Shown one piece after another: positions 1 through 38,293 of a stretch of 38,293 nt of DNA. Numbering within the stretch: position 1 is the first letter of the stretch; every line of letters begins with the position of its first letter. The position numbers were made by a program, and so were the translations under genes. The notes under the pieces were generated by a model that did not search any database, had not been told where the DNA came from, and was given only the letters and a program-made list of their open reading frames with translations. The stretch covers positions 1-38,293 of the forward strand of contig JAGOFO010000005.1 of the NCBI GenBank assembly GCA_017997155.1. Reading direction: 5' to 3'. Origin of the DNA: Myxococcota bacterium (GTDB lineage Bacteria; Myxococcota_A; UBA9042; DTJE01).

Positions 1-733
1 CGTCGAAGTAAGCGTTGATCTCGCGCCACGTGACCTCGTCCTCGACGAGCACATCATCGACGTCCGAGTCCATGTAATCGCGGACAAAACGCAGCGCCAG
101 ACTGGATTCCTCGTGGATTTCGCCGGGCTTCCTGGCTTCGGCGAACCGTGCGACAATCTGTTTCCACTGTGAGACCAGGTGGTCCAGATCGGCCTGAAGC
201 TCGGTCTCGTCACTCTGATCGCTGACCGTTCGGATGATGCAGCCGAAACCCTTCGGAAGGTTGAGGTGATCCAGCGAGTCCTTCAGGCGCAGGCGGTCGT
301 CGCCCGACAGTTTCCTGGAAACGCCGGTTCGTGAGGAGAAGGGCATCAGGACCAGGAAACGTCCGGGATTGGACACGTTCATGGTCAGGGCCGCGCCCTT
401 CTTGCCGACTTCTTCCTTGGCGACCTGGACAAGGATGACGTCGCCGGCGCCCAGGCTGACATGGCCGTTGGCCGCCGCTGACTTGCCGGACAGTTCGATC
501 AGCGAGCGCTCGTTCACTTCGTCCAGGGGCAGAAACCCTTCCTTGCCGGTGCCGTAGTCGACGAAGGCGGCGTCCAGGCTTTTCTCAACCGTGGTCACAC
601 GCCCGCGGTACAGGTTGCCGCGGCGTCGGTTGGAGCCGGCGGACTCGATCTCGAGGTTGGTCAGCAGGTCCCCGTCAAGCAGCGCGGCGCGCGCTTCGTA
701 GGGGTCTGCGGAAATAACGATTCTTCTTGCCAA
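1..733 (-). CDS. Ribonuclease E/G family protein, N-terminal part (gene continues past the left edge of the window)
   Basis: My own minus-strand translation from TTG at 733, with an AAGGAAG Shine-Dalgarno-like site at 741-747. It reads ARRIVISADPYEARAALLDGDLL...GNLYRGRVTTVEKSLDAAFVDYGTGKEGFLPLDEV, the S1-domain signature of RNase E/G. There is no stop before position 1. It is absent from the ORF track because it is truncated. Confidence 0.7.
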   Translation of the reverse strand, partial: MARRIVISADPYEARAALLDGDLLTNLEIESAGSNRRRGNLYRGRVTTVEKSLDAAFVDYGTGKEGFLPLDEVNERSLIELSGKSAAANGHVSLGAGDVILVQVAKEEVGKKGAALTMNVSNPGRFLVLMPFSSRTGVSRKLSGDDRLRLKDSLDHLNLPKGFGCIIRTVSDQSDETELQADLDHLVSQWKQIVARFAEARKPGEIHEESSLALRFVRDYMDSDVDDVLVEDEVTWREINAYFD

Positions 734-759
734 AGTGATTCTTCCTTGAGTTGTCAGGG

Positions 760-1530
760 TTACTGGACCCTGCCGTCGGACCGGCGCTGGCCGGCCTTCG
801 GGATCTTGTTGACTTTGAAACGGACCGCGACCATGTCGCGAAACATGCGCGCCGAGTCGGAGAGCGCGCTTACACGTGTACGCTCGTCGTTGCGCCAGGT
901 GACGGGGACTTCGAAGATCCGGTATCCCATGCGATCGGCCCGGGCCAGCAACTCGACATCGAAGGCGAACCCGTTCGTCTCGAGCGCGGGCATCACATGC
1001 TTGACTATCTCGGAGCCGAACAGCTTGAATCCGCACTGGGTGTCGTGAATGCCGCGGATCACCAGCAGTTGAACCAGCAGATTGAAAATCCGTCCCATCA
1101 TCTCGCGATAAATGGGCTGGCGCACTTCGAGGTTCGAGCCCTGGAGCGCCCGGGAGGCGATAACCACCGCGTCGGGGGCCGCCCTGGCTGCCAGCTTTTC
1201 GATCTCCTCGATGGGGGTGGACAGGTCCGCGTCCGACATCAGGACATACGGGAACCGGGCGTGAGCACAACCGTTTTTCGTTGAGAACCCTTTGCCGCGA
1301 TTACCCGGATTCGTGACCACCACCAGTTTTGAGGGATCCTTGATGGCGCCGCGGGCAGCAGCGGCGGTGTCATCCGATGAGCCGTCGTCGACGACGACGA
1401 TTTCCCAGGCCTGGAAGCGGGCGCCGGCATAATCCTCGATGGCCGCGATCGTGGCGCCGATCCTGGCGGCCTCGTTGAAGGCGGGGATGACGATCGAGAT
1501 ACCGTCGCCAAATTCGGGGATGGTCGTCAC
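760..1530 (-). CDS. Family 2 glycosyltransferase (polyprenol-phosphate sugar transferase-like)
   Basis: 256 aa ORF. It carries ISIVIPAFNEAARIG ... VVDDGSSDDT ... MSDADLS, the typical GT2 DxD architecture. The GTG start overlaps the upstream gene stop by 4 nt (GTGA). Confidence 0.8.
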   Translation of the reverse strand: MTTIPEFGDGISIVIPAFNEAARIGATIAAIEDYAGARFQAWEIVVVDDGSSDDTAAAARGAIKDPSKLVVVTNPGNRGKGFSTKNGCAHARFPYVLMSDADLSTPIEEIEKLAARAAPDAVVIASRALQGSNLEVRQPIYREMMGRIFNLLVQLLVIRGIHDTQCGFKLFGSEIVKHVMPALETNGFAFDVELLARADRMGYRIFEVPVTWRNDERTRVSALSDSARMFRDMVAVRFKVNKIPKAGQRRSDGRVQ

Positions 1531-2462
1531 TGGTTACTGGCCTCGACGCGAAGGAGTTGCCTGCCCACAAGGATGACGTCGTTCACGTGCGCGGTTATGA
1601 CGCCCGACGTCTTGATGTAGGTGCCGTTGCGACTCTGCTTGTCTTTCAGGAAAAGTCCACCGGCCTCGGGTTCGATGGCCGCGTGAACCCGGGACATGTA
1701 GCGATCCTCGGGACAGGCGATGTCGGCCTGTTCTCGTCCGATGACAACCGGTCTTGTGGAAACCGGGAAAACGGGGCCCTCGGCGCCGCCAGCGAGCAGT
1801 TTGGTCAGCGTGCCACGCGGGCATGTCTCGTCCGGGGCGGCGAAGAGCATGAAGTCGTCGCGGGCAATGGTCGCCGTCTCGGATGAAAAACGGAAGACCG
1901 AGTCGCCACAGACGAACACGTCGCCATCGGACAGCTTGTGAGACCCGGAAATGCGCAGGAAAACGCCGTTGACGCTGCCCGCGTCCTCGACCTGGAGTCC
2001 GTCGCCGACCGGGTTGAAAGCGGCGTGGCGCGGGGACATCGTCCGATCGTCCGGGAAGGTTACCGTGCAACCGGTGGTCCCGACGGTAAGGCCGGATGCG
2101 GGAACCGCGTATGGGACGTTCGTGCCGCCCGCGCGTGAGAGATGGACAAGGGCCCAGGCCGTGCCTGCGGCTCTGGCGGGGGCGGGCGCCGGCTGTGCTG
2201 CCGGAGCCGACGGAGGCGACTGTCTGGCCGGAGGCGCGACAGGCGTGGCGTTCTGTGCCCAGACGGGAATCTGATCAGCAACCGGTCGGCTGCGGGGCAG
2301 GGCCGAGAATTCCTCTGGGTCGAACTCTGCCTGGGGCATGTCGGTTCTGATAGCGGCCTGGCTTTCTTCCAGGAGTTCTGGAAGCCGGCTGCCGCATTCC
2401 GCGCAGAAAATGTAATCCTGTGGCTGTGAAACGCCGCAGTTGGGACAGACTTTGTGTGCCAT
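1527..2462 (-). CDS. Zinc-ribbon protein with two FHA domains
   Basis: N-terminal CPNCG...CAECG double zinc ribbon, a Pro/Ala-rich linker, then two FHA-like modules (GR..CD/TV.FPDD..SRHHA..., NGTYI/NGVFL). ATG at 2462 is preferred over TTG at 2480 because GGAAGGG lies 10-16 nt upstream. Confidence 0.75.
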   Translation of the reverse strand: MAHKVCPNCGVSQPQDYIFCAECGSRLPELLEESQAAIRTDMPQAEFDPEEFSALPRSRPVADQIPVWAQNATPVAPPARQSPPSAPAAQPAPAPARAAGTAWALVHLSRAGGTNVPYAVPASGLTVGTTGCTVTFPDDRTMSPRHAAFNPVGDGLQVEDAGSVNGVFLRISGSHKLSDGDVFVCGDSVFRFSSETATIARDDFMLFAAPDETCPRGTLTKLLAGGAEGPVFPVSTRPVVIGREQADIACPEDRYMSRVHAAIEPEAGGLFLKDKQSRNGTYIKTSGVITAHVNDVILVGRQLLRVEASNQ

Positions 2463-2633
2463 CTGTTCGAACCCTTCCAAGTCACCGTACGTTATAGATG
2501 CAAACCGGCCCCTGTGTCAATCGCGCAACCGCGCGCGTCGCGTGCGGGAGGTCCGGGAAGATCTCGCGGAATCGGGTGGATGGCGCGTCCGGGACTGGTG
2601 GATGGCGAACGGCGTCCGACCGGTTTCGGAAAA

Positions 2634-3770
2634 TCATCGGGCAAGCCACGTCGGCTCCGTTCTGAGCGCCTCAAGGCGGAAACGCCTGAAGATGGTGGCG
2701 CGTTGCCTTTCGTCGCAGGTCGCCCAGGCCATCTTGAAGGGGGTCGAAAGCGATACGCCCGACAGCGGGATCAAAGCGTCCCTGAGCGCGGCGAAACCGG
2801 AGTCGGCATGGGCGGCGGCGGCATTTATAGTCAGTGTGTTCACTGGTGAACGTATCAGGCCCATCGCGGCGACGGTCTCGGGCGCGGGCAGGCCGCCAGG
2901 AGGCATGGGCAGACCCAGTGCCCTGATGACCGCCTCGGAGACCATGTTTATCGCCCTGGCCCTGCCGAGCCTGCCGCTGCCGGCCACGTGAGGCGTGGCT
3001 ACAGTGGCCGCGGCCACGGTAAGTGGCGCTGGCGCGGGCTCGCCCATGAAAACGTCGAGCGCGAAGCCGGGAAGTCCGCGAGCGGAGCCGGTGAACATCG
3101 ACTCGTCAAGGATGCCGCCGCGAGAACAGTTGATGACCAGCCGGCAACTGGCTGCGGCATACGAAACGCACATTTCGCGCGAAATCATCCCGGCAGTCGG
3201 GAACGGGGACTGCGAGGGTGTGGTCAGCGGCACGTGGAAGGTCACGACTTCGGCTTCGGCCAAATCGGGCAGGGCGGTATGGCCCGACGGCGGGGCATGC
3301 AAAGGGTCGCAGGCAAGCCAGGGTATGCCCAGCATGGTCAGCCGGCGCGCGACTTCGTGGCCGCAGTTGCCGAATCCCGCTATGCCGACCGATGCCGGCA
3401 GTCTGCCAAGCGCCGTGATCATGGCGCCAATCGTCCAGTCCGCAACGGCGCCGGCAGTGGACCCGGGAGCATTGAACACTGGAATATCATGGCCCAGTCG
3501 TGAGGCGAGTTCCCGGACTGCGCCCGTGTCAACGTGATCGGTGCCAACAACGGGGGTGGCGATTGCCCGAAGCGATTCACAGGGAGCCAGAAGGTCCCTG
3601 TTGACGCGGACCGAAGATGAGACGACGAGGACGTCGGCGACAGACAGAGTCGCTGTGTCGGGCCTGCCCGCGGCGGGATCGAAGAATACCCGGTCGCCAA
3701 TTCCGTCCAGTACGGACCTGGCCCACGGAATTCCGGCGTCGATCAGAATTAAGGGTCTTGAATCAATCAT
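2634..3770 (-). CDS. pdxB: Erythronate-4-phosphate dehydrogenase-like D-2-hydroxyacid dehydrogenase
   Basis: 378 aa, the same length and layout as PdxB. It has an N-terminal ILIDAGIPWAR start, a GxGxxG-type site (GIAGFGNCGHEVARRL), INCSRGG and LDVF.GEP motifs, and a C-terminal dimerisation extension. Confidence 0.6.
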   Translation of the reverse strand: MIDSRPLILIDAGIPWARSVLDGIGDRVFFDPAAGRPDTATLSVADVLVVSSSVRVNRDLLAPCESLRAIATPVVGTDHVDTGAVRELASRLGHDIPVFNAPGSTAGAVADWTIGAMITALGRLPASVGIAGFGNCGHEVARRLTMLGIPWLACDPLHAPPSGHTALPDLAEAEVVTFHVPLTTPSQSPFPTAGMISREMCVSYAAASCRLVINCSRGGILDESMFTGSARGLPGFALDVFMGEPAPAPLTVAAATVATPHVAGSGRLGRARAINMVSEAVIRALGLPMPPGGLPAPETVAAMGLIRSPVNTLTINAAAAHADSGFAALRDALIPLSGVSLSTPFKMAWATCDERQRATIFRRFRLEALRTEPTWLAR

Positions 3771-3801
3771 ATTCTGGTGCCGGCGAAGGCTGGCGCCGGT
3801 T

Positions 3802-4173
3802 CTATTTGCTGAAAAGCTTGTCCAGGCGGGCTTTCGCGTCGTCGGCCGTGCGTGGGGACGTCACCGTCTTGCCGCCACCGAACATCTCCTCAAGCCGATT
3901 CTTGGCCTGGGCCTCCTCGGTGATGCCCTCGGTACCGTCTACCGGCTTGAACGTGAAGTAAAGACAGAAGTTTCCCTCGGCCCGGTCACGAATGAACTCG
4001 CCCTGGTTTTCAGTGCACTGGTTGTGCACGTTCTTGTCCCAGAATTTGCAATTGTAGCAGCAATGCAGATAGGCATAGCAGTTCGGACACATGTCGCGGC
4101 GCCCGATCTTCACATCGAAGACCAGTTCCTCGCCGCAGTTATAACACTTGAAGACGGGATCGGCGGTTTCCAT
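3802..4173 (-). CDS. Cysteine-rich small protein (multiple CxxC zinc-ribbon motifs), function unknown
   Basis: 123 aa ORF with CYNCG, CPNC and CCYNC motifs. AAGGAA lies upstream of the ATG at 4173. Codon usage is consistent with its neighbours. Confidence 0.6.
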   Translation of the reverse strand: METADPVFKCYNCGEELVFDVKIGRRDMCPNCYAYLHCCYNCKFWDKNVHNQCTENQGEFIRDRAEGNFCLYFTFKPVDGTEGITEEAQAKNRLEEMFGGGKTVTSPRTADDAKARLDKLFSK

Positions 4174-4404
4174 CGGGCGATTCCTTCATCGTATGACGTG
4201 CCGGCGGCCACTCCACCGGACGAGCTCGCGGATTGTAGTTCTTTTAGTCGAATCCGTAAACCGTGGCGTGGATCGTCAGAAATATTCGGTCGTTTCTTTG
4301 GCAGATCCGAAGGGTGCGTATTAACCTCGGATTCGTCGATGCCAGATCGTCGCGGCGCGGGGTGCTCCGGCGGCGGTCGGTTCTGGATGTGGCTGGAGGT
4401 AGTC

Positions 4405-4725
4405 ATGTACGGGCTTGGTGATACGATGGTCGATGTCAGTTTTCCAGTTGCGGAGATTCGCGGCGAGAAGGTCAGCGGTTCGGGAATCGCCAGGCGCATC
4501 GGCATGACGGGCATGGAACTGGTATCGGGTGACGTGCCTCCTGGCCAGTTCGCGTGGCTTGGATTCCAGATACCCGGCTGCTCGCGGAACCTTAAGGTTC
4601 TGGGCGAAATCGTCGGCGTCCGCCGAGACGGCTCCCAGGACAGCGTCACGATTCGCTTCAAGCATGTTTTCCCGCACGACCGCGAAGTCCTGACCGGTCT
4701 GATGCTTGCCCGCGCCGTCGCCTGA
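4405..4725 (+). CDS. Small hypothetical protein (weak, non-canonical PilZ-like resemblance)
   Basis: This is the inner part of track ORF 3541..4725. The ATG at 4405 is preceded by GGAGG. The upstream part of the long ORF is antisense to pdxB and the Cys-rich gene, so it is discarded. The RRIGMTGMEL segment only loosely resembles the PilZ DxSxxG region. Confidence 0.4.
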   Translation: MYGLGDTMVDVSFPVAEIRGEKVSGSGIARRIGMTGMELVSGDVPPGQFAWLGFQIPGCSRNLKVLGEIVGVRRDGSQDSVTIRFKHVFPHDREVLTGLMLARAVA

Positions 4726-4777
4726 TCCCCTTTTCCGTTCATCTTCGTTCCATCAACCATCACCCCTGAGCATCACC

Positions 4778-4992
4778 AAAACGAAACCTGGGTTGGTTCC
4801 AGAGTGGTCCAAAAACGAAACCTGGGTTAGTTCCCGGAGGGGGTAAAAACGAAACCTGGGTTAGTTCCCGGAGGGGGTAAAAACGAAACCTGGGTTAGTT
4901 CCCGGAGGGGGTAAAAACGAAACCTGGGTTGGTTCCCGGAGGACCCCAAAGAGAAACCTGGGTTGGGGAAAGGGGTGGGGAAAAGTACTTTT
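4778..4992 (+). repeat. Array 1 of the GAAACCTGGGTT repeat: 6 direct copies at an exact 34-bp period, plus a G-rich tail
   Basis: Core copies start at 4783, 4817, 4851, 4885, 4919 and 4953. Units 4817-4918 are three identical 34-mers. The array lies in the gap between convergent genes. Confidence 0.95.
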
Positions 4993-5030
4993 GAAGTTCG
5001 GGTTAAGGTGTTTGAAATTACAGAGGTATG

Positions 5031-6218
5031 CTAGCGGGATGTTGCCTTGCGGAAGGCGCGTTCGAAGCCGGGTATGGCGCTGATGATCGTCTTGTCCGGA
5101 ACCGCGAAGGAAAGACGGAAATTGCCGGGAGCGTTGAAGCCCGATCCCGGGGTTGCCAGAACCAGTTCTTCCTTCAGCATCATGATGAAGGCGGGATCGT
5201 CCGGAATGGGAGACTTCGGAAACATGAAGAAGGTTCCCTGCGGTTTGGGCACGTCATAGCCGATCTCGGTCAGACCGTTGAACAGCAGGTCTCGCTTGGC
5301 CTGGTAGATCGGGACGTTCGACTCCCAGTCCTGAATTCTGGCCATCACCCGCTGCATCATGGCGGGAGCGTTGACGAACCCGAGCGTCCTGGTGCAGAAG
5401 GCAGCGGCCGCGAAGATCTCGCGGGCGCCGGCGCACCGGGGGCTGATCGCCAGGTATCCGATACGCTCGCCGGCGAGCGATATCGATTTTGAGTAAGACG
5501 TCACGATGACGGTGTCGTCGTAGTAGTCGGCCGGCGCCTCGTATTTCAGTCCGTCGAACAGCAGATTACGGTACGGTTCGTCTGAAACGATGAAGACCGG
5601 TCTGCCGATCTTGCGTGAGTGCTCAGTCAGCATCTCACCGATTTCCTTCAGGATTGTTCCAGGTATCATGCGTCCGGTCGGGTTACACGGCGAGTTGAGC
5701 ATCACCACGCGGGTTCGCGGTGTCAGGCGGCTTGCCATGTCCCGGACATCGGGCAGGCAGTCCGGAGTCGCCGGCGAAGTGACCTGCACGCCGTTGTGAT
5801 TCGAGATGTAGAACGAGTACTCGGGAAAGTACGGCGCCACCAGCATGACTTCGTCGCCGGGGTTCAGGACGCTGCGCAGGAAAACGTTTGACGCGCCCGC
5901 CGCTCCGACCGTCATCAGGATGTTCTCGGCTGGATAAGTCAGTCCGCCCTCGCGGGACAGCCTGGCCGCGATCGCGCGACGCGTCTCGATGTATCCGGGG
6001 TTCTGCATGTAGGTGTGCATTCCCGGAGTCTCGTCGGCTGCGACCTCCCGCAGCGCGTCGAAGAACTGCGGAGGAGGCTCGACGCAGGGACTTCCGAGTG
6101 TGAAGTCGAAAACCTTGTCGGCCCCGTGAATCTTTTTAAGCTCGAGCCCTTCCTCAAACATCCGCCTAATCCAAGAGCCGCGTTTTATATCCTGGCTGAC
6201 CTGATCCGACGTGTACAT
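5031..6218 (-). CDS. PLP-dependent class I/II aminotransferase (aspartate/alanine aminotransferase-like)
   Basis: The ORF contains SYSKS..LAGERIGY (PLP lysine region), NPCNPTG-like SPCNPTG and FRLSF motifs. The start was trimmed to ATG 6218 (MYTSDQVSQ...) because the upstream extension is Cys/Gly-rich and looks non-coding. Confidence 0.8.
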   Translation of the reverse strand: MYTSDQVSQDIKRGSWIRRMFEEGLELKKIHGADKVFDFTLGSPCVEPPPQFFDALREVAADETPGMHTYMQNPGYIETRRAIAARLSREGGLTYPAENILMTVGAAGASNVFLRSVLNPGDEVMLVAPYFPEYSFYISNHNGVQVTSPATPDCLPDVRDMASRLTPRTRVVMLNSPCNPTGRMIPGTILKEIGEMLTEHSRKIGRPVFIVSDEPYRNLLFDGLKYEAPADYYDDTVIVTSYSKSISLAGERIGYLAISPRCAGAREIFAAAAFCTRTLGFVNAPAMMQRVMARIQDWESNVPIYQAKRDLLFNGLTEIGYDVPKPQGTFFMFPKSPIPDDPAFIMMLKEELVLATPGSGFNAPGNFRLSFAVPDKTIISAIPGFERAFRKATSR

Positions 6219-6451
6219 CGAAGCACCTTCGTTTGATGACCAGCCGTTTGAATATCCCATCTGCCGGAAAGTCGCAACACCCCGGATCCGTCCACAGGCG
6301 CAGCCGGGCGAACACACGCTATTGACCGCGTGCCCTTATTGTTTCAAGCTAAAAGGTCATTGCACGGTGGCGCGATTCACGCAAAACGGTTTTTCGTGCG
6401 TGGCTGAATGTTCAGTCACGACTCCGCGGCCCCCGACAGGAGGAACAACCA

Positions 6452-8302
6452 ATGGATTACAAAGCCGATCTTCGGGACATCAAGTTCCTGCTTTTCGACG
6501 TTTTGAAAGCTGCCGACCTTCAGAAACTCGAGCATTACGCCGATTTCGGGGCCGACGACTACGAGGCCATTGTCGAGGCCGCGCATGACTTTGCCGCCGA
6601 GGTTCTCGGTCCGATCAATGATGTCGGAGACAAGGAAGGGCTCGGTTTCGGCCCCGATGGCGTGACGATGCCGACAGGCTTCGTTGAGGCTTGGAAGCGG
6701 TACGCCGCCGACGGCTGGGTTGGCGCGATAGTGCCCCAGGATGCCGGCGGCCAGGGTCTGCCGGTCCTGATGGATCAGGTTATTCACGAGCTGTTTCTGG
6801 GCGCCAACATCTCATTCTCGCTTCTTGGCGGACTGACCGAGGGCGTCATCGACCTGATCGACAAGTTCGGCGACCAGGCGCTGAAGGATCGTTTCATGTC
6901 CGGCCTGGTTGAAAAGGGCTGGGGCGGAACGATGTGCCTGACCGAGGACAACGCCGGTTCCGACGTCGGTGCAAGCCGCGCGGTCGCCCGTGACCGTGGT
7001 GACGGAACGTTCCTTATCGAGGGAACCAAGATTTTCATCACCGGCGGCGACCATGACATGTCCGAAAACATCGTGCACGCCGTTCTGGCAAGGATCGAGG
7101 GCGACGCTCCCGGCACGAAAGGCCTGTCGCTGTTCATCGTCCCGAAGTATTGCGTTGGACCCGACGGGCAGCTTGAACGCCCGCTGGCCACGAACGATGT
7201 CCGCTGCGCCCGTATCGAGCACAAGATGGGAATCAAGGCCTCGCCGACCTGCGTGTTGAATTTTGGCGACAACGGGGCCTGCGTCGGCTATCTCCTGGGC
7301 AATCGCTGCGCCGGCATGAAGCAGATGTTCCACATGATGAACGAGGCCCGCATCATGATTGGCGTGCAGTGCATGGCACTGGCCGCCATCGCGTACGAAA
7401 AGTCGCTTGAATACGCGGGTCAGCGTCTTCAAGGCACCGACATCGAGCACATGAAGGACCCGCGGGCCCCGAAAGTGCCGATCGTCACCCATCCGGACGT
7501 GCGTCGCATGCTGCTGACCCAGAAGGCGTACGTTGAGGCGATGCGCGGCATGCTCTACACGACCGCCATGTGGGAGGATCTCGCCCGCTACGCGTCGACC
7601 GACGAGGAAAAAGCGAAGTACCGCAGTTTTGTCGAGCTGATGACCCCGGTCTGCAAGTCCTGGTGCTCGGACATTGGATTCAAGTCGTGCGACCTCGGCA
7701 TGCAGGTCCTGGGTGGTTATGGCTACACCAGTGAGTACCCGCTGGAACAGTTCGTCCGCGACGCCAGGATCGGTCCCATTTATGAAGGGACCAACGGCAT
7801 CCAGGCGATGGATTTCGTGGGACGAAAGCTTCCCGCGAACAACATGGCCAACTTCTCTGCTTTCATCAAGGAAATCATAAACTTTGCCCAGGCAAACGCC
7901 GGCAACCGCGCCCTGGCCGACGGCTGCAACCGCCTGCGCGTCGCCGCCAACCAGGTTTCCGAGGCCGGTATGCGCCTGATGACAGCGGCCTTGAGGGACG
8001 TGCCCTTCCTGTTCTCACACGCGTACACCATGCAGGACGCCTTCGGCGAGGTTGTCGGGGGCTGGATGCTTCTGCAGCAGGCGGCGGTGGCATCAGCCCG
8101 CCTGGACGCGCTCTATGCGGAGAAGGGTGTGACGCTTGACACGGACAAGGCGGCGCTCGTGGCCGACAACCCGGATGCGAAGTTCTACTTCGGCAAGGTT
8201 AAGACCGCCGAATTCTATTGCAAAACCATTCTGCCGTTCGTAGCCGCCCGCCTCGAGATCATCAAGTCCGGCGACCACGCGGCGGTCGAGATGGTCTTCT
8301 AG
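6452..8302 (+). CDS. Long-type acyl-CoA dehydrogenase
   Basis: 616 aa. It has GGYGYTSEYPLEQFVRDARIGPIYEGTNGIQAMD (ACAD C-terminal signature), LTEDNAGSDV, and an extra C-terminal helical domain. GGAGGA lies upstream of the ATG. Confidence 0.85.
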   Translation: MDYKADLRDIKFLLFDVLKAADLQKLEHYADFGADDYEAIVEAAHDFAAEVLGPINDVGDKEGLGFGPDGVTMPTGFVEAWKRYAADGWVGAIVPQDAGGQGLPVLMDQVIHELFLGANISFSLLGGLTEGVIDLIDKFGDQALKDRFMSGLVEKGWGGTMCLTEDNAGSDVGASRAVARDRGDGTFLIEGTKIFITGGDHDMSENIVHAVLARIEGDAPGTKGLSLFIVPKYCVGPDGQLERPLATNDVRCARIEHKMGIKASPTCVLNFGDNGACVGYLLGNRCAGMKQMFHMMNEARIMIGVQCMALAAIAYEKSLEYAGQRLQGTDIEHMKDPRAPKVPIVTHPDVRRMLLTQKAYVEAMRGMLYTTAMWEDLARYASTDEEKAKYRSFVELMTPVCKSWCSDIGFKSCDLGMQVLGGYGYTSEYPLEQFVRDARIGPIYEGTNGIQAMDFVGRKLPANNMANFSAFIKEIINFAQANAGNRALADGCNRLRVAANQVSEAGMRLMTAALRDVPFLFSHAYTMQDAFGEVVGGWMLLQQAAVASARLDALYAEKGVTLDTDKAALVADNPDAKFYFGKVKTAEFYCKTILPFVAARLEIIKSGDHAAVEMVF

Positions 8303-8350
8303 GTTTCGTCCGTTTTCGCCCCCCCATGGTGGTCTTTTTCCGTCATTGGA

Positions 8351-8356
8351 TATAAT
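8351..8356 (+). promoter_or_regulatory. Candidate -10 hexamer (perfect TATAAT) upstream of the PhoH2 gene
   Basis: A perfect TATAAT lies in a GC-rich intergenic region, 35 nt upstream of ATG 8391. No convincing -35 element was found (GGTGGT at the expected position). Confidence 0.3.
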
Positions 8357-8390
8357 CTTGCGCCGGTTCGGTTTTCGACCAGGAGTGAGG

Positions 8391-9731
8391 ATGAAAAAGA
8401 ACTTCGTTCTTGACACAAACGTGCTGCTGCATGACCCGAACGCCTTGACCGGCTTCGCGGACAACAACGTTTGTGTGCCTATCTATGTCATTGAGGAGAT
8501 CGACAACTTCAAGAAGGAGTTGTCCGAGCTTGGCCGGAATGCCCGTCAGATTTCGCGGGATCTCGATGCGTTGCGGGCGCTCGGCAACATCGGAACCGGG
8601 GTTCAGACCGAGGCCGGCGGGTCGGTAAGGGTGCTGTTTTCGACTCGCAGTGACGTGTCCGAGGCGGAGATCGTCCACCGTGACGTGAACCTCAGCCATA
8701 TCATGGACCGTCTGATAATGGGCACCGCCATCGAGTTGAAGGCGGCCGAACCCGATATCCCCGTCGTCTTCGTAACCAAGGATACCAATCTCAGGATCCG
8801 GGCCGAGGCCGCTGGACTGGTCGCGGTCGATTACGACAAGCAGGGTAAGGACGTTACCGAGTTGTACACCGGGACCGGCGAAATGCTGCTGGGTCCCGAT
8901 CTGATCGGCGAACTGTTCCGCGTCGGCCATGTCGATGTTCCGGGTGGCCTGCCGGGCCTGTTTCACAACCAGTACCTCCTGGTCCGCAACGAGGCGAATC
9001 CCTCGCAGAGCGCCCTGGCCCGCGCCGCGACGCGCGAGGGCCGTCTGTACCGGACGGTCGAGGTTCGGGACTCCGTCTGGGGTATCAAACCGCGCAACAA
9101 GGAACAGCACTTCGCGTTCGACGCCCTTCTGCGCGACGACATCAGCCTTGTCACGCTGATAGGAAAGGCCGGTACCGGCAAGACGCTGCTGGCGATCGCG
9201 GCCGGGCTTCAGAAAGTCACCGAGGAAGAAACCTACACCAGGATGCTGGTGTCGCGCCCGATCTTCCCGCTTGGCCGGGACATCGGTTACCTGCCCGGAG
9301 ATGTCGAGGAGAAGCTGAATCCCTGGATGCAGCCGATCCATGACAACCTGGAGTTCCTGATGGGCCTCAGTCGCCAGGACCGCAAGACCTCGAACAGGTC
9401 CCCGCGCGAACTGATGGACATGAACATGATCAAGGTCGAGCCGCTGACGTACATCCGTGGTCGTTCGATCCCGAATCAGTACATGATTGTGGACGAGGCG
9501 CAGAATCTGACGCCGCACGAGGTCAAGACGATCCTGACGCGGGTAGGCGAGGGCACCAAGATCGTCCTTACGGGGGATCCCTACCAGATCGACAATCCTT
9601 ACGTGGATTCCGTCAACAACGGTCTGGCCTACATCGCCGAGAAGTTCAAGGATTCAGACATCGCCGCGACCGTGACCCTGATGAAGGGCGAGCGGTCCCG
9701 GCTGGCCGAACTGGCCGCAAATCTCCTTTAG
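8391..9731 (+). CDS. PhoH2-type protein (N-terminal PIN domain fused to PhoH-like ATPase)
   Basis: FVLDTNVLLHDP marks the PIN start. Walker A is [50 protein letters not shown] is the PhoH signature. AGGAGTGAGG precedes ATG 8391. Confidence 0.85.
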   Translation: MKKNFVLDTNVLLHDPNALTGFADNNVCVPIYVIEEIDNFKKELSELGRNARQISRDLDALRALGNIGTGVQTEAGGSVRVLFSTRSDVSEAEIVHRDVNLSHIMDRLIMGTAIELKAAEPDIPVVFVTKDTNLRIRAEAAGLVAVDYDKQGKDVTELYTGTGEMLLGPDLIGELFRVGHVDVPGGLPGLFHNQYLLVRNEANPSQSALARAATREGRLYRTVEVRDSVWGIKPRNKEQHFAFDALLRDDISLVTLIGKAGTGKTLLAIAAGLQKVTEEETYTRMLVSRPIFPLGRDIGYLPGDVEEKLNPWMQPIHDNLEFLMGLSRQDRKTSNRSPRELMDMNMIKVEPLTYIRGRSIPNQYMIVDEAQNLTPHEVKTILTRVGEGTKIVLTGDPYQIDNPYVDSVNNGLAYIAEKFKDSDIAATVTLMKGERSRLAELAANLL

Positions 9732-9781
9732 GATTGGCAGCGCCGCGCCGATTTTGACCGGGCGGCAATGCGGGGGACAGC

Positions 9782-10429
9782 ATGGACGTTGCAGATGCCG
9801 TCGGCAGCAGGCGTTCGATAATGTCGTTCGAACGCGATGCTCTGCTGTTGAGTCGCGAAGAGATCGAACAGCTCATCATGGACGCCTGCAGGGCTCCGTC
9901 CGAGTACAATCTGCAGCCCTGGCGCTTCCTGGTGGTCCGTGACCGTGAGCGCAAGCAGGCGCTTTACGACTGCTGCGGACGACAGGAAAAGGTTCGCGAG
10001 GCATCGGCACTGATCATCGTGTTTGGAGACTCGCGCGGATGGGAGCGGGCCGACGTAGCCGCAAAGGAGTTGCTTGCCGCCAGGAACGTCGCGAACGGCG
10101 GCGGGCAGCCCGATCAAAATGAATGCCGGGCACTGGCGGAGACCATTCGGAGTACTTATCTTCGTGACGAGCGTTTGCGGACGGCGATGTCGTTTCGCAA
10201 CGCATCACTGGTTGCGATGAATCTGATGCTTCTGGCCTCCGAGAAGGGCATATCGTCCTGCCCGGTGGGCGGCTTTTCGGAAGCCCAGCTCAGACGCGCA
10301 TTTGAAATCTCGGAGCGTTTTGTGCCGGTGATTGTCGTTGCTCTCGGCATGCCGTCGCTTAACGCCGGGCGTCCAGTCATAAAGCCTCGTCGTCCCGCCT
10401 CGGAAGTGATCTTCCATGAAGGGATGTAG
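9782..10429 (+). CDS. Nitroreductase family protein
   Basis: 215 aa. [10 protein letters not shown] and [16 protein letters not shown] are typical nitroreductase N-terminal motifs. Confidence 0.75.
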
Positions 10430-10482
10430 ACGCGTGGCGCGGTCCGGGCGCCGGTTCCGGCGAACCGACAACAGGTGAGTAT

Positions 10483-12768
10483 TTGAAACAGAATCTGAAG
10501 ACGATCCTTGTCTGGGTGCTGCTGGTCGGAGTGTTTTTTGCGATCGTGAAGACCGTTGATCGCAAGCCTGCCTCGACCGACATCAAATTCTCGGACTTCA
10601 TCGTGCTGGCGCTGGGTTCTGACAGCAAGTCCGACCAGACGGAAGTGCCCGCCGGGCATGCCTCCATCAAGGCGACCACTATCGAGGCAGCCCCGGTTGA
10701 GGGACAGGGTTCCGTAAGGGCGAATGATATTCGCCCTTCTGGGCAGGGTCAGGGTCAGGCGCAGGGACAGGGACAGGCTGGCGACGGCGCGAATGTCGCT
10801 CCTTCTCCTGAACCCGGAAAAGAACCGGCCCCGGTGCCCGCACCCGTGCCCGCACCCGTGCCTGCCGCTGAACCAGTCCCCGCACCCGTCCCGGCCCCCG
10901 TCCCGGCCCCCGTCCCGGCCACTGCACCCGCTCCCGCCCCTGTACCGGCACCGGCCCCTGCCGCCCCCGCGGCCAGTGTGGTCAAGGCTCCTCTGGGAGC
11001 GGCCGTGACTCCAGGCGCCGACTCAGCGTCCGAGCCCATGTTCAAGGTCGTGTCGATCGTCGTGACGGGCCGCAGGATCGAGGGAAAGTTTGCCGACGGC
11101 AAGGAATTCAAGACGTTTGGTGATATCACCGCGTATCAGAAGGACCTTGTCGCCGAGGGAATCGAGGTCACCTACAAGGACGAAACCGGCGGCATCTGGA
11201 CGGCACTGCTTACGTCCTGGCTGCCGATGATCTTCTTCCTCGCCATCTTCATCTTCTTCATGCGCCAGTCCTCGCAGGGTGGCGGCGGAAAGCTCTTCCA
11301 GTTCGGCAAGAGCAAGGCACGCCTGACCAACGAGGGCCAGACCACGGTTACTTTCAAGGACGTGGCCGGCATCCAGGAAGCCCAGGTTGAACTCTCCGAG
11401 ATCGTTGAATTTTTGAAGTCCCCGGATTCCTTCACGAAGCTTGGCGGCCGCATTCCGCGCGGCGTGCTCCTGATGGGACCTCCGGGCACCGGCAAGACGC
11501 TTCTCGCCAAGGCTGTGGCTGGTGAGGCCGGCGTACCTTTCTTCTCGATCTCCGGCTCGGATTTCGTCGAGATGTTCGTCGGCGTTGGCGCTTCCCGTGT
11601 CCGCGACCTTTTCGAACAGGGCAAGCGCAAGGCGCCGTGCATCATTTTTATCGACGAGATCGACGCGGTCGGTCGTCAGCGCGGCACCGGTCTTGGTGGC
11701 GGCCACGACGAGCGCGAACAGACACTGAACCAGCTTCTGGTGGAGATGGACGGCTTCGAGGCCAATTCGGGGGTCATCATCGTGGCGGCCACGAACCGTC
11801 CCGATGTTCTGGATCCCGCTCTGCTGCGTCCCGGCCGTTTTGACCGCCGCGTTGTGGTTTCCAGCCCGGACATAGCGGGCCGCGAGGCGATTCTGAAGGT
11901 GCACACGCGCAAGGTCCCGCTGTCCGGCGACGTGGATCTGGGCGTCGTGGCCCGCGGCACACCCGGCTTCGTGGGCGCGGACCTTGCCAACATCGTCAAC
12001 GAGGCGGCCCTGCTTGCCGCGCGCCGTGGAAGCGACAAAGTCTGCATGGTCGACTTTGACGAGGCCAAGGACAAGGTGATGATGGGCACCGCCCGCAAGA
12101 GTTTCGTGATGGGCGAGGAAGAGAAGAGACTGACCGCCTATCACGAGGCCGGCCACGCTATCGTCGCCAAGTCGGTCCCGGGCGCCGATCCCCTGCACAA
12201 GGTCACGATCATTCCGCGCGGCATGGCACTGGGCATGACCCAGCAGCTTCCGCTTGAGGACAGGCACACCGCGTCGCGCCGGTATCTGGTCGACAGGCTC
12301 GCGATCCTCATGGGTGGCCGCGCGGCCGAGAAGGTCGTGTTCGAGGACATCACGACCGGCGCCGGTCAGGACATCAAGGTCGCCTCGGACATCGCCAGGA
12401 AGATGGTCGCTCAGTGGGGCATGTCCGTTCTTGGTCCGGTTCATCTGGATCAGAACGAGGAAATGGTCTTCCTGGGGCGCGAGCTGTCGCATCAACGGGC
12501 GGTCAGCGAGCAGACCGCGATGCGCGTGGACCAGGAGATTTCCAAGCTGGTCACCGAGGCTCACGAGACCGCGCTCCGGATACTGACAGAGCGCAGGTCA
12601 GCGCTTGAGGCGCTTGCCAGCGCGCTGCTGGAACGTGAAACGCTGGATGGCTGGGAAGTGGACCGGCTGATCGTCGATTGCGGATTCGAGCCGGCGACGC
12701 TCAGCCACACGCCCCGGGTAGCGACGCCTCAGGAAGGCGGGTCCCCCCGACGGTACCGCGTCGGTTGA
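10483..12768 (+). CDS. ftsH: ATP-dependent zinc metalloprotease FtsH with an expanded periplasmic region
   Basis: Walker A is [23 protein letters not shown]. It also has [11 protein letters not shown], the second region of homology, and the HEAGHAIV zinc site. The start is TTG. There are two TM helices, at about residues 7-22 and 238-260. Confidence 0.95.
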
Positions 12769-12957
12769 TTCCGGAACCACATCGTCCGGCGACACTCCCG
12801 TGGTCCTGGTGCAGACTGCCCCGGCACCCACGGTTGAACAGACCACCCGGCCCACCTCCACTGGCGACGCGCCCGCAACCGAATCAACGGTCTCGGAATC
12901 CGGTAGCCAGCCGCCTTCCAACTGAAAATTCCAGTTCATAACCTGTGGCCGTCCGTC

Positions 12958-12986
12958 TTGACTGAAGTCCGTTCATGGGCTACGTT
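12958..12986 (+). promoter_or_regulatory. Candidate sigma-70-type promoter for the bactofilin cluster
   Basis: TTGACT (12958-12963), a 17-bp spacer, then TACGTT (12981-12986), about 38 nt upstream of ATG 13024. This is a pattern match only. Confidence 0.25.
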
Positions 12987-13023
12987 TCCTCGTCATGTTT
13001 TGGCAATCATACCGGGGTGTCAG

Positions 13024-13371
13024 ATGAGCGATGAATTCGGTGCCGTGATTGGCAGGAATATTGTTGTCCGGGGCGAGATCGAGGGTTCCGAGGTCCTTCT
13101 GGTCGAAGGTCGCGTCGAGGGAACGGTCAATCTCGAGTCCGAACTGGTGGTCGGTGTTTCAGGCCATGTCGAGGCCGACGTCAACGCCCAGGCGCTGACG
13201 ATCGAGGGCGAGTTCAGCGGCACGGCCGCCTGCAGCGATATCGTGACCCTGGTCAACGGCTGTCACGGCACCGGCGAACTGAAGGCGCCTCGCGTCGTGA
13301 TCGAGGAAGGCGCCGTGTTCACCGGCAGGTTGAACATGGAGACCGGCGTCCGCGAAAGCCGGGGGGAGTGA
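13024..13371 (+). CDS. Bactofilin
   Basis: Repetitive beta-helix pattern (VVRGEIEGSEVLLVEGRVEGTV...VSGHVEADV...IEGEFSGT...IEEGAVFTGRL) typical of the bactofilin/DUF583 fold. The start was trimmed to ATG 13024. Confidence 0.75.
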   Translation: MSDEFGAVIGRNIVVRGEIEGSEVLLVEGRVEGTVNLESELVVGVSGHVEADVNAQALTIEGEFSGTAACSDIVTLVNGCHGTGELKAPRVVIEEGAVFTGRLNMETGVRESRGE

Positions 13372-13374
13372 TTC

Positions 13375-13698
13375 ATGTCGGAAACAACGGTTGGCACCAA
13401 GACCCGGATTAACGGCAGGATCAGCGGCACGGACCGCCTTTGCGTGCACGGTCTGGTCGAGGGTGAGGTCGCCATGGAAGGCGACCTGGTGGTCGAGGCG
13501 GACGGCAGGGTCGAGGCGACCGTCTCCGCGCGCGCCGTCAACATCCGCGGCACTGTGAACGGCGAGGTCACCGGACGCGACAAGGTCGAGATCGCTCCAG
13601 ACGGTCGGATGATCGGCGACGTCAGGACCGGCAGGATCCTGATTTCGGACGGTGCGGTTTTCAAGGGGCGCGTCGAGATGGACGTCAGGGAGGGCTGA
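13375..13698 (+). CDS. Bactofilin
   Basis: 107 aa. It has INGRISGTDRLCVHGLVEGEV...GDLVVEADGRVEATV...IRGTVNGEV...ISDGAVFKGRVEM. GGGGGAG precedes the ATG, which lies 3 nt after the previous stop. Confidence 0.8.
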   Translation: MSETTVGTKTRINGRISGTDRLCVHGLVEGEVAMEGDLVVEADGRVEATVSARAVNIRGTVNGEVTGRDKVEIAPDGRMIGDVRTGRILISDGAVFKGRVEMDVREG

Positions 13699-13701
13699 TC
13701 G

Positions 13702-14289
13702 ATGGCAGATAACAAAAGAACCGAGATCGGGCCGGACACGCTTGTCGTCGGCAATATCGACGCCCAGGAAGACGTTTCCATCCACGGCAGGGTGGACGGG
13801 ACGATCCGCTCGACGGCCACCGTCATCATCGAGGACGACGGCGAGGTGGACGGCGAGATCGAGGCTTTGTCGGTCGTGGTCGCGGGCGTTTTGATCGGCA
13901 ATATCCGCGCGACATCGAAGGTCGATGTCGAGGAGACCGGCGTGGTTCAGGGCGACATCGCGACACCGGTGATGGTGCTTGTTGATGGCGGCGCCGTTGC
14001 CGGAATGCTGGTGATGGACGACTCGAACCCGCAGCCCGTAAAGGTTAACACCGCCGGCGGCACGACCTATCGCCCCCAGGCGACAAGGCAGACCGGTTCG
14101 ACCAGGCCGACCGCCTCCAGGACCGCGGCAAGGCCTTCAGCCTCCGCGACCAGAACAGCCCCGACTTCCCGTGGCGCCACGTCGGGCACCCGCGCCCGCA
14201 CGGTTGAGACGCCGCGCACCGCCAGGCAGCCCCGCAGCGCAGCTCCGCTTATCGATGACGTGGAAGGCCCGGTTGAGTCCGAGTCTTGA
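13702..14289 (+). CDS. Bactofilin with a long Arg/Thr/Ala/Pro-rich disordered C-terminal tail
   Basis: A bactofilin core (VVGNIDAQEDVSIHGRVDGTI...VAGVLIGNI...VVQGDI) is followed by about 80 aa of low complexity (TRQTGSTRPTASRTAARPSASATRTAPTSRG...). GGGAGGG precedes the ATG. Confidence 0.8.
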   Translation: MADNKRTEIGPDTLVVGNIDAQEDVSIHGRVDGTIRSTATVIIEDDGEVDGEIEALSVVVAGVLIGNIRATSKVDVEETGVVQGDIATPVMVLVDGGAVAGMLVMDDSNPQPVKVNTAGGTTYRPQATRQTGSTRPTASRTAARPSASATRTAPTSRGATSGTRARTVETPRTARQPRSAAPLIDDVEGPVESES

Positions 14290-14323
14290 TGCTGTCCGGT
14301 GATTCAAACTCCAGGAGATTGTC

Positions 14324-14935
14324 ATGAGCCAGATTGACGGCGCGCAGGCACGTTCGGAACTTCTGTCCCTTGTCGCGGCAATCGCCTACGAAAGGCGCCG
14401 CGTGGTTCTTCGTTCGGGCCGCGTCGCGGACTACTACATGGACTGCCGCAGGGTTACGCTGCATCCGCGTGGCTCGACCCTGTGCGGCCGCGTCTTTCTG
14501 GATGCCTTCATCGCGTCCGGACTGCAGGTCGCCGCAGTGGGCGGGCCGACCATGGGCGCAGACCCGCTGGTTACCGCCTTCCAGATGACCGCCCATGCCG
14601 ATGGACTCGACGTGCCTGCATTCCTGGTCCGCAAGCAGGCCAAGGATCACGGTACCGCATCCAGGATCGAGGGCCGTTTCGGGGTGCCGGCCGGCGCGCG
14701 CGTGCTTCTGCTGGAAGACGTGCTGACCACCGGTGGTTCTCTGCTCGAGGCCCGTGACGCCGTTGTCGAGGAAGGCTTCGACCCGGTCGCGTGCATGGTC
14801 CTGGTCGACCGTGGCGAAGGCGGGCGCGAGAACATGGAAGCTGCTGGAATACGTGTTATTCCGGTGTTTTCTGCGGCAGAGGTCGCCGCGCGCCGGGAAC
14901 AGATCGATCAGGAATTCTCGAACTTAAGCAAGTAA
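14324..14935 (+). CDS. pyrE: Orotate phosphoribosyltransferase
   Basis: 203 aa. The PRPP-binding motif VLLLEDVLTTGGSL is present, and the type I PRT layout is typical. AGGAG precedes the ATG. Confidence 0.85.
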   Translation: MSQIDGAQARSELLSLVAAIAYERRRVVLRSGRVADYYMDCRRVTLHPRGSTLCGRVFLDAFIASGLQVAAVGGPTMGADPLVTAFQMTAHADGLDVPAFLVRKQAKDHGTASRIEGRFGVPAGARVLLLEDVLTTGGSLLEARDAVVEEGFDPVACMVLVDRGEGGRENMEAAGIRVIPVFSAAEVAARREQIDQEFSNLSK

Positions 14936-15672
14936 CCACCGATCAGCAACTGATCCCCGTCGTTGACCGCGACGCGTCCACGAACCATCAGGAAGCTGCC
15001 GTTTGTGGAGTTCAAATCCTTGAGCGAGCACTGATTGCCGTTCACGACGAAAGCCGCGTGGCGCGACGACACGAAGCCGTCCTGTCCCAGGATGATGTCG
15101 CCGGAGGTGCGTCCGACAACCACCTCGGGCTTGTTCAGCAGCCAGGCCGCCATCACGGTGTTGTTCGGCCCCAGCCTGAGTATTCTTCCCGTAACGTTCT
15201 GATCGGAAAAGGCGGAGGAACCGAGCATCTCCGTGCCCTCGATCGGCTGGTGCGGTCTGCGGACCCCGGCGTTGTACTCCAGCAGGACGTGGCCGATCCG
15301 AATGCGGTCCTTATCCGCCAGCGCCCGGGAGTCGCGTATCCTGATAAACGTGCCGTATTCCTGGTCCACCGCGTTCAGGAAGGCGACGCCGGCCCCGATG
15401 TCGATCATCGCGTGGCGCGCCGCGATGCGCGGATCCGCGCCAAGATCTATATCCACCGGACCGCGACCGACGGTGTTTTCACCGGATTTCAGATCGAACG
15501 ATGCCCCCTCGGAACCGTCCGACTTGACCACGACCAGTCTGCCATGCTTTGCCGCGGCTCCGGACCCACGAGCCTTGAAGGAATCCATCGACTGTTCCAA
15601 AGGCTTGCCGCAGTTCAGACAGTAGTTGAATATCTCGTCGTTTTCAGTGCCGCAGAATACACAGCGAATCAT
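14908..15672 (-). CDS. Zinc-ribbon protein with two FHA domains (paralogue-like of 1527..2462)
   Basis: CVFCGTEN...CLNCG zinc ribbon followed by two FHA modules (VGRGP.DIDL..DPRIAARHA, VVGRTSGDIIL..DGFVSSRHA, TNGSFL). ATG 15672 has GAGG upstream. The 3' end overlaps pyrE by 28 nt. Confidence 0.8.
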   Translation of the reverse strand: MIRCVFCGTENDEIFNYCLNCGKPLEQSMDSFKARGSGAAAKHGRLVVVKSDGSEGASFDLKSGENTVGRGPVDIDLGADPRIAARHAMIDIGAGVAFLNAVDQEYGTFIRIRDSRALADKDRIRIGHVLLEYNAGVRRPHQPIEGTEMLGSSAFSDQNVTGRILRLGPNNTVMAAWLLNKPEVVVGRTSGDIILGQDGFVSSRHAAFVVNGNQCSLKDLNSTNGSFLMVRGRVAVNDGDQLLIGGYLLKFENS

Positions 15673-15763
15673 CTGTTCTACCTCTGGGATATGGGCCGCG
15701 CCGGCCGGTGTACAGCTTGTCAATCCTAGCACCCGGGAATAGAATTGCAAAGGCCCGACAGAA

Positions 15764-16951
15764 TTGGGGGTACCGGTGAGTATTTGTTCTTCCTGCGGCA
15801 GGGGTGCGCCCCAGGGAAGCCGCTTCTGTCCTTTCTGCGGCGGCCGAATTCAGTCCGAGCGCCCCAAACCGGCGGATCCACTGATTGGAATGGTCGTCGG
15901 CGACAAGTATATCGTTCGTGAGTTGATTGGGTCTGGCGCCATGGGCAGTATCTACCGCGCCGAGCACAAGGACCTTTCCAGGCCAGTGGCGTTGAAAATG
16001 CTGCATAAGCATCTGCTTATCGACGAGGGGCAGGTGCATCGGTTCCATCGCGAGGCAAGGGCCGCTTCAAGGCTGCACCATCCGAACTGCATCAGCATAC
16101 TGGACTTTGGAAGGACGGCGGACGGCTGGTTTTACATCGCGATGGAATACCTGAACGGTCGCGACCTCTCGCGCATGATTTCCCGTGAAGGCCCCCTGCC
16201 GGTCGCCACCGTCATACATATCGCCAGACAGGTTCTGGACGCTCTCGATGAGGCTCACGGTGGAAACGTCGTTCATCGCGACCTGAAACCGGAAAACATC
16301 ATGATCGAGGCACTGCGGTCCGACTCGCAGTTTGTGAAGGTGCTCGACTTTGGAATCGCCAAGATTCGCGATTCAGACGGCGGGGACGACGGTTCGGGAT
16401 TCAAGACCGCGACGGGCATGGTGTTCGGCACGCCGGAATACATGTCCCCCGAGCAGATTCGCGGCGATGAGCTTGACGGCAGGTCGGATTACTATTCTCT
16501 GGGCATCGTTCTGTACCAGATGTTGACCGGAGTGATGCCATACGGCGGGGATTCCGTCATCGAGATCGCCACCGCGCACCTGATCAACCCGATCCCGAAC
16601 ATGCGCCCGTTGCGGCCCGACGTCCCCGAGCGGATGGTCCGTCTGGTCGAGAAGCTGATCGAAAAGAAGCGGGAAAACCGGTTCCAGTCGGCCGCCGAGA
16701 TACGTGCCGAGTTCGCGGCCGTCGAGCGGGCGCTTCCGGCACCAGGCCAGGAGGTTCCCGGCGCCAAGGGGGGCCTTGTGCCCGGTGGCGATGATCACGG
16801 TCAGGATTCGGCGGACACCATGGTCGTGCCTGCGGTTCCGTCGCAACGCTTCTGGAAACTGTCGCCTTCGCTGGGCCTGGCGATCGGTTTGACGATCTTC
16901 CTGTCGGGCGGACTGCTGGCGCTGGTTCTTTCGCACTTCCTCTTCCGGTAA
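15764..16951 (+). CDS. Hanks-type Ser/Thr protein kinase with an N-terminal zinc ribbon and a C-terminal TM anchor
   Basis: CSSCG...CPFCG zinc ribbon, GSGAMGSIYRA (Gly loop), VALKML (VAIK-type Lys), HRDLKPENI, DFG and TPEYMSPE motifs, and a hydrophobic C-terminus. The start is ambiguous: TTG 15764 or GTG 15776. Confidence 0.9.
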   Translation: MGVPVSICSSCGRGAPQGSRFCPFCGGRIQSERPKPADPLIGMVVGDKYIVRELIGSGAMGSIYRAEHKDLSRPVALKMLHKHLLIDEGQVHRFHREARAASRLHHPNCISILDFGRTADGWFYIAMEYLNGRDLSRMISREGPLPVATVIHIARQVLDALDEAHGGNVVHRDLKPENIMIEALRSDSQFVKVLDFGIAKIRDSDGGDDGSGFKTATGMVFGTPEYMSPEQIRGDELDGRSDYYSLGIVLYQMLTGVMPYGGDSVIEIATAHLINPIPNMRPLRPDVPERMVRLVEKLIEKKRENRFQSAAEIRAEFAAVERALPAPGQEVPGAKGGLVPGGDDHGQDSADTMVVPAVPSQRFWKLSPSLGLAIGLTIFLSGGLLALVLSHFLFR

Positions 16952-16972
16952 TCCATTTTGCGGGGTCTTCGG

Positions 16973-17755
16973 ATGGATCAGGCAAGACAGGCGATCGAAC
17001 GCGAGGTCAAGCTGACCGTTGATGGCGCCGCGGATTACCTCGCGATGGCGTCGGCTCTGCCGGTTCCCAGGCGTTGGGGGCTGCAGTTGAACGTGTATCT
17101 CGACACGTTGTCGAGGCGTCTGCGTTCGAATCGGATTTCACTCAGGATCCGGGTCACGCCGGACTTCGCGCTCTTGACGTTGAAGACGCCTGCCCGGTCG
17201 GCGGACAGCGGCGACGGGGTGTTCTGCAATCTTGAGACCGAGGTTCCTTTTGACAGGGAGATGGCGGTCGAGTGGATCAACGCCCCGGAAAGGGCCGCTC
17301 CGGCGTCGTTGGCCGGTTTTGAAGCACTTGCCACGGTGATTGCCGATGAACCTCTGGTGGTGATCGGCTGGTCCATGACCAGGCGGGCCGTTTGCGATAC
17401 TGCCTGGGGCGTGACTCTCGAACTTGACGAGACGGTGTTTCCGGACGGCACCCGTGACTTCGAGATTGAGGCCGAGCACGAGGACGCGGCGCTGGCGCGT
17501 CGGGTTATCGATCTGCACGCGGATCGGGTGGGGCTTAGACTTGGCGCGCAGACCAGATCGAAGCACGCCCGGGCGATGGAGCGCCTGGGAAGCGTCCGCT
17601 GGGTGCTGCCTTCCGGAAGCCCCGAGGCGCCGCATCCTCCGTTGTTTCCATCGGCGGCCCCGGCAGGGGCATTCGGGCTGGTCAAGGTCGGCGCGGCTGG
17701 TACGGTGATCGACAGTACGGAGAGGGGCAGTGGGGGGAAAGCAGGCTCGAACTGA
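16973..17755 (+). CDS. CYTH-domain protein (CyaB/thiamine-triphosphatase-like triphosphate tunnel enzyme)
   Basis: The N-terminal IEREVKL matches the CYTH ExExK signature, with further acidic/basic strands (SLRIR, ETEVPF, FEIEAEHE). ATG 16973 is preferred over TTG 16958. Confidence 0.6.
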   Translation: MDQARQAIEREVKLTVDGAADYLAMASALPVPRRWGLQLNVYLDTLSRRLRSNRISLRIRVTPDFALLTLKTPARSADSGDGVFCNLETEVPFDREMAVEWINAPERAAPASLAGFEALATVIADEPLVVIGWSMTRRAVCDTAWGVTLELDETVFPDGTRDFEIEAEHEDAALARRVIDLHADRVGLRLGAQTRSKHARAMERLGSVRWVLPSGSPEAPHPPLFPSAAPAGAFGLVKVGAAGTVIDSTERGSGGKAGSN

Positions 17756-19709
17756 TCTGGCCGATGTCGGCGACGCGCGGACAGGTTTTTCGCCCGCGCC
17801 CGGGGTCCAGGCGGCCCCCGGCATCGCCGCGGTGTTCCTGGTCACCCTGGTTTTCTATCTGCTCTGGTTGCCCGGGACCGCTTACTGGCTGGATTCGCCG
17901 GAGTTCATGACAGCGGCGGCCTCGCTGGGGCTGGCTCATCCACCGGGACACCCCGTGGTCGCGGTTCTGATGAAACTGGCGTCGCTGCTGCCGCTTGGCG
18001 ACGTGCCGTTCAGACTTAACCTGGTGGGCGCGATTCTGGGCGCGGTTGCCGCCGGTTTGACCGGTGGTATCGCATGCGTCGTCGCGCAGCGGGTTCTTCA
18101 CCGTCTGAACAGGGACGGCAACACGGGCCGTTTGCGTCACGCATCGACCCTTGTCGGAGTGGCAGGCGGGCTGCTTTACGGCCTGGGCGCTTCCTCGATG
18201 ATCCAGGCGATGGCGGCCGAGGTCTACACCCTTAACGCGGCCCTGGTGCTTGGCGCGGTCTATCTGTTGATTTCCAGTCCCGACGGCGCCGACGCGCGTC
18301 GCACGCTGGCTGCCGCTGTTCTGATGGGCCTGGCCTTTGCCAACCATCACCTCCTGGGTCTTCTTGCCGGTCCGGCCGTGCTCGTGGCGGCTTTCCGGTC
18401 CCGGCGGGACACCCGGACGGTTATCGTCGCGGCCATGACAGCGTGCCTGGTGGCGGTGTGCTGCTATCTTTATCTGTGGGTGCGTTCGGCCGCCGGAGCC
18501 TGGCCCACCTGGTCTCCCGTGCGCGACCCTGCCGGCTTTTTCTGGTATGTGTCAGCGTCCATTTTTTCGCAGTCGCTCGGGGGCTTCGAGCAGTCGGGTG
18601 GTGGCATCGGCCAGAACCTTGCGTTGGCGTCGGTTGTCGCGGCCGGTTCCCTGGGCGTGGCCGGCGTTGTCCTGTCGCTCGGGGGCGCCTGGCTGGGCGC
18701 GCGTTCCGGAGCGGCCCGCGAGATCGTGGTCTTACTGCTGCTCGCGGCCGGGGGCTTTGGTTCAAAGGTCATGATGGGGATCCTCGACCCCTCGAATCCG
18801 GACGACCACGGTTACTTTTTGACAGCGCTGGCTGCGACCGCGGTTCTGGCCGCGTCGTTTTTCTGCCTTCCGATGGCAGCCGGAGGGGGCAGGGCGGGCC
18901 GGGTCGTGCGCGGCATTGCCTCGGCCCTGCTTGCCGCGATGGTCGTGGCGGTCATCCCCGCCAGCGTCGACGTTGGACGCGACAGATCACATTTTGACCA
19001 CACGCGGCGGGTTTCCAGACTGGTCTGGAGCGATGTCCCCAGCGGCTCGGTCGTGCTGGTGTCGCACTACCCGGTGTTCTTCCTGATGCAGTACCAGCAG
19101 ATGGTCGAGGGTGTGCGGCCGGATGTTTCGCTTGTCCAGCAGAGTCTATACTACAAGGCGCGCGGCGGCCAGTGGTACGCCCGTGAGATGAAGGCCCGGC
19201 ATGCCGACCTTTCCGGCCTGATGGACGCCTTCCAGGCAACCTCGCAGGTTTCCTGGCCGGCCCTTGAAGCGCTTGCCTCCCGCAGACCGGTTCTTCTTGA
19301 CCCGTCTCCAGACTTCGCCGCCCCCCTCGACCGCGTCTCCTTCGCGGGCTGGTTCTTTTCCGTCTCCCCCAGTCCTGCCGCACCCCCCAACCCAACCCAG
19401 GTTTCTTTTTCGGGCCCCGGAAACGCTCCCGGAAAAACAACCCAGGTTTCTTTTTCGGGGGGTGAACCGGCTGTGGAAAGGGGGGTAGACGCGCATCTGC
19501 TGTCCTTCGATCGCGTGCTTGGCCGGGCGCCGATGTCCAATGTCGAGACCAGGAGGGTGGTGACCCGTAATCTGGTTTCCGCGGGTGACTGGCTTCAGGG
19601 CGCAGGATACGACGCAGCCGCCATTGAGCTGTTTTCCCGTGCCGCGTATTACAATCCCGAGGATCGTTCGATTCGTGGACGCCTCGGAGATGTGGCGGGA
19701 GACAGATGA
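17730..19709 (+). CDS. Polytopic membrane protein of the DUF2723 / GT-C (PMT-like glycosyltransferase) type with a C-terminal soluble TPR-like region
   Basis: YWLDSPEFMTAAASLGLAHPPGHP is the characteristic first-loop motif of DUF2723/TMEM260-like GT-C proteins. More than 8 hydrophobic helices follow. The start codon is uncertain (GTG 17730 overlaps the CYTH gene). The stop overlaps the next ATG (ATGA). Confidence 0.65.
   Translation: MGGKQARTDLADVGDARTGFSPAPGVQAAPGIAAVFLVTLVFYLLWLPGTAYWLDSPEFMTAAASLGLAHPPGHPVVAVLMKLASLLPLGDVPFRLNLVGAILGAVAAGLTGGIACVVAQRVLHRLNRDGNTGRLRHASTLVGVAGGLLYGLGASSMIQAMAAEVYTLNAALVLGAVYLLISSPDGADARRTLAAAVLMGLAFANHHLLGLLAGPAVLVAAFRSRRDTRTVIVAAMTACLVAVCCYLYLWVRSAAGAWPTWSPVRDPAGFFWYVSASIFSQSLGGFEQSGGGIGQNLALASVVAAGSLGVAGVVLSLGGAWLGARSGAAREIVVLLLLAAGGFGSKVMMGILDPSNPDDHGYFLTALAATAVLAASFFCLPMAAGGGRAGRVVRGIASALLAAMVVAVIPASVDVGRDRSHFDHTRRVSRLVWSDVPSGSVVLVSHYPVFFLMQYQQMVEGVRPDVSLVQQSLYYKARGGQWYAREMKARHADLSGLMDAFQATSQVSWPALEALASRRPVLLDPSPDFAAPLDRVSFAGWFFSVSPSPAAPPNPTQVSFSGPGNAPGKTTQVSFSGGEPAVERGVDAHLLSFDRVLGRAPMSNVETRRVVTRNLVSAGDWLQGAGYDAAAIELFSRAAYYNPEDRSIRGRLGDVAGDR
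19394..19450 (-). repeat. Array 2 of the GAAACCTGGGTT repeat: 2 copies 45 bp apart, embedded in frame in a CDS
   Basis: AACCCAGGTTTC occurs at 19394-19405 and 19439-19450. Both copies sit in the longer repeat CAACCCAGGTTTCTTTTTCGGG. They translate to TQVSFSG twice in the 17730..19709 ORF. Confidence 0.9.
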
Positions 19710-20668
19710 TGAAACCGATCGACAAGCTCATCGATGGCTTCAATTACGACCTGATCGTCAGGAGGGGGCTGTCTCACCACACGATCGAGGCGTATGGCCG
19801 AACGTTGAGCCGCTTCGCCGCCTGGCTGGTCGCTCTGCGCGGTGAGGAAGGTGATCCCGGCTCATTGTCCAGACTCGAACTCGAGGATTTCGCCAGATCG
19901 CTTCGCGAGATGGGGCTTGGCGATCGCAGTCTGTCGGCCGCGGTGGTCGCCCTGCGTCAATTTTATCTGTGGTACTGCGGCGAGACCGGTCTGGAATCGA
20001 ATCCGATGGAGGATTTCGAGGTTCCTGCGTTCAACGCGCCTCTCCCGGTCGTTTTCGACGAGATGGATATCGAGGCGGTGCTCGCAGCGCCGAATGTCGC
20101 AACCCCGCAGGGCCTGCGCGATCGAACGATCCTGGAGGTCCTTTACGGTTCCGGCCTGCGTATCAGCGAGGTCCTTTCGCTGGCGATCGGGGACATAGAC
20201 ACCGTGGCGGGTTTCGTCATGGCCCGGGGAAAGGGGCGCAAGGAGCGCCTGGTGCCCATTTCCGACTCGTGCCGCGAGGCCTTGCTGAACTACCTTGATA
20301 ACGGACGTCCACAACTGATGAAGGGGCGACAGGTCGTCCGGGGCCGCCGGGGTGCCGATCGGCAGGCGGACGCAAACGCCCGTTTCAGGCGCGAGCCTCT
20401 GTTCGTCACCGCCCGCGGCACCGTGTTGTCCAGGCAGGGCTTCTTTAAGAATCTGCAGGGTTACGGGATCAAGGCCGGCTTGCTGAAAAACATTTCGCCG
20501 CACAAACTCAGGCATTCCTTTGCCACACACATGGTCGAGAACGGCGCGGACCTCCGTTCCGTTCAGGAGATGCTGGGCCACGCGGACATTTCAACAACCG
20601 AGATCTATACACATGTCAGTCGCGGTCACCTGAAGAAGGTTTATAAGAAGGCACACCCTCGCGCCTAG
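19706..20668 (+). CDS. Tyrosine site-specific recombinase, XerC/XerD family
   Basis: HKLRHSFATHMVENGADLRSVQEMLGHADISTTEIYTHV contains the catalytic R-H-R-Y region. The N-terminal SAM-like core-binding domain is present. An extra basic insertion (RGRRGADRQADANARFRR) precedes the catalytic core. Confidence 0.85.
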   Translation: MMKPIDKLIDGFNYDLIVRRGLSHHTIEAYGRTLSRFAAWLVALRGEEGDPGSLSRLELEDFARSLREMGLGDRSLSAAVVALRQFYLWYCGETGLESNPMEDFEVPAFNAPLPVVFDEMDIEAVLAAPNVATPQGLRDRTILEVLYGSGLRISEVLSLAIGDIDTVAGFVMARGKGRKERLVPISDSCREALLNYLDNGRPQLMKGRQVVRGRRGADRQADANARFRREPLFVTARGTVLSRQGFFKNLQGYGIKAGLLKNISPHKLRHSFATHMVENGADLRSVQEMLGHADISTTEIYTHVSRGHLKKVYKKAHPRA

Positions 20669-20748
20669 TGGTGGGACGCCGCCTTTCCAAACGTCATTCA
20701 CTGACTTTTTATTTTGTTCCCCTTTCAGTTGCGAACCTGTAGAATTCC

Positions 20749-20764
20749 CCACAATCAATTGTGG
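20749..20764. promoter_or_regulatory. Perfect inverted repeat CCACAAT-CA-ATTGTGG (operator-like)
   Basis: 7-bp arms with a 2-bp centre, located 8 nt upstream of the GTG start at 20772 in an AT-enriched intergenic stretch. Confidence 0.3.
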
Positions 20765-20771
20765 TGACCAA

Positions 20772-21446
20772 GTGTCGCGCTCCAGTATCAGAGCCGAAAT
20801 GGATCGTGTGGCCAATCTTCGTCACGATGTGATGAATTCGCTCACGGTGATACTCGGCTATTCCAAGATTCTCATGGGTCGCCGTGACATTCCGGCGGAC
20901 TGTTTGAAGCATATCGACAGAATCCAGCAGGAGGCGTTCCGCTGCCAGAAGGCATTCGACGACGACAAGGTCGAGTTCGAGACGACCGCCGTGCATCCGG
21001 ATCCTTCTTCACGACCCGCGGTCGGGGTGGCCCCGGCTTCCGTCAAGGTGATGGTTGTCGATGATGACAATGGCATCCGGAATCTCGCGACCGAGGTGAT
21101 CAGGACGGACCTGGTCGACGCGGGCATTCATGAGGCCGTGACTGTCCTGGCTGCCGACTCGATCTCGTCCGCGCTGGCATACGCCGCGGCGGGCAGGCTC
21201 GACGCGGTTGTCATCGATATGAACGTGGATCGTCCCGGTGGTGGTCTGGCCCTTGCGGATCGCCTGGCGGATATCGACCCCGGCATTTTTGATCGCCTGG
21301 TCTTCATTTCCGGTGGCATCTCGGACCCGAAGACCGCAAAGGCTGTCGAGCAACGCAGACTTCGCGTGCTGTTCAAGCCATTTTCAAACGATCAGCTTTG
21401 CAGGGCGGTGGGTACGGCGATCAGAGGTCAGACCGGTTCGGTTTGA
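20772..21446 (+). CDS. Fusion of a histidine-kinase dimerisation/phosphoacceptor (HisKA-like) domain to a receiver domain, with no ATPase domain
   Basis: H-box-like [19 protein letters not shown] is followed by a receiver with [16 protein letters not shown] (Asp), FISGG and FKPF (Lys). There is no N/G1/G2 ATP-binding region within 224 aa. The start is ambiguous: GTG 20772 or ATG 20799. Confidence 0.65.
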
Positions 21447-22194
21447 GGCCCTTCAGACTATCCAGCAGATCAGTGGGGAATGGGAAAATAATCGTCTTGG
21501 CATTGTTGATGCCGATGTCCGACAGTGTCTGCAGGTAACGAAGCTGCAGTGCAGCCTGGTTCCTGGAAAGCACGGCCGCAGCTTCCGCCAGTTTTTCGGA
21601 TGACTGGAATTCACCTTCGGCGTGGATGATCTTGGCCCTCTTGAGGCGCTCCGCCTCGGCCTGTTTGGCGATCGCGCGCCGCATCTCCTCGGGAAGATCG
21701 ACCTGTTTCATCTCGACCAGGGTCACCTTGATGCCCCACGGGTCGGTGTGCCTGTCCAGGATCTCCTGAAGGCGCATGTTCAGCTTTTCACGCTGTGACA
21801 GCAATTCGTCCAGTTCAACCTCGCCGAGAACGCTTCGCAGCGTGGTCTGGGCCAGCTGAGAGGTCGCATACATGAAGTGTTCGACGTCAACGATGGCGCG
21901 GGTCGCGTCGACCACGCGGAAGTAGGCGACGGCGTTCACCGTGCAACTGACGTTGTCCTTCGTGATGATGTCCTGCGACGGGACATCCATCGTGACCGTG
22001 CGCAGGTCGACCTTGATCATCTTGTCGATCGGCCAGAAGACGAAGATCAGGCCTGGACCCTTGGGCTGCTTCAACAGGCGGCCAAGCCGGAAAATGACGC
22101 CGCGCTGATACTCCCTGAGTACCTTCACGGACGACAGCAGGTAAAGCACCACAGCGATAACAGGGATCACCCATGCATCAATCGAGCCCGGCAT
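21421..22194 (-). CDS. SPFH/band-7 (stomatin-like) membrane protein
   Basis: N-terminal TM helix, [12 protein letters not shown], and a coiled [17 protein letters not shown] region. A strong AGGAGG precedes the ATG. Confidence 0.85.
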
Positions 22195-22209
22195 CTTGAA
22201 CCTCCTACG

Positions 22210-22503
22210 TCAGTTGTTGTTTTCCGCGGACGGCTGGACGATCAGGACCAATCCCTTGACCCTTGTGACCACCACCGGCGTTCCATCCGCGATCGGTTGC
22301 ACCGCACGCGCCTTCCAGTATTCACCTTCCAGCAGAACGCTTCCTGTGCGATCGATCGGCCCGACCGCGACGCCTTCCTTGCCAGCCATTCCCTCGGCGC
22401 CAGTGCGGGCGGGCCATGCCTTCGAGATCAGCCATATCCCGACAACGACCGCACAGAGGGTGACGCCAAGCGCGACCATGACCAGTGTCATGAAAGCTCC
22501 CAT
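22210..22503 (-). CDS. NfeD-family protein (short form, TM + OB-fold)
   Basis: 97 aa. A TM helix is followed by GKEGVAVGPIDRTGSVLLEGEYWKARA...GTPVVVTRVKGLVLIV, the NfeD C-terminal beta-barrel pattern. It lies immediately upstream of the SPFH gene, which is the classical pairing. GGAGG precedes the ATG. Confidence 0.75.
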   Translation of the reverse strand: MGAFMTLVMVALGVTLCAVVVGIWLISKAWPARTGAEGMAGKEGVAVGPIDRTGSVLLEGEYWKARAVQPIADGTPVVVTRVKGLVLIVQPSAENNN

Positions 22504-22580
22504 GTGAAATGCCTCCGGAACTGTTTCATCACAAGGATAAGTCGTCGTCGTCTTCTTTCACACCCCCATTGGTTGAAAGT

Positions 22581-24071
22581 TCATGATTTGACGACAAGAA
22601 CGTCACAGTCGGCGTTTTCGATGATGCCTTTGAGCGTCGCCGCCGCGTGTCGCCTGGCTCCCTGACCGGATAGCCCCAGGCCCGTAACAATCAGATCGAT
22701 TCCCTCGCCGGAGACTAGTTCGTCGAGTTCCAGCGAGCCTTCGCCGGTAAGGACCCTGACCTCGAAGTCCTCCGGAGTCCTGCCCGTCAGGTGTGAGACC
22801 ATCGCGGAAAGCGCGCGCAGCGCCTCGGTCGCAAGCATCCCCTGGATCTCCGGGCGATGGGTCTGTCCCTGGTTTGTCAGGCCGCCACTGAACCAGCCGT
22901 GCGCGTCCAGCACGTGGGCGCAGATCAGTCTGGATCCGAACAGGCGGGCAAGTCTGTCGGCGGTCATGACTGCCTCCTCGGAGGCAGGCGTGATGTCCGT
23001 CACCACCAGGATGTCGGACCACGTCCCTGTTGCGGGGCGCCTGCCTACCTGCCGCTGGCGCGAGATGCGGCCGGACACCATGACGGTGTCCTCACGGCCG
23101 TCCTCGAACGAGATCGCGATAGTGGGGTTGTGGAACAGGAAGTCCTGATGTGTCTTCGAACGGTTGACGCCGCCAGGGCAGCCGCGGTTGTTGCCGAACG
23201 CAATGTGCGCGGTGCCGGCCGCCTTCTCATCCTCAAGCAGATTCCCGGCGAGCCGGGCCTCGGGGTTGAGCCCGATGCCAAGTTCCCCGATGCGGGAGGC
23301 TCCGGAGTCGAACTCGAGCATCGCTTCGACATCCTGGCGGAATGCTTCGTCCTCGCACAGCACCGATGAAACCCGGCCGTTGTTGATAACCAGCTTGACG
23401 GGCGAGGGCACAAGGCCCAGGTCGCCGGCGCAGCCGTCACACACAAGGATTCCGTCGGCGCCGTTTTCCACCGGAGCGCACCAGATTTCACCGCAGGGAA
23501 GATTGCATGCGCCACCGTCCGCGATGGCCGTGTCCGTCACGAACGTTCTTCCCCTGATATCCATGGTCAGTTCGGTCCCGGCAGGCGTGGTGATGCGTGC
23601 CTTCACCGCTCCGGACAGCCGGCGCATCAACTCGCGCGCGGCGTTGGCCATGGCCGGAAAATCCGCGGACATCCCGCCCGTGGTCATCATGGTCGCGTCA
23701 ATGCCGGGGCAATGCGCGATCCTTCGCACTTTTCCCGCGACCATACCGACCAGTTCAAGTCTGAACGGGGTTTCACCGCGCCGTATCGAAAAGGCTGTGA
23801 TGATCGCGCCCGTACCGGGAATGCAGGCGGCAAGGTCTTCAGGAACCGATGCCAGCGGCCTGGCCTGTTCGGGTATGACCCAGGTTACCACCTCAGCGCC
23901 AAGTTTCGTTGCGGCTTTGCACCAGGCCGAAGCCACGTCGCGGGTGGCCTTGTCCGTGACTATCAGAACCTTTTCCGACTTGTGCAGGTCGAGAACCTGG
24001 CGGAGCGCGCGCTCAGCATTCGCAACCATCTTGTTCATCAGGTCATACCTCTCGACGATGTATTCAGACAT
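22581..24071 (-). CDS. M29-type (aminopeptidase T/S-like) peptidase fused to a C-terminal universal stress protein (USP) domain
   Basis: The N-terminal ~340 aa resemble thermophilic-aminopeptidase family proteins (LDLHKSEKVLIVTD..., GTAHIAFGNN). The C-terminal ~140 aa have a USP layout (ILVVTDITPASEEAV...AHVLD...DLIVTG...VLVVKS). Confidence 0.5.
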   Translation of the reverse strand: MSEYIVERYDLMNKMVANAERALRQVLDLHKSEKVLIVTDKATRDVASAWCKAATKLGAEVVTWVIPEQARPLASVPEDLAACIPGTGAIITAFSIRRGETPFRLELVGMVAGKVRRIAHCPGIDATMMTTGGMSADFPAMANAARELMRRLSGAVKARITTPAGTELTMDIRGRTFVTDTAIADGGACNLPCGEIWCAPVENGADGILVCDGCAGDLGLVPSPVKLVINNGRVSSVLCEDEAFRQDVEAMLEFDSGASRIGELGIGLNPEARLAGNLLEDEKAAGTAHIAFGNNRGCPGGVNRSKTHQDFLFHNPTIAISFEDGREDTVMVSGRISRQRQVGRRPATGTWSDILVVTDITPASEEAVMTADRLARLFGSRLICAHVLDAHGWFSGGLTNQGQTHRPEIQGMLATEALRALSAMVSHLTGRTPEDFEVRVLTGEGSLELDELVSGEGIDLIVTGLGLSGQGARRHAAATLKGIIENADCDVLVVKS

Positions 24072-24170
24072 GTAGCACGTGATGGCATGTCGCAGGAAGA
24101 GCGGCGGCAGTGTCTAGCTGTAACCACGCGGGATTCCGAGTGTGTTTATACGGGATACGCGCCGATGGGA

Positions 24171-26702
24171 CTATTCATGGAGCCAGGGCAGCGGAGGCAG
24201 TTCCTCTTCCTTTTCGTTGTTGGCGTTTGAAGGCTTCTCCTCGTCCTCGTCGGATTCAAACGAAGAGACGATCTCGCGGTGTGCGGAAGCCGGTGTCGCG
24301 GGAATGGAGGCCTGACCCTGGCCTGTAACCGCCGCGCCAGGAACGCCGTCGTTTTTCGGGGCAGGCACGATCGGGCCGAACATCTGGTCCAGCACTTCGT
24401 CGATGCGCGACACGAACACGAATTCGACCTCGCGCCTGACCTGCTCTGGAATCTCTTCCAGGTCCTTGCGGTTGCGTTCCGGCATGATGATGCGTTTGAT
24501 CCCGCCGCGATGGGCGGCCAGAACCTTGTTCTTGATACCGCCAACCGGCAGCACCAGTCCGCGCAGGGTTATCTCGCCAGTCATGGCCGTGTCGTTCCTG
24601 ACCTTGCGGTCGGTCATCAACGAATACAGGGCCGTGAACATCGTGACGCCGGCGGACGGGCCGTCCTTGGGAATAGCTCCGGCAGGAACGTGCACGTGTA
24701 TATCGGTGTCCGCGAACTGGGAAGCCGTGATCCCGTAGGCAGCGGCGTTTGCTTCCAGGTATGACAGGGCAATCTGAGTGGACTCCTTCATGACGTCGCC
24801 CAGTTGGCCGGTCAGTTTCAGCTTGCCGCGTCCCGGCATGCGGGTCGCCTCGACAAACAGTATCTCGCCGCCTGTCGCGGTCCACGCAAGTCCGGTCGCT
24901 ATTCCGGGTGTGTCGGTACGGTCGCCGGTCTCGGACTGGTATACCTCCGGGCCCAGGATCGAGTTCACGATGGCCGCGTCGATGGGGGGCGAGTCCCACT
25001 TGTCCTCGACGTATCTGACCGCTATTCCACGGCACAGGGACGCCAGGTTGCGTTCGAGGTTTCTGACGCCGGCCTCGCGGGTGTAGCGTTCAATTATGAG
25101 AAGAATCATCTGGTCGGACAGGTTGACCTGCTCGGGCTTCAGACCGTTCTCGGAGATCTGCTTGGGCAGCAGGTGACGCTTCGCGATCTCGATCTTTTCC
25201 TCGGGTGTGTAACCCGGAAGCTCAAGCAACTCCATGCGGTCCAGCAGCGGCGCCGGAATCGTGTCGGTGACGTTGGCCGTCGTGATGAACAGAATTCCAC
25301 GAAGGTCGAACGGGACGTCCAGATAGTGGTCCATGAAAGCGTGGTTCTGTTCCGGGTCCAGGACTTCCAGCAGGGCGCTGGTCGGGTCCCCGCGCCAGTC
25401 GCGACCGAGCTTGTCGATCTCGTCCATCATGAAGACAGGGTTCGAGGAGCCGGCCCGCTTCAGGCTGTGGATGATCTTGCCCGGCAGGGCGCCGATGTAG
25501 GTTCGACGGTGGCCGCGAATCTCGGCCTCGTCGCGCACGCCGCCAAGAGAAATCCGGATGAACTTACGCCCCAGCGCCTTGGCGACGGACTGGCCCAGCG
25601 AGGTCTTGCCGACGCCGGGAGGTCCCACCAGGCACAGGATCGGGCCGCGCATGTTGTTGCGAAGCCGCGACACCGCGAGGTGCTCAAGGATGCGACGCTT
25701 GATCTTGACCAGGTCGTAGTGGTCGGCGTCGAGAACCTGGCGCGCGTGTTCGACGTCCAGATTGTCCTCGGTCTCGACCCCCCAGGGCAGGTCGGTAATC
25801 CAGTCCAGGTAGGTGCGGGCGACGGTGTATTCCGGTGAGGACGGCTGGATCGACCGCAGACGACGCAGTTCCTTATCCGCGATCTTCCGGACTTCGTCGG
25901 TCAGGTTCGTGTTGCGAATCTTTTCGGCAATGTCGTCGAGCACGTCGCTGTCGTCCTCGACCTCGCCGAGTTCTTTCTGTATCGCCTTGATTTGCTGACG
26001 CAGAAGGTACTCGCGCTGACTTTTGTTCAGTTCACCCTTCACTTCGATGTTGATCTTCTGGGTGACCCGGCGGACCTCGATGTCGTGGCTGAGGATTTTG
26101 AGCGTCTCGCGCATCGCTTCAGGCACGTCGGCGATCTGCAGGATGCGCATCTTTTCCTCGATGCCGATCTGCAGGTTGGACGTGACCAGATAAAGCAGCC
26201 GCGAGGGCTGGTCGACCTGCTCAATGATCTCGGCGGCCGTGGCCGGAACCTCGGGAGTGAGGGTCAGCGACTCGGCCGCGAGAGTCTTCATATTCCGCAT
26301 CAGGGCTTCGATCTCGACCGTGTCCCCCGGCATGTCGGGCACGATTTCGATGTTGGCCTGGAGATAGGGGTCGGACGCCGTGAATTCAAGAACCTTGAAG
26401 CGTGAGATACCCTGAACGACGATGTCGAGACCCTGGTCGCGTTCCTTGACGACCCGAAGGATGCGCGCGGTGGAACCGTACGCATACATGTCGAACGGCG
26501 ATGGATCCATCACCTCTTTGTCTTTCTGGGTGACAACGCCGAATATCTTTTTGCCCTCAATCACTTCGTCGAGCAGGCGCAGGGTTTTCTCCCGGCCGAT
26601 CACCAGCGGCATGACCAGGCCAGGGAAGAGGACCGCGTTGCGCAGCGGGAGTATCGGGATCGACGTAATGATCTCACTGCCTGTCGGATCGTTCGTGCTC
26701 AT
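24171..26702 (-). CDS. lon: ATP-dependent Lon protease (LonA type)
   Basis: N-terminal LON domain (IPILPLRNAVLFPG), Walker A GPPGVGKTSLGQSVA, catalytic PKDGPSAGVTM and Lys region. The start was trimmed to ATG 26702 (MSTNDPTG). Confidence 0.95.
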   Translation of the reverse strand: MSTNDPTGSEIITSIPILPLRNAVLFPGLVMPLVIGREKTLRLLDEVIEGKKIFGVVTQKDKEVMDPSPFDMYAYGSTARILRVVKERDQGLDIVVQGISRFKVLEFTASDPYLQANIEIVPDMPGDTVEIEALMRNMKTLAAESLTLTPEVPATAAEIIEQVDQPSRLLYLVTSNLQIGIEEKMRILQIADVPEAMRETLKILSHDIEVRRVTQKINIEVKGELNKSQREYLLRQQIKAIQKELGEVEDDSDVLDDIAEKIRNTNLTDEVRKIADKELRRLRSIQPSSPEYTVARTYLDWITDLPWGVETEDNLDVEHARQVLDADHYDLVKIKRRILEHLAVSRLRNNMRGPILCLVGPPGVGKTSLGQSVAKALGRKFIRISLGGVRDEAEIRGHRRTYIGALPGKIIHSLKRAGSSNPVFMMDEIDKLGRDWRGDPTSALLEVLDPEQNHAFMDHYLDVPFDLRGILFITTANVTDTIPAPLLDRMELLELPGYTPEEKIEIAKRHLLPKQISENGLKPEQVNLSDQMILLIIERYTREAGVRNLERNLASLCRGIAVRYVEDKWDSPPIDAAIVNSILGPEVYQSETGDRTDTPGIATGLAWTATGGEILFVEATRMPGRGKLKLTGQLGDVMKESTQIALSYLEANAAAYGITASQFADTDIHVHVPAGAIPKDGPSAGVTMFTALYSLMTDRKVRNDTAMTGEITLRGLVLPVGGIKNKVLAAHRGGIKRIIMPERNRKDLEEIPEQVRREVEFVFVSRIDEVLDQMFGPIVPAPKNDGVPGAAVTGQGQASIPATPASAHREIVSSFESDEDEEKPSNANNEKEEELPPLPWLHE

Positions 26703-26799
26703 CGTTACCTTCCGTTCGTTACGGTATAACCGTAGTGAGTCGCGGGACGGCGAATCAGCCGTCCGGCGAATAATTGGCATTATCGGGAAAAGGTCAAGT

Positions 26800-27699
26800 T
26801 CAACGGTCGGAAATTTCGATTCCCAGTGGAGTATTCAACAGTTTTTCGTGTTTCGGCTGGTTGATGCGCGTGCGTTCCTCGCGGGCTTTCACGACGCTCA
26901 TGCCGGAGGCGACCAGAGCCTCGACCGCGGCGGCTTCGTTTTCCACCTGCTGCTTGACGGCGCCGTAGGATGCCCAGCCGACCTGCAGCTTGCCGTTGAC
27001 CAGGAAGGCCGGGGTGCCGCGGGCCTCAAGCTCCATGGCGATGTTGCCCTCGGTCTTTATGCGCTGACGCAGGGCAGGGTCCTCGAAGTCCTTGCGGAAC
27101 CTTGTCATGTCCAGCTTGAGCGAGGATGCATAACCCATCAGGTCGGACTCCGTGAGTGCCCTCTGGTTCTGGAAAAGGATGTCGGCGTACTCCCAGAACT
27201 TTCCCTGGCGGGCGGCGGCCATCGCTGCCGCGGCGGCGCTCATGGCGTTGGGGTGCATTTCAAGGGCGTTGTTCTTGAACACATGGCGCACCTTGTCTGG
27301 ATAGTCGGCCGCGAGCTGGGCCAGACCCTCATGGGCGCGTTTGCATACCGGGCACTGGAAGTCCGAGATCTCGATGAACACGACGGGGGCGTCCTTGGAC
27401 CCGCGCGAAGGACTGGCGTCAGTGGCGGGCTTGGTTCCCTCGGGGATCGCGATCTGGCGGGGCACCGGCCTGTCGGACATCGGTGACACCGGGAAGGTCT
27501 GCGGAGCCTGGTTGGCAGCAGCCTGGGGCGCCGGAGCCGGGCTGGGACGCGCAGCCGGGGCAGGCTGGGCGGCAGTTGGCTGTGCCACCTGCTCGGACGG
27601 GCTGTCCTTGCAGGGATTCCAGTCGCTGGTCACACGGCCAAGTACGAAAGCACCCGCTCCCAGAACAATAAAGGCTATGACAATCAGGATTTTCTTCAT
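26800..27699 (-). CDS. Secreted DsbA-family thioredoxin-fold protein
   Basis: MKKILIVIAFIVLGAGA is a signal-peptide-like N-terminus. A Pro/Ala-rich linker, a CPVC active site and a DsbA-like helical insertion (QGKFWEYADILF) follow. ATG 27699 is preferred over GTG 27747. Confidence 0.75.
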   Translation of the reverse strand: MKKILIVIAFIVLGAGAFVLGRVTSDWNPCKDSPSEQVAQPTAAQPAPAARPSPAPAPQAAANQAPQTFPVSPMSDRPVPRQIAIPEGTKPATDASPSRGSKDAPVVFIEISDFQCPVCKRAHEGLAQLAADYPDKVRHVFKNNALEMHPNAMSAAAAAMAAARQGKFWEYADILFQNQRALTESDLMGYASSLKLDMTRFRKDFEDPALRQRIKTEGNIAMELEARGTPAFLVNGKLQVGWASYGAVKQQVENEAAAVEALVASGMSVVKAREERTRINQPKHEKLLNTPLGIEISDR

Positions 27700-27802
27700 T
27701 GTGGTCAGCCTCAAAAAAAGCCCGCTGATTCCTACCACGTAAGCCACCTTCTATCAAGTACCTGCCTGCATTTCCCAACCTTTTCCACCACCATCCCCAC
27801 CC

Positions 27803-28003
27803 AACCCAGGTTTCCATTTCTACCCAACCCAGGTTTCGATTTTGGCCCTCTCTGCCCAACCCAGGTTTCCATTTCCGGCACCTTGAACCCAACCCAGGTT
27901 TCCAATATTTGCCAGTCCAGACCCAACCCAGGTTTCCAATATTTGCCAATCCAGACCCAACCCAGGTTTCCATTTCTGGCGCCTTGAACCCAACCCAGGT
28001 TTC
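27803..28003 (-). repeat. Array 3 of the GAAACCTGGGTT repeat: 7 direct copies (minus-strand orientation)
   Basis: AACCCAGGTTTC starts at 27803, 27826, 27858, 27891, 27925, 27959 and 27992. The array lies in the divergent intergenic region between the DsbA-like gene and a kinase gene. Confidence 0.95.
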
Positions 28004-28136
28004 CATTCTGGCCCTGAATCTCGCGCGTCATAACGGTTGGCGACCATCGCAGACTGCGATATTCTAGACATCTGTTACGAAAGTTCAGTCGGGGTTCTGT
28101 GTTATCGCATGTTCGGGGGGACCCGGAGGTACGGTT

Positions 28137-29936
28137 GTGAAAGGCGTCGAGGGCGAGATCGTCGGCGGACGGTACGTGATTGGACGTCAAGTCGGTTCCG
28201 GCGGTTTTGGAACAGTCTTTCTGGGACGTCAGATCAATCTCGACCGCGAGGTCGCCATCAAGGTGATGCGACGGGGTCCAGAGGAACCGGCAGTCGCTCG
28301 CGAACGCTTCAGGCGCGAGGCCATTCTCAGCAGTGGTTTGAGTCATCCGAACATCGTTACCTGTCACGACTTCCTCGTCGACGATGATGACGATCTGATC
28401 CTGGTGATGGAATACCTGCGTGGCGTCACGATGGACAGGATTCTGGCGGCGTCTGGTCGGATGGAGCCAGGCAGGGTGGCGGATCTCGTCGCAGGAGTCG
28501 CAGCAGGCCTTGGCGAGTGCCACCGCTGCGGGATTGTTCACAGGGACATTAAGCCGTCGAACATCTTCATTATCGATGAGGGGACAACCAGAGAGAGGGC
28601 GAAGATCATCGACTTCGGCATTCTGTGGGCCATGCCGGACTTTGACGGGGGCCTTCCCGAATTGACTAGGGCCAACGCCTTCATCGGGACTCCCGAGTAT
28701 GTCGCTCCCGAGGTCCTTTTCGGTGCTCTTCCCGACGGAGGAACCGATCAGTACGCGCTCGCCTTGGTCGTGCTGCGAGCAGTGACTGGTCAGCTCCCAT
28801 TCCCAGACTCCAAAGGCGCGGCGCTGTTGAAGAGGTTGACAGATCGGCCGCCTTTGCTGGATCACGAGGTCATGCGGGCGTGGCCGACCGTTCGTGGCGT
28901 GTTGTTCAAGGCATTGTCTCCGGATCCGGGGGATCGTTTTGAAGACATCGACCAGTTCGGTTCGGCCCTTGCCGATGCAGCCGATGTTGGCAGACGAGCA
29001 GCGCAGGCAGGTTCGGTCACGACCGAAACCGTGGTTGAACTGAATCACCCCGGGCTTCCGTGCGATAGTTCATCAGCCTTTGTCCGCGCGTCGAACAACG
29101 CGATCGTTGAGGACAATGGCGAGGCTGCGGATATCTCATCCCAGGTTGAAGCTATTTCATCCCAGGTTGAAGCTGACGGAACCAGACCATCTGCGGGTCA
29201 CCGCATCAAGTGGCTTGCATTGCTGTTCGCCCTCGTGGCTGTTGGCTTTGGAACTGGCGTTGTCTACCTTGTGGTGTCTGACGCCGGAGCTCGGACCGTA
29301 TCGGCGCCTGCGGGCCATCCTGTGGTGGCAGCCGTTGCTCCTGACCCGTCGGAAGCCGAGGAAGACACGACTCCTCCTGTTTCGTCTGCGTTGCCTCGGA
29401 TGGCTGCCCCCGAAACAACTCCCGAAGCACTTGCGCCGTCGCCGGTCCTGGCGTCGGAGCCCCCTGTGGACAAAACCACTTCAGAGTCCGTTTCAAAGGC
29501 CGCGCGCACTGTAAAGACAGAACCAGTGGCCGAGCGTCCACGGACAAACAGGCCGGAGGTCTCCCGAAAGCCTTCCACCCGTTCGCCTTCCAGCATGAAC
29601 GCGGGGTCTGGAGATACCTCGACAGTCAAGCGCCCCTCGCCAGATCCATTGCCAGCGGTTGAACCGGTCCAGATCTCCCAAGCGATCCCTGCACCTGCGC
29701 CTGCGGTTCCGACTGAGGTTGCACCGTCTGAGGAGACGGCCCTGATAATCAATGCGGAACCCTTTGGCCAGGTTACTTATGATGGGCGCCGGATGGGACA
29801 GACTCCAGTAGTAATTGAAAGCCCCAAGCCGGGCCAGCATACGGTCGAGGTCGTCAGCGCATCGAACGTCACTATCAGAAGGGTGGTGACTGTCGAAGAG
29901 GGAAAAAGAAAGGTGGAGTTCTTCAGCCTGGACTGA
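28137..29936 (+). CDS. Hanks-type Ser/Thr protein kinase with TM helix, Pro-rich linker and C-terminal PEGA-like domain
   Basis: GSGGFGTVFLG, VAIKVM, HRDIKPSNI, DFG and TPEYVAPE motifs. The TM helix is WLALLFALVAVGFGTGVVYLVV. The C-terminal INAEPFGQVTYDGRRMGQTPVVIESPKPGQHTVEV resembles a PEGA domain. The GTG start is preceded by GGAGG. Confidence 0.9.
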   Translation: MKGVEGEIVGGRYVIGRQVGSGGFGTVFLGRQINLDREVAIKVMRRGPEEPAVARERFRREAILSSGLSHPNIVTCHDFLVDDDDDLILVMEYLRGVTMDRILAASGRMEPGRVADLVAGVAAGLGECHRCGIVHRDIKPSNIFIIDEGTTRERAKIIDFGILWAMPDFDGGLPELTRANAFIGTPEYVAPEVLFGALPDGGTDQYALALVVLRAVTGQLPFPDSKGAALLKRLTDRPPLLDHEVMRAWPTVRGVLFKALSPDPGDRFEDIDQFGSALADAADVGRRAAQAGSVTTETVVELNHPGLPCDSSSAFVRASNNAIVEDNGEAADISSQVEAISSQVEADGTRPSAGHRIKWLALLFALVAVGFGTGVVYLVVSDAGARTVSAPAGHPVVAAVAPDPSEAEEDTTPPVSSALPRMAAPETTPEALAPSPVLASEPPVDKTTSESVSKAARTVKTEPVAERPRTNRPEVSRKPSTRSPSSMNAGSGDTSTVKRPSPDPLPAVEPVQISQAIPAPAPAVPTEVAPSEETALIINAEPFGQVTYDGRRMGQTPVVIESPKPGQHTVEVVSASNVTIRRVVTVEEGKRKVEFFSLD

Positions 29937-30017
29937 TCTGATTTTTCGCCGAATGTCCAGTGATGAAAGATGCCGTTCCGTGAAGGGGCGCGTGACCTGG
30001 TGCAATCCGCAGGGGAC

Positions 30018-30377
30018 TCAGTTCCGGGATGCTTTGAGAAGACGAGCTCGCTTCACCTGACACCACACCCCGGCAAACACCATAAGGCCAGCCACAACGA
30101 AGAACATGATGGCAGCGGCGAATTCCTGGCTGGTTTTGCCCATCAGGAAGCGCACGCCGACTACTGCATTGACACCTCCGCCGCCGAGAGCGTAGACCAG
30201 GCCGACGATCAGCAGGTCTCGCGGGGAGTGCGTTGCAAGTATCTTGTTCATGTCGAGCGCCGGCGTTCCGGCGTCCGGAGTGGTGACATCCGATGGTTCG
30301 CTCACTTCGTCTCCTTGTCGCCGGATTGCGGCGATGGCTTTCGCGTATCTATTACCACATTTCCCGTCTCCGTACAT
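30018..30377 (-). CDS. Small membrane protein, function unknown
   Basis: Two predicted hydrophobic helices (LLIVGLVYALGGGGVNAVVGV and AAAIMFFVVAGLMVFAGVW). The start is uncertain (ATG 30377 or ATG 30251) and there is no clear RBS. Confidence 0.4.
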   Translation of the reverse strand: MYGDGKCGNRYAKAIAAIRRQGDEVSEPSDVTTPDAGTPALDMNKILATHSPRDLLIVGLVYALGGGGVNAVVGVRFLMGKTSQEFAAAIMFFVVAGLMVFAGVWCQVKRARLLKASRN

Positions 30378-30497
30378 CGTTCATGGAGAAAGCGACCGTG
30401 TTGATTCTGTGCATGACCGAGTTCGGATATCATGTGCGCGTACGGGCGCGACAGGATGACCGTTGCAGCAGGCAACTCTGTCCGCGGGAGGTTTGAG

Positions 30498-30896
30498 ATG
30501 AAGTGTTTTGATGTGCGCACGGCGCGACCTGCGCAGACTCTGGATATTACCGGGCAGGTAAGGGCGGTGGTCGCCGAGGGTGGAAAATGGTCCGGAGCCG
30601 CGTTGGTCTGGTGTCCTCACACGACGGCCGGTATTTACTGTAATGAAGGCGCGGATCCCGATGTAGTGACCGATGTGGAGTCGACTCTGGAACAGATGGT
30701 GCCGCCCAGGCAGGAGTACCTGCACGCGGAAGGAAATTCGCATGCTCACATCAGGTCTATCCTGACCGGTTGCTCACTTCTGGTTCCGGTTGAGGACGGT
30801 GAACTGAAACTGGGTACGTGGCAGCACGTGTTTTTTTCCGAGTTCGATGGTCCCAGGGTCAGACAGGTCTGGGTACAGTTTCTTCAGGGTCTGTGA
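30498..30896 (+). CDS. YjbQ/UPF0047 family protein (secondary thiamine-phosphate synthase-like)
   Basis: LDITGQV...ALVWCPHTTAGIYCNEGADPDV..D......HAEGNSHAHIRS...GTWQHVFFSEFDGPR is the typical UPF0047 pattern. GGGAGG precedes ATG 30498. Confidence 0.75.
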   Translation: MKCFDVRTARPAQTLDITGQVRAVVAEGGKWSGAALVWCPHTTAGIYCNEGADPDVVTDVESTLEQMVPPRQEYLHAEGNSHAHIRSILTGCSLLVPVEDGELKLGTWQHVFFSEFDGPRVRQVWVQFLQGL

Positions 30897-30956
30897 CACT
30901 CCGGGTGGTGGCGGGGACCTGCCTGAGTTCTTGTCCAGGCGGACGTCAACGCCCTG

Positions 30957-31142
30957 AAAACGAAACCTGGGTTCGAAATTCCGGTGCCTGAAACGGACCC
31001 AGAAACGAAACCTGGGTTCGACAAAAACGAAACCTGGGTTCGAAATTCCGGTGCCTGAAACGGACCCAAAAACGACCGGAAAAAGAAACCTGGGTTCGAG
31101 TTTTTTGACCTGTATATGTGCCTGAAAAAGGAAACCTGGGTT
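30957..31142 (+). repeat. Array 4 of the GAAACCTGGGTT repeat: 5 direct copies
   Basis: Copies start at 30962, 31007, 31029, 31085 and 31131. The 45-nt block 30957-31001 is repeated exactly at 31024-31068. Confidence 0.95.
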
Positions 31143-31173
31143 GGGAATTGTGCCCAGGATACAGGGGGTTGCG

Positions 31174-31719
31174 ATGGGCGGCGAAAAAACGGGTGGCTAT
31201 CGTCTCGGGGCGGATATCGAGATTTACTGTCGATACTGCAGGCTGAACCTTGACGGAGTTGTATCCGCGCTCGACGGCGAAGGCAACCTGGCCAAGGTCA
31301 AGTGCGGGACCTGCGGCCATTTCCAGGATTTCAAACCACCCGTGGACATGGAAGAGAAGCACCGGAAACTGGTGGCAAAAGCGATGCGTATCGCCGAGAG
31401 ACACACCCGGGGTCCGGATGCCGCCCGCGCATCGTCGACCAAGTCCGGTAAGGGCACTCGCGGGTCAGCTGGCTCGCCCGAGGCGGAGTTGACGCAGGAG
31501 GCCGTCATGAGGCGGCTCTGGGACGAGGCGACCGCCGATGTTTCACCGATGAAAGCCAAGGTCTACGACAAATTCCGTTCGTATCACAAAGACGATGTGA
31601 TTTCTCACAAGGCCCACGGCCTTGGTGTTGTTGTTCGCGATGATGTTGAAGGGTCGATGACTGTTCTGTTCAGAGACTCTGTGCTGGAACTCGAGCACAA
31701 CGCCCCCCGCGAAGACTGA
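31174..31719 (+). CDS. Zinc-ribbon protein with a basic linker and a small C-terminal beta domain, function unknown
   Basis: CRYC...CGTCG zinc ribbon. The C-terminal KDDVISHKAHGLGVVV loosely resembles the GD.V.H..HG.G motif of CarD/TRCF-type Tudor-like domains. ATG 31174 is preferred because the GTG/TTG at 31141 lies inside the repeat. Confidence 0.55.
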   Translation: MGGEKTGGYRLGADIEIYCRYCRLNLDGVVSALDGEGNLAKVKCGTCGHFQDFKPPVDMEEKHRKLVAKAMRIAERHTRGPDAARASSTKSGKGTRGSAGSPEAELTQEAVMRRLWDEATADVSPMKAKVYDKFRSYHKDDVISHKAHGLGVVVRDDVEGSMTVLFRDSVLELEHNAPRED

Positions 31720-31753
31720 AGGTTCGTCGGCTCACCTAAATGTTCCCGGTCGC

Positions 31754-33742
<1,989 letters not shown>

Positions 33743-33785
33743 GGCTTCCTTTCACATCGGCCCAAACCGTTAGTCGTCGGGATTC

Positions 33786-35015
33786 CTACCTGATGCCGTG
33801 CTTGCGCTCGAGATACTCGTAGTAATCAATGACCGATCTGACGTACTGCCGCTTCTGACTGTACGAACCATGGTAGAAGCTGCGTTTGAAGCCGTAAACG
33901 ATGATGTCCTTCAGTTCAGCGGGGCCGATATTGAAGGTCTCGACGGCGAGTTGGATCTCGCGCGTGACGGTTGTATTCGAGACCAGTCGGTTGTCGGTAC
34001 AGAGTGTTGTCGACAGGCGCAGATCGAGCATCTTGCCGAACGCGTGATCCTTGAGAGTTTTGATTTCAGGGTTCGTCTGCATGTTCGAGGTCAGGCAGAC
34101 TTCGATCGTTATTCGGCGGTCGGCGATGTACTCGGACAGTCGGCGAACGTAGTCGACCGGGTCCGCGATGGCGCGCGATGTGATCTTGCTGGGACTGAGC
34201 AGGTAGTAGCCGTGTCCAAGGCGGTCTGCGTGCAGATCGGTGATCGCCTGGAAGATCGACTCGGGTCCGTAGGCCTCGCCCGCATGAACGGTTTTCTTCA
34301 AAAAGTTCTTGTGGCAGAAGTCGTAGGCATCCTTGTGCTCGCCAGCCGGAAAGCCGGCCTCGGCCCCGGCCAGGTCAAAACCCGTGATCGGGATACCCTG
34401 TCTGTCACGTATCTGGACCGCCGCGCGTGCCATTTCCAGCGAGGTCATCGAGCCGACGGCATGGTCAGGCGAGTATGCGTGAACGCGGAACATGTCTTTG
34501 AAGTAGGGAGACAGGACCGGCATGGCGTTGCGCATCGCGCACACGATGATCCCGTAGTGTCCGTCCGGGCCACGTTCCGGTTCCGGGATTTCGCGAAGAC
34601 GCGCGTTGAAGTCGGCCGTGGCGGCGGCCAGACCACGGTTTACCGCGCAAAGCACGTCATTGACCGGGAAATCGGCTGTGATGTGAAGTTGAGGGGCGAA
34701 GCGTACCTCGAAGTATCGAACGCCTTCTTTGAAGTTGTCTTCAGCGAGCTCGTACGCAATCCGTTCGATCTGTTCGGCATTCGTCATGACGGCTGTCGTC
34801 AATGAGAAACCTTGCAAATACTCGACCAGGCTGGCGTACTTGTCCTTGAAAACGAGCTCGCGCAGACCATCCTCGGTGTATGAGGGAAGCTGGACGCCGG
34901 CTTCCCGGGCCAGTTCGATCAATGTTGGGATTCGCAGCGAGCCGTCCAGGTGGACGTGAAGGTCGGTTTTGGGAATTTCTTTGATAAATTCGGACGTTAT
35001 AGGCGTCATTGTCAT
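33786..35015 (-). CDS. Adenosine/AMP deaminase family metallohydrolase
   Basis: DLHVHLDGSLR (HxH metal site), VHAGE and CTDN-type motifs. At 409 aa it is longer than the classical Add. GGGAGA precedes the ATG. Confidence 0.8.
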   Translation of the reverse strand: MTMTPITSEFIKEIPKTDLHVHLDGSLRIPTLIELAREAGVQLPSYTEDGLRELVFKDKYASLVEYLQGFSLTTAVMTNAEQIERIAYELAEDNFKEGVRYFEVRFAPQLHITADFPVNDVLCAVNRGLAAATADFNARLREIPEPERGPDGHYGIIVCAMRNAMPVLSPYFKDMFRVHAYSPDHAVGSMTSLEMARAAVQIRDRQGIPITGFDLAGAEAGFPAGEHKDAYDFCHKNFLKKTVHAGEAYGPESIFQAITDLHADRLGHGYYLLSPSKITSRAIADPVDYVRRLSEYIADRRITIEVCLTSNMQTNPEIKTLKDHAFGKMLDLRLSTTLCTDNRLVSNTTVTREIQLAVETFNIGPAELKDIIVYGFKRSFYHGSYSQKRQYVRSVIDYYEYLERKHGIR

Positions 35016-35159
35016 GTCTCCCTGATCCCCCCTTGGGGACCGCTTGTGTTTTCAAACCGTCAGGTCATCAAAGATAAGGCTTTGTACTGGTTTTGTCGAT
35101 TCGAAGCGATGGAACGCGACCCGGCGGGTTCGAAACCCGGGTATACTGCCTGTGGAACA

Positions 35160-35375
35160 GAAACCTGGGTTGTGTTTTTAGGTCCCTGAATTCGGACGAA
35201 AACAGAAACCTGGGTTGGCAAAAATCGAAACCTGGGTTGGCCAAGAATCGAAACCTGGGTTGGCCAGAAATCGAAACCTGGGTTGGCTCCATGACGGCCA
35301 GAAATTGAAACCTGGGTTGGTCAGAAATCGAAACCTGGGTTGGCTCCATGACGGCCAGAAATTGAAACCTGGGTT
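35160..35375 (+). repeat. Array 5 of the GAAACCTGGGTT repeat: 8 direct copies
   Basis: Copies start at 35160, 35205, 35227, 35250, 35273, 35307, 35330 and 35364. The 55-nt block 35265-35319 is repeated at 35322-35376. Confidence 0.95.
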
Positions 35376-35408
35376 GTGTTTGCCCGGTCTGGAAAGGAGG
35401 CTTTGCTG

Positions 35409-36068
35409 ATGAAGAAGGTTGCTGTGATTCTTTCTGGTTGTGGTTTCATGGATGGCAGCGAGATCCATGAGGCGACTCTGACGCTGCTGGCTCTCGATCT
35501 GGCAGGTGCTGAGTATCAGGCAGCCGCGCCAGACGTTGAACAGGTGCGCCTGATGGACCACTTTGCCAGGGAAACCGTAGGCGGAACCAGAAACGTCCTT
35601 GTTGAGGCTGCCAGGATTGCCCGCGGAAAAATAGTAGAGGCGTCCACGCTTAAAGCTGAGGACTTTGACGCGGTGGTCATCCCCGGAGGCTTCGGGGCAG
35701 CGAACAATCTGTCCACATTTGCCCCCCAGGGCGCAAAGATGACGGTTCAGGCCGACGTTGGTCGTTTCCTGGTTGAGATGCACAGAGCCGGCAAGCCGAT
35801 GGCTGCGATCTGCATTGCGCCGCCGCTGCTTGCCTGGACGATGAAGAAGTGTGGAGTCACGGGAGCCAGGATCACCATCGGCAATGACAAAGCGACCGCA
35901 AACGCCATCCGGGAGCTTGGTCAGGAACATGTGGACTGCGGTGCCGATGATTGTGTTGTCGACCCTTTGAACAAGCTGGTTTCAACACCGGCCTACATGA
36001 CTGCCAGGGGCATTGCAGAGATGTGGCATGGCGTGAAAAAGACCATCGATGAACTGTTGAAGCTGTAG
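35409..36068 (+). CDS. elbB: ElbB-type DJ-1/PfpI superfamily protein (isoprenoid biosynthesis glyoxalase ElbB-like)
   Basis: MKKVAVILSGCGFMDGSEIHEATLTLLAL is the characteristic ElbB N-terminus, and the ICIAP nucleophile-elbow Cys is present. GGAAAGGAGG precedes ATG 35409. Confidence 0.8.
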   Translation: MKKVAVILSGCGFMDGSEIHEATLTLLALDLAGAEYQAAAPDVEQVRLMDHFARETVGGTRNVLVEAARIARGKIVEASTLKAEDFDAVVIPGGFGAANNLSTFAPQGAKMTVQADVGRFLVEMHRAGKPMAAICIAPPLLAWTMKKCGVTGARITIGNDKATANAIRELGQEHVDCGADDCVVDPLNKLVSTPAYMTARGIAEMWHGVKKTIDELLKL

Positions 36069-36098
36069 GTGGTGGGCGTTGGTTCCGGCCAACTGCCT

Positions 36099-36608
36099 TC
36101 AGTCCTTGAACTCGCGGGCATATTCGACGTAATGTGCGGCACTGGCCCGTACCGCTTTGCGTTCCTCGGGCGTCAATTGACGAACTATCTTTCCAGGCAC
36201 GCCCACAACAAGAGATCCCTCCGGGATTCTCTGGCGCTCCGGAACCAGGCATCCAGCGCCGATCAGACATTCCTGGCCGATTTCGGTGTCATCCAGAACG
36301 ATTGCGCCCATCCCGATCAGGGTCCCACTGCGGATCACGCATCCGTGAATGATGGCTCCGTGCCCGATGGTGCAGTCCGGTTCGATCAGCGTTGGCGTGC
36401 GATTCTCGCTTTCATGTATCACGGCGTTTTCCTGGACGTTCGTGCGCGCGCCGATAGTCACACCGCCGACATCTCCGCGGATGGTTGCGCCAAACCACAC
36501 ATTCGCATCCGGGCCGATGGTCACCTCACCGGCGACGACAACGTTATCCATGATGATCGCCGAGTCAGCGATCCTTGGCGTGCGACCCTTGTACGCTTTG
36601 ACAATCAT
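36099..36608 (-). CDS. Gamma-class carbonic anhydrase-like / hexapeptide-repeat (LbH) protein
   Basis: 169 aa. The left-handed beta-helix hexapeptide pattern (VVVAGEVTIGPDANVWFGATIRGDVG..., IGHGAIIHGCVI) matches the YrdA/PaaY/CaiE family layout. AGGAGG precedes the ATG. Confidence 0.8.
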   Translation of the reverse strand: MIVKAYKGRTPRIADSAIIMDNVVVAGEVTIGPDANVWFGATIRGDVGGVTIGARTNVQENAVIHESENRTPTLIEPDCTIGHGAIIHGCVIRSGTLIGMGAIVLDDTEIGQECLIGAGCLVPERQRIPEGSLVVGVPGKIVRQLTPEERKAVRASAAHYVEYAREFKD

Positions 36609-36643
36609 GGTTTCCTCCTGAAGTAATCACTGGCCGTGGCATG

Positions 36644-37996
36644 TCAGTTGTCGATCTTACGGTAGATGGTGCGGGTGGCGATACCGAGAAGCTGGGCCGC
36701 GAGTCGTTTGTTGTTCTGCGTGATGCGGAGAGTCTGTTGAATGACCTGCTGTTCGATTTCTTCAAGGGGCGTGCCGAGCTGGATCGTCAGATACTGCTTG
36801 ACGCTTGAGTCCGACGCGACAAGGTCGGGGAGATCCTCGGCGCGGATCGTGTCTCCGCGCGTCAGCACGACGGCGTGTTCGATGGTGTTCTCCAGTTCAC
36901 GGACGTTGCCCGGCCAGTCGTAGGCCATCATCAGATCAGTAGCTTCGCGGCTGATCGCCCTGATGTTTTTGCGGTTCTTTTCCGCGTACCTTGTAAGGAA
37001 GTGCTGGGCCAGCAAAGGAACGTCCTCGAGGCGCTCGCGCAGTGGTGGCAGCACGATCGAGATGACATTCAACCGGTAGTACAAATCCGCTCTGAAGGTG
37101 CCCGCGCCGACCATCTCCTTGAGGTTACGGTTCGTCGAGGCAACCAGTCTGACATTAACCTTCAGTGTCTGCGTTCCGCCCAGACGCTCGAATTCACCTT
37201 CCTGAAGCACTCGCAGCAGCTTGACCTGCATCAAGGGGTTCAGTTCGCCAATCTCGTCGAGCAGCAGCGTCCCGCCATCAGCCATCTTGAAGCGCCCCTC
37301 GCGTCGGGCGAAGGCACCTGTAAAGGCGCCGCGTTCATGGCCGAAAAGCTCGGACTCCAGAAGGGTGTCAGGGATGGCCGCGCAGTTGATTGCAACAAAG
37401 GGGCCGCTTGTTCTGTCGCTTCGGCGGTGGATTTCGCGCGCGACCAGTTCCTTTCCTGTTCCGGATTCGCCCAGAACCAGCACCGTGGTTGACGCCGGTG
37501 CAACCTGACCGACTGTCTCCATGACCTTGTGGATCGCGGCGCTGGTGCCGATCAGCTTGTGTTCGCCCGACATCGCCTCGATCTGGGCCCTGAGGGAGCG
37601 GTTTTCGGCCATCAGACCGGCCTTCTCGGCCGCGCGGGTGACGCTGCGCACGACAAGCGGGCGCTTCAACGGTTTTTGAACGAAGTCGTAGGCGCCTTCG
37701 CGCATCGCCTCAACAGCCTTTTCGATGGTGCCGAAGGCCGTCATGATCACTACTTCCACGTCCGGCCGGAAGGTCTTGACTGCCTTCAGGAGATCCATGC
37801 CGTCAAGCGCGCCCATGCGAAGGTCCGTCAGAACCACGTCGAACTCCTGCGAACGGAACACTTCCAGCGCGGATTCGGCGGAATCGGCGGCAACAACGTC
37901 GAAATTCTCGGTCTGAAAGATGTCGACCAGGCTGTTCAGGGCGCCCATCTCGTCGTCAACGATCAGCAGTCTCGGCCTGTGGGCGGGGGAAGGCAT
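36644..37996 (-). CDS. Sigma-54-dependent response regulator (NtrC family: REC + AAA+ + Fis-type HTH)
   Basis: The receiver has LLIVDDE and DVVLTDLRM. The AAA+ domain has GESGTGKELVAREIH and the GAFTGA loop (ELFGHERGAFTGA). The C-terminal HTH is NKRLAAQLLGIATRTIYRKI. Confidence 0.92.
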   Translation of the reverse strand: MPSPAHRPRLLIVDDEMGALNSLVDIFQTENFDVVAADSAESALEVFRSQEFDVVLTDLRMGALDGMDLLKAVKTFRPDVEVVIMTAFGTIEKAVEAMREGAYDFVQKPLKRPLVVRSVTRAAEKAGLMAENRSLRAQIEAMSGEHKLIGTSAAIHKVMETVGQVAPASTTVLVLGESGTGKELVAREIHRRSDRTSGPFVAINCAAIPDTLLESELFGHERGAFTGAFARREGRFKMADGGTLLLDEIGELNPLMQVKLLRVLQEGEFERLGGTQTLKVNVRLVASTNRNLKEMVGAGTFRADLYYRLNVISIVLPPLRERLEDVPLLAQHFLTRYAEKNRKNIRAISREATDLMMAYDWPGNVRELENTIEHAVVLTRGDTIRAEDLPDLVASDSSVKQYLTIQLGTPLEEIEQQVIQQTLRITQNNKRLAAQLLGIATRTIYRKIDN

Positions 37997-38031
37997 GTTT
38001 TCAATCCTGGGAATCAAAAAGGAATTGGCGG

Positions 38032-38106
38032 TGCGCCTGAGGTGATTCGAACACCTGACCCACGGATTAGGAATCCGTTGCTCTATCCTGACTGAGCTAC
38101 AGGCGC
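38032..38106 (-). tRNA. tRNA-Arg (anticodon CCT)
   Basis: Hand-folded cloverleaf on the minus strand. Acceptor stem GCGCCTG/CAGGCGC, D stem GCTC/GAGC, anticodon stem ACGGA/TCCGT with loop TTCCTAA (anticodon CCT), 5-nt variable loop, T stem AGGTG/CACCT with loop TTCGAAT, discriminator A. It is 75 nt and CCA is not encoded. Confidence 0.9.
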
Positions 38107-38293
38107 GTCACGGAAAGCGGAGCAAGGATACATGGATCGGGCATTCTCAGTCAAGCGCGCTGTTGCCTGAGTCATCCCCTCATAGTTGTCGAGTCACGGC
38201 CCTGCGGCTTGTACGGGCGGATGAGAATCCGCCCGCATCCGGATCGTCCGCACAGACTTTGGACGTAGTAGCGCCTGACCGGCGCGTCAGCGG

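Follow-up and report, generated by a model that had tools for sequence, protein, structure and literature searches.

A lineage-restricted, invariant 12-bp word in helically phased direct-repeat arrays on the chromosome of uncultured Anaeromyxobacteraceae

Analysis of a 38,293-nt stretch of DNA (the window) from Myxococcota bacterium GCA_017997155.1 (contig JAGOFO010000005.1, forward strand) revealed 28 exact copies of the 12-bp word GAAACCTGGGTT, 19 on the plus and nine on the minus strand, gathered in five same-orientation clusters (Table 1). The original prediction of 28 perfect copies in five arrays was reproduced at every coordinate, and no exact copy occurred in any of 100 dinucleotide-preserving shuffles of the window. 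The set of copies in the window is all-or-none: besides the 28 exact matches there was no one-mismatch copy and there were five two-mismatch copies, where 2.9 are expected by chance. We tentatively propose, at somewhat less than an even chance, that this is a young, lineage-specific word read on double-stranded DNA by a putative protein binding head-to-tail along one helix face, and that its sites were seeded, tandemly duplicated and kept by selection or drive.

Table 1. Arrays of GAAACCTGGGTT in the window, a two-mismatch copy, and their gene neighbourhood
Feature	Position	Strand	Composition	Context
Array 1	4783..4964	+	six exact cores, 34-bp period	convergent spacer, flanked by a weak PilZ-like ORF (~4390-4725, +) and by an aminotransferase gene (5031-6317, -) whose 3' end faces the array
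Array 2	19394..19450	-	two exact cores, spacing 45 bp (15 codons)	antisense, in frame within a TMEM260-like gene (17730-19709, +; 659 aa)
Array 3	27803..28003	-	seven exact cores, spacings 23, 32, 33, 34, 34 and 33 bp	divergent spacer flanked by DsbA-like (-) and Ser/Thr kinase-PEGA (+) genes; directed at the DsbA-like gene
Array 4	30962..31142	+	five exact cores, spacings 45, 22, 56 and 46 bp	sense, between a co-directional YjbQ/UPF0047 gene and a 192-aa ORF
Array 5	35160..35375	+	eight exact cores, spacings 45, 22, 23, 23, 34, 23 and 34 bp	divergent spacer flanked by adenosine deaminase (-) and DJ-1/PfpI (+) genes
Two-mismatch copy GAAACCCGGGTA	35132..35143	+		directly upstream of array 5

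These arrays were also present in independent NCBI, JGI and ENA assemblies, which shows that they are real and not an assembly artefact. Along this housekeeping chromosome arrays recur every ~4-5 kb, five in the 38 kb and further ones in every related contig, and the ingroup loci retrieved carry ~1 copy of the word per 1.3 kb. The species complex as a whole yielded 110 distinct exact copies versus 14 one-mismatch copies. The majority lie in direct arrays of 2-8 copies, with few single copies, and the word occurs on both strands but strictly in one direction inside each array. Spacer sequences recur within an array, as both Tandem Repeats Finder and the spacing analysis indicated, and are specific to it; only the 12-mer and ~8 flanking positions are common to all loci.

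Core-to-core distances clustered at 22-23, 33-34, 45-46, 56-57 and 66-68 bp. For 67 distinct spacers (47 families), the periodogram peaked at 11.3-11.4 bp with R = 0.76-0.79, compared with a highest value of 0.45 in 2000 random sets; spacings of 19, 21, 27, 29 and 37 bp, ~9% of the total, were off phase. Because unrelated spacer sequences fall into common length classes, spacer length itself is constrained. Quantisation at ~11.3 bp is expected from binding on double-stranded DNA and unexpected for RNA, and the period exceeds the 10.5 bp of relaxed B-DNA. Conservation also extends beyond the core, with an A-tract on the 5' side (A in 76-89% at positions -5 to -3) and GG on the 3' side (G in 87% at +13), giving an extended site of ~20-24 bp in total that consists of a C-rich segment, RAAAW, one base, GAAACCTGGGTT and S-G. 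Within the core, the complementary arms are only 4 bp long, around a central TG. The conserved flanks and the ~11.3-bp spacing add an argument for one part of the original prediction, namely that these are sites, in clusters, of a sequence-specific DNA-binding protein; no candidate for that protein was found, and the window and related loci give no pointer to one.

Array orientation was independent of both transcription and GC skew. Arrays occupy convergent, divergent and operon-internal spacers and also lie in frame inside real genes, and they are as frequent between convergent gene ends and within coding sequence as upstream of genes. Antisense orientation was seen for two arrays in co-directional spacers and for six of the seven independent coding-region sites. 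This distribution, with an orientation that ignores transcription, makes the global regulator or silencing role raised in the original prediction unlikely. In the window, arrays 3, 4 and 5 are directed at the downstream gene; 32 nt separate the end of the last core of array 4 from the ATG of the 192-aa ORF, and 34 nt separate that of array 5 from the DJ-1/PfpI ATG. The two-mismatch copy GAAACCCGGGTA lies within the small hairpin-like GGGTTCGAAACCC, which is followed by TATACT.

The word is confined to a species complex of uncultured Anaeromyxobacteraceae with DNA 89-99% identical, and no copy with one mismatch or fewer was found in ~90 kb of outgroup DNA, which is largely syntenic and comes from four more distant relatives. 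In a MAG ~90% identical to the window, all five arrays were at the same positions; the arrays are syntenic yet variable in copy number. Arrays 5, 3 and 4 have eight, seven and five cores in the window versus two, four and four in the MAG, where array 5 consists of two exact cores with a 37-bp period and a one-mismatch copy. Array 2 likewise has two copies in the MAG, and the array 1 orthologue has at least eight cores, divided between two contig ends. The GGGTTCGAAACCC-TATACT stretch is near-identical there, with one substitution in the hairpin-like part. The array 1 locus of a strain with 99.3% identity to the window contains five copies rather than six. Arrays grow, as had been proposed, and also shrink through local duplication, since orthologous arrays and 99.3%-identical strains differ in copy number and Tandem Repeats Finder reported higher-order periods (34/68 bp for array 1, 23/34/101 bp for array 3 and 23/34/57 bp for array 5). 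Array turnover is fast, as seen among genomes with 94-99% identity.

The core, in contrast to the spacers, did not change. Across the cleanly alignable orthologous arrays, 121 of 121 core positions were identical between the window and the MAG, versus 133 of 179 spacer positions (74%) and 464 of 546 flanking positions (85%); the core is constant while the spacers drift, in agreement with the original prediction. All five arrays are older than the split that separated the species of the window from that of the MAG, and every aligned core base has been kept. At the array 3 locus, the outgroup spacer is 192 bp long with zero cores, and the gap between the YjbQ/UPF0047 gene and the 192-aa ORF, which holds array 4, measures 278 bp in the window versus ~20 bp in two outgroups. 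The arrays are lineage-specific gains, some of them within genes, lending support to a new self-propagating repeat family, which had been offered as an alternative.

Within coding regions, all array periods are multiples of three. Array 2 encodes the peptide ...PTQVSFSG...TTQVSFSG... and corresponds to an insertion of 21-28 aa when compared with three outgroup TMEM260-like orthologues. As had been noted, all six frames of the word are free of stop codons, but the view that the ORFs over the repeats are therefore spurious did not hold for array 2, whose ORF is a real, publicly called TMEM260-like gene. Further in-frame insertions affect a loop of MutS2, linkers of lipoproteins and a signal peptide. 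For one copy, located in a conserved TAtT domain, substitutions alone were responsible: without insertion or deletion, a proto-match of 15/24 positions became 24/24 via conservative amino-acid changes. This site cost amino-acid changes in a conserved domain. A binding site that benefits the host has no obvious need of a coding location, which a drive or selfish process fits better.

Searches for known families returned nothing: the arrays gave zero matches in Rfam, nothing similar was found in plasmid and phage records, and the word was absent from the full-text literature searched. The 38-kb window contains no transposase, reverse transcriptase or cas gene, no RAYT (Y1 transposase) gene and no terminal inverted repeat; the arrays themselves lack terminal inverted repeats, a stable hairpin and a recognisable target-site duplication; and no rep gene lies near them and no partition genes flank any of them. 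Predicted array folds were no better than those of shuffles (z-scores -1.7, +1.0 and -1.4). CRISPR was rejected on the basis of a conserved unit of 12 bp, periods of 22-57 bp, spacers repeated within an array and no cas domains, and partition centromeres (parS, parC, tubC) were rejected because the arrays are dispersed and lack an adjacent parA/parR/parB-type operon. The repeat shows the full set of hallmarks of none of the known families tested and matches no described repeat family.

We infer a protein reader, its oligomerisation and its role from the features of the sites. Because the site is asymmetric, one protomer would bind per word, and because words of the same direction are whole multiples of ~11.3 bp apart, the protomers would be aligned on one face of the (underwound) helix. 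Such an alignment could allow head-to-tail contact, as in iteron-binding Rep, OmpR/PhoB- or LytTR-type, ribbon-helix-helix and BldC/Xis-type proteins, and the phased A-tracts may add intrinsic curvature. Small nucleoprotein 'pads', several hundred to a few thousand of them, would then be distributed across the chromosome, with a nucleoid-structuring or DNA-marking role and not gene-specific regulation. Sites would be born by two routes, either by perfection of a near-match, as seen for one coding copy, or by insertion of short DNA, after which arrays would gain and lose units by tandem duplication and deletion, bound by helical phase or, in genes, by the reading frame. Constraint on the core, the scarcity of decayed copies, helical phasing, asymmetric flanks, strict direct orientation, the lack of an RNA or mobile-element signature and the precedent of CdbA in the phylum (PMC7156744) are what incline us, tentatively, to this reading as a whole. 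Sites of regulators and nucleoid proteins are usually degenerate, and 12 invariant bp in >100 copies are unusual for them. We also count against protein reading the costly coding sites, the ~9% of off-phase spacings, the period above 10.5 bp and the lack of a candidate protein.

A further and rather improbable reading is that the word is written by templated copying, that is, by short-patch conversion or insertion of ~24 bp with RNA or single-stranded DNA as the template, with the same or a partner protein reading it. The mechanism could be, for example, retron- or reverse-transcriptase-derived or based on oligonucleotide annealing, and would amount to phased landing pads that install themselves in the spacers, operon junctions and tolerant protein parts of one young lineage. 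Templated copying would jointly explain the all-or-none perfection, the 15/24 to 24/24 change without an indel, the net insertions elsewhere and the perfect cores over ~10% divergence. A selfish interspersed repeat, analogous to a REPIN, a MITE or a Rickettsia palindromic element, would also be gained in one lineage, as observed (0 copies with one mismatch or fewer in ~90 kb of outgroup DNA versus ~1 per 1.3 kb in the ingroup). Here a putative transposase, recombinase or reverse transcriptase, either encoded by the element or domesticated, would recognise the word and copy or insert a unit of ~23-34 bp, local slippage would amplify it, and the core would be perfect since only intact cores serve as substrates in later copying and in the turnover of arrays. 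Arrays that are net insertions (~20 bp of outgroup spacer versus 278 bp in the window) and fast turnover among 94-99% identical genomes fit this account, as do the in-frame insertions in coding linkers and loops, given that Rickettsia palindromic elements insert in frame in coding genes. We nevertheless consider a selfish repeat unlikely: the arrays show no terminal inverted repeats, stable hairpin or recognisable target-site duplication, the window has no transposase or reverse transcriptase gene, one coding copy was born without an indel, and helical phasing goes unexplained. A purely selfish repeat also predicts decay of old copies, yet five arrays that predate the species split kept all aligned core bases.

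A DNA uptake signal like the Neisseria DUS or the Pasteurellaceae USS would account for the invariance in another way, with a putative competence receptor that prefers the word, density raised by uptake bias and homologous recombination wherever the word is tolerated, and tandem duplication as an easy route to extra copies. A lineage-restricted invariant word at high density, without orientation bias and with coding copies at tolerant positions, is the textbook population-genetic hallmark of DUS and USS, and helically phased AT tracts also adjoin the core of the H. influenzae USS. The invariant 12-bp core with its A-rich flank, the density of ~1 copy per 1.3 kb across retrieved loci, the lack of orientation bias relative to genes or GC skew, the restriction to one narrow clade with sister lineages lacking the word, and the perfection by conservative changes of a 15/24 proto-match to 24/24 at a tolerant coding position all match this pattern. 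Known uptake sequences, however, are single or in inverted pairs, not in direct arrays of up to eight with quantised spacing, and near-misses are few (14 one-mismatch versus 110 exact copies), whereas in DUS and USS the one-mismatch share is larger; we hold an uptake signal to be quite unlikely. Another alternative is an RNA-level element, in which transcribed arrays in 5' or 3' UTRs or operon spacers would form hairpins or repeated sites for an RNA-binding protein; an 11.3-bp period lacks a rationale in RNA. As RNA, AACCUGGGUU is self-complementary via two G-U pairs on this strand only, and neighbouring cores pair in predicted folds, but folding energies were no better than those of shuffles and there was no Rfam match. 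Array 4 is sense within an apparent operon, arrays 4 and 5 stop 32-34 nt short of start codons, arrays 3, 4 and 5 point at the downstream gene, and TAACTGA heptamer arrays upstream of start codons provide a precedent (PMC4679880). Since orientation is not tied to transcription, with the antisense arrays and coding sites described above, and many arrays lie between convergent gene ends, we regard an RNA element as very improbable.

If a protein reads the arrays, they would be a rare natural example of landing pads that are phased, perfectly specified and spread over a whole chromosome, recent enough for their birth to be reconstructed, and sister genomes with and without the word already exist. 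They would then make nucleoid organisation or DNA marking directly accessible to experiment in this phylum, for which knowledge hardly goes beyond ParB and CdbA. Should it turn out to be a selfish element or an uptake signal, the word would stand for a new architectural type, direct arrays with a helical period, and would show how such a word invades coding sequence, either by conservative substitution or in frame (linkers, loops, signal peptides). As VNTR markers, the arrays are also ready for use in strain tracking. Genes of this organism recur in many public metagenome samples.

Comparison with known systems shows partial likenesses to several. The iterons of F, P1, RK2, R6K and pSC101 are, like the arrays, asymmetric direct repeats in one orientation, with ~22-bp spacing or ~11-bp multiples on one helix face, and they bind one protomer per site, as proposed here for the word. 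The contrast with iterons in the original prediction was therefore overstated as to spacing and held as to dispersal: iterons occupy one or two loci beside a rep gene or origin, whereas the arrays are dispersed and partly inside genes. A plasmid or phage iteron locus was rejected, with five dispersed arrays in 38 kb of housekeeping chromosome, no rep gene and no plasmid or phage match. The 12-bp Neisseria DUS and the Pasteurellaceae USS resemble the word in being lineage-specific, with an invariant core (9-12 bp), an AT-rich flank and ~1 copy per kb on both strands, coding sequence included, where copies are created by substitution at tolerant positions; they occur as single copies or inverted pairs (often terminators), unlike the phased direct arrays, mainly of 2-8 copies, found here. 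Mycobacterial MIRU-VNTR loci and the boxB of pneumococcal BOX are likewise dispersed tandem-repeat loci, often in operons, with copy number variable among close relatives, but there the whole unit (40-100 bp in MIRU-VNTR, 45-100 bp across both) is conserved across loci, whereas here 12 bp and short flanks are shared and the spacers are locus-specific.

RAYT-mobilised REP/BIME/REPIN elements are, like the word, high-copy, lineage-specific and frequent between convergent genes. They are tagged (GTAG or CGTC) hairpin palindromes in extragenic, inverted clusters, none of which applies to the word, and they were rejected because the word forms no 20-40 nt imperfect-palindrome stem-loop, its arrays are strictly direct and copies also lie in coding sequence. 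Rickettsia palindromic elements share in-frame gene insertions that add tolerated peptide segments, but are palindromic, 100-150 bp long and without 12-mer arrays. TAACTGA heptamer arrays of Beggiatoaceae and Cyanobacteria, found upstream of start codons, and STRR arrays are comparable as many dispersed intergenic sets of a short direct repeat, sometimes in ORFs; the heptamers are contiguous and mainly just upstream of start codons, whereas the word is a spaced 12-mer with a helical period (PMC4679880). Within the phylum, Myxococcus xanthus CdbA is a ribbon-helix-helix nucleoid-associated protein that bends DNA and has >500 intergenic and genic sites, each an 18-bp, GC-rich, degenerate direct repeat with halves one helical turn apart (PMC7156744). 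Compared by architecture, since the CdbA motif is given as a figure, CdbA sites and the word have the direct-repeat arrangement and the phylum in common (PMC7156744); CdbA extends beyond the species complex to which the word is restricted.

An exact-match scan recovered all 28 copies of the 12-mer GAAACCTGGGTT listed in the original prediction, 19 on the forward and nine on the reverse strand, falling into five clusters that each keep a single orientation, as had been described. None of 100 dinucleotide-preserving shuffles of the window contained the word, and within the window itself there were no one-mismatch sites and five two-mismatch sites (2.9 expected). Tandem Repeats Finder reported different units in each cluster together with higher-order duplications (34/68, 23/34/101 and 23/34/57 bp), in agreement with the proposal that each array has its own spacer family.

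The window is ordinary chromosome with a G+C content of about 60%. Its public counterpart is contig JAHZTK010002799.1 (assembly GCA_020047475.1), a JGI metagenome contig is 99% identical to it, and our codon-usage gene caller agreed with the public gene calls. The genes encode an aminotransferase, an acyl-CoA dehydrogenase, PhoH/PIN, an FtsH-like protease, three bactofilins, Ser/Thr kinases, FHA, a TMEM260-like protein, a XerD-like recombinase, Lon, a DsbA-like protein, UvrB, adenosine deaminase, DJ-1 and an NtrC-type activator, as well as tRNA-Arg. The block running from the bactofilins to the CYTH gene was present in all fetched outgroups. The FtsH-like AAA/M41 protease gene carries, in its N-terminal part, GC-rich tandem repeats of 12, 18, 24 and 30 bp (e.g. 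GTCCCGGCCCCC), whose weak Pfam match to proline-rich PARP-type repeats probably reflects a low-complexity linker, and the strongly negative AT skew (−0.38) within the TMEM260-like membrane-protein gene is probably due to hydrophobic Leu/Val/Ala-rich coding sequence.

Positions of the arrays and of other features in the window and in fetched contigs (L numbers), with the number of cores in the window and in the CAZNJW01 MAG
Feature	Position	Strand	Setting or content	Cores, window	Cores, MAG
Array 1	4783–4964	+	convergent spacer	6	at least 8, divided between two contig ends
Array 2	19394–19450	−	within TMEM260-like gene	2	2
Array 3	27803–28003	−	divergent spacer	7	4
Array 4	30962–31142	+	co-directional spacer, sense	5	4
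Array 5	35160–35375	+	divergent spacer	8	2, plus one with one mismatch
L032-3437			co-directional spacer, sense		
L015			co-directional spacer, antisense		
L032-9638			co-directional spacer, antisense		
L074 array	14–262				
L008 array	6150–6330				
FtsH-like protease gene	10483–12768				
GC-rich tandem repeats	10743–10961		within FtsH-like gene		
Bactofilin block	12958–14289		three genes in a row; then phosphoribosyltransferase, FHA/zinc-ribbon protein, Ser/Thr kinase, CYTH protein		
TMEM260-like gene	17730–19709	+			
AT-skewed segment	18001–19000		within TMEM260-like gene		
21-bp unit, two copies	29132–29174		within Ser/Thr kinase-PEGA gene		
Hairpin and TATACT	35095–35150		directly upstream of array 5		
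L051 repeats	87–470		GGAAACCYRGGTTTCC repeats		
L038 repeats	9480–9720		GGAAACCYRGGTTTCC repeats		
L090 (GVMAG-M-3300023184-64), L035, L062, L081, L083			GGAAACCYRGGTTTCC repeats		

Among species-representative genomes, the same arrays occurred only in CAZNJW01, a MAG labelled uncultured Anaeromyxobacteraceae, which is syntenic with the window at about 90% identity. All five window arrays have counterparts at orthologous positions in this MAG, with copy numbers that are not equal throughout, and in a strain with 99.3% identity to the window, array 1 has five copies in place of six. In the three arrays that align cleanly between window and MAG, the cores were identical at 121 of 121 positions, compared with 133 of 179 (74%) in the spacers and 464 of 546 (85%) in the flanks. 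Both lineages thus kept their cores even as the intervening DNA diverged, indicating that their perfection reflects more than recent duplication. These data uphold the earlier view of a constant core in arrays that change by local duplication, and they answer the accompanying question of synteny, array positions being orthologous and copy numbers variable.

Orthologous arrays on contigs L074 and L008, from genomes 94% identical, hold eight cores each in wholly different spacing patterns (27/27/44/22/27/44/46 bp and 23/22/23/23/22/23/33 bp, respectively), a case of very fast interior turnover around fixed cores in which the 27-bp spacings lie off the helical phase described below. The array 1 orthologue is broken in the MAG assembly, with cores at the ends of CAZNJW010000017.1 (L005) and CAZNJW010000109.1 (L012); arrays probably fragment short-read assemblies, so the copy numbers of the longest arrays may be underestimated.

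A logo of 110 distinct copies extended the site beyond the core, with a C-rich stretch at −10 to −7, RAAAW at −6 to −2 (A in 76–89% at −5 to −3), G or C at +12 and G in 87% at +13; the smallest unit is 22–23 bp (e.g. GAAACCTGGGTTGGGTGAAAAAG). Core-to-core spacings, taken from 67 distinct spacers, clustered at 22–23, 33–34, 45–46, 56–57 and 66–68 bp, and their periodogram peaked at 11.3–11.4 bp with R = 0.79 (0.76 for 47 spacer families), compared with a highest R of 0.45 in 2000 random sets. Since odd multiples (34 and 56–57 bp) are common, this pattern does not arise simply by loss of alternate cores from a 23-bp array. That spacers without sequence relation share length classes suggests a constraint on helical phase and therefore a reader acting on double-stranded DNA.

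The arrays showed little regard for gene orientation, lying in convergent spacers (at least six cases, array 1 among them) as well as in divergent and co-directional ones, and six of seven independent sites in coding sequence were antisense. A replication-oriented word of the Chi, KOPS or Ter type was rejected because orientation relative to GC skew was 12:8, showing no bias. A scan for σ70-type promoters found no enrichment, which together with the frequency of arrays between convergent genes led us to discard a promoter or upstream-activator reading, and a resemblance by eye to the σ54 −24/−12 element breaks down at the −12 GC. Terminator-like sites were only marginally in excess (13, compared with 7.7 ± 2.9 in shuffles). 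A G-quadruplex reading was set aside, since according to the logo a second GGG after the core is possible in only about 40–46% of copies and the motif is therefore not universal.

Directly upstream of array 5 lies a small T-arm-like hairpin (GGGTTCGAAACCC) followed by TATACT, a stretch with two substitutions between the window and the MAG; it could be a promoter, which would make the entire array part of the DJ-1/PfpI 5′ UTR, or it could be a palindrome related to the word that has decayed. The Ser/Thr kinase-PEGA gene contains two copies of a 21-bp unit (TATCTCATCCCAGGTTGAAGC) that includes CCCAGGTT, which partly matches the word's reverse complement.

Copies of the word also occur inside genes. 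ORFs across the repeats had been dismissed as spurious, a claim that fails for array 2, which is read in frame within a publicly called 659-aa TMEM260-like gene, where the peptide PTQVSFSG...TTQVSFSG forms a 21–28-aa insertion relative to three outgroup orthologues. Elsewhere in the species complex, a lipoprotein linker holds SDLTQVSDS repeats encoded by three cores at 57-bp intervals, a linker preceding a glycoside-hydrolase domain has NPGF from two cores, also 57 bp apart, and a probable signal-peptide n-region contains PRKFEPRF, specified by two cores with a 33-bp spacing. The coding-region periods (45, 57, 57 and 33 bp) are all multiples of three, a constraint from which intergenic periods are free. 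One sense-strand core in a MutS2-like protein belongs to an 18-aa loop insertion directly N-terminal of the Walker A motif.

In the conserved TAtT domain, a single core originated without insertion or deletion. The outgroup site, GAC CCG GAA TAC TTT TAC GGT GGC (DPEYFYGG), matches 15 of 24 positions of the extended motif, and the ingroup site, AAC CCA GGT TTC TTT TTC GGG GGG (NPGFFFGG), matches all 24, being the reverse complement of the full motif CCCCCCGAAAAAGAAACCTGGGTT; the amino-acid changes are conservative. This copy, the most telling of those in genes, shows that some force, selection or drive, pushes sequences towards the exact word.

The word-bearing contigs represent one species complex, as judged from 89–99% identity wherever they overlap. 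The other metagenome contigs with arrays have a locus roughly every 4.6 kb and a core every 1.3 kb, densities biased upward because the contigs were retrieved via the arrays. The ingroup sequence, largely non-redundant, came to about 110 kb, and we compared it with about 90 kb from five largely syntenic loci of four more distant relatives, reached through Lon and TAtT homologues (Lon 72–82% identical between the window and L092–L094; TAtT 73–76% identical between the ingroup orthologue and L095 and L096; L092 and L095 are from the same MAG, GCA_964470365.1). These outgroup loci contained no word with up to one mismatch, and counts of 10-mers found no over-represented alternative "dialect" in them, indicating that the arrays were gained within the ingroup. 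Consistent with gain, the array 4 spacer, from YjbQ to the downstream gene, is 278 bp in the window and about 20 bp in outgroups, and the array 3 spacer, between the kinase and DsbA genes, is 437 bp compared with 192 bp in an outgroup.

Full-text literature searches with the 12-mer and its reverse complement returned only eukaryotic papers containing the string by coincidence, and searches for myxobacterial interspersed or iteron-like genome-wide repeats found nothing equivalent. At Rfam gathering thresholds, the sole match in the window was tRNA-Arg, to which, according to ARAGORN, the word is unrelated. Array 5 had no blastn match in plasmid or phage collections, and viral contig scans gave only unrelated matches, including two further contigs with single chance matches to the word. 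Matches outside the clade in genome and metagenome scans were 41–42-bp tandem repeats, probably coding, or giant-virus repeats, and were rejected as a different phenomenon. The latter lie on lake-metagenome contigs of very low GC (18–28%), two bearing a giant-virus MAG label, and are intergenic tandem repeats with a 36- or 43-bp unit built on a near-palindrome, GGAAACCYRGGTTTCC, that includes the same 12-mer, with a AAAATTGA-like motif nearby on L051; they look like an unrelated family sharing the string by chance.

Our strongest inference, drawn from geometry and conservation, is that the 12-mer and its flanks form an asymmetric site whose readers act on double-stranded DNA, one to each site, aligned head-to-tail on one face of the helix. 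That the reader is a protein for which the arrays serve as landing pads is our tentative preference. Similar direct-repeat, one-face geometry is found in iterons, OmpR/PhoB- and LytTR-type regulators, ribbon-helix-helix proteins and BldC/Xis-type proteins. [quoted passage not shown] The original prediction of a nucleoid-organising, silencing or global-regulator binding protein gains support as regards a double-stranded-DNA reader, to which the helical phasing points, and loses ground as regards gene regulation: sites so dense, so dispersed and so indifferent to how genes are oriented speak instead for structuring of the chromosome or marking of DNA.

That the word spreads is shown by its burst in one lineage, its insertion into genes and the perfected proto-site, in keeping with the self-propagating repeat family offered as the other option in that prediction; a purely selfish repeat is unlikely. 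Somewhat less likely again is an uptake sequence: in population-genetic behaviour the arrays are like DUS and USS, but they are arranged differently. Least probable, and by our estimate very unlikely, is an RNA-level element: core-core pairing in RNA is possible via two G-U pairs, which accounts for the helices in predicted folds, but three arrays folded no better than shuffles and Rfam held no match to them. The remaining probability belongs to some explanation not among these four. Maintenance and spread could reflect host-level selection or drive (biased uptake, templated conversion or element-encoded copying), between which the evidence does not distinguish.

Given the lack of database or literature matches, we place the feature among interspersed repeats or genomic words, outside every named family. 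The arrays are neither CRISPR arrays nor the arrays of contiguous heptamers found in cyanobacteria and Beggiatoaceae (PMC4679880). They occupy the genomic niche of REP/BIME elements without the hairpin, tag or inverted clustering, so that the distinction first drawn from REP/BIME and CRISPR holds. The distinction from plasmid iterons is sound for dispersal, since iterons are confined to a replicon control locus, but not for the spacing rule, which both share. The arrays further resemble MIRU and BOX loci in VNTR behaviour but not in whole-unit homology, and share in-frame coding insertions, though not structure, with Rickettsia palindromic elements.

Follow-up and report, generated by a model that had tools for sequence, protein, structure and literature searches.

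Head-to-tail repeat arrays spaced in steps of about 11 bp in a Myxococcota bacterium: a probable variant of the REPtron/TIRtron systems

Clusters of REP sequences reiterated in tandem together with their flanking DNA, in-frame insertions of REPs, and the TIRtrons have all been described (PMC3733652, PMC6006769). The TIRYT transposases, or TnpA-Y1 subclass 2.1, are longer than classical RAYTs, carry the motif NH[YF]H and a C-terminal extension and are prevalent in delta-proteobacteria, and the inverted repeats which flank TIRtrons may belong to moderately abundant families arranged as dimers or clusters (PMC3733652, PMC6006769). The consensus of these TIRs has been given as GGGGWSAS (Di Nocera et al. 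2013, PMC3733652), and REP-like sequences were found neither for subclass 2.1 nor for 2.3 (Quentin et al. 2018, PMC6006769). Neither PMC3733652 nor PMC6006769 describes helical spacing, a local gradient of density or a flanking motif conserved across lineages.

The repeats considered here were found in a stretch of 38,293 nucleotides, hereafter the window, from a Myxococcota bacterium (assembly GCA_017997155.1, contig JAGOFO010000005.1). Judged from sequence comparison, they are probably the family of repeats cognate to a RayT/TIRYT-type Y1 (HUH) tyrosine transposase, to be compared with the REP/BIME sequences of E. coli and with TIRtron flanks. The arrays are most likely an unusual REPtron/TIRtron variant, and thus a known sort of bacterial selfish DNA.

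Core motif, arrays and spacing

The core GAAACCTGGGTT is present in the window in 28 exact copies, identical in 28 of 28 cases, which form five head-to-tail arrays. Allowing up to two mismatches, 33 matches were found against 2.9 expected, a number reached by none of 100 shuffles, and the shorter core AACCTGGGT occurs 29 times against 0.23 expected. The frames of the genes around the arrays were assigned from counts of synonymous and non-synonymous changes together with Pfam.

Array A1 (4777..4966, cores 4783-4964, + strand) holds six copies at five intervals of 34, each unit being an A-tract followed by GAAACCTGGGTT and GG, and is situated between two convergent genes, one PilZ-like (4387-4725, +) and one for an aminotransferase (5031-6317, -). 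Array A2 (19392..19456, cores 19394-19450, - strand), with two copies at an interval of 45, runs antisense within the 3' part of a TMEM260-like ORF (17730-19709, +); its + strand is translated as the repeated peptide TQVSFSG, and the substitution pattern against a 90% relative indicates that the frame of the ORF is kept through the array. The seven copies of array A3 (27801..28009, cores 27803-28003, - strand; intervals 33, 34, 34, 33, 32, 23) lie between the divergent genes of a DsbA-like protein (26800-27747, -) and a Ser/Thr kinase (28137-29936, +). Array A4 (30956..31144, cores 30962-31142, + strand) consists of five copies at intervals of 45, 22, 56 and 46, the spacers of which are A-tract modules of ~11 nt, and is preceded by a YjbQ/UPF0047 gene (30432-30896, +) and followed by a small gene (about 31150-31719, +). 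Array A5 (35132..35377, exact cores 35160-35375, + strand) starts with one degenerate copy, GAAACCCGGGTA (35132-35143), ahead of eight exact copies at intervals of 45, 22, 23, 23, 34, 23 and 34, and separates the divergent genes for adenosine deaminase (33786-35015, -) and a DJ-1/PfpI protein (ATG at 35410, +).

The full unit is about 21-22 bp long and runs from RAAAW-N through GAAACCTGGGTT to GG. At its centre stands AACCTGGGTT, a quasi-palindrome which can pair with itself on the top strand only, via T.G and G.T pairs. Among 112 unique instances, A was found at positions -5, -4 and -3 before the core in 76%, 89% and 85% and G at +13 in 88%; A-tract, core and this G together therefore give a footprint of ~21-22 bp, equal to the minimal spacing. 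The initial annotation had pointed to an A-rich run before almost every core and to a minimal unit of about 22-23 bp, and both observations are upheld. Within the spacers, A-rich peaks are found at -3 to -5, -13 to -16, -25 to -27 and -37 to -40, and the autocorrelation of A with A peaks at lags of 10-13 and then of 22-24.

The 23 intra-array intervals (22 twice, 23 four times, 32 once, 33 twice, 34 nine times, 45 three times, 46 and 56 once each) were recounted and are identical to the earlier tally. The step of about 11.25 bp which had been read from them is borne out, as they fit 11.3·n with a Rayleigh R of 0.95 (0.94 for the 19 distinct spacers), a value matched by no random set in 5,000 to 20,000 trials. 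When the set was enlarged by the arrays of sister strains, all from the one species complex, it comprised 113 intervals and 71 distinct spacers, which were clustered below 80% identity to give 51 non-redundant spacers. The rule is thereby kept beyond the window (length = 11.30n - 0.25, R = 0.76, reached by 0 of 20,000 nulls, whether uniform or with a jitter of +-5; P<5e-5), but not without exceptions, as spacings of 19, 27, 29 and 37 fall off the bands. Around homologous transposase genes of other lineages the periodicity was not significant (n=16 spacings, R=0.33, P=0.17).

So robust a fit, with A-tracts phased within the spacers, would also be expected of helically phased sites for a sequence-specific binder which assembles cooperatively along one DNA face, be it a regulator of the OmpR/PhoB/ArcA or LytTR kind or a nucleoid, iteron- or centromere-binding protein, the transposase gene then being incidental. 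Phased direct repeats are familiar from PhoB/PhoP boxes, ArcA sites (multiples of 11 bp), LytTR sites (21-22 bp), plasmid iterons (22-23 bp) and the 11-bp iterons of R1 parC, and a footprint of ~22 bp with a two-turn minimal spacing resembles that of iterons, LytTR or AraC sites. A LytTR gene on an unrelated contig (L087) is accompanied by RAAACCYGGGTT repeated at 21-22 and 43 nt, and the helical repeat in vivo, as determined by looping, is reportedly about 11.1 bp (Lee and Schleif 1989; Mueller et al. 1996). However, the cores are far more uniform than transcription-factor sites, and the LytTR signature was not found in about 100 kb of the lineage. Nor is curvature generally predicted: in a wedge model, a weak test here, arrays A1, A2 and A3 are average (34th-68th percentile), A5 reaches the 83rd percentile and only A4 is strongly curved (98th), the highest predicted curvature of the window, at 31069, lying inside it. 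The general intrinsic curvature proposed in the initial annotation was thus not recovered, and no cooperative or filament-forming binder of the kind it envisaged was identified. Taken with the placement of the arrays and the lineage comparison given below, we regard phased operator or iteron sites as quite unlikely.

A second question is whether the bands merely reflect duplication, as the same annotation had cautioned. Same-size spacers from different loci are mostly unrelated, and to that extent the caveat falls away; in the n=3 and n=4 classes just 5-8% of the spacer pairs lie above the 99th percentile of shuffles, and in the n=5 class, which is small, 4 of 21 do. It does apply to the 45-nt units of A4 and A5, which are alike, and spacer interiors within a size class are on average more similar than shuffles (z about 6). 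These likenesses would suit a passive minisatellite family, spread by ectopic recombination and slippage, in which the bands went back to a handful of founder units and to slippage at AAAC microhomologies, no dedicated trans factor being involved. Such a family would also account for the VNTR-like behaviour, the near-identical units inside each array, the off-band variants produced by internal deletion (43 to 34, 45 to 29) and the lack of periodicity in other lineages. It does not explain why so few spacer pairs are related, why an invariant 12-mer with its A-tract persists at >20 loci despite diverging spacers, why AACCTGGGT is kept beside RayT homologues of only 40-50% identity, or why density is centred on the transposase gene, and we consider it decidedly improbable.

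The transposase gene and its flanking repeats

A gene encoding a Y1 HUH transposase of 292 aa lies about 9.5 kb beyond the right end of the window (L033:11002-11880). The protein matches Pfam Y1_Tnp (E=1.5e-5) and NCBIfam NF047646, the REP-associated tyrosine transposases (E=7.9e-14), its 51.8 bits being below the curated cut-off of 80, so that it is a distant relative of that family and not an equivalog. The motifs NHYH and Y-x3-NPV (YTLTNPV) are invariant in 32 homologues; the family is 292-317 aa long, and its members are labelled 'REP element-mobilizing transposase RayT' by JGI. The top match in a profile search was E. coli TnpA-REP 4ER8 (E=1.9e-5), which was also the best fold match of the AlphaFold model (pLDDT 89; TM 0.72, rmsd 2.3 A), followed by the transposases of ISDra2, IS200 and IS608. 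The C-terminal half of the model is confident and helical and has no PDB match. No IS ends and no tnpB were found in the surroundings of the gene, which is apparently single-copy and is syntenic within the lineage. Encoded just outside the window, the gene had escaped the initial annotation, and with it the link to the repeats.

In L033, an array of three copies (intervals 46 and 66) lies 145 nt upstream of the transposase gene on the opposite strand, and a downstream copy is found on the gene's own strand, 925 nt away and inside an OTCase gene. The motif occupies about 21 loci (>60 copies) in about 80 kb, mostly intergenic and concentrated around the transposase gene; the exact-core arrays of public assemblies can all be tiled along a single stretch of ~95 kb, and in the sister MAG matches were confined to 5 contigs. 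Up to 5 kb from the gene there are 9 loci per 10 kb, and the density falls to 4, 2.5 and about 0.7-0.85 farther away (Spearman rho 0.87, P=8e-7; against uniform placement P=1e-4), on a locus map pieced together from several strains and from short-read assemblies, which break at repeats, such that distant copies are possibly under-sampled.

This steep local gradient bears on the suggestion that the repeats are a signal like a DNA uptake sequence, made up of the core and phased AT tracts and accumulating through biased uptake and recombination. Such a signal would agree with a 12-mer that is exact and adjoins an A-tract, and with copies in coding DNA on both strands; the AT tracts of Haemophilus uptake sequences are likewise helically phased. 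Uptake sequences, however, are spread evenly at ~1 per kb and are known without tandem arrays; moreover, the copy in MutS2 sits in an inserted segment and did not arise by point mutation, and the motif is absent in relatives with 80-86% identical UvrB. The chance that this is the right explanation is exceedingly small.

Five homologues of the transposase from other lineages, with 40-51% identity, were compared, and variants containing AACCTGGGT or CCTGGG are common to the flanks in all five. The layout is the same in all six lineages: upstream of the gene the copies run on the opposite strand, downstream of it they share its strand, and the A-tract end faces the gene. The flanking motif reads AAAAATC-AACCTGGGTGG in L107, A8TT-AACCTGGGTCGG in L108/L109 and GAAAC-GTCCCTGGGAC-GG in L110; L112 has five copies upstream and four downstream, ACCTGGGT occurring 10 times against 0.8 expected, and L111 has one upstream and two downstream. 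The first downstream copy lies 211-235 nt past the stop codon in 5 of the 5 other lineages. No flanking motif was seen beside a further homologue (L113). Across lineages the flanking repeat has the form A-tract + AACCTGGGT(N)GG. That the motif co-varies with the RayT homologues in six lineages argues against phased binding sites to which the transposase would be incidental.

Placement and change between strains

The approximately 17 intergenic arrays are distributed over convergent (about 7), divergent (6) and tandem (4) regions, and their orientation relative to transcription is unbiased, two being co-oriented and two antisense in the tandem contexts. Copies are also present within genes on either strand. 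Convergent regions are promoter-less, which, like the copies within genes, is not what would be expected of phased operator sites. The copy in MutS2 is translated in frame and is carried by a lineage-specific in-frame insertion. A peptide-coding explanation had earlier been excluded; this stands for the periods of 22, 23 and 34, which are non-coding, but has to be qualified for array A2, inside the TMEM260-like ORF, and for the MutS2 copy.

Three of the arrays (A3, A4 and A5) end 30-55 nt ahead of a start codon, in the same orientation as the gene that follows, which raises the possibility of an RNA-level element, i.e., stretches of transcribed 5' or 3' UTR that would act as a sponge for an RNA-binding protein or fold into regulatory hairpins via the self-complementarity of AACCUGGGUU. 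G.U pairing would make the cores mutually complementary on one strand only, and the top strand of A5, folded as ssDNA, gave z=-2.8 with core-core pairing (bottom strand -1.1). Co-orientation is nevertheless trivial in divergent and convergent regions, the tandem count being 2 versus 2; folding of A1 as ssDNA gave no significant structure (z +0.2), no Rfam match was found, the distance from array to next gene varies, and the copies within genes include antisense ones. An RNA-level role is in our view very improbable. The role at the level of DNA which the initial annotation had favoured is instead supported by the placement of arrays in all types of intergenic region and in genes, by their unbiased orientation, by the association with a DNA transposase and by the variability of the arrays.

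This variability concerns copy number and intervals. Array A1 has 4, 5 or 6 copies among strains with an identical flanking protein (5 copies in L042, at 99.3% identity). A2 is identical in L011, L044 and L058. In a sister MAG at 90% the ortholog of A3 has four copies at 34, 22 and 33, that of A4 has intervals of 29, 45 and 46, and that of A5 has three copies at 37 and 37. L102 and L103 lack A3 at the orthologous position and also lack A5, and the site of A4 in L102 is a gap of only 20 nt, which identifies A4 as an insertion. The motif was not found in syntenic relatives without the transposase gene (L114) or without arrays (L102-L104). The arrays are recent, dynamic insertions, expanding and contracting between strains; their absence from close syntenic relatives and their changes in number and unit are unlike a conserved regulon of phased sites.

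Proposed mechanism and comparison with known systems

We propose that the transposase recognises or cuts the motif, probably as ssDNA, as IS200/IS605 and TnpA-REP enzymes do, and that it would seed copies mainly nearby, in intergenic DNA and in tolerant loops of genes. Seeded copies could then amplify head-to-tail in place via slippage or unequal exchange. An 11-bp quantisation does not follow from the transposase model alone. The unit may be built of k modules of ~11 nt, in each of which an A-tract joins a GC-rich stretch, with the 12-nt core at the end; the spacing of 11.3·n would follow from this, and successive cores would be held in one register, and on one helical face if the helical repeat in vivo is ~11 bp. 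The register might be selected, through cooperative binding by the C-terminal half of the transposase or by a nucleoid protein of the host, as is the case for BIMEs, or might be a by-product of module-wise growth.

A more far-reaching reading is that a RayT-like branch of ~300 aa, for which no REP partners had so far been described, has a conserved partner, A-tract + AACCTGGGT, and that in this Myxococcota lineage either the protein or a partner from the host is assembled in helical register along the head-to-tail arrays and so marks a chromosomal domain of ~90 kb round the transposase's own gene. We consider this unlikely as a whole. If true, it would constitute a domesticated, cis-acting system for DNA organisation or the tuning of expression, beyond selfish repeats, and the 11.3-bp rule would read out the helical repeat in vivo.

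The closest parallel to the preferred transposase model is the REP/BIME-RAYT system (REPtron) of E. coli and Pseudomonas. Both have a Y1 HUH transposase with Y-x3-NPV, for which 4ER8 is the best match in sequence and fold, encoded by a gene flanked by its own repeat in inverted orientation; in both, the repeats are mostly extragenic, often at the 3' ends of convergent genes, and form regularly spaced arrays which vary in size among strains, with in-frame intragenic copies and co-variation of motif and enzyme across lineages. Several differences count against the model: the repeat here is a 10-nt quasi-palindrome without a loop, placed after an A-tract, and has neither the GT[AG]G tag nor a hairpin of 20-40 nt; the ~300-aa protein, whose C-terminal half has no PDB match, falls short of the NCBIfam cut-off; as far as mapped, the copies are gathered within tens of kb of the gene, whereas classical REPs are found genome-wide; and the 11.3-bp quantisation was not seen in the other lineages (n=16) and is itself a departure from the REPtron. 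Copies within an array here are also all head-to-tail, in contrast to the alternating copies of the REPtron. With the TIRtron, or subclass 2.1 (about 240-320 aa), the likeness is one of length and motif (292-317 aa, NHYH and a C-terminal extension) and of inverted repeats on both flanks, but the repeats are A-tract + AACCTGGGT and not GGGGWSAS.

The IS200/IS605 elements (IS608, ISDra2) share the HUH/Y1 catalytic fold and the strand-specific, mismatch-tolerant recognition of imperfect palindromes, and insertion beside a regenerated short target could yield tandem copies; they differ in that the gene here has neither IS ends nor tnpB around it and is apparently single-copy and syntenic within the lineage, and in that the repeats are much shorter than an IS. 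Phased operators and iterons have in common with these repeats the integral multiples of ~11 bp, the two-turn minimum, the footprint of ~20-22 bp and the AT-rich flanks. Such sites, however, are found at promoters, origins or centromeres and are degenerate and conserved between relatives, whereas the repeats described here are invariant in sequence, lineage-specific and hypervariable in number, and are situated in promoter-less regions and inside genes.

Repeat core, arrays and extended motif

The 12-mer GAAACCTGGGTT is present in 28 exact copies in the 38.3-kb window, and with up to two mismatches allowed there are 33 matches against 2.9 expected, a count which none of the shuffled sequences reached. 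The copies are held in five arrays, each arranged head-to-tail: A1 (4783-4964, plus strand) has six copies at five intervals of 34 nt; A2 (19394-19450, minus strand) two copies 45 nt apart; A3 (27803-28003, minus strand) seven copies at 33, 34, 34, 33, 32 and 23 nt; A4 (30962-31142, plus strand) five copies at 45, 22, 56 and 46 nt; and A5 (35160-35375, plus strand) eight copies at 45, 22, 23, 23, 34, 23 and 34 nt. All 23 intervals are exactly those reported in the initial annotation, and the A-tract that it had placed ahead of each core was borne out by 112 unique instances from the window and its relatives, in which the extended motif reads R-A-A-A-W-N, core, G-G, with A at 76-89% at positions -5 to -3 and G at 88% at position +13. 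The A-tract, core and GG together thus give a motif footprint of ~21-22 bp, which accounts for the minimal spacing of 22-23.

The sole match in an Rfam scan at the gathering threshold was a tRNA-Arg, and full-text literature searches with the exact repeat sequence returned eukaryotic primer matches only, or nothing; broader searches about phased repeats between genes yielded no useful information. Most other public matches to the 12-mer pair were rejected as unrelated repeat families, among them hairpin arrays of low GC content from freshwater, hairpin repeats from soil, and repeats of 41-42 nt in Treponema, Neobacillus and others. In the hairpin families, which form 36/43-nt or 46-52-nt arrays in freshwater and soil metagenomes (contigs L030, L032, L037, L040, L055 and L088 at 18-28% GC; L029, L046, L056, L075 and L092 at ~60-67% GC), the 12-mer lies inside a longer perfect hairpin, GGAAACCTGGGTTTCC or GGAGG-GAAACCTGGGTT-TCCCTC, and these families are probably unrelated to that of the window.

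Distribution of the motif around a RayT-like gene

The window continues rightward on contig L033, contiguity being confirmed by a second contig, L059, and ~9.5 kb beyond its end L033:11002-11880 encodes a 292-aa protein. This matches Pfam Y1_Tnp (E=1.5e-5) and the NCBIfam REP-associated tyrosine transposase family (E=7.9e-14; 51.8 bits, under the cut-off of 80), and carries the HuH motif NHYH and the class-2 tyrosine motif YTLTNPV, both invariant in 32 homologues; JGI labels many homologues ‘REP element-mobilizing transposase RayT’. A family profile search of solved structures gave Escherichia coli TnpA-REP (4ER8) as the best hit; this was also the best fold match (TM 0.72, rmsd 2.3 A) to a confident AlphaFold model of pLDDT 89, followed by the ISDra2, IS200 and IS608 transposases, and the C-terminal half of the model gave no match in this comparison. 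Together, these family matches, motifs and the modelled fold are evidence that the protein is a Y1 HUH transposase.

The motif is concentrated around this gene. On L033 the opposite strand carries a three-copy array (46, 66) beginning 145 nt upstream of the gene, and the gene's own strand carries a copy downstream. On a composite map, motif loci have a density of 9 per 10 kb up to 5 kb from the gene, falling to 4, 2.5, 0.85, 0.67 and 0.78 per 10 kb farther out; gaps become larger away from the gene (rho = 0.87, P=8e-7), and uniform placement is disfavoured (P=1e-4). This decay in density points to cis-preferential seeding. Exact-core arrays from public assemblies all map to a single tiled stretch of ~95 kb. 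Left of the window there are none for at least 31 kb, and the 10 kb examined there contain just one degenerate array. Located ~3.8 kb left of the window start (L097:14584-14674), between seryl-tRNA synthetase and short-chain dehydrogenase genes, this degenerate array consists of GAAACCTCGGTT, TTAACCTGGGTT and GAAACCCGGGTT at spacings of 44 and 35. Its A-tracts are weak, and it seems to be in decay while still keeping within the spacing bands.

The association extends to other lineages. Seven loci from six of these, with homologues 40-51% identical, were compared, and in five of the six a motif variant flanks the gene in the same inverted arrangement: AAAAATC-AACCTGGGTGG (L107), A8TT-AACCTGGGTCGG (L108/L109), GAAAC-GTCCCTGGGAC-GG (L110), AACCTGGGT with one copy upstream and two downstream (L111), and TC-AACCTGGGTCGGGG with five copies upstream and four downstream (L112), the last locus containing ACCTGGGT 10 times against 0.8 expected. 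The first downstream copy is 211-235 nt past the stop codon in all five motif-flanked lineages. No flanking motif was found in the sixth (L113), and a syntenic relative of the window lineage, L114, in which no such gene separates OTCase and MutS2, has no copies of AACCTGGGT in 22.5 kb. We therefore consider it likely that the element belongs to a RayT/TIRYT-associated repeat family of unusual architecture.

Two other repeats were observed in this connection. Just 3′ of the OTCase gene in L114 (4513-4632), a 33-nt tandem repeat of 3.6 copies (AACCTTGATTTTCTAAAGGCAGGCAGCGAAAAG) occupies the spot where the window lineage has its RayT-like gene. In the window itself, a 21-nt unit is tandemly duplicated at 29132-29174 (minus strand) within a Ser/Thr kinase gene (28137-29936); read on the minus strand it is AGCTTCAACCTGGGATGAAAT, resembling the ATC-AACCTGGGTGG that flanks a second RayT homologue on L107, a contig from the same metagenome as L033, and the genome may contain a second family of repeats.

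The MutS2 gene adjoining the transposase gene contains the motif translated in frame as KNETWVGG (L033:12324-14000; proteins P0241-P0249). This copy is part of a ~40-aa insertion that is specific to the lineage and occupies a variable loop ahead of the Walker A motif; an origin by point mutation was rejected on this ground. In one strain MutS2 has an extra KNDP derived from a 12-nt A-tract module. Such an in-frame insertion matches published in-frame insertions of REPs.

Array turnover, genomic context and spacing

Relatives comprised a MAG ~90% identical to the window (CAZNJW01, labelled Anaeromyxobacteraceae, from a pattern scan of one genome per species) and, from a metagenome scan, further contigs of the same species complex with 90-99.5% mutual identity; UvrB hits carry the label Myxococcota. 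Among assemblies with an identical neighbouring protein A1 has 4, 5 or 6 copies, whilst A5 has eight in the window vs three (37, 37) in the sister MAG, A4 has intervals of 45, 22, 56 and 46 vs 29, 45 and 46, and at one locus 22/23-nt units in two strains are replaced by 27/44-nt units in a third. In syntenic relatives with UvrB 86% and 80% identical the orthologous sites are without arrays or motif, and in L102 the A4 site is a 20-nt gap. Taken with the strain variation, this absence indicates that the arrays are recent, lineage-specific, VNTR-like insertions. A more distant relative (L105/L106, UvrB 73% identical) has hexamer arrays of (CAGGGA)n type in the intergenic regions that correspond by orthology to those of A3 and A5, as well as in several more, so the same sites host a different repeat family in another lineage; in the window, (CAGGGA)x5.7 and C-rich 12-mer repeats lie in the 5′ part of an FtsH ORF (10744-10777, 10834-10961). 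Other features of the region include an IS4-family transposase insertion beside a repeat array (L033:1977-3426), found in one strain and missing from L059; the stretch L033:1-1847, which does not match the window to the left of position 38164, a sign of rearrangement specific to the strain close to tRNA-Arg(CCT) at window 38030-38106; and three consecutive bactofilin genes at window 12958-14289, followed by phosphoribosyltransferase-like and FHA/zinc-ribbon genes, an arrangement resembling Myxococcus bacNOP.

Gene calls, which combined Pfam hits with a codon model and with the pattern of synonymous and non-synonymous changes relative to the 90% identical MAG, place A1 between convergent genes, A3 and A5 in divergent regions, A4 between two co-directional genes, and A2 antisense within a TMEM260-like ORF. 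Over all loci, intergenic arrays are in about seven convergent, six divergent and four tandem contexts, and single copies and short arrays are also found within genes on either strand. A general co-orientation of arrays with downstream genes was rejected: it holds trivially wherever the flanking genes diverge or converge, and of the four arrays in tandem contexts, which alone are informative, two are co-oriented with transcription and two antisense. These contexts and orientations argue against both a promoter operator and an RNA element, and support the DNA-level function originally suggested. Scans for sigma-70 promoters and terminators around A1, A3 and A5 gave nothing above shuffles; the reverse strand does approximate a weak hairpin with a T-run, but a terminator reading was rejected as arrays also occupy divergent regions. 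A consistent single-stranded DNA hairpin was likewise dismissed, folding being significant solely for the A5 top strand. The intrinsic curvature put forward in the initial annotation did not hold as a general property, since a wedge model, in what is a weak test, predicts high curvature in A4 only, and curvature with a cooperative filament is no more than a candidate mechanism. On an unrelated contig (L087, 36% GC), RAAACCYGGGTT occurs 10 times with A-runs in front and spacings of 21-22 and 43 nt (873-1075), directly adjoining a gene for a stand-alone LytTR DNA-binding domain (1176-1625; Pfam E=1.8e-8). A LytTR regulator was rejected as the binder, this being a single association; no LytTR signature was found in ~100 kb of DNA of the window lineage.

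The claim that spacing is quantised near 11 bp stands. At a period of 11.3 the Rayleigh R is 0.95 for all 23 window intervals and 0.94 for the 19 distinct spacers, and no random set matches this. Pooling the window and relatives gave 113 intervals, 71 distinct spacers and 51 clusters below 80% identity, with cluster lengths of 19, 21, 22-23 (x6), 27, 29, 32-35 (x19), 37, 43-47 (x13), 56-57 (x7) and 66; the fit is 11.30n - 0.25 (R = 0.76), reached by 0/20,000 uniform or jittered nulls. As the pooled spacers keep the bands, quantisation does not arise solely from duplicated units inside the window, and it is not absolute because lengths of 19, 27, 29 and 37 occur. Around homologues in other lineages periodicity is not significant (n=16, R=0.33, P=0.17), which counts against a universal spacing rule. 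Within spacers, A-rich peaks recur about every 11-12 nt ahead of the next core, and A-A autocorrelation peaks at lags 10-13 and 22-24. The best description of a unit is the 12-nt core with k modules of ~11 nt ahead of it, every module combining a GC-rich stretch with an A-tract. By eye the modules of a unit do not resemble one another, so a higher-order repeat derived from a single ancestral 11-mer was rejected.

Three candidates for the cause of this rule were considered, and the rough weights we attach are our inference. The phased A-tracts within spacers favour either of the first two. It is quite possible that arrays grow module-wise, the recurring AAAC being where slippage or cleavage by the enzyme could add or remove ~11-nt A-tract modules. 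Nearly as likely is selection that keeps the cores in one register, allowing cooperative protein binding on one DNA face; 11.3 bp agrees with the in vivo helical repeat inferred from looping experiments, and the binder could be the C-terminal half of the transposase or a host nucleoid protein, as with IHF/gyrase on E. coli BIMEs. That there were simply a few founder unit sizes seems unlikely: A4 and A5 do share related 45-nt units, but same-size spacers from different loci are mostly unrelated.

Comparison with known repeat systems

REP/RAYT systems are among the commonest bacterial repeat families, and the recognition, copying and clustering of their repeats are poorly understood. The proposed partner repeat here is short, non-hairpin and A-tract-tagged, and is conserved over transposase homologues just 40-50% identical. 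If confirmed, it would be a cognate repeat for a branch of Y1 transposases left without one by a 2018 survey, and would further provide a simple oligonucleotide substrate for biochemistry and a natural series of in-phase and off-phase arrays with which the role of helical register in binding or amplification could be tested. In practical terms, the arrays interrupt short-read assemblies and, being hypervariable, mark strains of a Myxococcota lineage that is common in anaerobic digesters.

NHYH is a HuH motif that occurs in subclasses 2.1, 2.3 and 2.8; in the first two, no REP-like partner was found by Quentin et al. (PMC6006769). In REP/BIME-RAYT systems and TIRtrons the Y1 transposase is flanked by its own repeat, which forms extragenic clusters, is tandemly reiterated with flanking DNA, and is found inserted in genes (PMC3733652; PMC6006769). 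The repeat-flanked Y1 gene, extragenic tandem clusters and intragenic insertions are thus common to the window family. However, the window repeat differs from these systems in having neither a GT[AG]G tag nor a real hairpin, in the head-to-tail orientation of all array copies, in an A-tract that belongs to the motif, in a transposase of ~300 aa, in copies clustered locally rather than genome-wide, and in the 11.3-bp spacing rule; with these differences, the window family is not a classical REP.

Follow-up and report, generated by a model that had tools for sequence, protein, structure and literature searches.

Helically phased, head-to-tail arrays of an exact 12-bp box in a narrow Myxococcota clade: a candidate family of architectural DNA sites

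Arrays of short DNA boxes in direct orientation are best known from the iterons of R6K and RK2 and from the centromere arrays of plasmids and phages (parC of R1, tubC). In these systems short, oriented, non-palindromic boxes stand head-to-tail at whole helical turns, in association with A-rich or bent DNA, and their function depends on proteins that bind cooperatively to one helix face. The known iteron arrays are each a single locus beside a rep or par gene on the replicon. REP elements and their BIME clusters are abundant, lineage-specific extragenic repeats in clusters of variable copy number, enriched in convergent gaps and also at the 3' ends of genes, and they dock architectural proteins (gyrase, IHF). 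REPs are imperfect hairpin palindromes, which alternate in orientation in BIMEs and are linked to RAYT transposases. The uptake sequences of Neisseria (DUS) and of the Pasteurellaceae (USS) have an exact core of 9-12 bp, present at about one copy per kb in a narrow lineage, in intergenic and permissive coding positions, with very few near-miss variants; they occur as single or inverted-pair copies. MIRU-VNTRs and other bacterial minisatellites are intergenic tandem repeats whose unit number differs in close strains (MIRU units are 40-100 bp), while the Rickettsia palindromic elements (RPEs) are palindromic single insertions of 100-150 bp that lie in frame in genes, adding a peptide at a tolerant region.

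Two published repeat families are near analogies to the one described here, with a different architecture. In Geobacter metallireducens, intergenic DNA contains multicopy sequences that are unexplained (PMC2700814), and the Beggiatoaceae have direct repeats of TAACTGA (PMC4679880). The literature on phased intergenic repeats, myxobacterial repeats and uptake sequences yielded analogies only and no account of the box or its family, and a literature search for the 12-mer itself returned vertebrate primer matches only.

We analyzed a 38,293-nucleotide stretch of a Myxococcota genome (the window, at its full length), in which the 12-bp box GAAACCTGGGTT occurs in five arrays. The features discussed below are as follows:

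4405 to 4725, plus strand: 106-aa CDS from public gene calls, its stop 57 bp ahead of the first box of array 1
4778 to 4782, plus strand: A-rich lead-in AAAAC, ahead of the first box of array 1
4783 to 4964, plus strand: array 1, six exact GAAACCTGGGTT boxes, one every 34 bp; unit 1 at 4783-4816, an identical trio at 4817-4918, unit 5 at 4919-4952 and a terminal box at 4953-4964
4959 to 4979, plus strand: putative G-rich tail GGGTTGGGGAAAGGGGTGGGG, read from the sequence, beginning within the last box of array 1
5031 to 6218, minus strand: class I/II aminotransferase, 395 aa, its stop 66 bp past the last box of array 1
19394 to 19450, minus strand: array 2, two boxes 45 bp apart, inside a TMEM260-like CDS (17730-19709, plus strand)
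27803 to 28003, minus strand: array 3, seven boxes with spacings of 23/32/33/34/34/33, in the divergent gap between a DsbA-like gene and a Ser/Thr kinase gene
30962 to 31142, plus strand: array 4, five boxes with spacings of 45/22/56/46, between a YjbQ/UPF0047 gene and a same-strand 181-aa CDS
35160 to 35375, plus strand: array 5, eight boxes with spacings of 45/22/23/23/34/23/34, in the divergent gap between adenosine deaminase and DJ-1/PfpI genes

An earlier note on this DNA had described array 1 as six copies at an exact 34-bp period, with three identical central units and diverged flanking units. Indeed, six exact boxes start at 4783, 4817, 4851, 4885, 4919 and 4953, every step being exactly 34 bp, and Tandem Repeats Finder reports a repeat at 4778-4964 with a period of 34, 5.5 copies and a score of 260-288. 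Splitting the array at the box confirmed that units 2-4 are one identical 34-mer, GAAACCTGGGTTAGTTCCCGGAGGGGGTAAAAAC, and that units 1 and 5 are diverged variants; the sixth box closes the array and runs into the G-rich tail, a motif of four G-tracts. Similar G-rich tails often close arrays, being found in the flanks past arrays 2 and 3 and, elsewhere in the clade, around position 251 of contig L074; the array 1 tail and the L074 tail (GGGTTGGGACGGGTGGGG) fit a four-tract G-quadruplex pattern on the box strand.

The location of array 1 between two convergent 3' ends (stops at 4725 on the plus strand and 5031 on the minus strand) likewise agrees with public gene calls, which we took from annotated contigs that carry an identical neighbouring acyl-CoA dehydrogenase. 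The small upstream CDS has a weak, sub-threshold PilZ match. The convergent pair is kept in relatives whose aminotransferases are 77%, 71% and 57% identical in amino acid sequence, and the 106-aa CDS is a real gene. With convergent 3' ends on both sides, array 1 cannot have a simple role as operator or promoter, as had been argued.

The exact box is greatly over-represented in the window, with 28 copies compared to 0.22 expected (density ~0.7 copies per kb); none of 100 shuffles reached 28. Copies with one mismatch are absent from the window and those with two mismatches (five, versus 2.9 by chance) are at the chance level; thus, conservation of the box is all-or-none. Nearly every box of the family is preceded by rAAAws, giving the extended consensus rAAAws-GAAACCTGGGTT-sG, often followed by GTGR.

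The arrays lie in ordinary chromosome. The window encodes a glycosyltransferase, FHA proteins, an acyl-CoA dehydrogenase, PhoH-PIN and FtsH proteins, three bactofilins, Ser/Thr kinases, a XerC-like recombinase, Lon, UvrB and a tRNA-Arg, and the genes that adjoin the arrays are functionally unrelated to each other. We found no cognate gene beside the arrays, as RAYT is for REP, and saw no transposase next to them. We rejected three candidate identities for the arrays. A specific regulon operator was set aside on the unrelated functions of the neighbours, and array 1 has no promoter to regulate. A sigma-70, ECF or sigma-54 promoter within the unit was set aside on inspection, which found no -10-like element and many arrays without any TA step. 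Finally, the arrays might be read as transposon ends, inverted arrays flanking cargo near the XerC-like gene, but the same sites are occupied in a 90% identical relative and housekeeping genes lie between them.

Three further features of the window concern repeats or gene order. First, within the kinase CDS at 28137-29936, a 21-bp unit, TATCTCATCCCAGGTTGAAGC, occurs twice (29132-29174) and contains CCCAGGTT, a fragment of the reverse-complemented box. Second, the three bactofilin genes (115, 107 and 195 aa) stand in a row at 13024-14289, followed by a phosphoribosyltransferase gene and then by an FHA/Ser-Thr kinase pair, a block that is kept in relatives down to 57% amino acid identity. Third, the FtsH-like CDS (10483-12768) contains overlapping tandem repeats of 6-30 bp, of the CCCGCACCC and GTCCCGGCCCCC types, at 10743-10961, which give the protein an N-terminal extension rich in Pro and Ala. 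Gene calls in near-identical strains differ in the length of this protein (802, 808, 816, 819 or 827 aa, or split in two), and the repeat is therefore an apparent coding VNTR.

The boxes obey a strict orientation rule and a helical phase. Across the clade sequences, all 125 neighbouring box pairs within 100 bp of each other are head-to-tail, and none is inverted. After near-identical units were collapsed, the 52 distinct unit lengths cluster at 22-23 (the commonest), 33-35, 44-47, 56-57 and 66-68 bp, that is, at ~12+11n, with a minority of off-phase spacings (19, 21, 27, 29 and 37 bp). The best period is 11.45 bp (Rayleigh R of 0.78), a value reached by none of 5000 random sets, each of which was maximised over the same period range as the data. 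The A-tracts of the spacers share this phase, lying 3-4, ~15, ~27, ~39 and 48 bp upstream of the next box, and on the box strand the spacers hold 71 A-tracts versus 13 T-tracts. Intrinsically curved DNA is classically marked by phased A-tracts, and a period near 11.3 rather than 10.5 bp is usually tied to negatively supercoiled or wrapped bacterial DNA. Therefore, from the whole-turn spacing and the in-phase A-tracts, all boxes of an array are expected on one side of intrinsically curved DNA. The helical quantisation could also be partly mechanical, arising by slippage between 11-bp A-tract modules and not by selection for one face.

To find relatives, we scanned for two boxes 10-34 bp apart in one genome per species and added a scan of metagenomes. 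In the one-genome-per-species scan, many arrays were found in one MAG, labelled uncultured Anaeromyxobacteraceae (CAZNJW01), which is ~90-91% identical to the window, shares its gene order and carries arrays at all five orthologous sites. The metagenome scan added further contigs, 91-99.5% identical to the window or to CAZNJW01, and the available record names point to anaerobic digesters as the habitat of this clade. In sister lineages with the same synteny, the two stop codons that flank array 1 in the window are separated by 53, 27 or 37 bp, and over 11-14 kb we found neither tandem arrays between genes nor any arrayed box that fits the consensus pattern with up to two mismatches. GCA_964470365.1 is one example of the box-free sister lineages. 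Thus, the family was recently acquired by a narrow clade, and any function that it has is dispensable or recently gained. BLAST of the array 1 gap against plasmids and phages gave no match.

Matches to the 12-mer outside the clade (Neobacillus, Treponema, Hymenobacter, gut Actinobacteria and giant-virus MAGs) were set aside and rejected as homologues; they differ in GC content, period and flanks and are unrelated tandem repeats. Some of these arrays have properties of their own. Contigs of ~20% GC, from a giant-virus MAG (IMG/VR GVMAG-M-3300023184-64) and from freshwater, carry long arrays with periods of 36, 43 and 52 bp, in which the GC-rich core is a near-palindrome, GGAAACCTGGGTTTCC or GGAAACCTAGGTTTCC, unrelated to the clade of the window. 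Other unrelated arrays of the 12-mer occur in a Pseudomonadota MAG (DAOLIT01), a Treponema MAG and JAAUXU01; among the unrelated arrays, one has 42-bp units with a hairpin and T-run (GCAAGAGACCACGCGGTCTCTTTTTT) and another has dozens of 22-bp units (GGAAACCTGGGGTGTCTAAT).

Within the clade, the strains differ just past the right end of the window. A DDE_Tnp_1 transposase gene lies there in one strain (L102, 92-1195), and others have at this site (L100/L101, 394-1600) a GH63-like gene that contains an array of two boxes, with an intergenic array of three boxes after it. In CAZNJW01, the contigs are broken exactly at array 1. Metagenomic contigs from the clade also frequently end inside box arrays (at the start of L012 and L074 and the end of L005 and L021), from which we conclude that short-read assembly fails at the arrays; where an array runs to a contig end, its length is a minimum.

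The boxes themselves are conserved beyond their surroundings. Between the window and the ~90% identical MAG, the boxes are preserved exactly in both lineages while the spacers diverge: 1 of 181 aligned box positions differs, compared to 14% of the six bases upstream of the box, 37% in the spacers (a rough figure, because the aligner was guided by the boxes) and 15-24% at the third codon positions of three flanking genes. Units within an array are more alike than they are to their orthologues, which is concerted evolution. However, concerted evolution homogenises whole units and does not account for arrays at different loci being identical in the box alone; thus, the box is kept either by selection or by a bias in transmission.

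These comparisons bear on a selfish origin, in which a short mobile element of ~23 bp, comparable to MITEs, REPs or RPEs, spread in the ancestor of the clade, inserted at any site that tolerated it and grew by slippage as a minisatellite, with no host function. Such a history would account for the sister lineages, which lack boxes and have an orthologous gap of 27-53 bp, for the enrichment of arrays in convergent gaps, where insertion does the least harm, for in-frame insertions in protein linkers and for the fast turnover of copy number with units of an array evolving together. If the boxes were relics of this kind, we would expect old orthologous copies to decay, but they remain nearly invariant beside heavily diverged spacers, and one-mismatch relics are absent from the window. 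Furthermore, the unit has no terminal inverted repeats or hairpins, no transposase was seen next to the arrays, and a conserved phase between box and A-tract is not expected of junk DNA. We consider a selfish element without host function unlikely, and a purely selfish minisatellite is disfavoured given the invariance of old orthologous boxes.

Copy number varies among otherwise near-identical assemblies. Array 1 has 4 boxes in L087, L089 and L092, 5 in L040, L088 and L090, and 6 in the window and L091; these alleles differ solely in the number of copies of the identical central unit. Array 4 has 4, 5 or 6 boxes, array 5 has 6 or 8, and array 3 always has 7, while array 2, compared across homologues of its gene, has 1 or 2. 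These counts come from short-read assemblies, in which identical tandem units can collapse, but the periodic tract of array 1 (~120 bp) is shorter than the k of two assemblies (k = 127 and k = 141) that give 6 and 4 boxes, and so the variation is probably real. Thus, the earlier predictions that array 1 had expanded recently and that its copy number may vary between strains are both supported, the latter extending to arrays 4 and 5. Replication slippage or unequal exchange between identical units would add or remove 34-bp units and in this way generate the variation.

Boxes also lie within genes, where they must coexist with a reading frame. Array 2 is in frame in the TMEM260-like (DUF2723) gene, antisense to its mRNA, and the peptide TQVSFSG is encoded twice. 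Two copies of the peptide are present in the window and in a 91% identical homologue, and one in an 88% identical homologue that is 15 aa (45 bp) shorter; in a protein alignment, TMEM260-like homologues at 53% identity or less have none. The site is a variable linker ahead of a conserved TPR-like tail. Further coding boxes in the clade fall, among other proteins, in a MutS2-like protein, in a GH63-like protein and in the linker of a lipoprotein (3 x 19 aa); their frames differ, and both orientations occur. The periods of within-gene arrays are only 33, 45 or 57 bp, which are multiples of both 3 and ~11.3.

Orientation of the box is not tied to transcription. We tallied 16 intergenic array contexts from our own rough gene calls, with duplicate orthologues removed by hand: approximately 7 are convergent, 4 divergent, 2 tandem and co-directional, and 3 tandem and antisense. 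The earlier note had viewed the setting of array 1 as typical of a stand-alone small RNA, a terminator or a structural or nucleoid site; the last of these fits best, and the first two are not supported by the results that follow. At gathering thresholds, Rfam matched only the tRNA-Arg in the whole window, and nothing matched in the array 1 gap at E<=1. A promoter scan of 4100-5300 found no promoter-like site in the gap, and a terminator scan of the same interval gave three weak hairpin-plus-T matches compared to 1.5 expected. Folding of the gap on both strands was worse than that of shuffled sequences (z ~+2), with no stable structure.

A function at the RNA level would require that the array be transcribed, as a small RNA or in a 3' or 5' UTR, and that the motif bind an RNA-binding protein, in the manner of CsrB, or pair with another RNA. 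Array 1 is co-directional with the upstream 106-aa CDS and might belong to its 3' UTR; arrays 4 and 5 end 31-33 nt ahead of start codons (33 bp from the DJ-1 ATG in the case of array 5) and are thus probably in 5' UTRs; and GGA motifs occur in the spacers of array 1. However, the promoter, terminator, structure and consistent orientation that mark a small RNA of CsrB type are all missing, and in several coding regions, as well as in the three antisense tandem contexts, the boxes run opposite to the mRNA. Moreover, a spacing constraint of ~11.4 bp is a property of duplex DNA and not of single-stranded RNA. We therefore give an RNA-level element hardly any credence, and the presence of boxes in both orientations and inside CDSs, with the Rfam, promoter and folding results, speaks against a stand-alone small RNA.

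An element specific to the convergent gap, halting read-through by hairpins or by a bound roadblock protein, is highly improbable as well. Convergent gaps are the most common of the intergenic contexts, and some units, on their minus strand, resemble a weak hairpin with a T-run. Nonetheless, the terminator matches are not above chance, the GC-rich hairpin and U-run of an intrinsic terminator are lacking, sister lineages cope with a gap of 27-53 bp and no array, and arrays also lie upstream of genes and inside them, where termination would be harmful.

The arrays share properties with each of the described systems and differ from each. Like the iteron and centromere arrays, they are composed of short, oriented, non-palindromic boxes, placed directly at whole turns (12+11n bp, R = 0.78) in A-rich and apparently curved DNA. 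Unlike them, they are scattered, with five arrays in 38 kb that adjoin unrelated housekeeping genes or even lie inside genes, and they are not confined to one locus of a plasmid, phage or secondary replicon with its cognate rep or par gene alongside. The arrays are dispersed over the chromosome without a nearby cognate gene, and therefore they do not belong to the iteron/parC/tubC class. With REP/BIME elements they share abundance, extragenic location, restriction to a lineage, variable copy number and enrichment in convergent gaps. The boxes, however, have no dyad and no stable fold, are always direct repeats (125 of 125 pairs in the same orientation) and are locked in helical phase, in contrast to palindromic hairpins of alternating orientation.

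Similarly, a comparison with the tandem and in-frame repeats is informative in both directions. The box arrays resemble MIRU-VNTRs and minisatellites in that the unit number differs among close relatives (4, 5 or 6 in array 1, as judged from short-read assemblies), but MIRUs have no invariant short box common to many loci with unrelated spacers and no helical-phase rule. Array 2 resembles the RPEs in adding a peptide in frame at a tolerant region, but the boxes are phased and tandem. CRISPR arrays have repeats of ~23-55 bp and unique spacers of similar length, usually next to cas genes; here, the conserved unit is 12-20 bp, the spacers range from 10 to 55 bp and, in any one array, are related or identical to each other, and a scan of window genes found no cas domains among those covered.

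The uptake sequences are a close counterpart of the box itself. In ~150 kb of clade sequence sampled, the box is an exact, over-represented, lineage-specific core that occurs in and between genes. If the box were a recognition tag like DUS or USS, it would accumulate and be kept exact through preferential transmission of tagged alleles, and the arrays would be products of slippage, tolerated in DNA that is not essential. The all-or-none 12-mer and its density of ~0.7 copies per kb, its restriction to one lineage, its positions between genes and, whatever the frame or orientation, in coding linkers that are permissive, and the exactness of orthologous boxes beside decaying spacers would all follow. 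The combination of a core with phased A/T tracts also recalls the Haemophilus USS, which has helically phased tracts of this kind. Known uptake sequences, however, are not helix-locked direct arrays, whereas the boxes are strictly head-to-tail, in arrays of up to nine or more units quantised at ~11.4 bp, and they are clustered (28 copies in five clusters) and not spread. We regard an uptake-like or other biased-transmission drive as distinctly unlikely on balance, though the invariance of the box could stem from such a drive rather than from a host function.

The oriented exact box, the head-to-tail order, the whole-turn spacing, the in-phase A-tracts and the indifference to transcription together point to recognition of duplex DNA by a protein. 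Our preferred reading, which we hold with about even confidence, is that the arrays are a clade-specific selected system in which a putative sequence-specific protein docks head-to-tail on one helix face of curved DNA, in an architectural role. The functional unit would be the invariant, oriented 12-bp box with the A-tract that precedes it. The putative protein would dock on each box as a monomer or asymmetric unit, and we infer that neighbouring bound proteins may touch head-to-tail, giving a cooperative, wrapped or filament-like nucleoprotein complex. The role of this complex would be architectural or topological, and it would not serve the adjoining genes as an operator; in the convergent gap at 4725-5031 it would be located where converging transcription meets.

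A broader version of this docking model is tentative, and we think it more doubtful than not. The clade may have acquired a chromosome-wide system, in which a putative protein polymerises head-to-tail on phased GAAACCTGGGTT boxes. The whole of this reading includes hundreds to thousands of wrapped sites, some of them in genes, an 'iteron network' or satellite chromatin without a described counterpart, which might act on nucleoid architecture or supercoiling or else serve as an array-type DNA-uptake tag. The family itself would belong to the dispersed-repeat or binding-site-array sort that is already known, with an unusual combination of properties. Three features, all of them genome-wide, are decisive: the boxes keep phase with the helix, they are conserved in an all-or-none manner, and they are confined to a single narrow clade.

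In practice, the arrays are VNTRs by which strains can be told apart in an uncultured Myxococcota population that is abundant in anaerobic digesters, and they account for the breaks of metagenomic contigs at array sites. For annotation they carry a warning, as small RNA, promoter or CRISPR-like calls should not be made at box arrays. If a protein does read the boxes, these bacteria would possess a natural, recently evolved system with a 12-bp address, a strict orientation rule and a helical register, repeated many times along a chromosome, coding sequence included. Such a system would be a clean model for the origin of architectural DNA-binding networks, for the expansion and contraction of binding-site arrays, and for a constraint at the DNA level that operates alongside the reading frame.

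What the first reader, a model, noticed from the sequence alone, without database searches (positions are those of the whole stretch)
19389..19460. Two repeat copies lie inside a coding sequence at a spacing of 45 bp (15 codons), giving a duplicated TQVSFSG peptide
AACCCAGGTTTC at 19394 and 19439 lies within the 17730..19709 ORF (DUF2723/GT-C-like membrane protein), about 90 codons before its stop. Both copies are embedded in CAACCCAGGTTTCTTTTTCGGG and are read as T-Q-V-S-F-S-G twice (PPNPTQVSFSGPGNAPGKTTQVSFSGGEP). This segment lies in a Pro/Gly-rich linker between the membrane domain and a C-terminal TPR-like segment. It is the only array with a spacing divisible by 3 and the only one inside a gene, which fits selection to preserve the reading frame after invasion of a CDS. 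The motif is antisense to the gene. Alternatively, the 3' 86 codons could be a separate small gene fused into one ORF because the repeat has no stop codons.
Basis: partly seen in the sequence, partly recalled or inferred. Interest (0 to 1): 0.7.

Follow-up and report, generated by a model that had tools for sequence, protein, structure and literature searches.

The report
Genomic repeat inserted in-frame in gene
Two copies of a short DNA repeat that litters the spaces between genes of this Myxococcota bacterium have settled, in-frame, inside a floppy loop of a membrane-protein gene and are translated as a passenger peptide, which is a real but not unprecedented kind of event.

Summary
Two identical 22-nt units (CAACCCAGGTTTCTTTTTCGGG, 19393-19414 and 19438-19459), 45 bp apart, lie inside one intact 659-aa DUF2723/TMEM260-like gene. 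The 12-nt core has 28 exact copies in five clusters in the window (0.2 expected) and no one-mismatch variants.

Orthologue comparison shows a derived in-frame insertion. Close relatives carry two copies or one (exactly 45 nt fewer). Orthologues at 53% identity or less, and about 66 kb of their syntenic DNA, carry none.

The segment sits in a length-variable loop that AlphaFold2 predicts as unstructured. The C-terminal helical domain after it is conserved in all orthologues and evolves mainly at third codon positions, so the ORF is one translated gene.

The DNA is conserved, not the peptide. The cores show 0 changes across relatives about 89% identical (about 7.6 expected), while the spacer shows 7/23. 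In relatives the same 12-mer sits in other genes in other frames (NPGF; antisense ETWV).

In-CDS array periods (45, 57, 57) are all divisible by 3, against 19% of intergenic spacings. All spacings also follow a ladder of about 11.3 bp.

The closest analogues are Rickettsia palindromic elements and intragenic heptamer repeats. What recognises the core is unknown.

The parts
17730..19709 (+). Host gene: single 659-aa DUF2723/TMEM260-like (GT-C type) membrane protein
   Evidence: ORF. Pfam PF11028 E=4e-27. 64 homologues and conserved synteny CYTH - DUF2723 - Xer-like recombinase. Annotated as MBP7380927.1, Myxococcota bacterium. AF2 model pTM 0.84.
19377..19463 (+). Derived segment (about 29 codons) absent from orthologues at 53% identity or less; approximate limits taken from the protein alignment
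   Evidence: Alignment A1, columns about 610-640, gapped in P0003-P0006. Residues 553-576 have pLDDT below 50 and residues 546-578 are coil.
19393..19414 (+). Repeat copy 1 (22-nt extended core; 12-nt invariant core at 19394-19405), read as (P)TQVSFSG
19415..19437 (+). 23-nt spacer between the copies (contains two CCGGAA motifs), read as PGNAPGK; evolves fast
   Evidence: 7/23 nt differ from L001, against 0/44 in the two cores.
19438..19459 (+). Repeat copy 2 (identical 22-mer; core at 19439-19450), read as (T)TQVSFSG
   Evidence: This is the copy retained in the one-copy relative L002.
19464..19706 (+). Conserved C-terminal helical (TPR-like) domain, translated in the same frame as the body of the protein
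   Evidence: NVETRRV...NPxDR is conserved in all 16 orthologues. Helices 579-656 have pLDDT 81-95. Substitutions by codon position 5/8/20 vs L001 and 6/7/23 vs L002.
4783..4964 (-). Intergenic array 1 of the same family: 6 copies, period 34, between convergent genes
   Evidence: There are 5 copies in a 99.5%-identical strain, L146.
27803..28003 (+). Intergenic array 2: 7 copies, spacings 23-34, in the divergent DsbA-like / Ser-Thr kinase intergenic region
   Evidence: The orthologous region is 146-192 bp and repeat-free in L193 and L194, against 389 bp here.
30962..31142 (-). Intergenic array 3: 5 copies, spacings 45, 22, 56, 46, between co-directional + strand genes
35160..35375 (-). Intergenic array 4: 8 copies, spacings 45, 22, 23, 23, 34, 23, 34, in the divergent adenosine deaminase / DJ-1 intergenic region

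Best explanation
The two copies are members of a lineage-specific interspersed direct-repeat family of this Myxococcota clade. The family has an invariant 12-nt core, AACCCAGGTTTC, with the wider consensus cC-core-NWTTTYnGG. The copies became lodged in-frame in a disordered, length-variable loop of a DUF2723/TMEM260-like membrane protein. They are translated as a passenger peptide (TQVSFSG twice), and the protein continues in the same frame into its conserved C-terminal helical domain.

Shown:
(i) The segment is a derived insertion.
(ii) It gains and loses whole 45-nt (15-codon) units. The two-copy state is ancestral to the clade at about 89% identity, and one unit was lost in one lineage.
(iii) Selection acts on the DNA core, not on the peptide.
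(iv) In this lineage the same core also sits in other genes, in other reading frames and on the other strand. Multi-copy in-CDS arrays always have periods divisible by 3.

Inferred:
- Only stop-free, frame-preserving events in tolerant loops survive purifying selection.
- Unit gain and loss happens by replication slippage or unequal recombination between the identical 22-nt cores.
- The core is kept invariant because it is the recognition site of a sequence-specific DNA-binding factor that contacts one face of the helix. This would explain why spacings everywhere fall on a ladder of about 11.3 bp, and why in-CDS arrays use the ladder rungs divisible by 3 (45, 57).

The identity of that factor is unknown.
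For: Family and non-randomness: 28 exact copies against 0.2 expected, and none with one mismatch. Extended consensus. The same arrays occur in independent assemblies of the same and related genomes.

Derived insertion: orthologues P0003-P0021 lack the segment. L003, L193, L194 and L195 (about 66 kb of syntenic DNA) have no exact copy, and their DsbA-kinase intergenic region is short. Only the P0001 cluster (15 members listed, two copies each) and P0002 (one copy), out of 64 homologues, contain TQVS.

Unit gain and loss: L002 differs by exactly 45 nt. The tree is (window,(L001,L002)), from 92 vs 46 and 44 informative sites, so L002 lost a unit. Array 1 has 6 copies here and 5 in a strain 99.5% identical.

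One translated gene: the C-terminal domain is conserved and fused in all orthologues. Substitutions after the repeat fall mainly at third codon positions, 20/33 and 23/36.

Tolerant site: residues 553-576 have pLDDT below 50 and lie in a coil, between confident flanks.

DNA-level rather than peptide-level constraint: 0 differences in 66 core nt vs L001 and L002 (about 7.6 expected), but 7/23 in the spacer, including first and second codon positions. The same core is read as TQVS, NPGF or antisense ETWV in a lipoprotein-like gene, a GH63-like gene, TAtT and MutS2 of related contigs. The MutS2 copy lies in an insert of about 40 aa that is absent from 7qv3 and from orthologues at 61-66% identity.

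Frame rule: 4 of 4 in-CDS spacings are divisible by 3, against 10 of 52 intergenic (P about 0.007 for three independent arrays).

Helical ladder: best period 11.2-11.4 bp, R=0.79, p about 1e-10 after de-duplication.

Not an RNA element or promoter element: arrays occur in convergent, co-directional and divergent intergenic regions and in both orientations. Fold z-scores are not significant. There is no Rfam family.
Against: No binding protein has been identified, so the functional-site part is inference from invariance and phasing only.

Core invariance could also be produced by ongoing copying or gene conversion. The TAtT case points that way: 24 nt of repeat sequence replace native codons with no length change, and 10 of 24 nt differ from sister lineages.

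The 11.3-bp ladder could partly reflect the modular build of a few unit types that were then amplified.

Neither the insertion boundaries nor the mechanism of first arrival can be defined, because the linker cannot be aligned at DNA level with repeat-free orthologues.

The number of independent in-CDS arrays is small: three, plus one ambiguous case at a gene start.

Translation through the segment is inferred from evolution, not observed.
Confidence: 0.75

Rival explanations
1. Purely selfish or neutral repeat. The family has no cellular function. It spreads and stays homogeneous by repeated copying (an unidentified transposase, short-patch gene conversion or templated repair). The CDS copies are just one tolerated landing.
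For: Distribution is patchy across lineages: sister lineages L003, L193-L195, L198 and L199 have none, and L198 and L199 carry different repeat families instead. Copy number varies. The family occurs in every kind of intergenic region with no orientation rule. In TAtT, 24 nt were replaced in place, which looks like conversion. Arrays are strongly depleted from coding sequence: 4 of 5 arrays lie in the 9% of the window that is non-coding.
Against: There is no decay spectrum: 28 exact copies, 0 with one mismatch, and two-mismatch hits at chance level. Cores are unchanged across genomes about 89% identical, while adjacent spacers diverge by 30%. The strict spacing ladder of about 11.3 bp is not expected for junk. 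No terminal inverted repeats, target duplications or hairpin were found. The window contains no transposase or reverse transcriptase.
Confidence: 0.3
2. The peptide is the selected object. TQVSFSG is a functional duplicated motif of this protein (for example a modification or interaction site), and the DNA match to the intergenic repeats is secondary.
For: The peptide is Ser/Thr-rich and sits in an exposed loop of a predicted glycosyltransferase. Both copies are kept in the 15 listed members of the species-level cluster.
Against: 26 other copies of the same 12-mer are non-coding. Synonymous sites inside the cores are invariant while neighbouring codons change at all positions. In other genes the core is read in other frames or antisense. 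62 of 64 homologues lack the peptide. One close relative works with a single copy.
Confidence: 0.04
3. The copies act as a cis-element embedded in the 3' end of the CDS, such as an operator or internal promoter element for the downstream Xer-like recombinase gene (start 19706), or as an mRNA structure.
For: The copies lie 256-301 bp upstream of the next start codon and on the same strand. The 91-nt segment folds somewhat better than shuffles, z about -2.4 on either strand.
Against: The recombinase start overlaps the DUF2723 stop (ATGA at 19706-19709), which implies co-transcription and translational coupling. No promoter-like site was found in 19200-19800. Repeat-free orthologues have the same gene pair. 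Intergenic arrays show no consistent position or orientation relative to genes and no significant folding.
Confidence: 0.07
4. Two genes fused into one ORF, or a pseudogenised or misassembled region. The last roughly 86 codons are a separate small gene, or the repeat is an assembly artefact.
For: The core has no stop codon in any of the six frames, so an ORF could run through it by accident (sequence).
Against: All 16 aligned orthologues, including the repeat-free ones, have the C-terminal domain fused to the body. The codon-position substitution pattern continues after the repeat. The AF2 model packs the C-terminal helices confidently. The same two-copy sequence is found in at least 5 independent assemblies.
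Confidence: 0.02

Closest known systems
Rickettsia palindromic elements (RPEs): selfish repeats inserted in-frame in protein-coding genes (Ogata et al. 2000, as summarised in PMC10969869)
   Same: A genome-wide repeat family found in both intergenic DNA and CDSs. Intragenic copies are in-frame, add a peptide without destroying the host protein, and sit where the fold tolerates them (for RPEs; here).
   Different: RPEs are palindromic elements of about 100-150 bp, inserted as single copies, each encoding a conserved peptide. Here the unit is 22-57 nt and not a hairpin. It forms direct tandem arrays with a 12-nt invariant core and variable spacers, and it is read in different frames in different genes.
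Interspersed short direct-repeat sets such as TAACTGA / STRR heptamers of Beggiatoaceae and cyanobacteria (PMC4679880)
   Same: An invariant short unit scattered in many mostly intergenic sets. Copy-number changes occur in whole units. A few sets sit inside ORFs in variable surface loops or at protein ends. A repeat-binding protein is suspected but unidentified. Distribution across lineages is patchy.
   Different: The heptamers are contiguous and mostly lie immediately upstream of start codons in one orientation. The forward orientation carries stops in all frames. Here the cores are separated by 10-56 nt of variable spacer on a ladder of about 11.3 bp, show no orientation rule, and are stop-free in six frames.
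REP/BIME elements and their RAYT transposases (PMC2817692)
   Same: High-copy, mostly extragenic, clustered and regularly spaced. [quoted passage not shown]
   Different: REPs are imperfect palindromes that form stem-loops and alternate in orientation within BIMEs. Here all copies in an array are direct, no stable hairpin is predicted, and no RAYT gene is seen in the DNA available.
MIRU/VNTR-type tandem repeats (own knowledge: Supply et al. 1997)
   Same: Interspersed loci of units tens of bp long with strain-to-strain copy-number variation. Some are read through by translation.
   Different: MIRUs are 40-100-bp units without an invariant core-plus-variable-spacer build or helical quantisation. 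This comparison rests on memory and was not tested here.
Helically phased direct-repeat binding sites: plasmid iterons, ParR-parC centromeres, and LytTR/OmpR-type regulator sites (own knowledge)
   Same: Direct repeats of a conserved core spaced by whole numbers of helical turns (22-23 bp is two turns), as expected for proteins bound on one face of the DNA.
   Different: Those systems have one or a few arrays per replicon or regulon next to a cognate gene. Here there are five clusters in 38 kb, in all intergenic contexts and inside genes, with no cognate protein identified.

Membership tests
The window's own interspersed 12-mer repeat family | Exact core AACCCAGGTTTC with flanking consensus cC-core-NWTTTYnGG | tested here: met
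   Both CDS copies have the exact core, a preceding C, and the tail TTTTTCGGG. The first 31 nt of the CDS unit nearly match the 33-bp unit of L166 and L191.
The window's own interspersed 12-mer repeat family | Spacing on the n x 11.3 bp ladder | tested here: met
   45 bp is four turns. Ladder statistics: R=0.79, p about 1e-10.
RPE-like in-frame intragenic repeats | The same repeat family is present in intergenic DNA and in CDSs, with intragenic copies in-frame and the ORF intact | tested here: met
RPE-like in-frame intragenic repeats | Insertion at a structurally tolerant, exposed position | tested here: met
   Coil with pLDDT below 50 at residues 553-576, between confident domains. The column range varies in length among orthologues.
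RPE-like in-frame intragenic repeats | Palindromic element of about 100-150 bp encoding one conserved peptide | tested here: not met
   The unit is 22-45 nt. There is no significant hairpin. Peptides differ by frame: TQVS, NPGF, ETWV.
MITE | Terminal inverted repeats and target-site duplications flanking the element | tested here: not met
   Only sporadic 10-nt, 90% inverted matches, with none consistent across the five arrays.
REP/BIME | Imperfect palindrome forming a stem-loop; alternating orientation within clusters | tested here: not met
   All copies within each array are direct. Fold z-scores run from +1.25 to -1.64 for the intergenic arrays.
REP/BIME | Cognate RAYT (Y1 transposase) in the genome | not testable with these tools
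   Only fragments of the genome are available. None was seen among the window's genes.
CRISPR array | Repeats of 24-48 nt separated by unique spacers of similar length; cas genes nearby | tested here: not met
   The core is 12-22 nt. Spacers are 10-45 nt and often repeated within an array. No cas domains were found in the window.
Known structured RNA family (Rfam) | Match at gathering score to any of 4227 covariance models | tested here: not met
   Only tRNAs matched in the window plus 10 loci.
Phased protein-binding direct repeats (iteron/operator-like) | Conserved core repeated at whole numbers of helical turns | tested here: met
Phased protein-binding direct repeats (iteron/operator-like) | A cognate DNA-binding protein | not testable with these tools
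   This needs DAP-seq or pull-down, or phylogenetic profiling on complete genomes.
DUF2723 / TMEM260-like GT-C glycosyltransferase (host gene) | Pfam PF11028 above the gathering score, multi-pass membrane body, conserved orthologues | tested here: met
   95.6 bits against a cut-off of 24.2. The helical membrane body is modelled at pTM 0.84. 64 homologues were found.

The most novel reading that the evidence does not exclude
The 12-mer arrays are helically phased binding sites of an unidentified, lineage-specific DNA-binding (chromosome-organising or regulatory) protein, and they remain under selection even inside genes. In-CDS arrays would then carry an overlapping code that must satisfy both the triplet frame and a helical register of about 11.3 bp, hence periods of 45 and 57 bp. 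New sites could be written into existing codons by short-patch templated conversion, as at the TAtT gene, where 24 nt were replaced with no length change.
Probability: 0.3. Interest if true: 0.75.

Novelty: new variant of a known kind. Interest (0 to 1): 0.55.

Why it matters
This is a clean, well-controlled natural example of non-coding repeat DNA becoming protein sequence. Empty-site, one-copy and two-copy states are all available in related genomes. The case shows the filters that let such events survive: they must be stop-free, have a period divisible by 3, and land in a disordered loop.

The family itself seems undescribed. It has a perfectly invariant 12-nt core, variable spacers and a spacing ladder of about 11.3 bp, and it sits in all intergenic contexts and in several genes. 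It points to an unknown sequence-specific factor in an uncultured Myxococcota clade.

Practically, these arrays break assemblies, since several contigs end in them. They also create length polymorphism in annotated proteins.

Tried and rejected
1. Promoter or upstream-element idea. My first impression was that arrays point toward the downstream gene. GC3 frame plots and Pfam showed arrays in convergent, co-directional and divergent intergenic regions, in both orientations.
2. RNA element. There is no Rfam hit, and fold z-scores are not significant for the intergenic arrays.
3. MITE or REP. No terminal inverted repeats or hairpins were found.
4. Internal promoter or terminator in the CDS segment. 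None was found beyond chance.
5. Genome-contig scan with a single 14-mer. A tandem pattern should have been used, as was done for the metagenome scan.
6. The metagenome hits at 18-48% GC are not relatives. They are giant-virus (Nucleocytoviricota) and other unrelated tandem repeats that happen to contain the same 12-mer within a longer palindrome.
7. Automated core-versus-flank divergence test on orthologous intergenic arrays. It was confounded by paralogous alignment of repeat units and is not used.
8. A full-text literature search for the 12-mer found only unrelated eukaryotic primers.
9. The lone copy in TAtT was expected to be an insertion, but it aligns without a gap to native residues.
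10. The 21-bp SSQVEA duplication in the kinase linker (29132-29174) shares only CCCAGGTT. It cannot be assigned to the family.
Full report
OBSERVATION. The 12-mer AACCCAGGTTTC is at 19394-19405 and 19439-19450 on the + strand, 45 bp apart. Each copy lies within the identical 22-mer CAACCCAGGTTTCTTTTTCGGG. Both are inside the + strand ORF 17730..19709 (659 aa), which matches Pfam PF11028 (TMEM260-like/DUF2723) at E=4e-27. The copies are read as PTQVSFSG (555-562) and TTQVSFSG (570-577). The 12-mer occurs 28 times exactly in the window, against 0.20 expected, and no copy has a single mismatch. Two-mismatch hits are at chance level. The other 26 copies form four intergenic direct-repeat arrays: 4783-4964 (-), 27803-28003 (+), 30962-31142 (-) and 35160-35375 (-). 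The extended consensus is cC-AACCCAGGTTTC-NWTTTYnGG.

Spacings of 45 and 33 bp also occur in intergenic arrays. The motif as written is on the coding strand.

ONE GENE, NOT TWO. The window is from a Myxococcota MAG, and NCBI annotates this ORF as one 659-aa DUF2723 protein, MBP7380927.1. Sixteen orthologues at 38-91% identity all have the C-terminal segment (NVETRRV...NPxDR) fused to the membrane body. Synteny is conserved: CYTH, then DUF2723, then a Xer-like recombinase overlapping the stop, then a response regulator. After the repeat (19460-19706), substitutions against two relatives about 89% identical fall at codon positions 1/2/3 as 5/8/20 and 6/7/23. This is the signature of a translated frame. 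An AlphaFold2 model built on the orthologue alignment (pTM 0.84) gives confident helices 579-656 and a confident body. Residues 553-576 have pLDDT below 50 and residues 546-578 are coil. That is exactly the repeat segment.

A DERIVED, UNIT-WISE VARIABLE INSERTION. In the protein alignment the segment lies in a length-variable stretch. The window and P0001 (91%) have two TQVSFSG copies, P0002 (86%) has one and is 15 aa shorter, and P0003-P0021 have none. Of the 64 homologues, only the P0001 cluster (15 members listed, two copies each) and P0002 contain TQVS.

At DNA level L001 has both copies. L002 has one and lacks exactly 45 nt. L003, L193, L194 and L195, about 66 kb of syntenic DNA from orthologue-bearing genomes, have no exact copy. 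Their DsbA-kinase intergenic region is 146-192 bp, against 389 bp in the window, where array 2 sits.

With L003 as outgroup, L001 and L002 are sisters (92 informative sites against 46 and 44). The two-copy state is therefore ancestral to this clade and L002 lost one unit. Array 1 has 6 copies in the window and 5 in a contig 99.5% identical. The arrays therefore behave as variable-number tandem repeats.

THE DNA IS CONSERVED, NOT THE PEPTIDE. Against L001 and L002 the cores show 0 differences in 66 nt. About 7.6 would be expected from the gene-wide divergence of 10.7% and 13.1%. The 23-nt spacer between the copies differs at 7 positions from L001, spread over all codon positions.

A metagenome scan for tandem pairs of the 12-mer returned 69 stretches. 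Those at 54-65% GC include contigs of the same species (L146, L148, L160) and of related Myxococcota. In these relatives the same core lies inside other genuine genes:
- Three sense copies at 57-bp spacing are read LTQVSDS in the N-terminal linker of a 725-aa lipoprotein-like protein.
- Two sense copies at 57-bp spacing are read NPGF before the catalytic domain of a GH63-like hydrolase.
- One antisense copy is read ETWVG just before the Walker A motif of MutS2.
- One sense copy is read NPGFFFGG in a TAtT protein.

The MutS2 copy lies in an insert of about 40 residues. The insert is absent from B. subtilis MutS2 (7qv3) and from orthologues at 61-66% identity.

The TAtT copy is different. It aligns without a gap to the native ELDP(S/T)Y(Y/F)xGGP motif of 8g52 and of sister lineages. 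Twenty-four nt of repeat sequence replace native codons, and 10 of those 24 nt differ from L198. This looks like short-patch conversion rather than insertion.

The sister contigs L198 and L199 (45 kb, syntenic) have no copy at all and carry other repeat families.

TWO PERIODICITIES. Across 14 de-duplicated intergenic arrays of this lineage, 10 of 52 spacings are divisible by 3. All four spacings of the three independent in-CDS arrays (45; 57, 57; 57) are divisible by 3 (P about 0.007 for three arrays).

Separately, all spacings cluster at 22-23, 33-35, 43-47, 56-57 and 66-68 bp. The best period is 11.2-11.4 bp (R=0.79, p about 1e-10 after de-duplication). The in-CDS periods are the rungs of this ladder that are also multiples of 3.

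WHAT THE FAMILY IS NOT.
- Arrays occur between convergent, co-directional and divergent genes and in either orientation. They are therefore not promoter-proximal elements or oriented RNA elements.
- No Rfam family matches.
- Intergenic arrays do not fold better than shuffles.
- There are no consistent terminal inverted repeats.
- There is no promoter-like site in the CDS segment.
- The window's other genes are ordinary chromosomal genes, without a transposase or reverse transcriptase.
- Arrays avoid coding sequence. Four of five lie in the roughly 9% of the window that is non-coding.

MECHANISM. Shown: the segment is a derived, in-frame insertion in a disordered loop. It changes by whole 45-nt units. 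The core is under a DNA-level constraint, and it occupies several genes in several frames.

Inferred: first, purifying selection removes all intragenic events except stop-free ones, with a period divisible by 3, in tolerant loops. The core has no stop in any of the six frames. Second, slippage or unequal recombination between the identical cores changes the unit number. Third, the invariance of the core together with the helical ladder is best explained by a sequence-specific DNA-binding factor that contacts one face of the helix. Continual homogenisation of a selfish element is the main rival (0.3). The factor is unknown, and I could not test for one.

COMPARISON WITH KNOWN SYSTEMS. The closest described phenomenon is the in-frame intragenic insertion of Rickettsia palindromic elements (PMC10969869). 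This element shares the in-frame, tolerated, translated-passenger behaviour. It fails the defining features of RPEs: a palindrome of about 150 bp and one conserved peptide.

The interspersed TAACTGA/STRR heptamer sets of Beggiatoaceae and cyanobacteria (PMC4679880) share an invariant unit, patchy phylogenetic distribution, indels of whole units, a few intragenic sets in surface loops, and an unknown binding factor. They differ in being contiguous and mostly oriented just upstream of start codons.

REP/BIME, MITE and CRISPR definitions are not met (see the membership table). The 12-mer is not mentioned in any bacterial paper in the searchable library. I therefore rate it a new variant of a known kind.

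LIMITS. Only fragments of the genomes were available. There is no expression or proteomic evidence. The number of independent in-CDS arrays is small.

Noticed in passing
window arrays 4783-4964, 27803-28003, 30962-31142, 35160-35375; L127, L138, L140, L161, L180, L185: Start-to-start spacings of the 12-mer are quantised at 22-23, 33-35, 43-47, 56-57 and 66-68 bp. That is n x about 11.3 bp, the helical repeat expected for underwound bacterial DNA (R=0.79, p about 1e-10). Exceptions are the 27-bp units in L180 and the 19-21 bp spacings.
   Followed up: partly
L185:5514-5537 (also L127:1156, L149:6931): In a TAtT (TRAP-T component) gene, 24 nt identical to the window's copy 2 (AACCCAGGTTTCTTTTTCGGGGGG) encode NPGFFFGG. 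They occupy the place of the native DP(T/E)YFYGG with no length change, and 10 of 24 nt differ from the sister lineages L198 and L199. It looks like a short-patch conversion that wrote the repeat into a structured, conserved motif.
   Followed up: partly
L144:9488-9628, L187:6955-7117, L157:87-465, L183:3105-3152, L153:4735-4959, L196, L197 and other contigs at 18-40% GC: Giant-virus (Nucleocytoviricota) contigs encoding eukaryote-type Topo II, PolB, MutS and collagen-repeat proteins; two are GVMAGs. They carry tandem units of 36, 42 or 43 bp, starting 5-30 nt after the stop codon of a co-oriented gene. Each unit has a hairpin palindrome xGGAAACC-CA-GGTTTCCx with covarying outer stem pairs, followed by a CCTTCCT box. 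The same palindrome-plus-box build also occurs in soil contigs at 61-64% GC (L128, L134, L158, L190). It is not in Rfam. It may be a 3'-end or termination hairpin family. It shares the 12-mer with the bacterial repeat, probably by coincidence of the search design.
   Followed up: partly
window 29132-29174: A 21-bp tandem duplication (TATCTCATCCCAGGTTGAAGC twice) in the variable juxtamembrane linker of the Ser/Thr kinase gene 28137..29936 gives SSQVEA twice. It shares CCCAGGTT with the repeat core, read in the same xCC-CAG-GTT frame. It could be a decayed in-CDS copy or a coincidence; three extra 8-mer events were seen against about 1 expected.
   Followed up: partly
window 4727-4736 / 4966-4985, 27790-27802, 19380-19393; L140:2148-2163: The first core of most arrays is preceded by a C-rich tract (ccccacccc, cccccc), and the last is often followed by a G run (gggg). 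At array 1 this gives a 10-nt inverted match CCCCTTTTCC / GGGAAAGGGG flanking the array.
   Followed up: no
window spacers, e.g. 19418-19423 and 19430-19435; 4800-4815; 30976-30990; L166 and L191 units: A second recurring spacer motif, CCGGAA(A/T), lies 5-8 nt upstream of many cores. The first 31 nt of the CDS unit nearly match the 33-bp unit of L166 and L191, which suggests unit subfamilies shared between loci.
   Followed up: no
L198:4518-4650; L199:1812, 1924, 9004, 17051, 17204: Sister lineages without the 12-mer have their own repeats. L198 has a 33-bp tandem array (TGATTTTCTAAAGGCAGGCAGCGAAAAGAACCT, four copies). L199 has an interspersed REP-like hairpin GGGCGGATGAAAATCCGCCC (five copies). 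So repeat families turn over between close lineages.
   Followed up: no
window 10743-10961: Several overlapping 6-30-bp tandem repeats (CAGGGA, GTCCCGGCCCCC and others) lie inside the N-terminal part of the FtsH gene 10483..12768. They give a Pro-rich low-complexity insert with a weak Trypan_PARP-like hit. L193 shows the same CAGGGA-type 12-mers.
   Followed up: no
L002:14493-14515; L127:8765-8961; L180:1-262: Several metagenome contigs end inside one of these arrays, so the repeats break short-read assemblies.
   Followed up: no
L166:9460-9526 / L191:1271-1337: Two copies at 33-bp spacing lie at the extreme 5' end of a 194-aa lipoprotein-like ORF (MIRPRKFEPRFLFWPRKFEPRFRFW...). It is unclear whether they are translated or lie upstream of the true start.
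   Followed up: no
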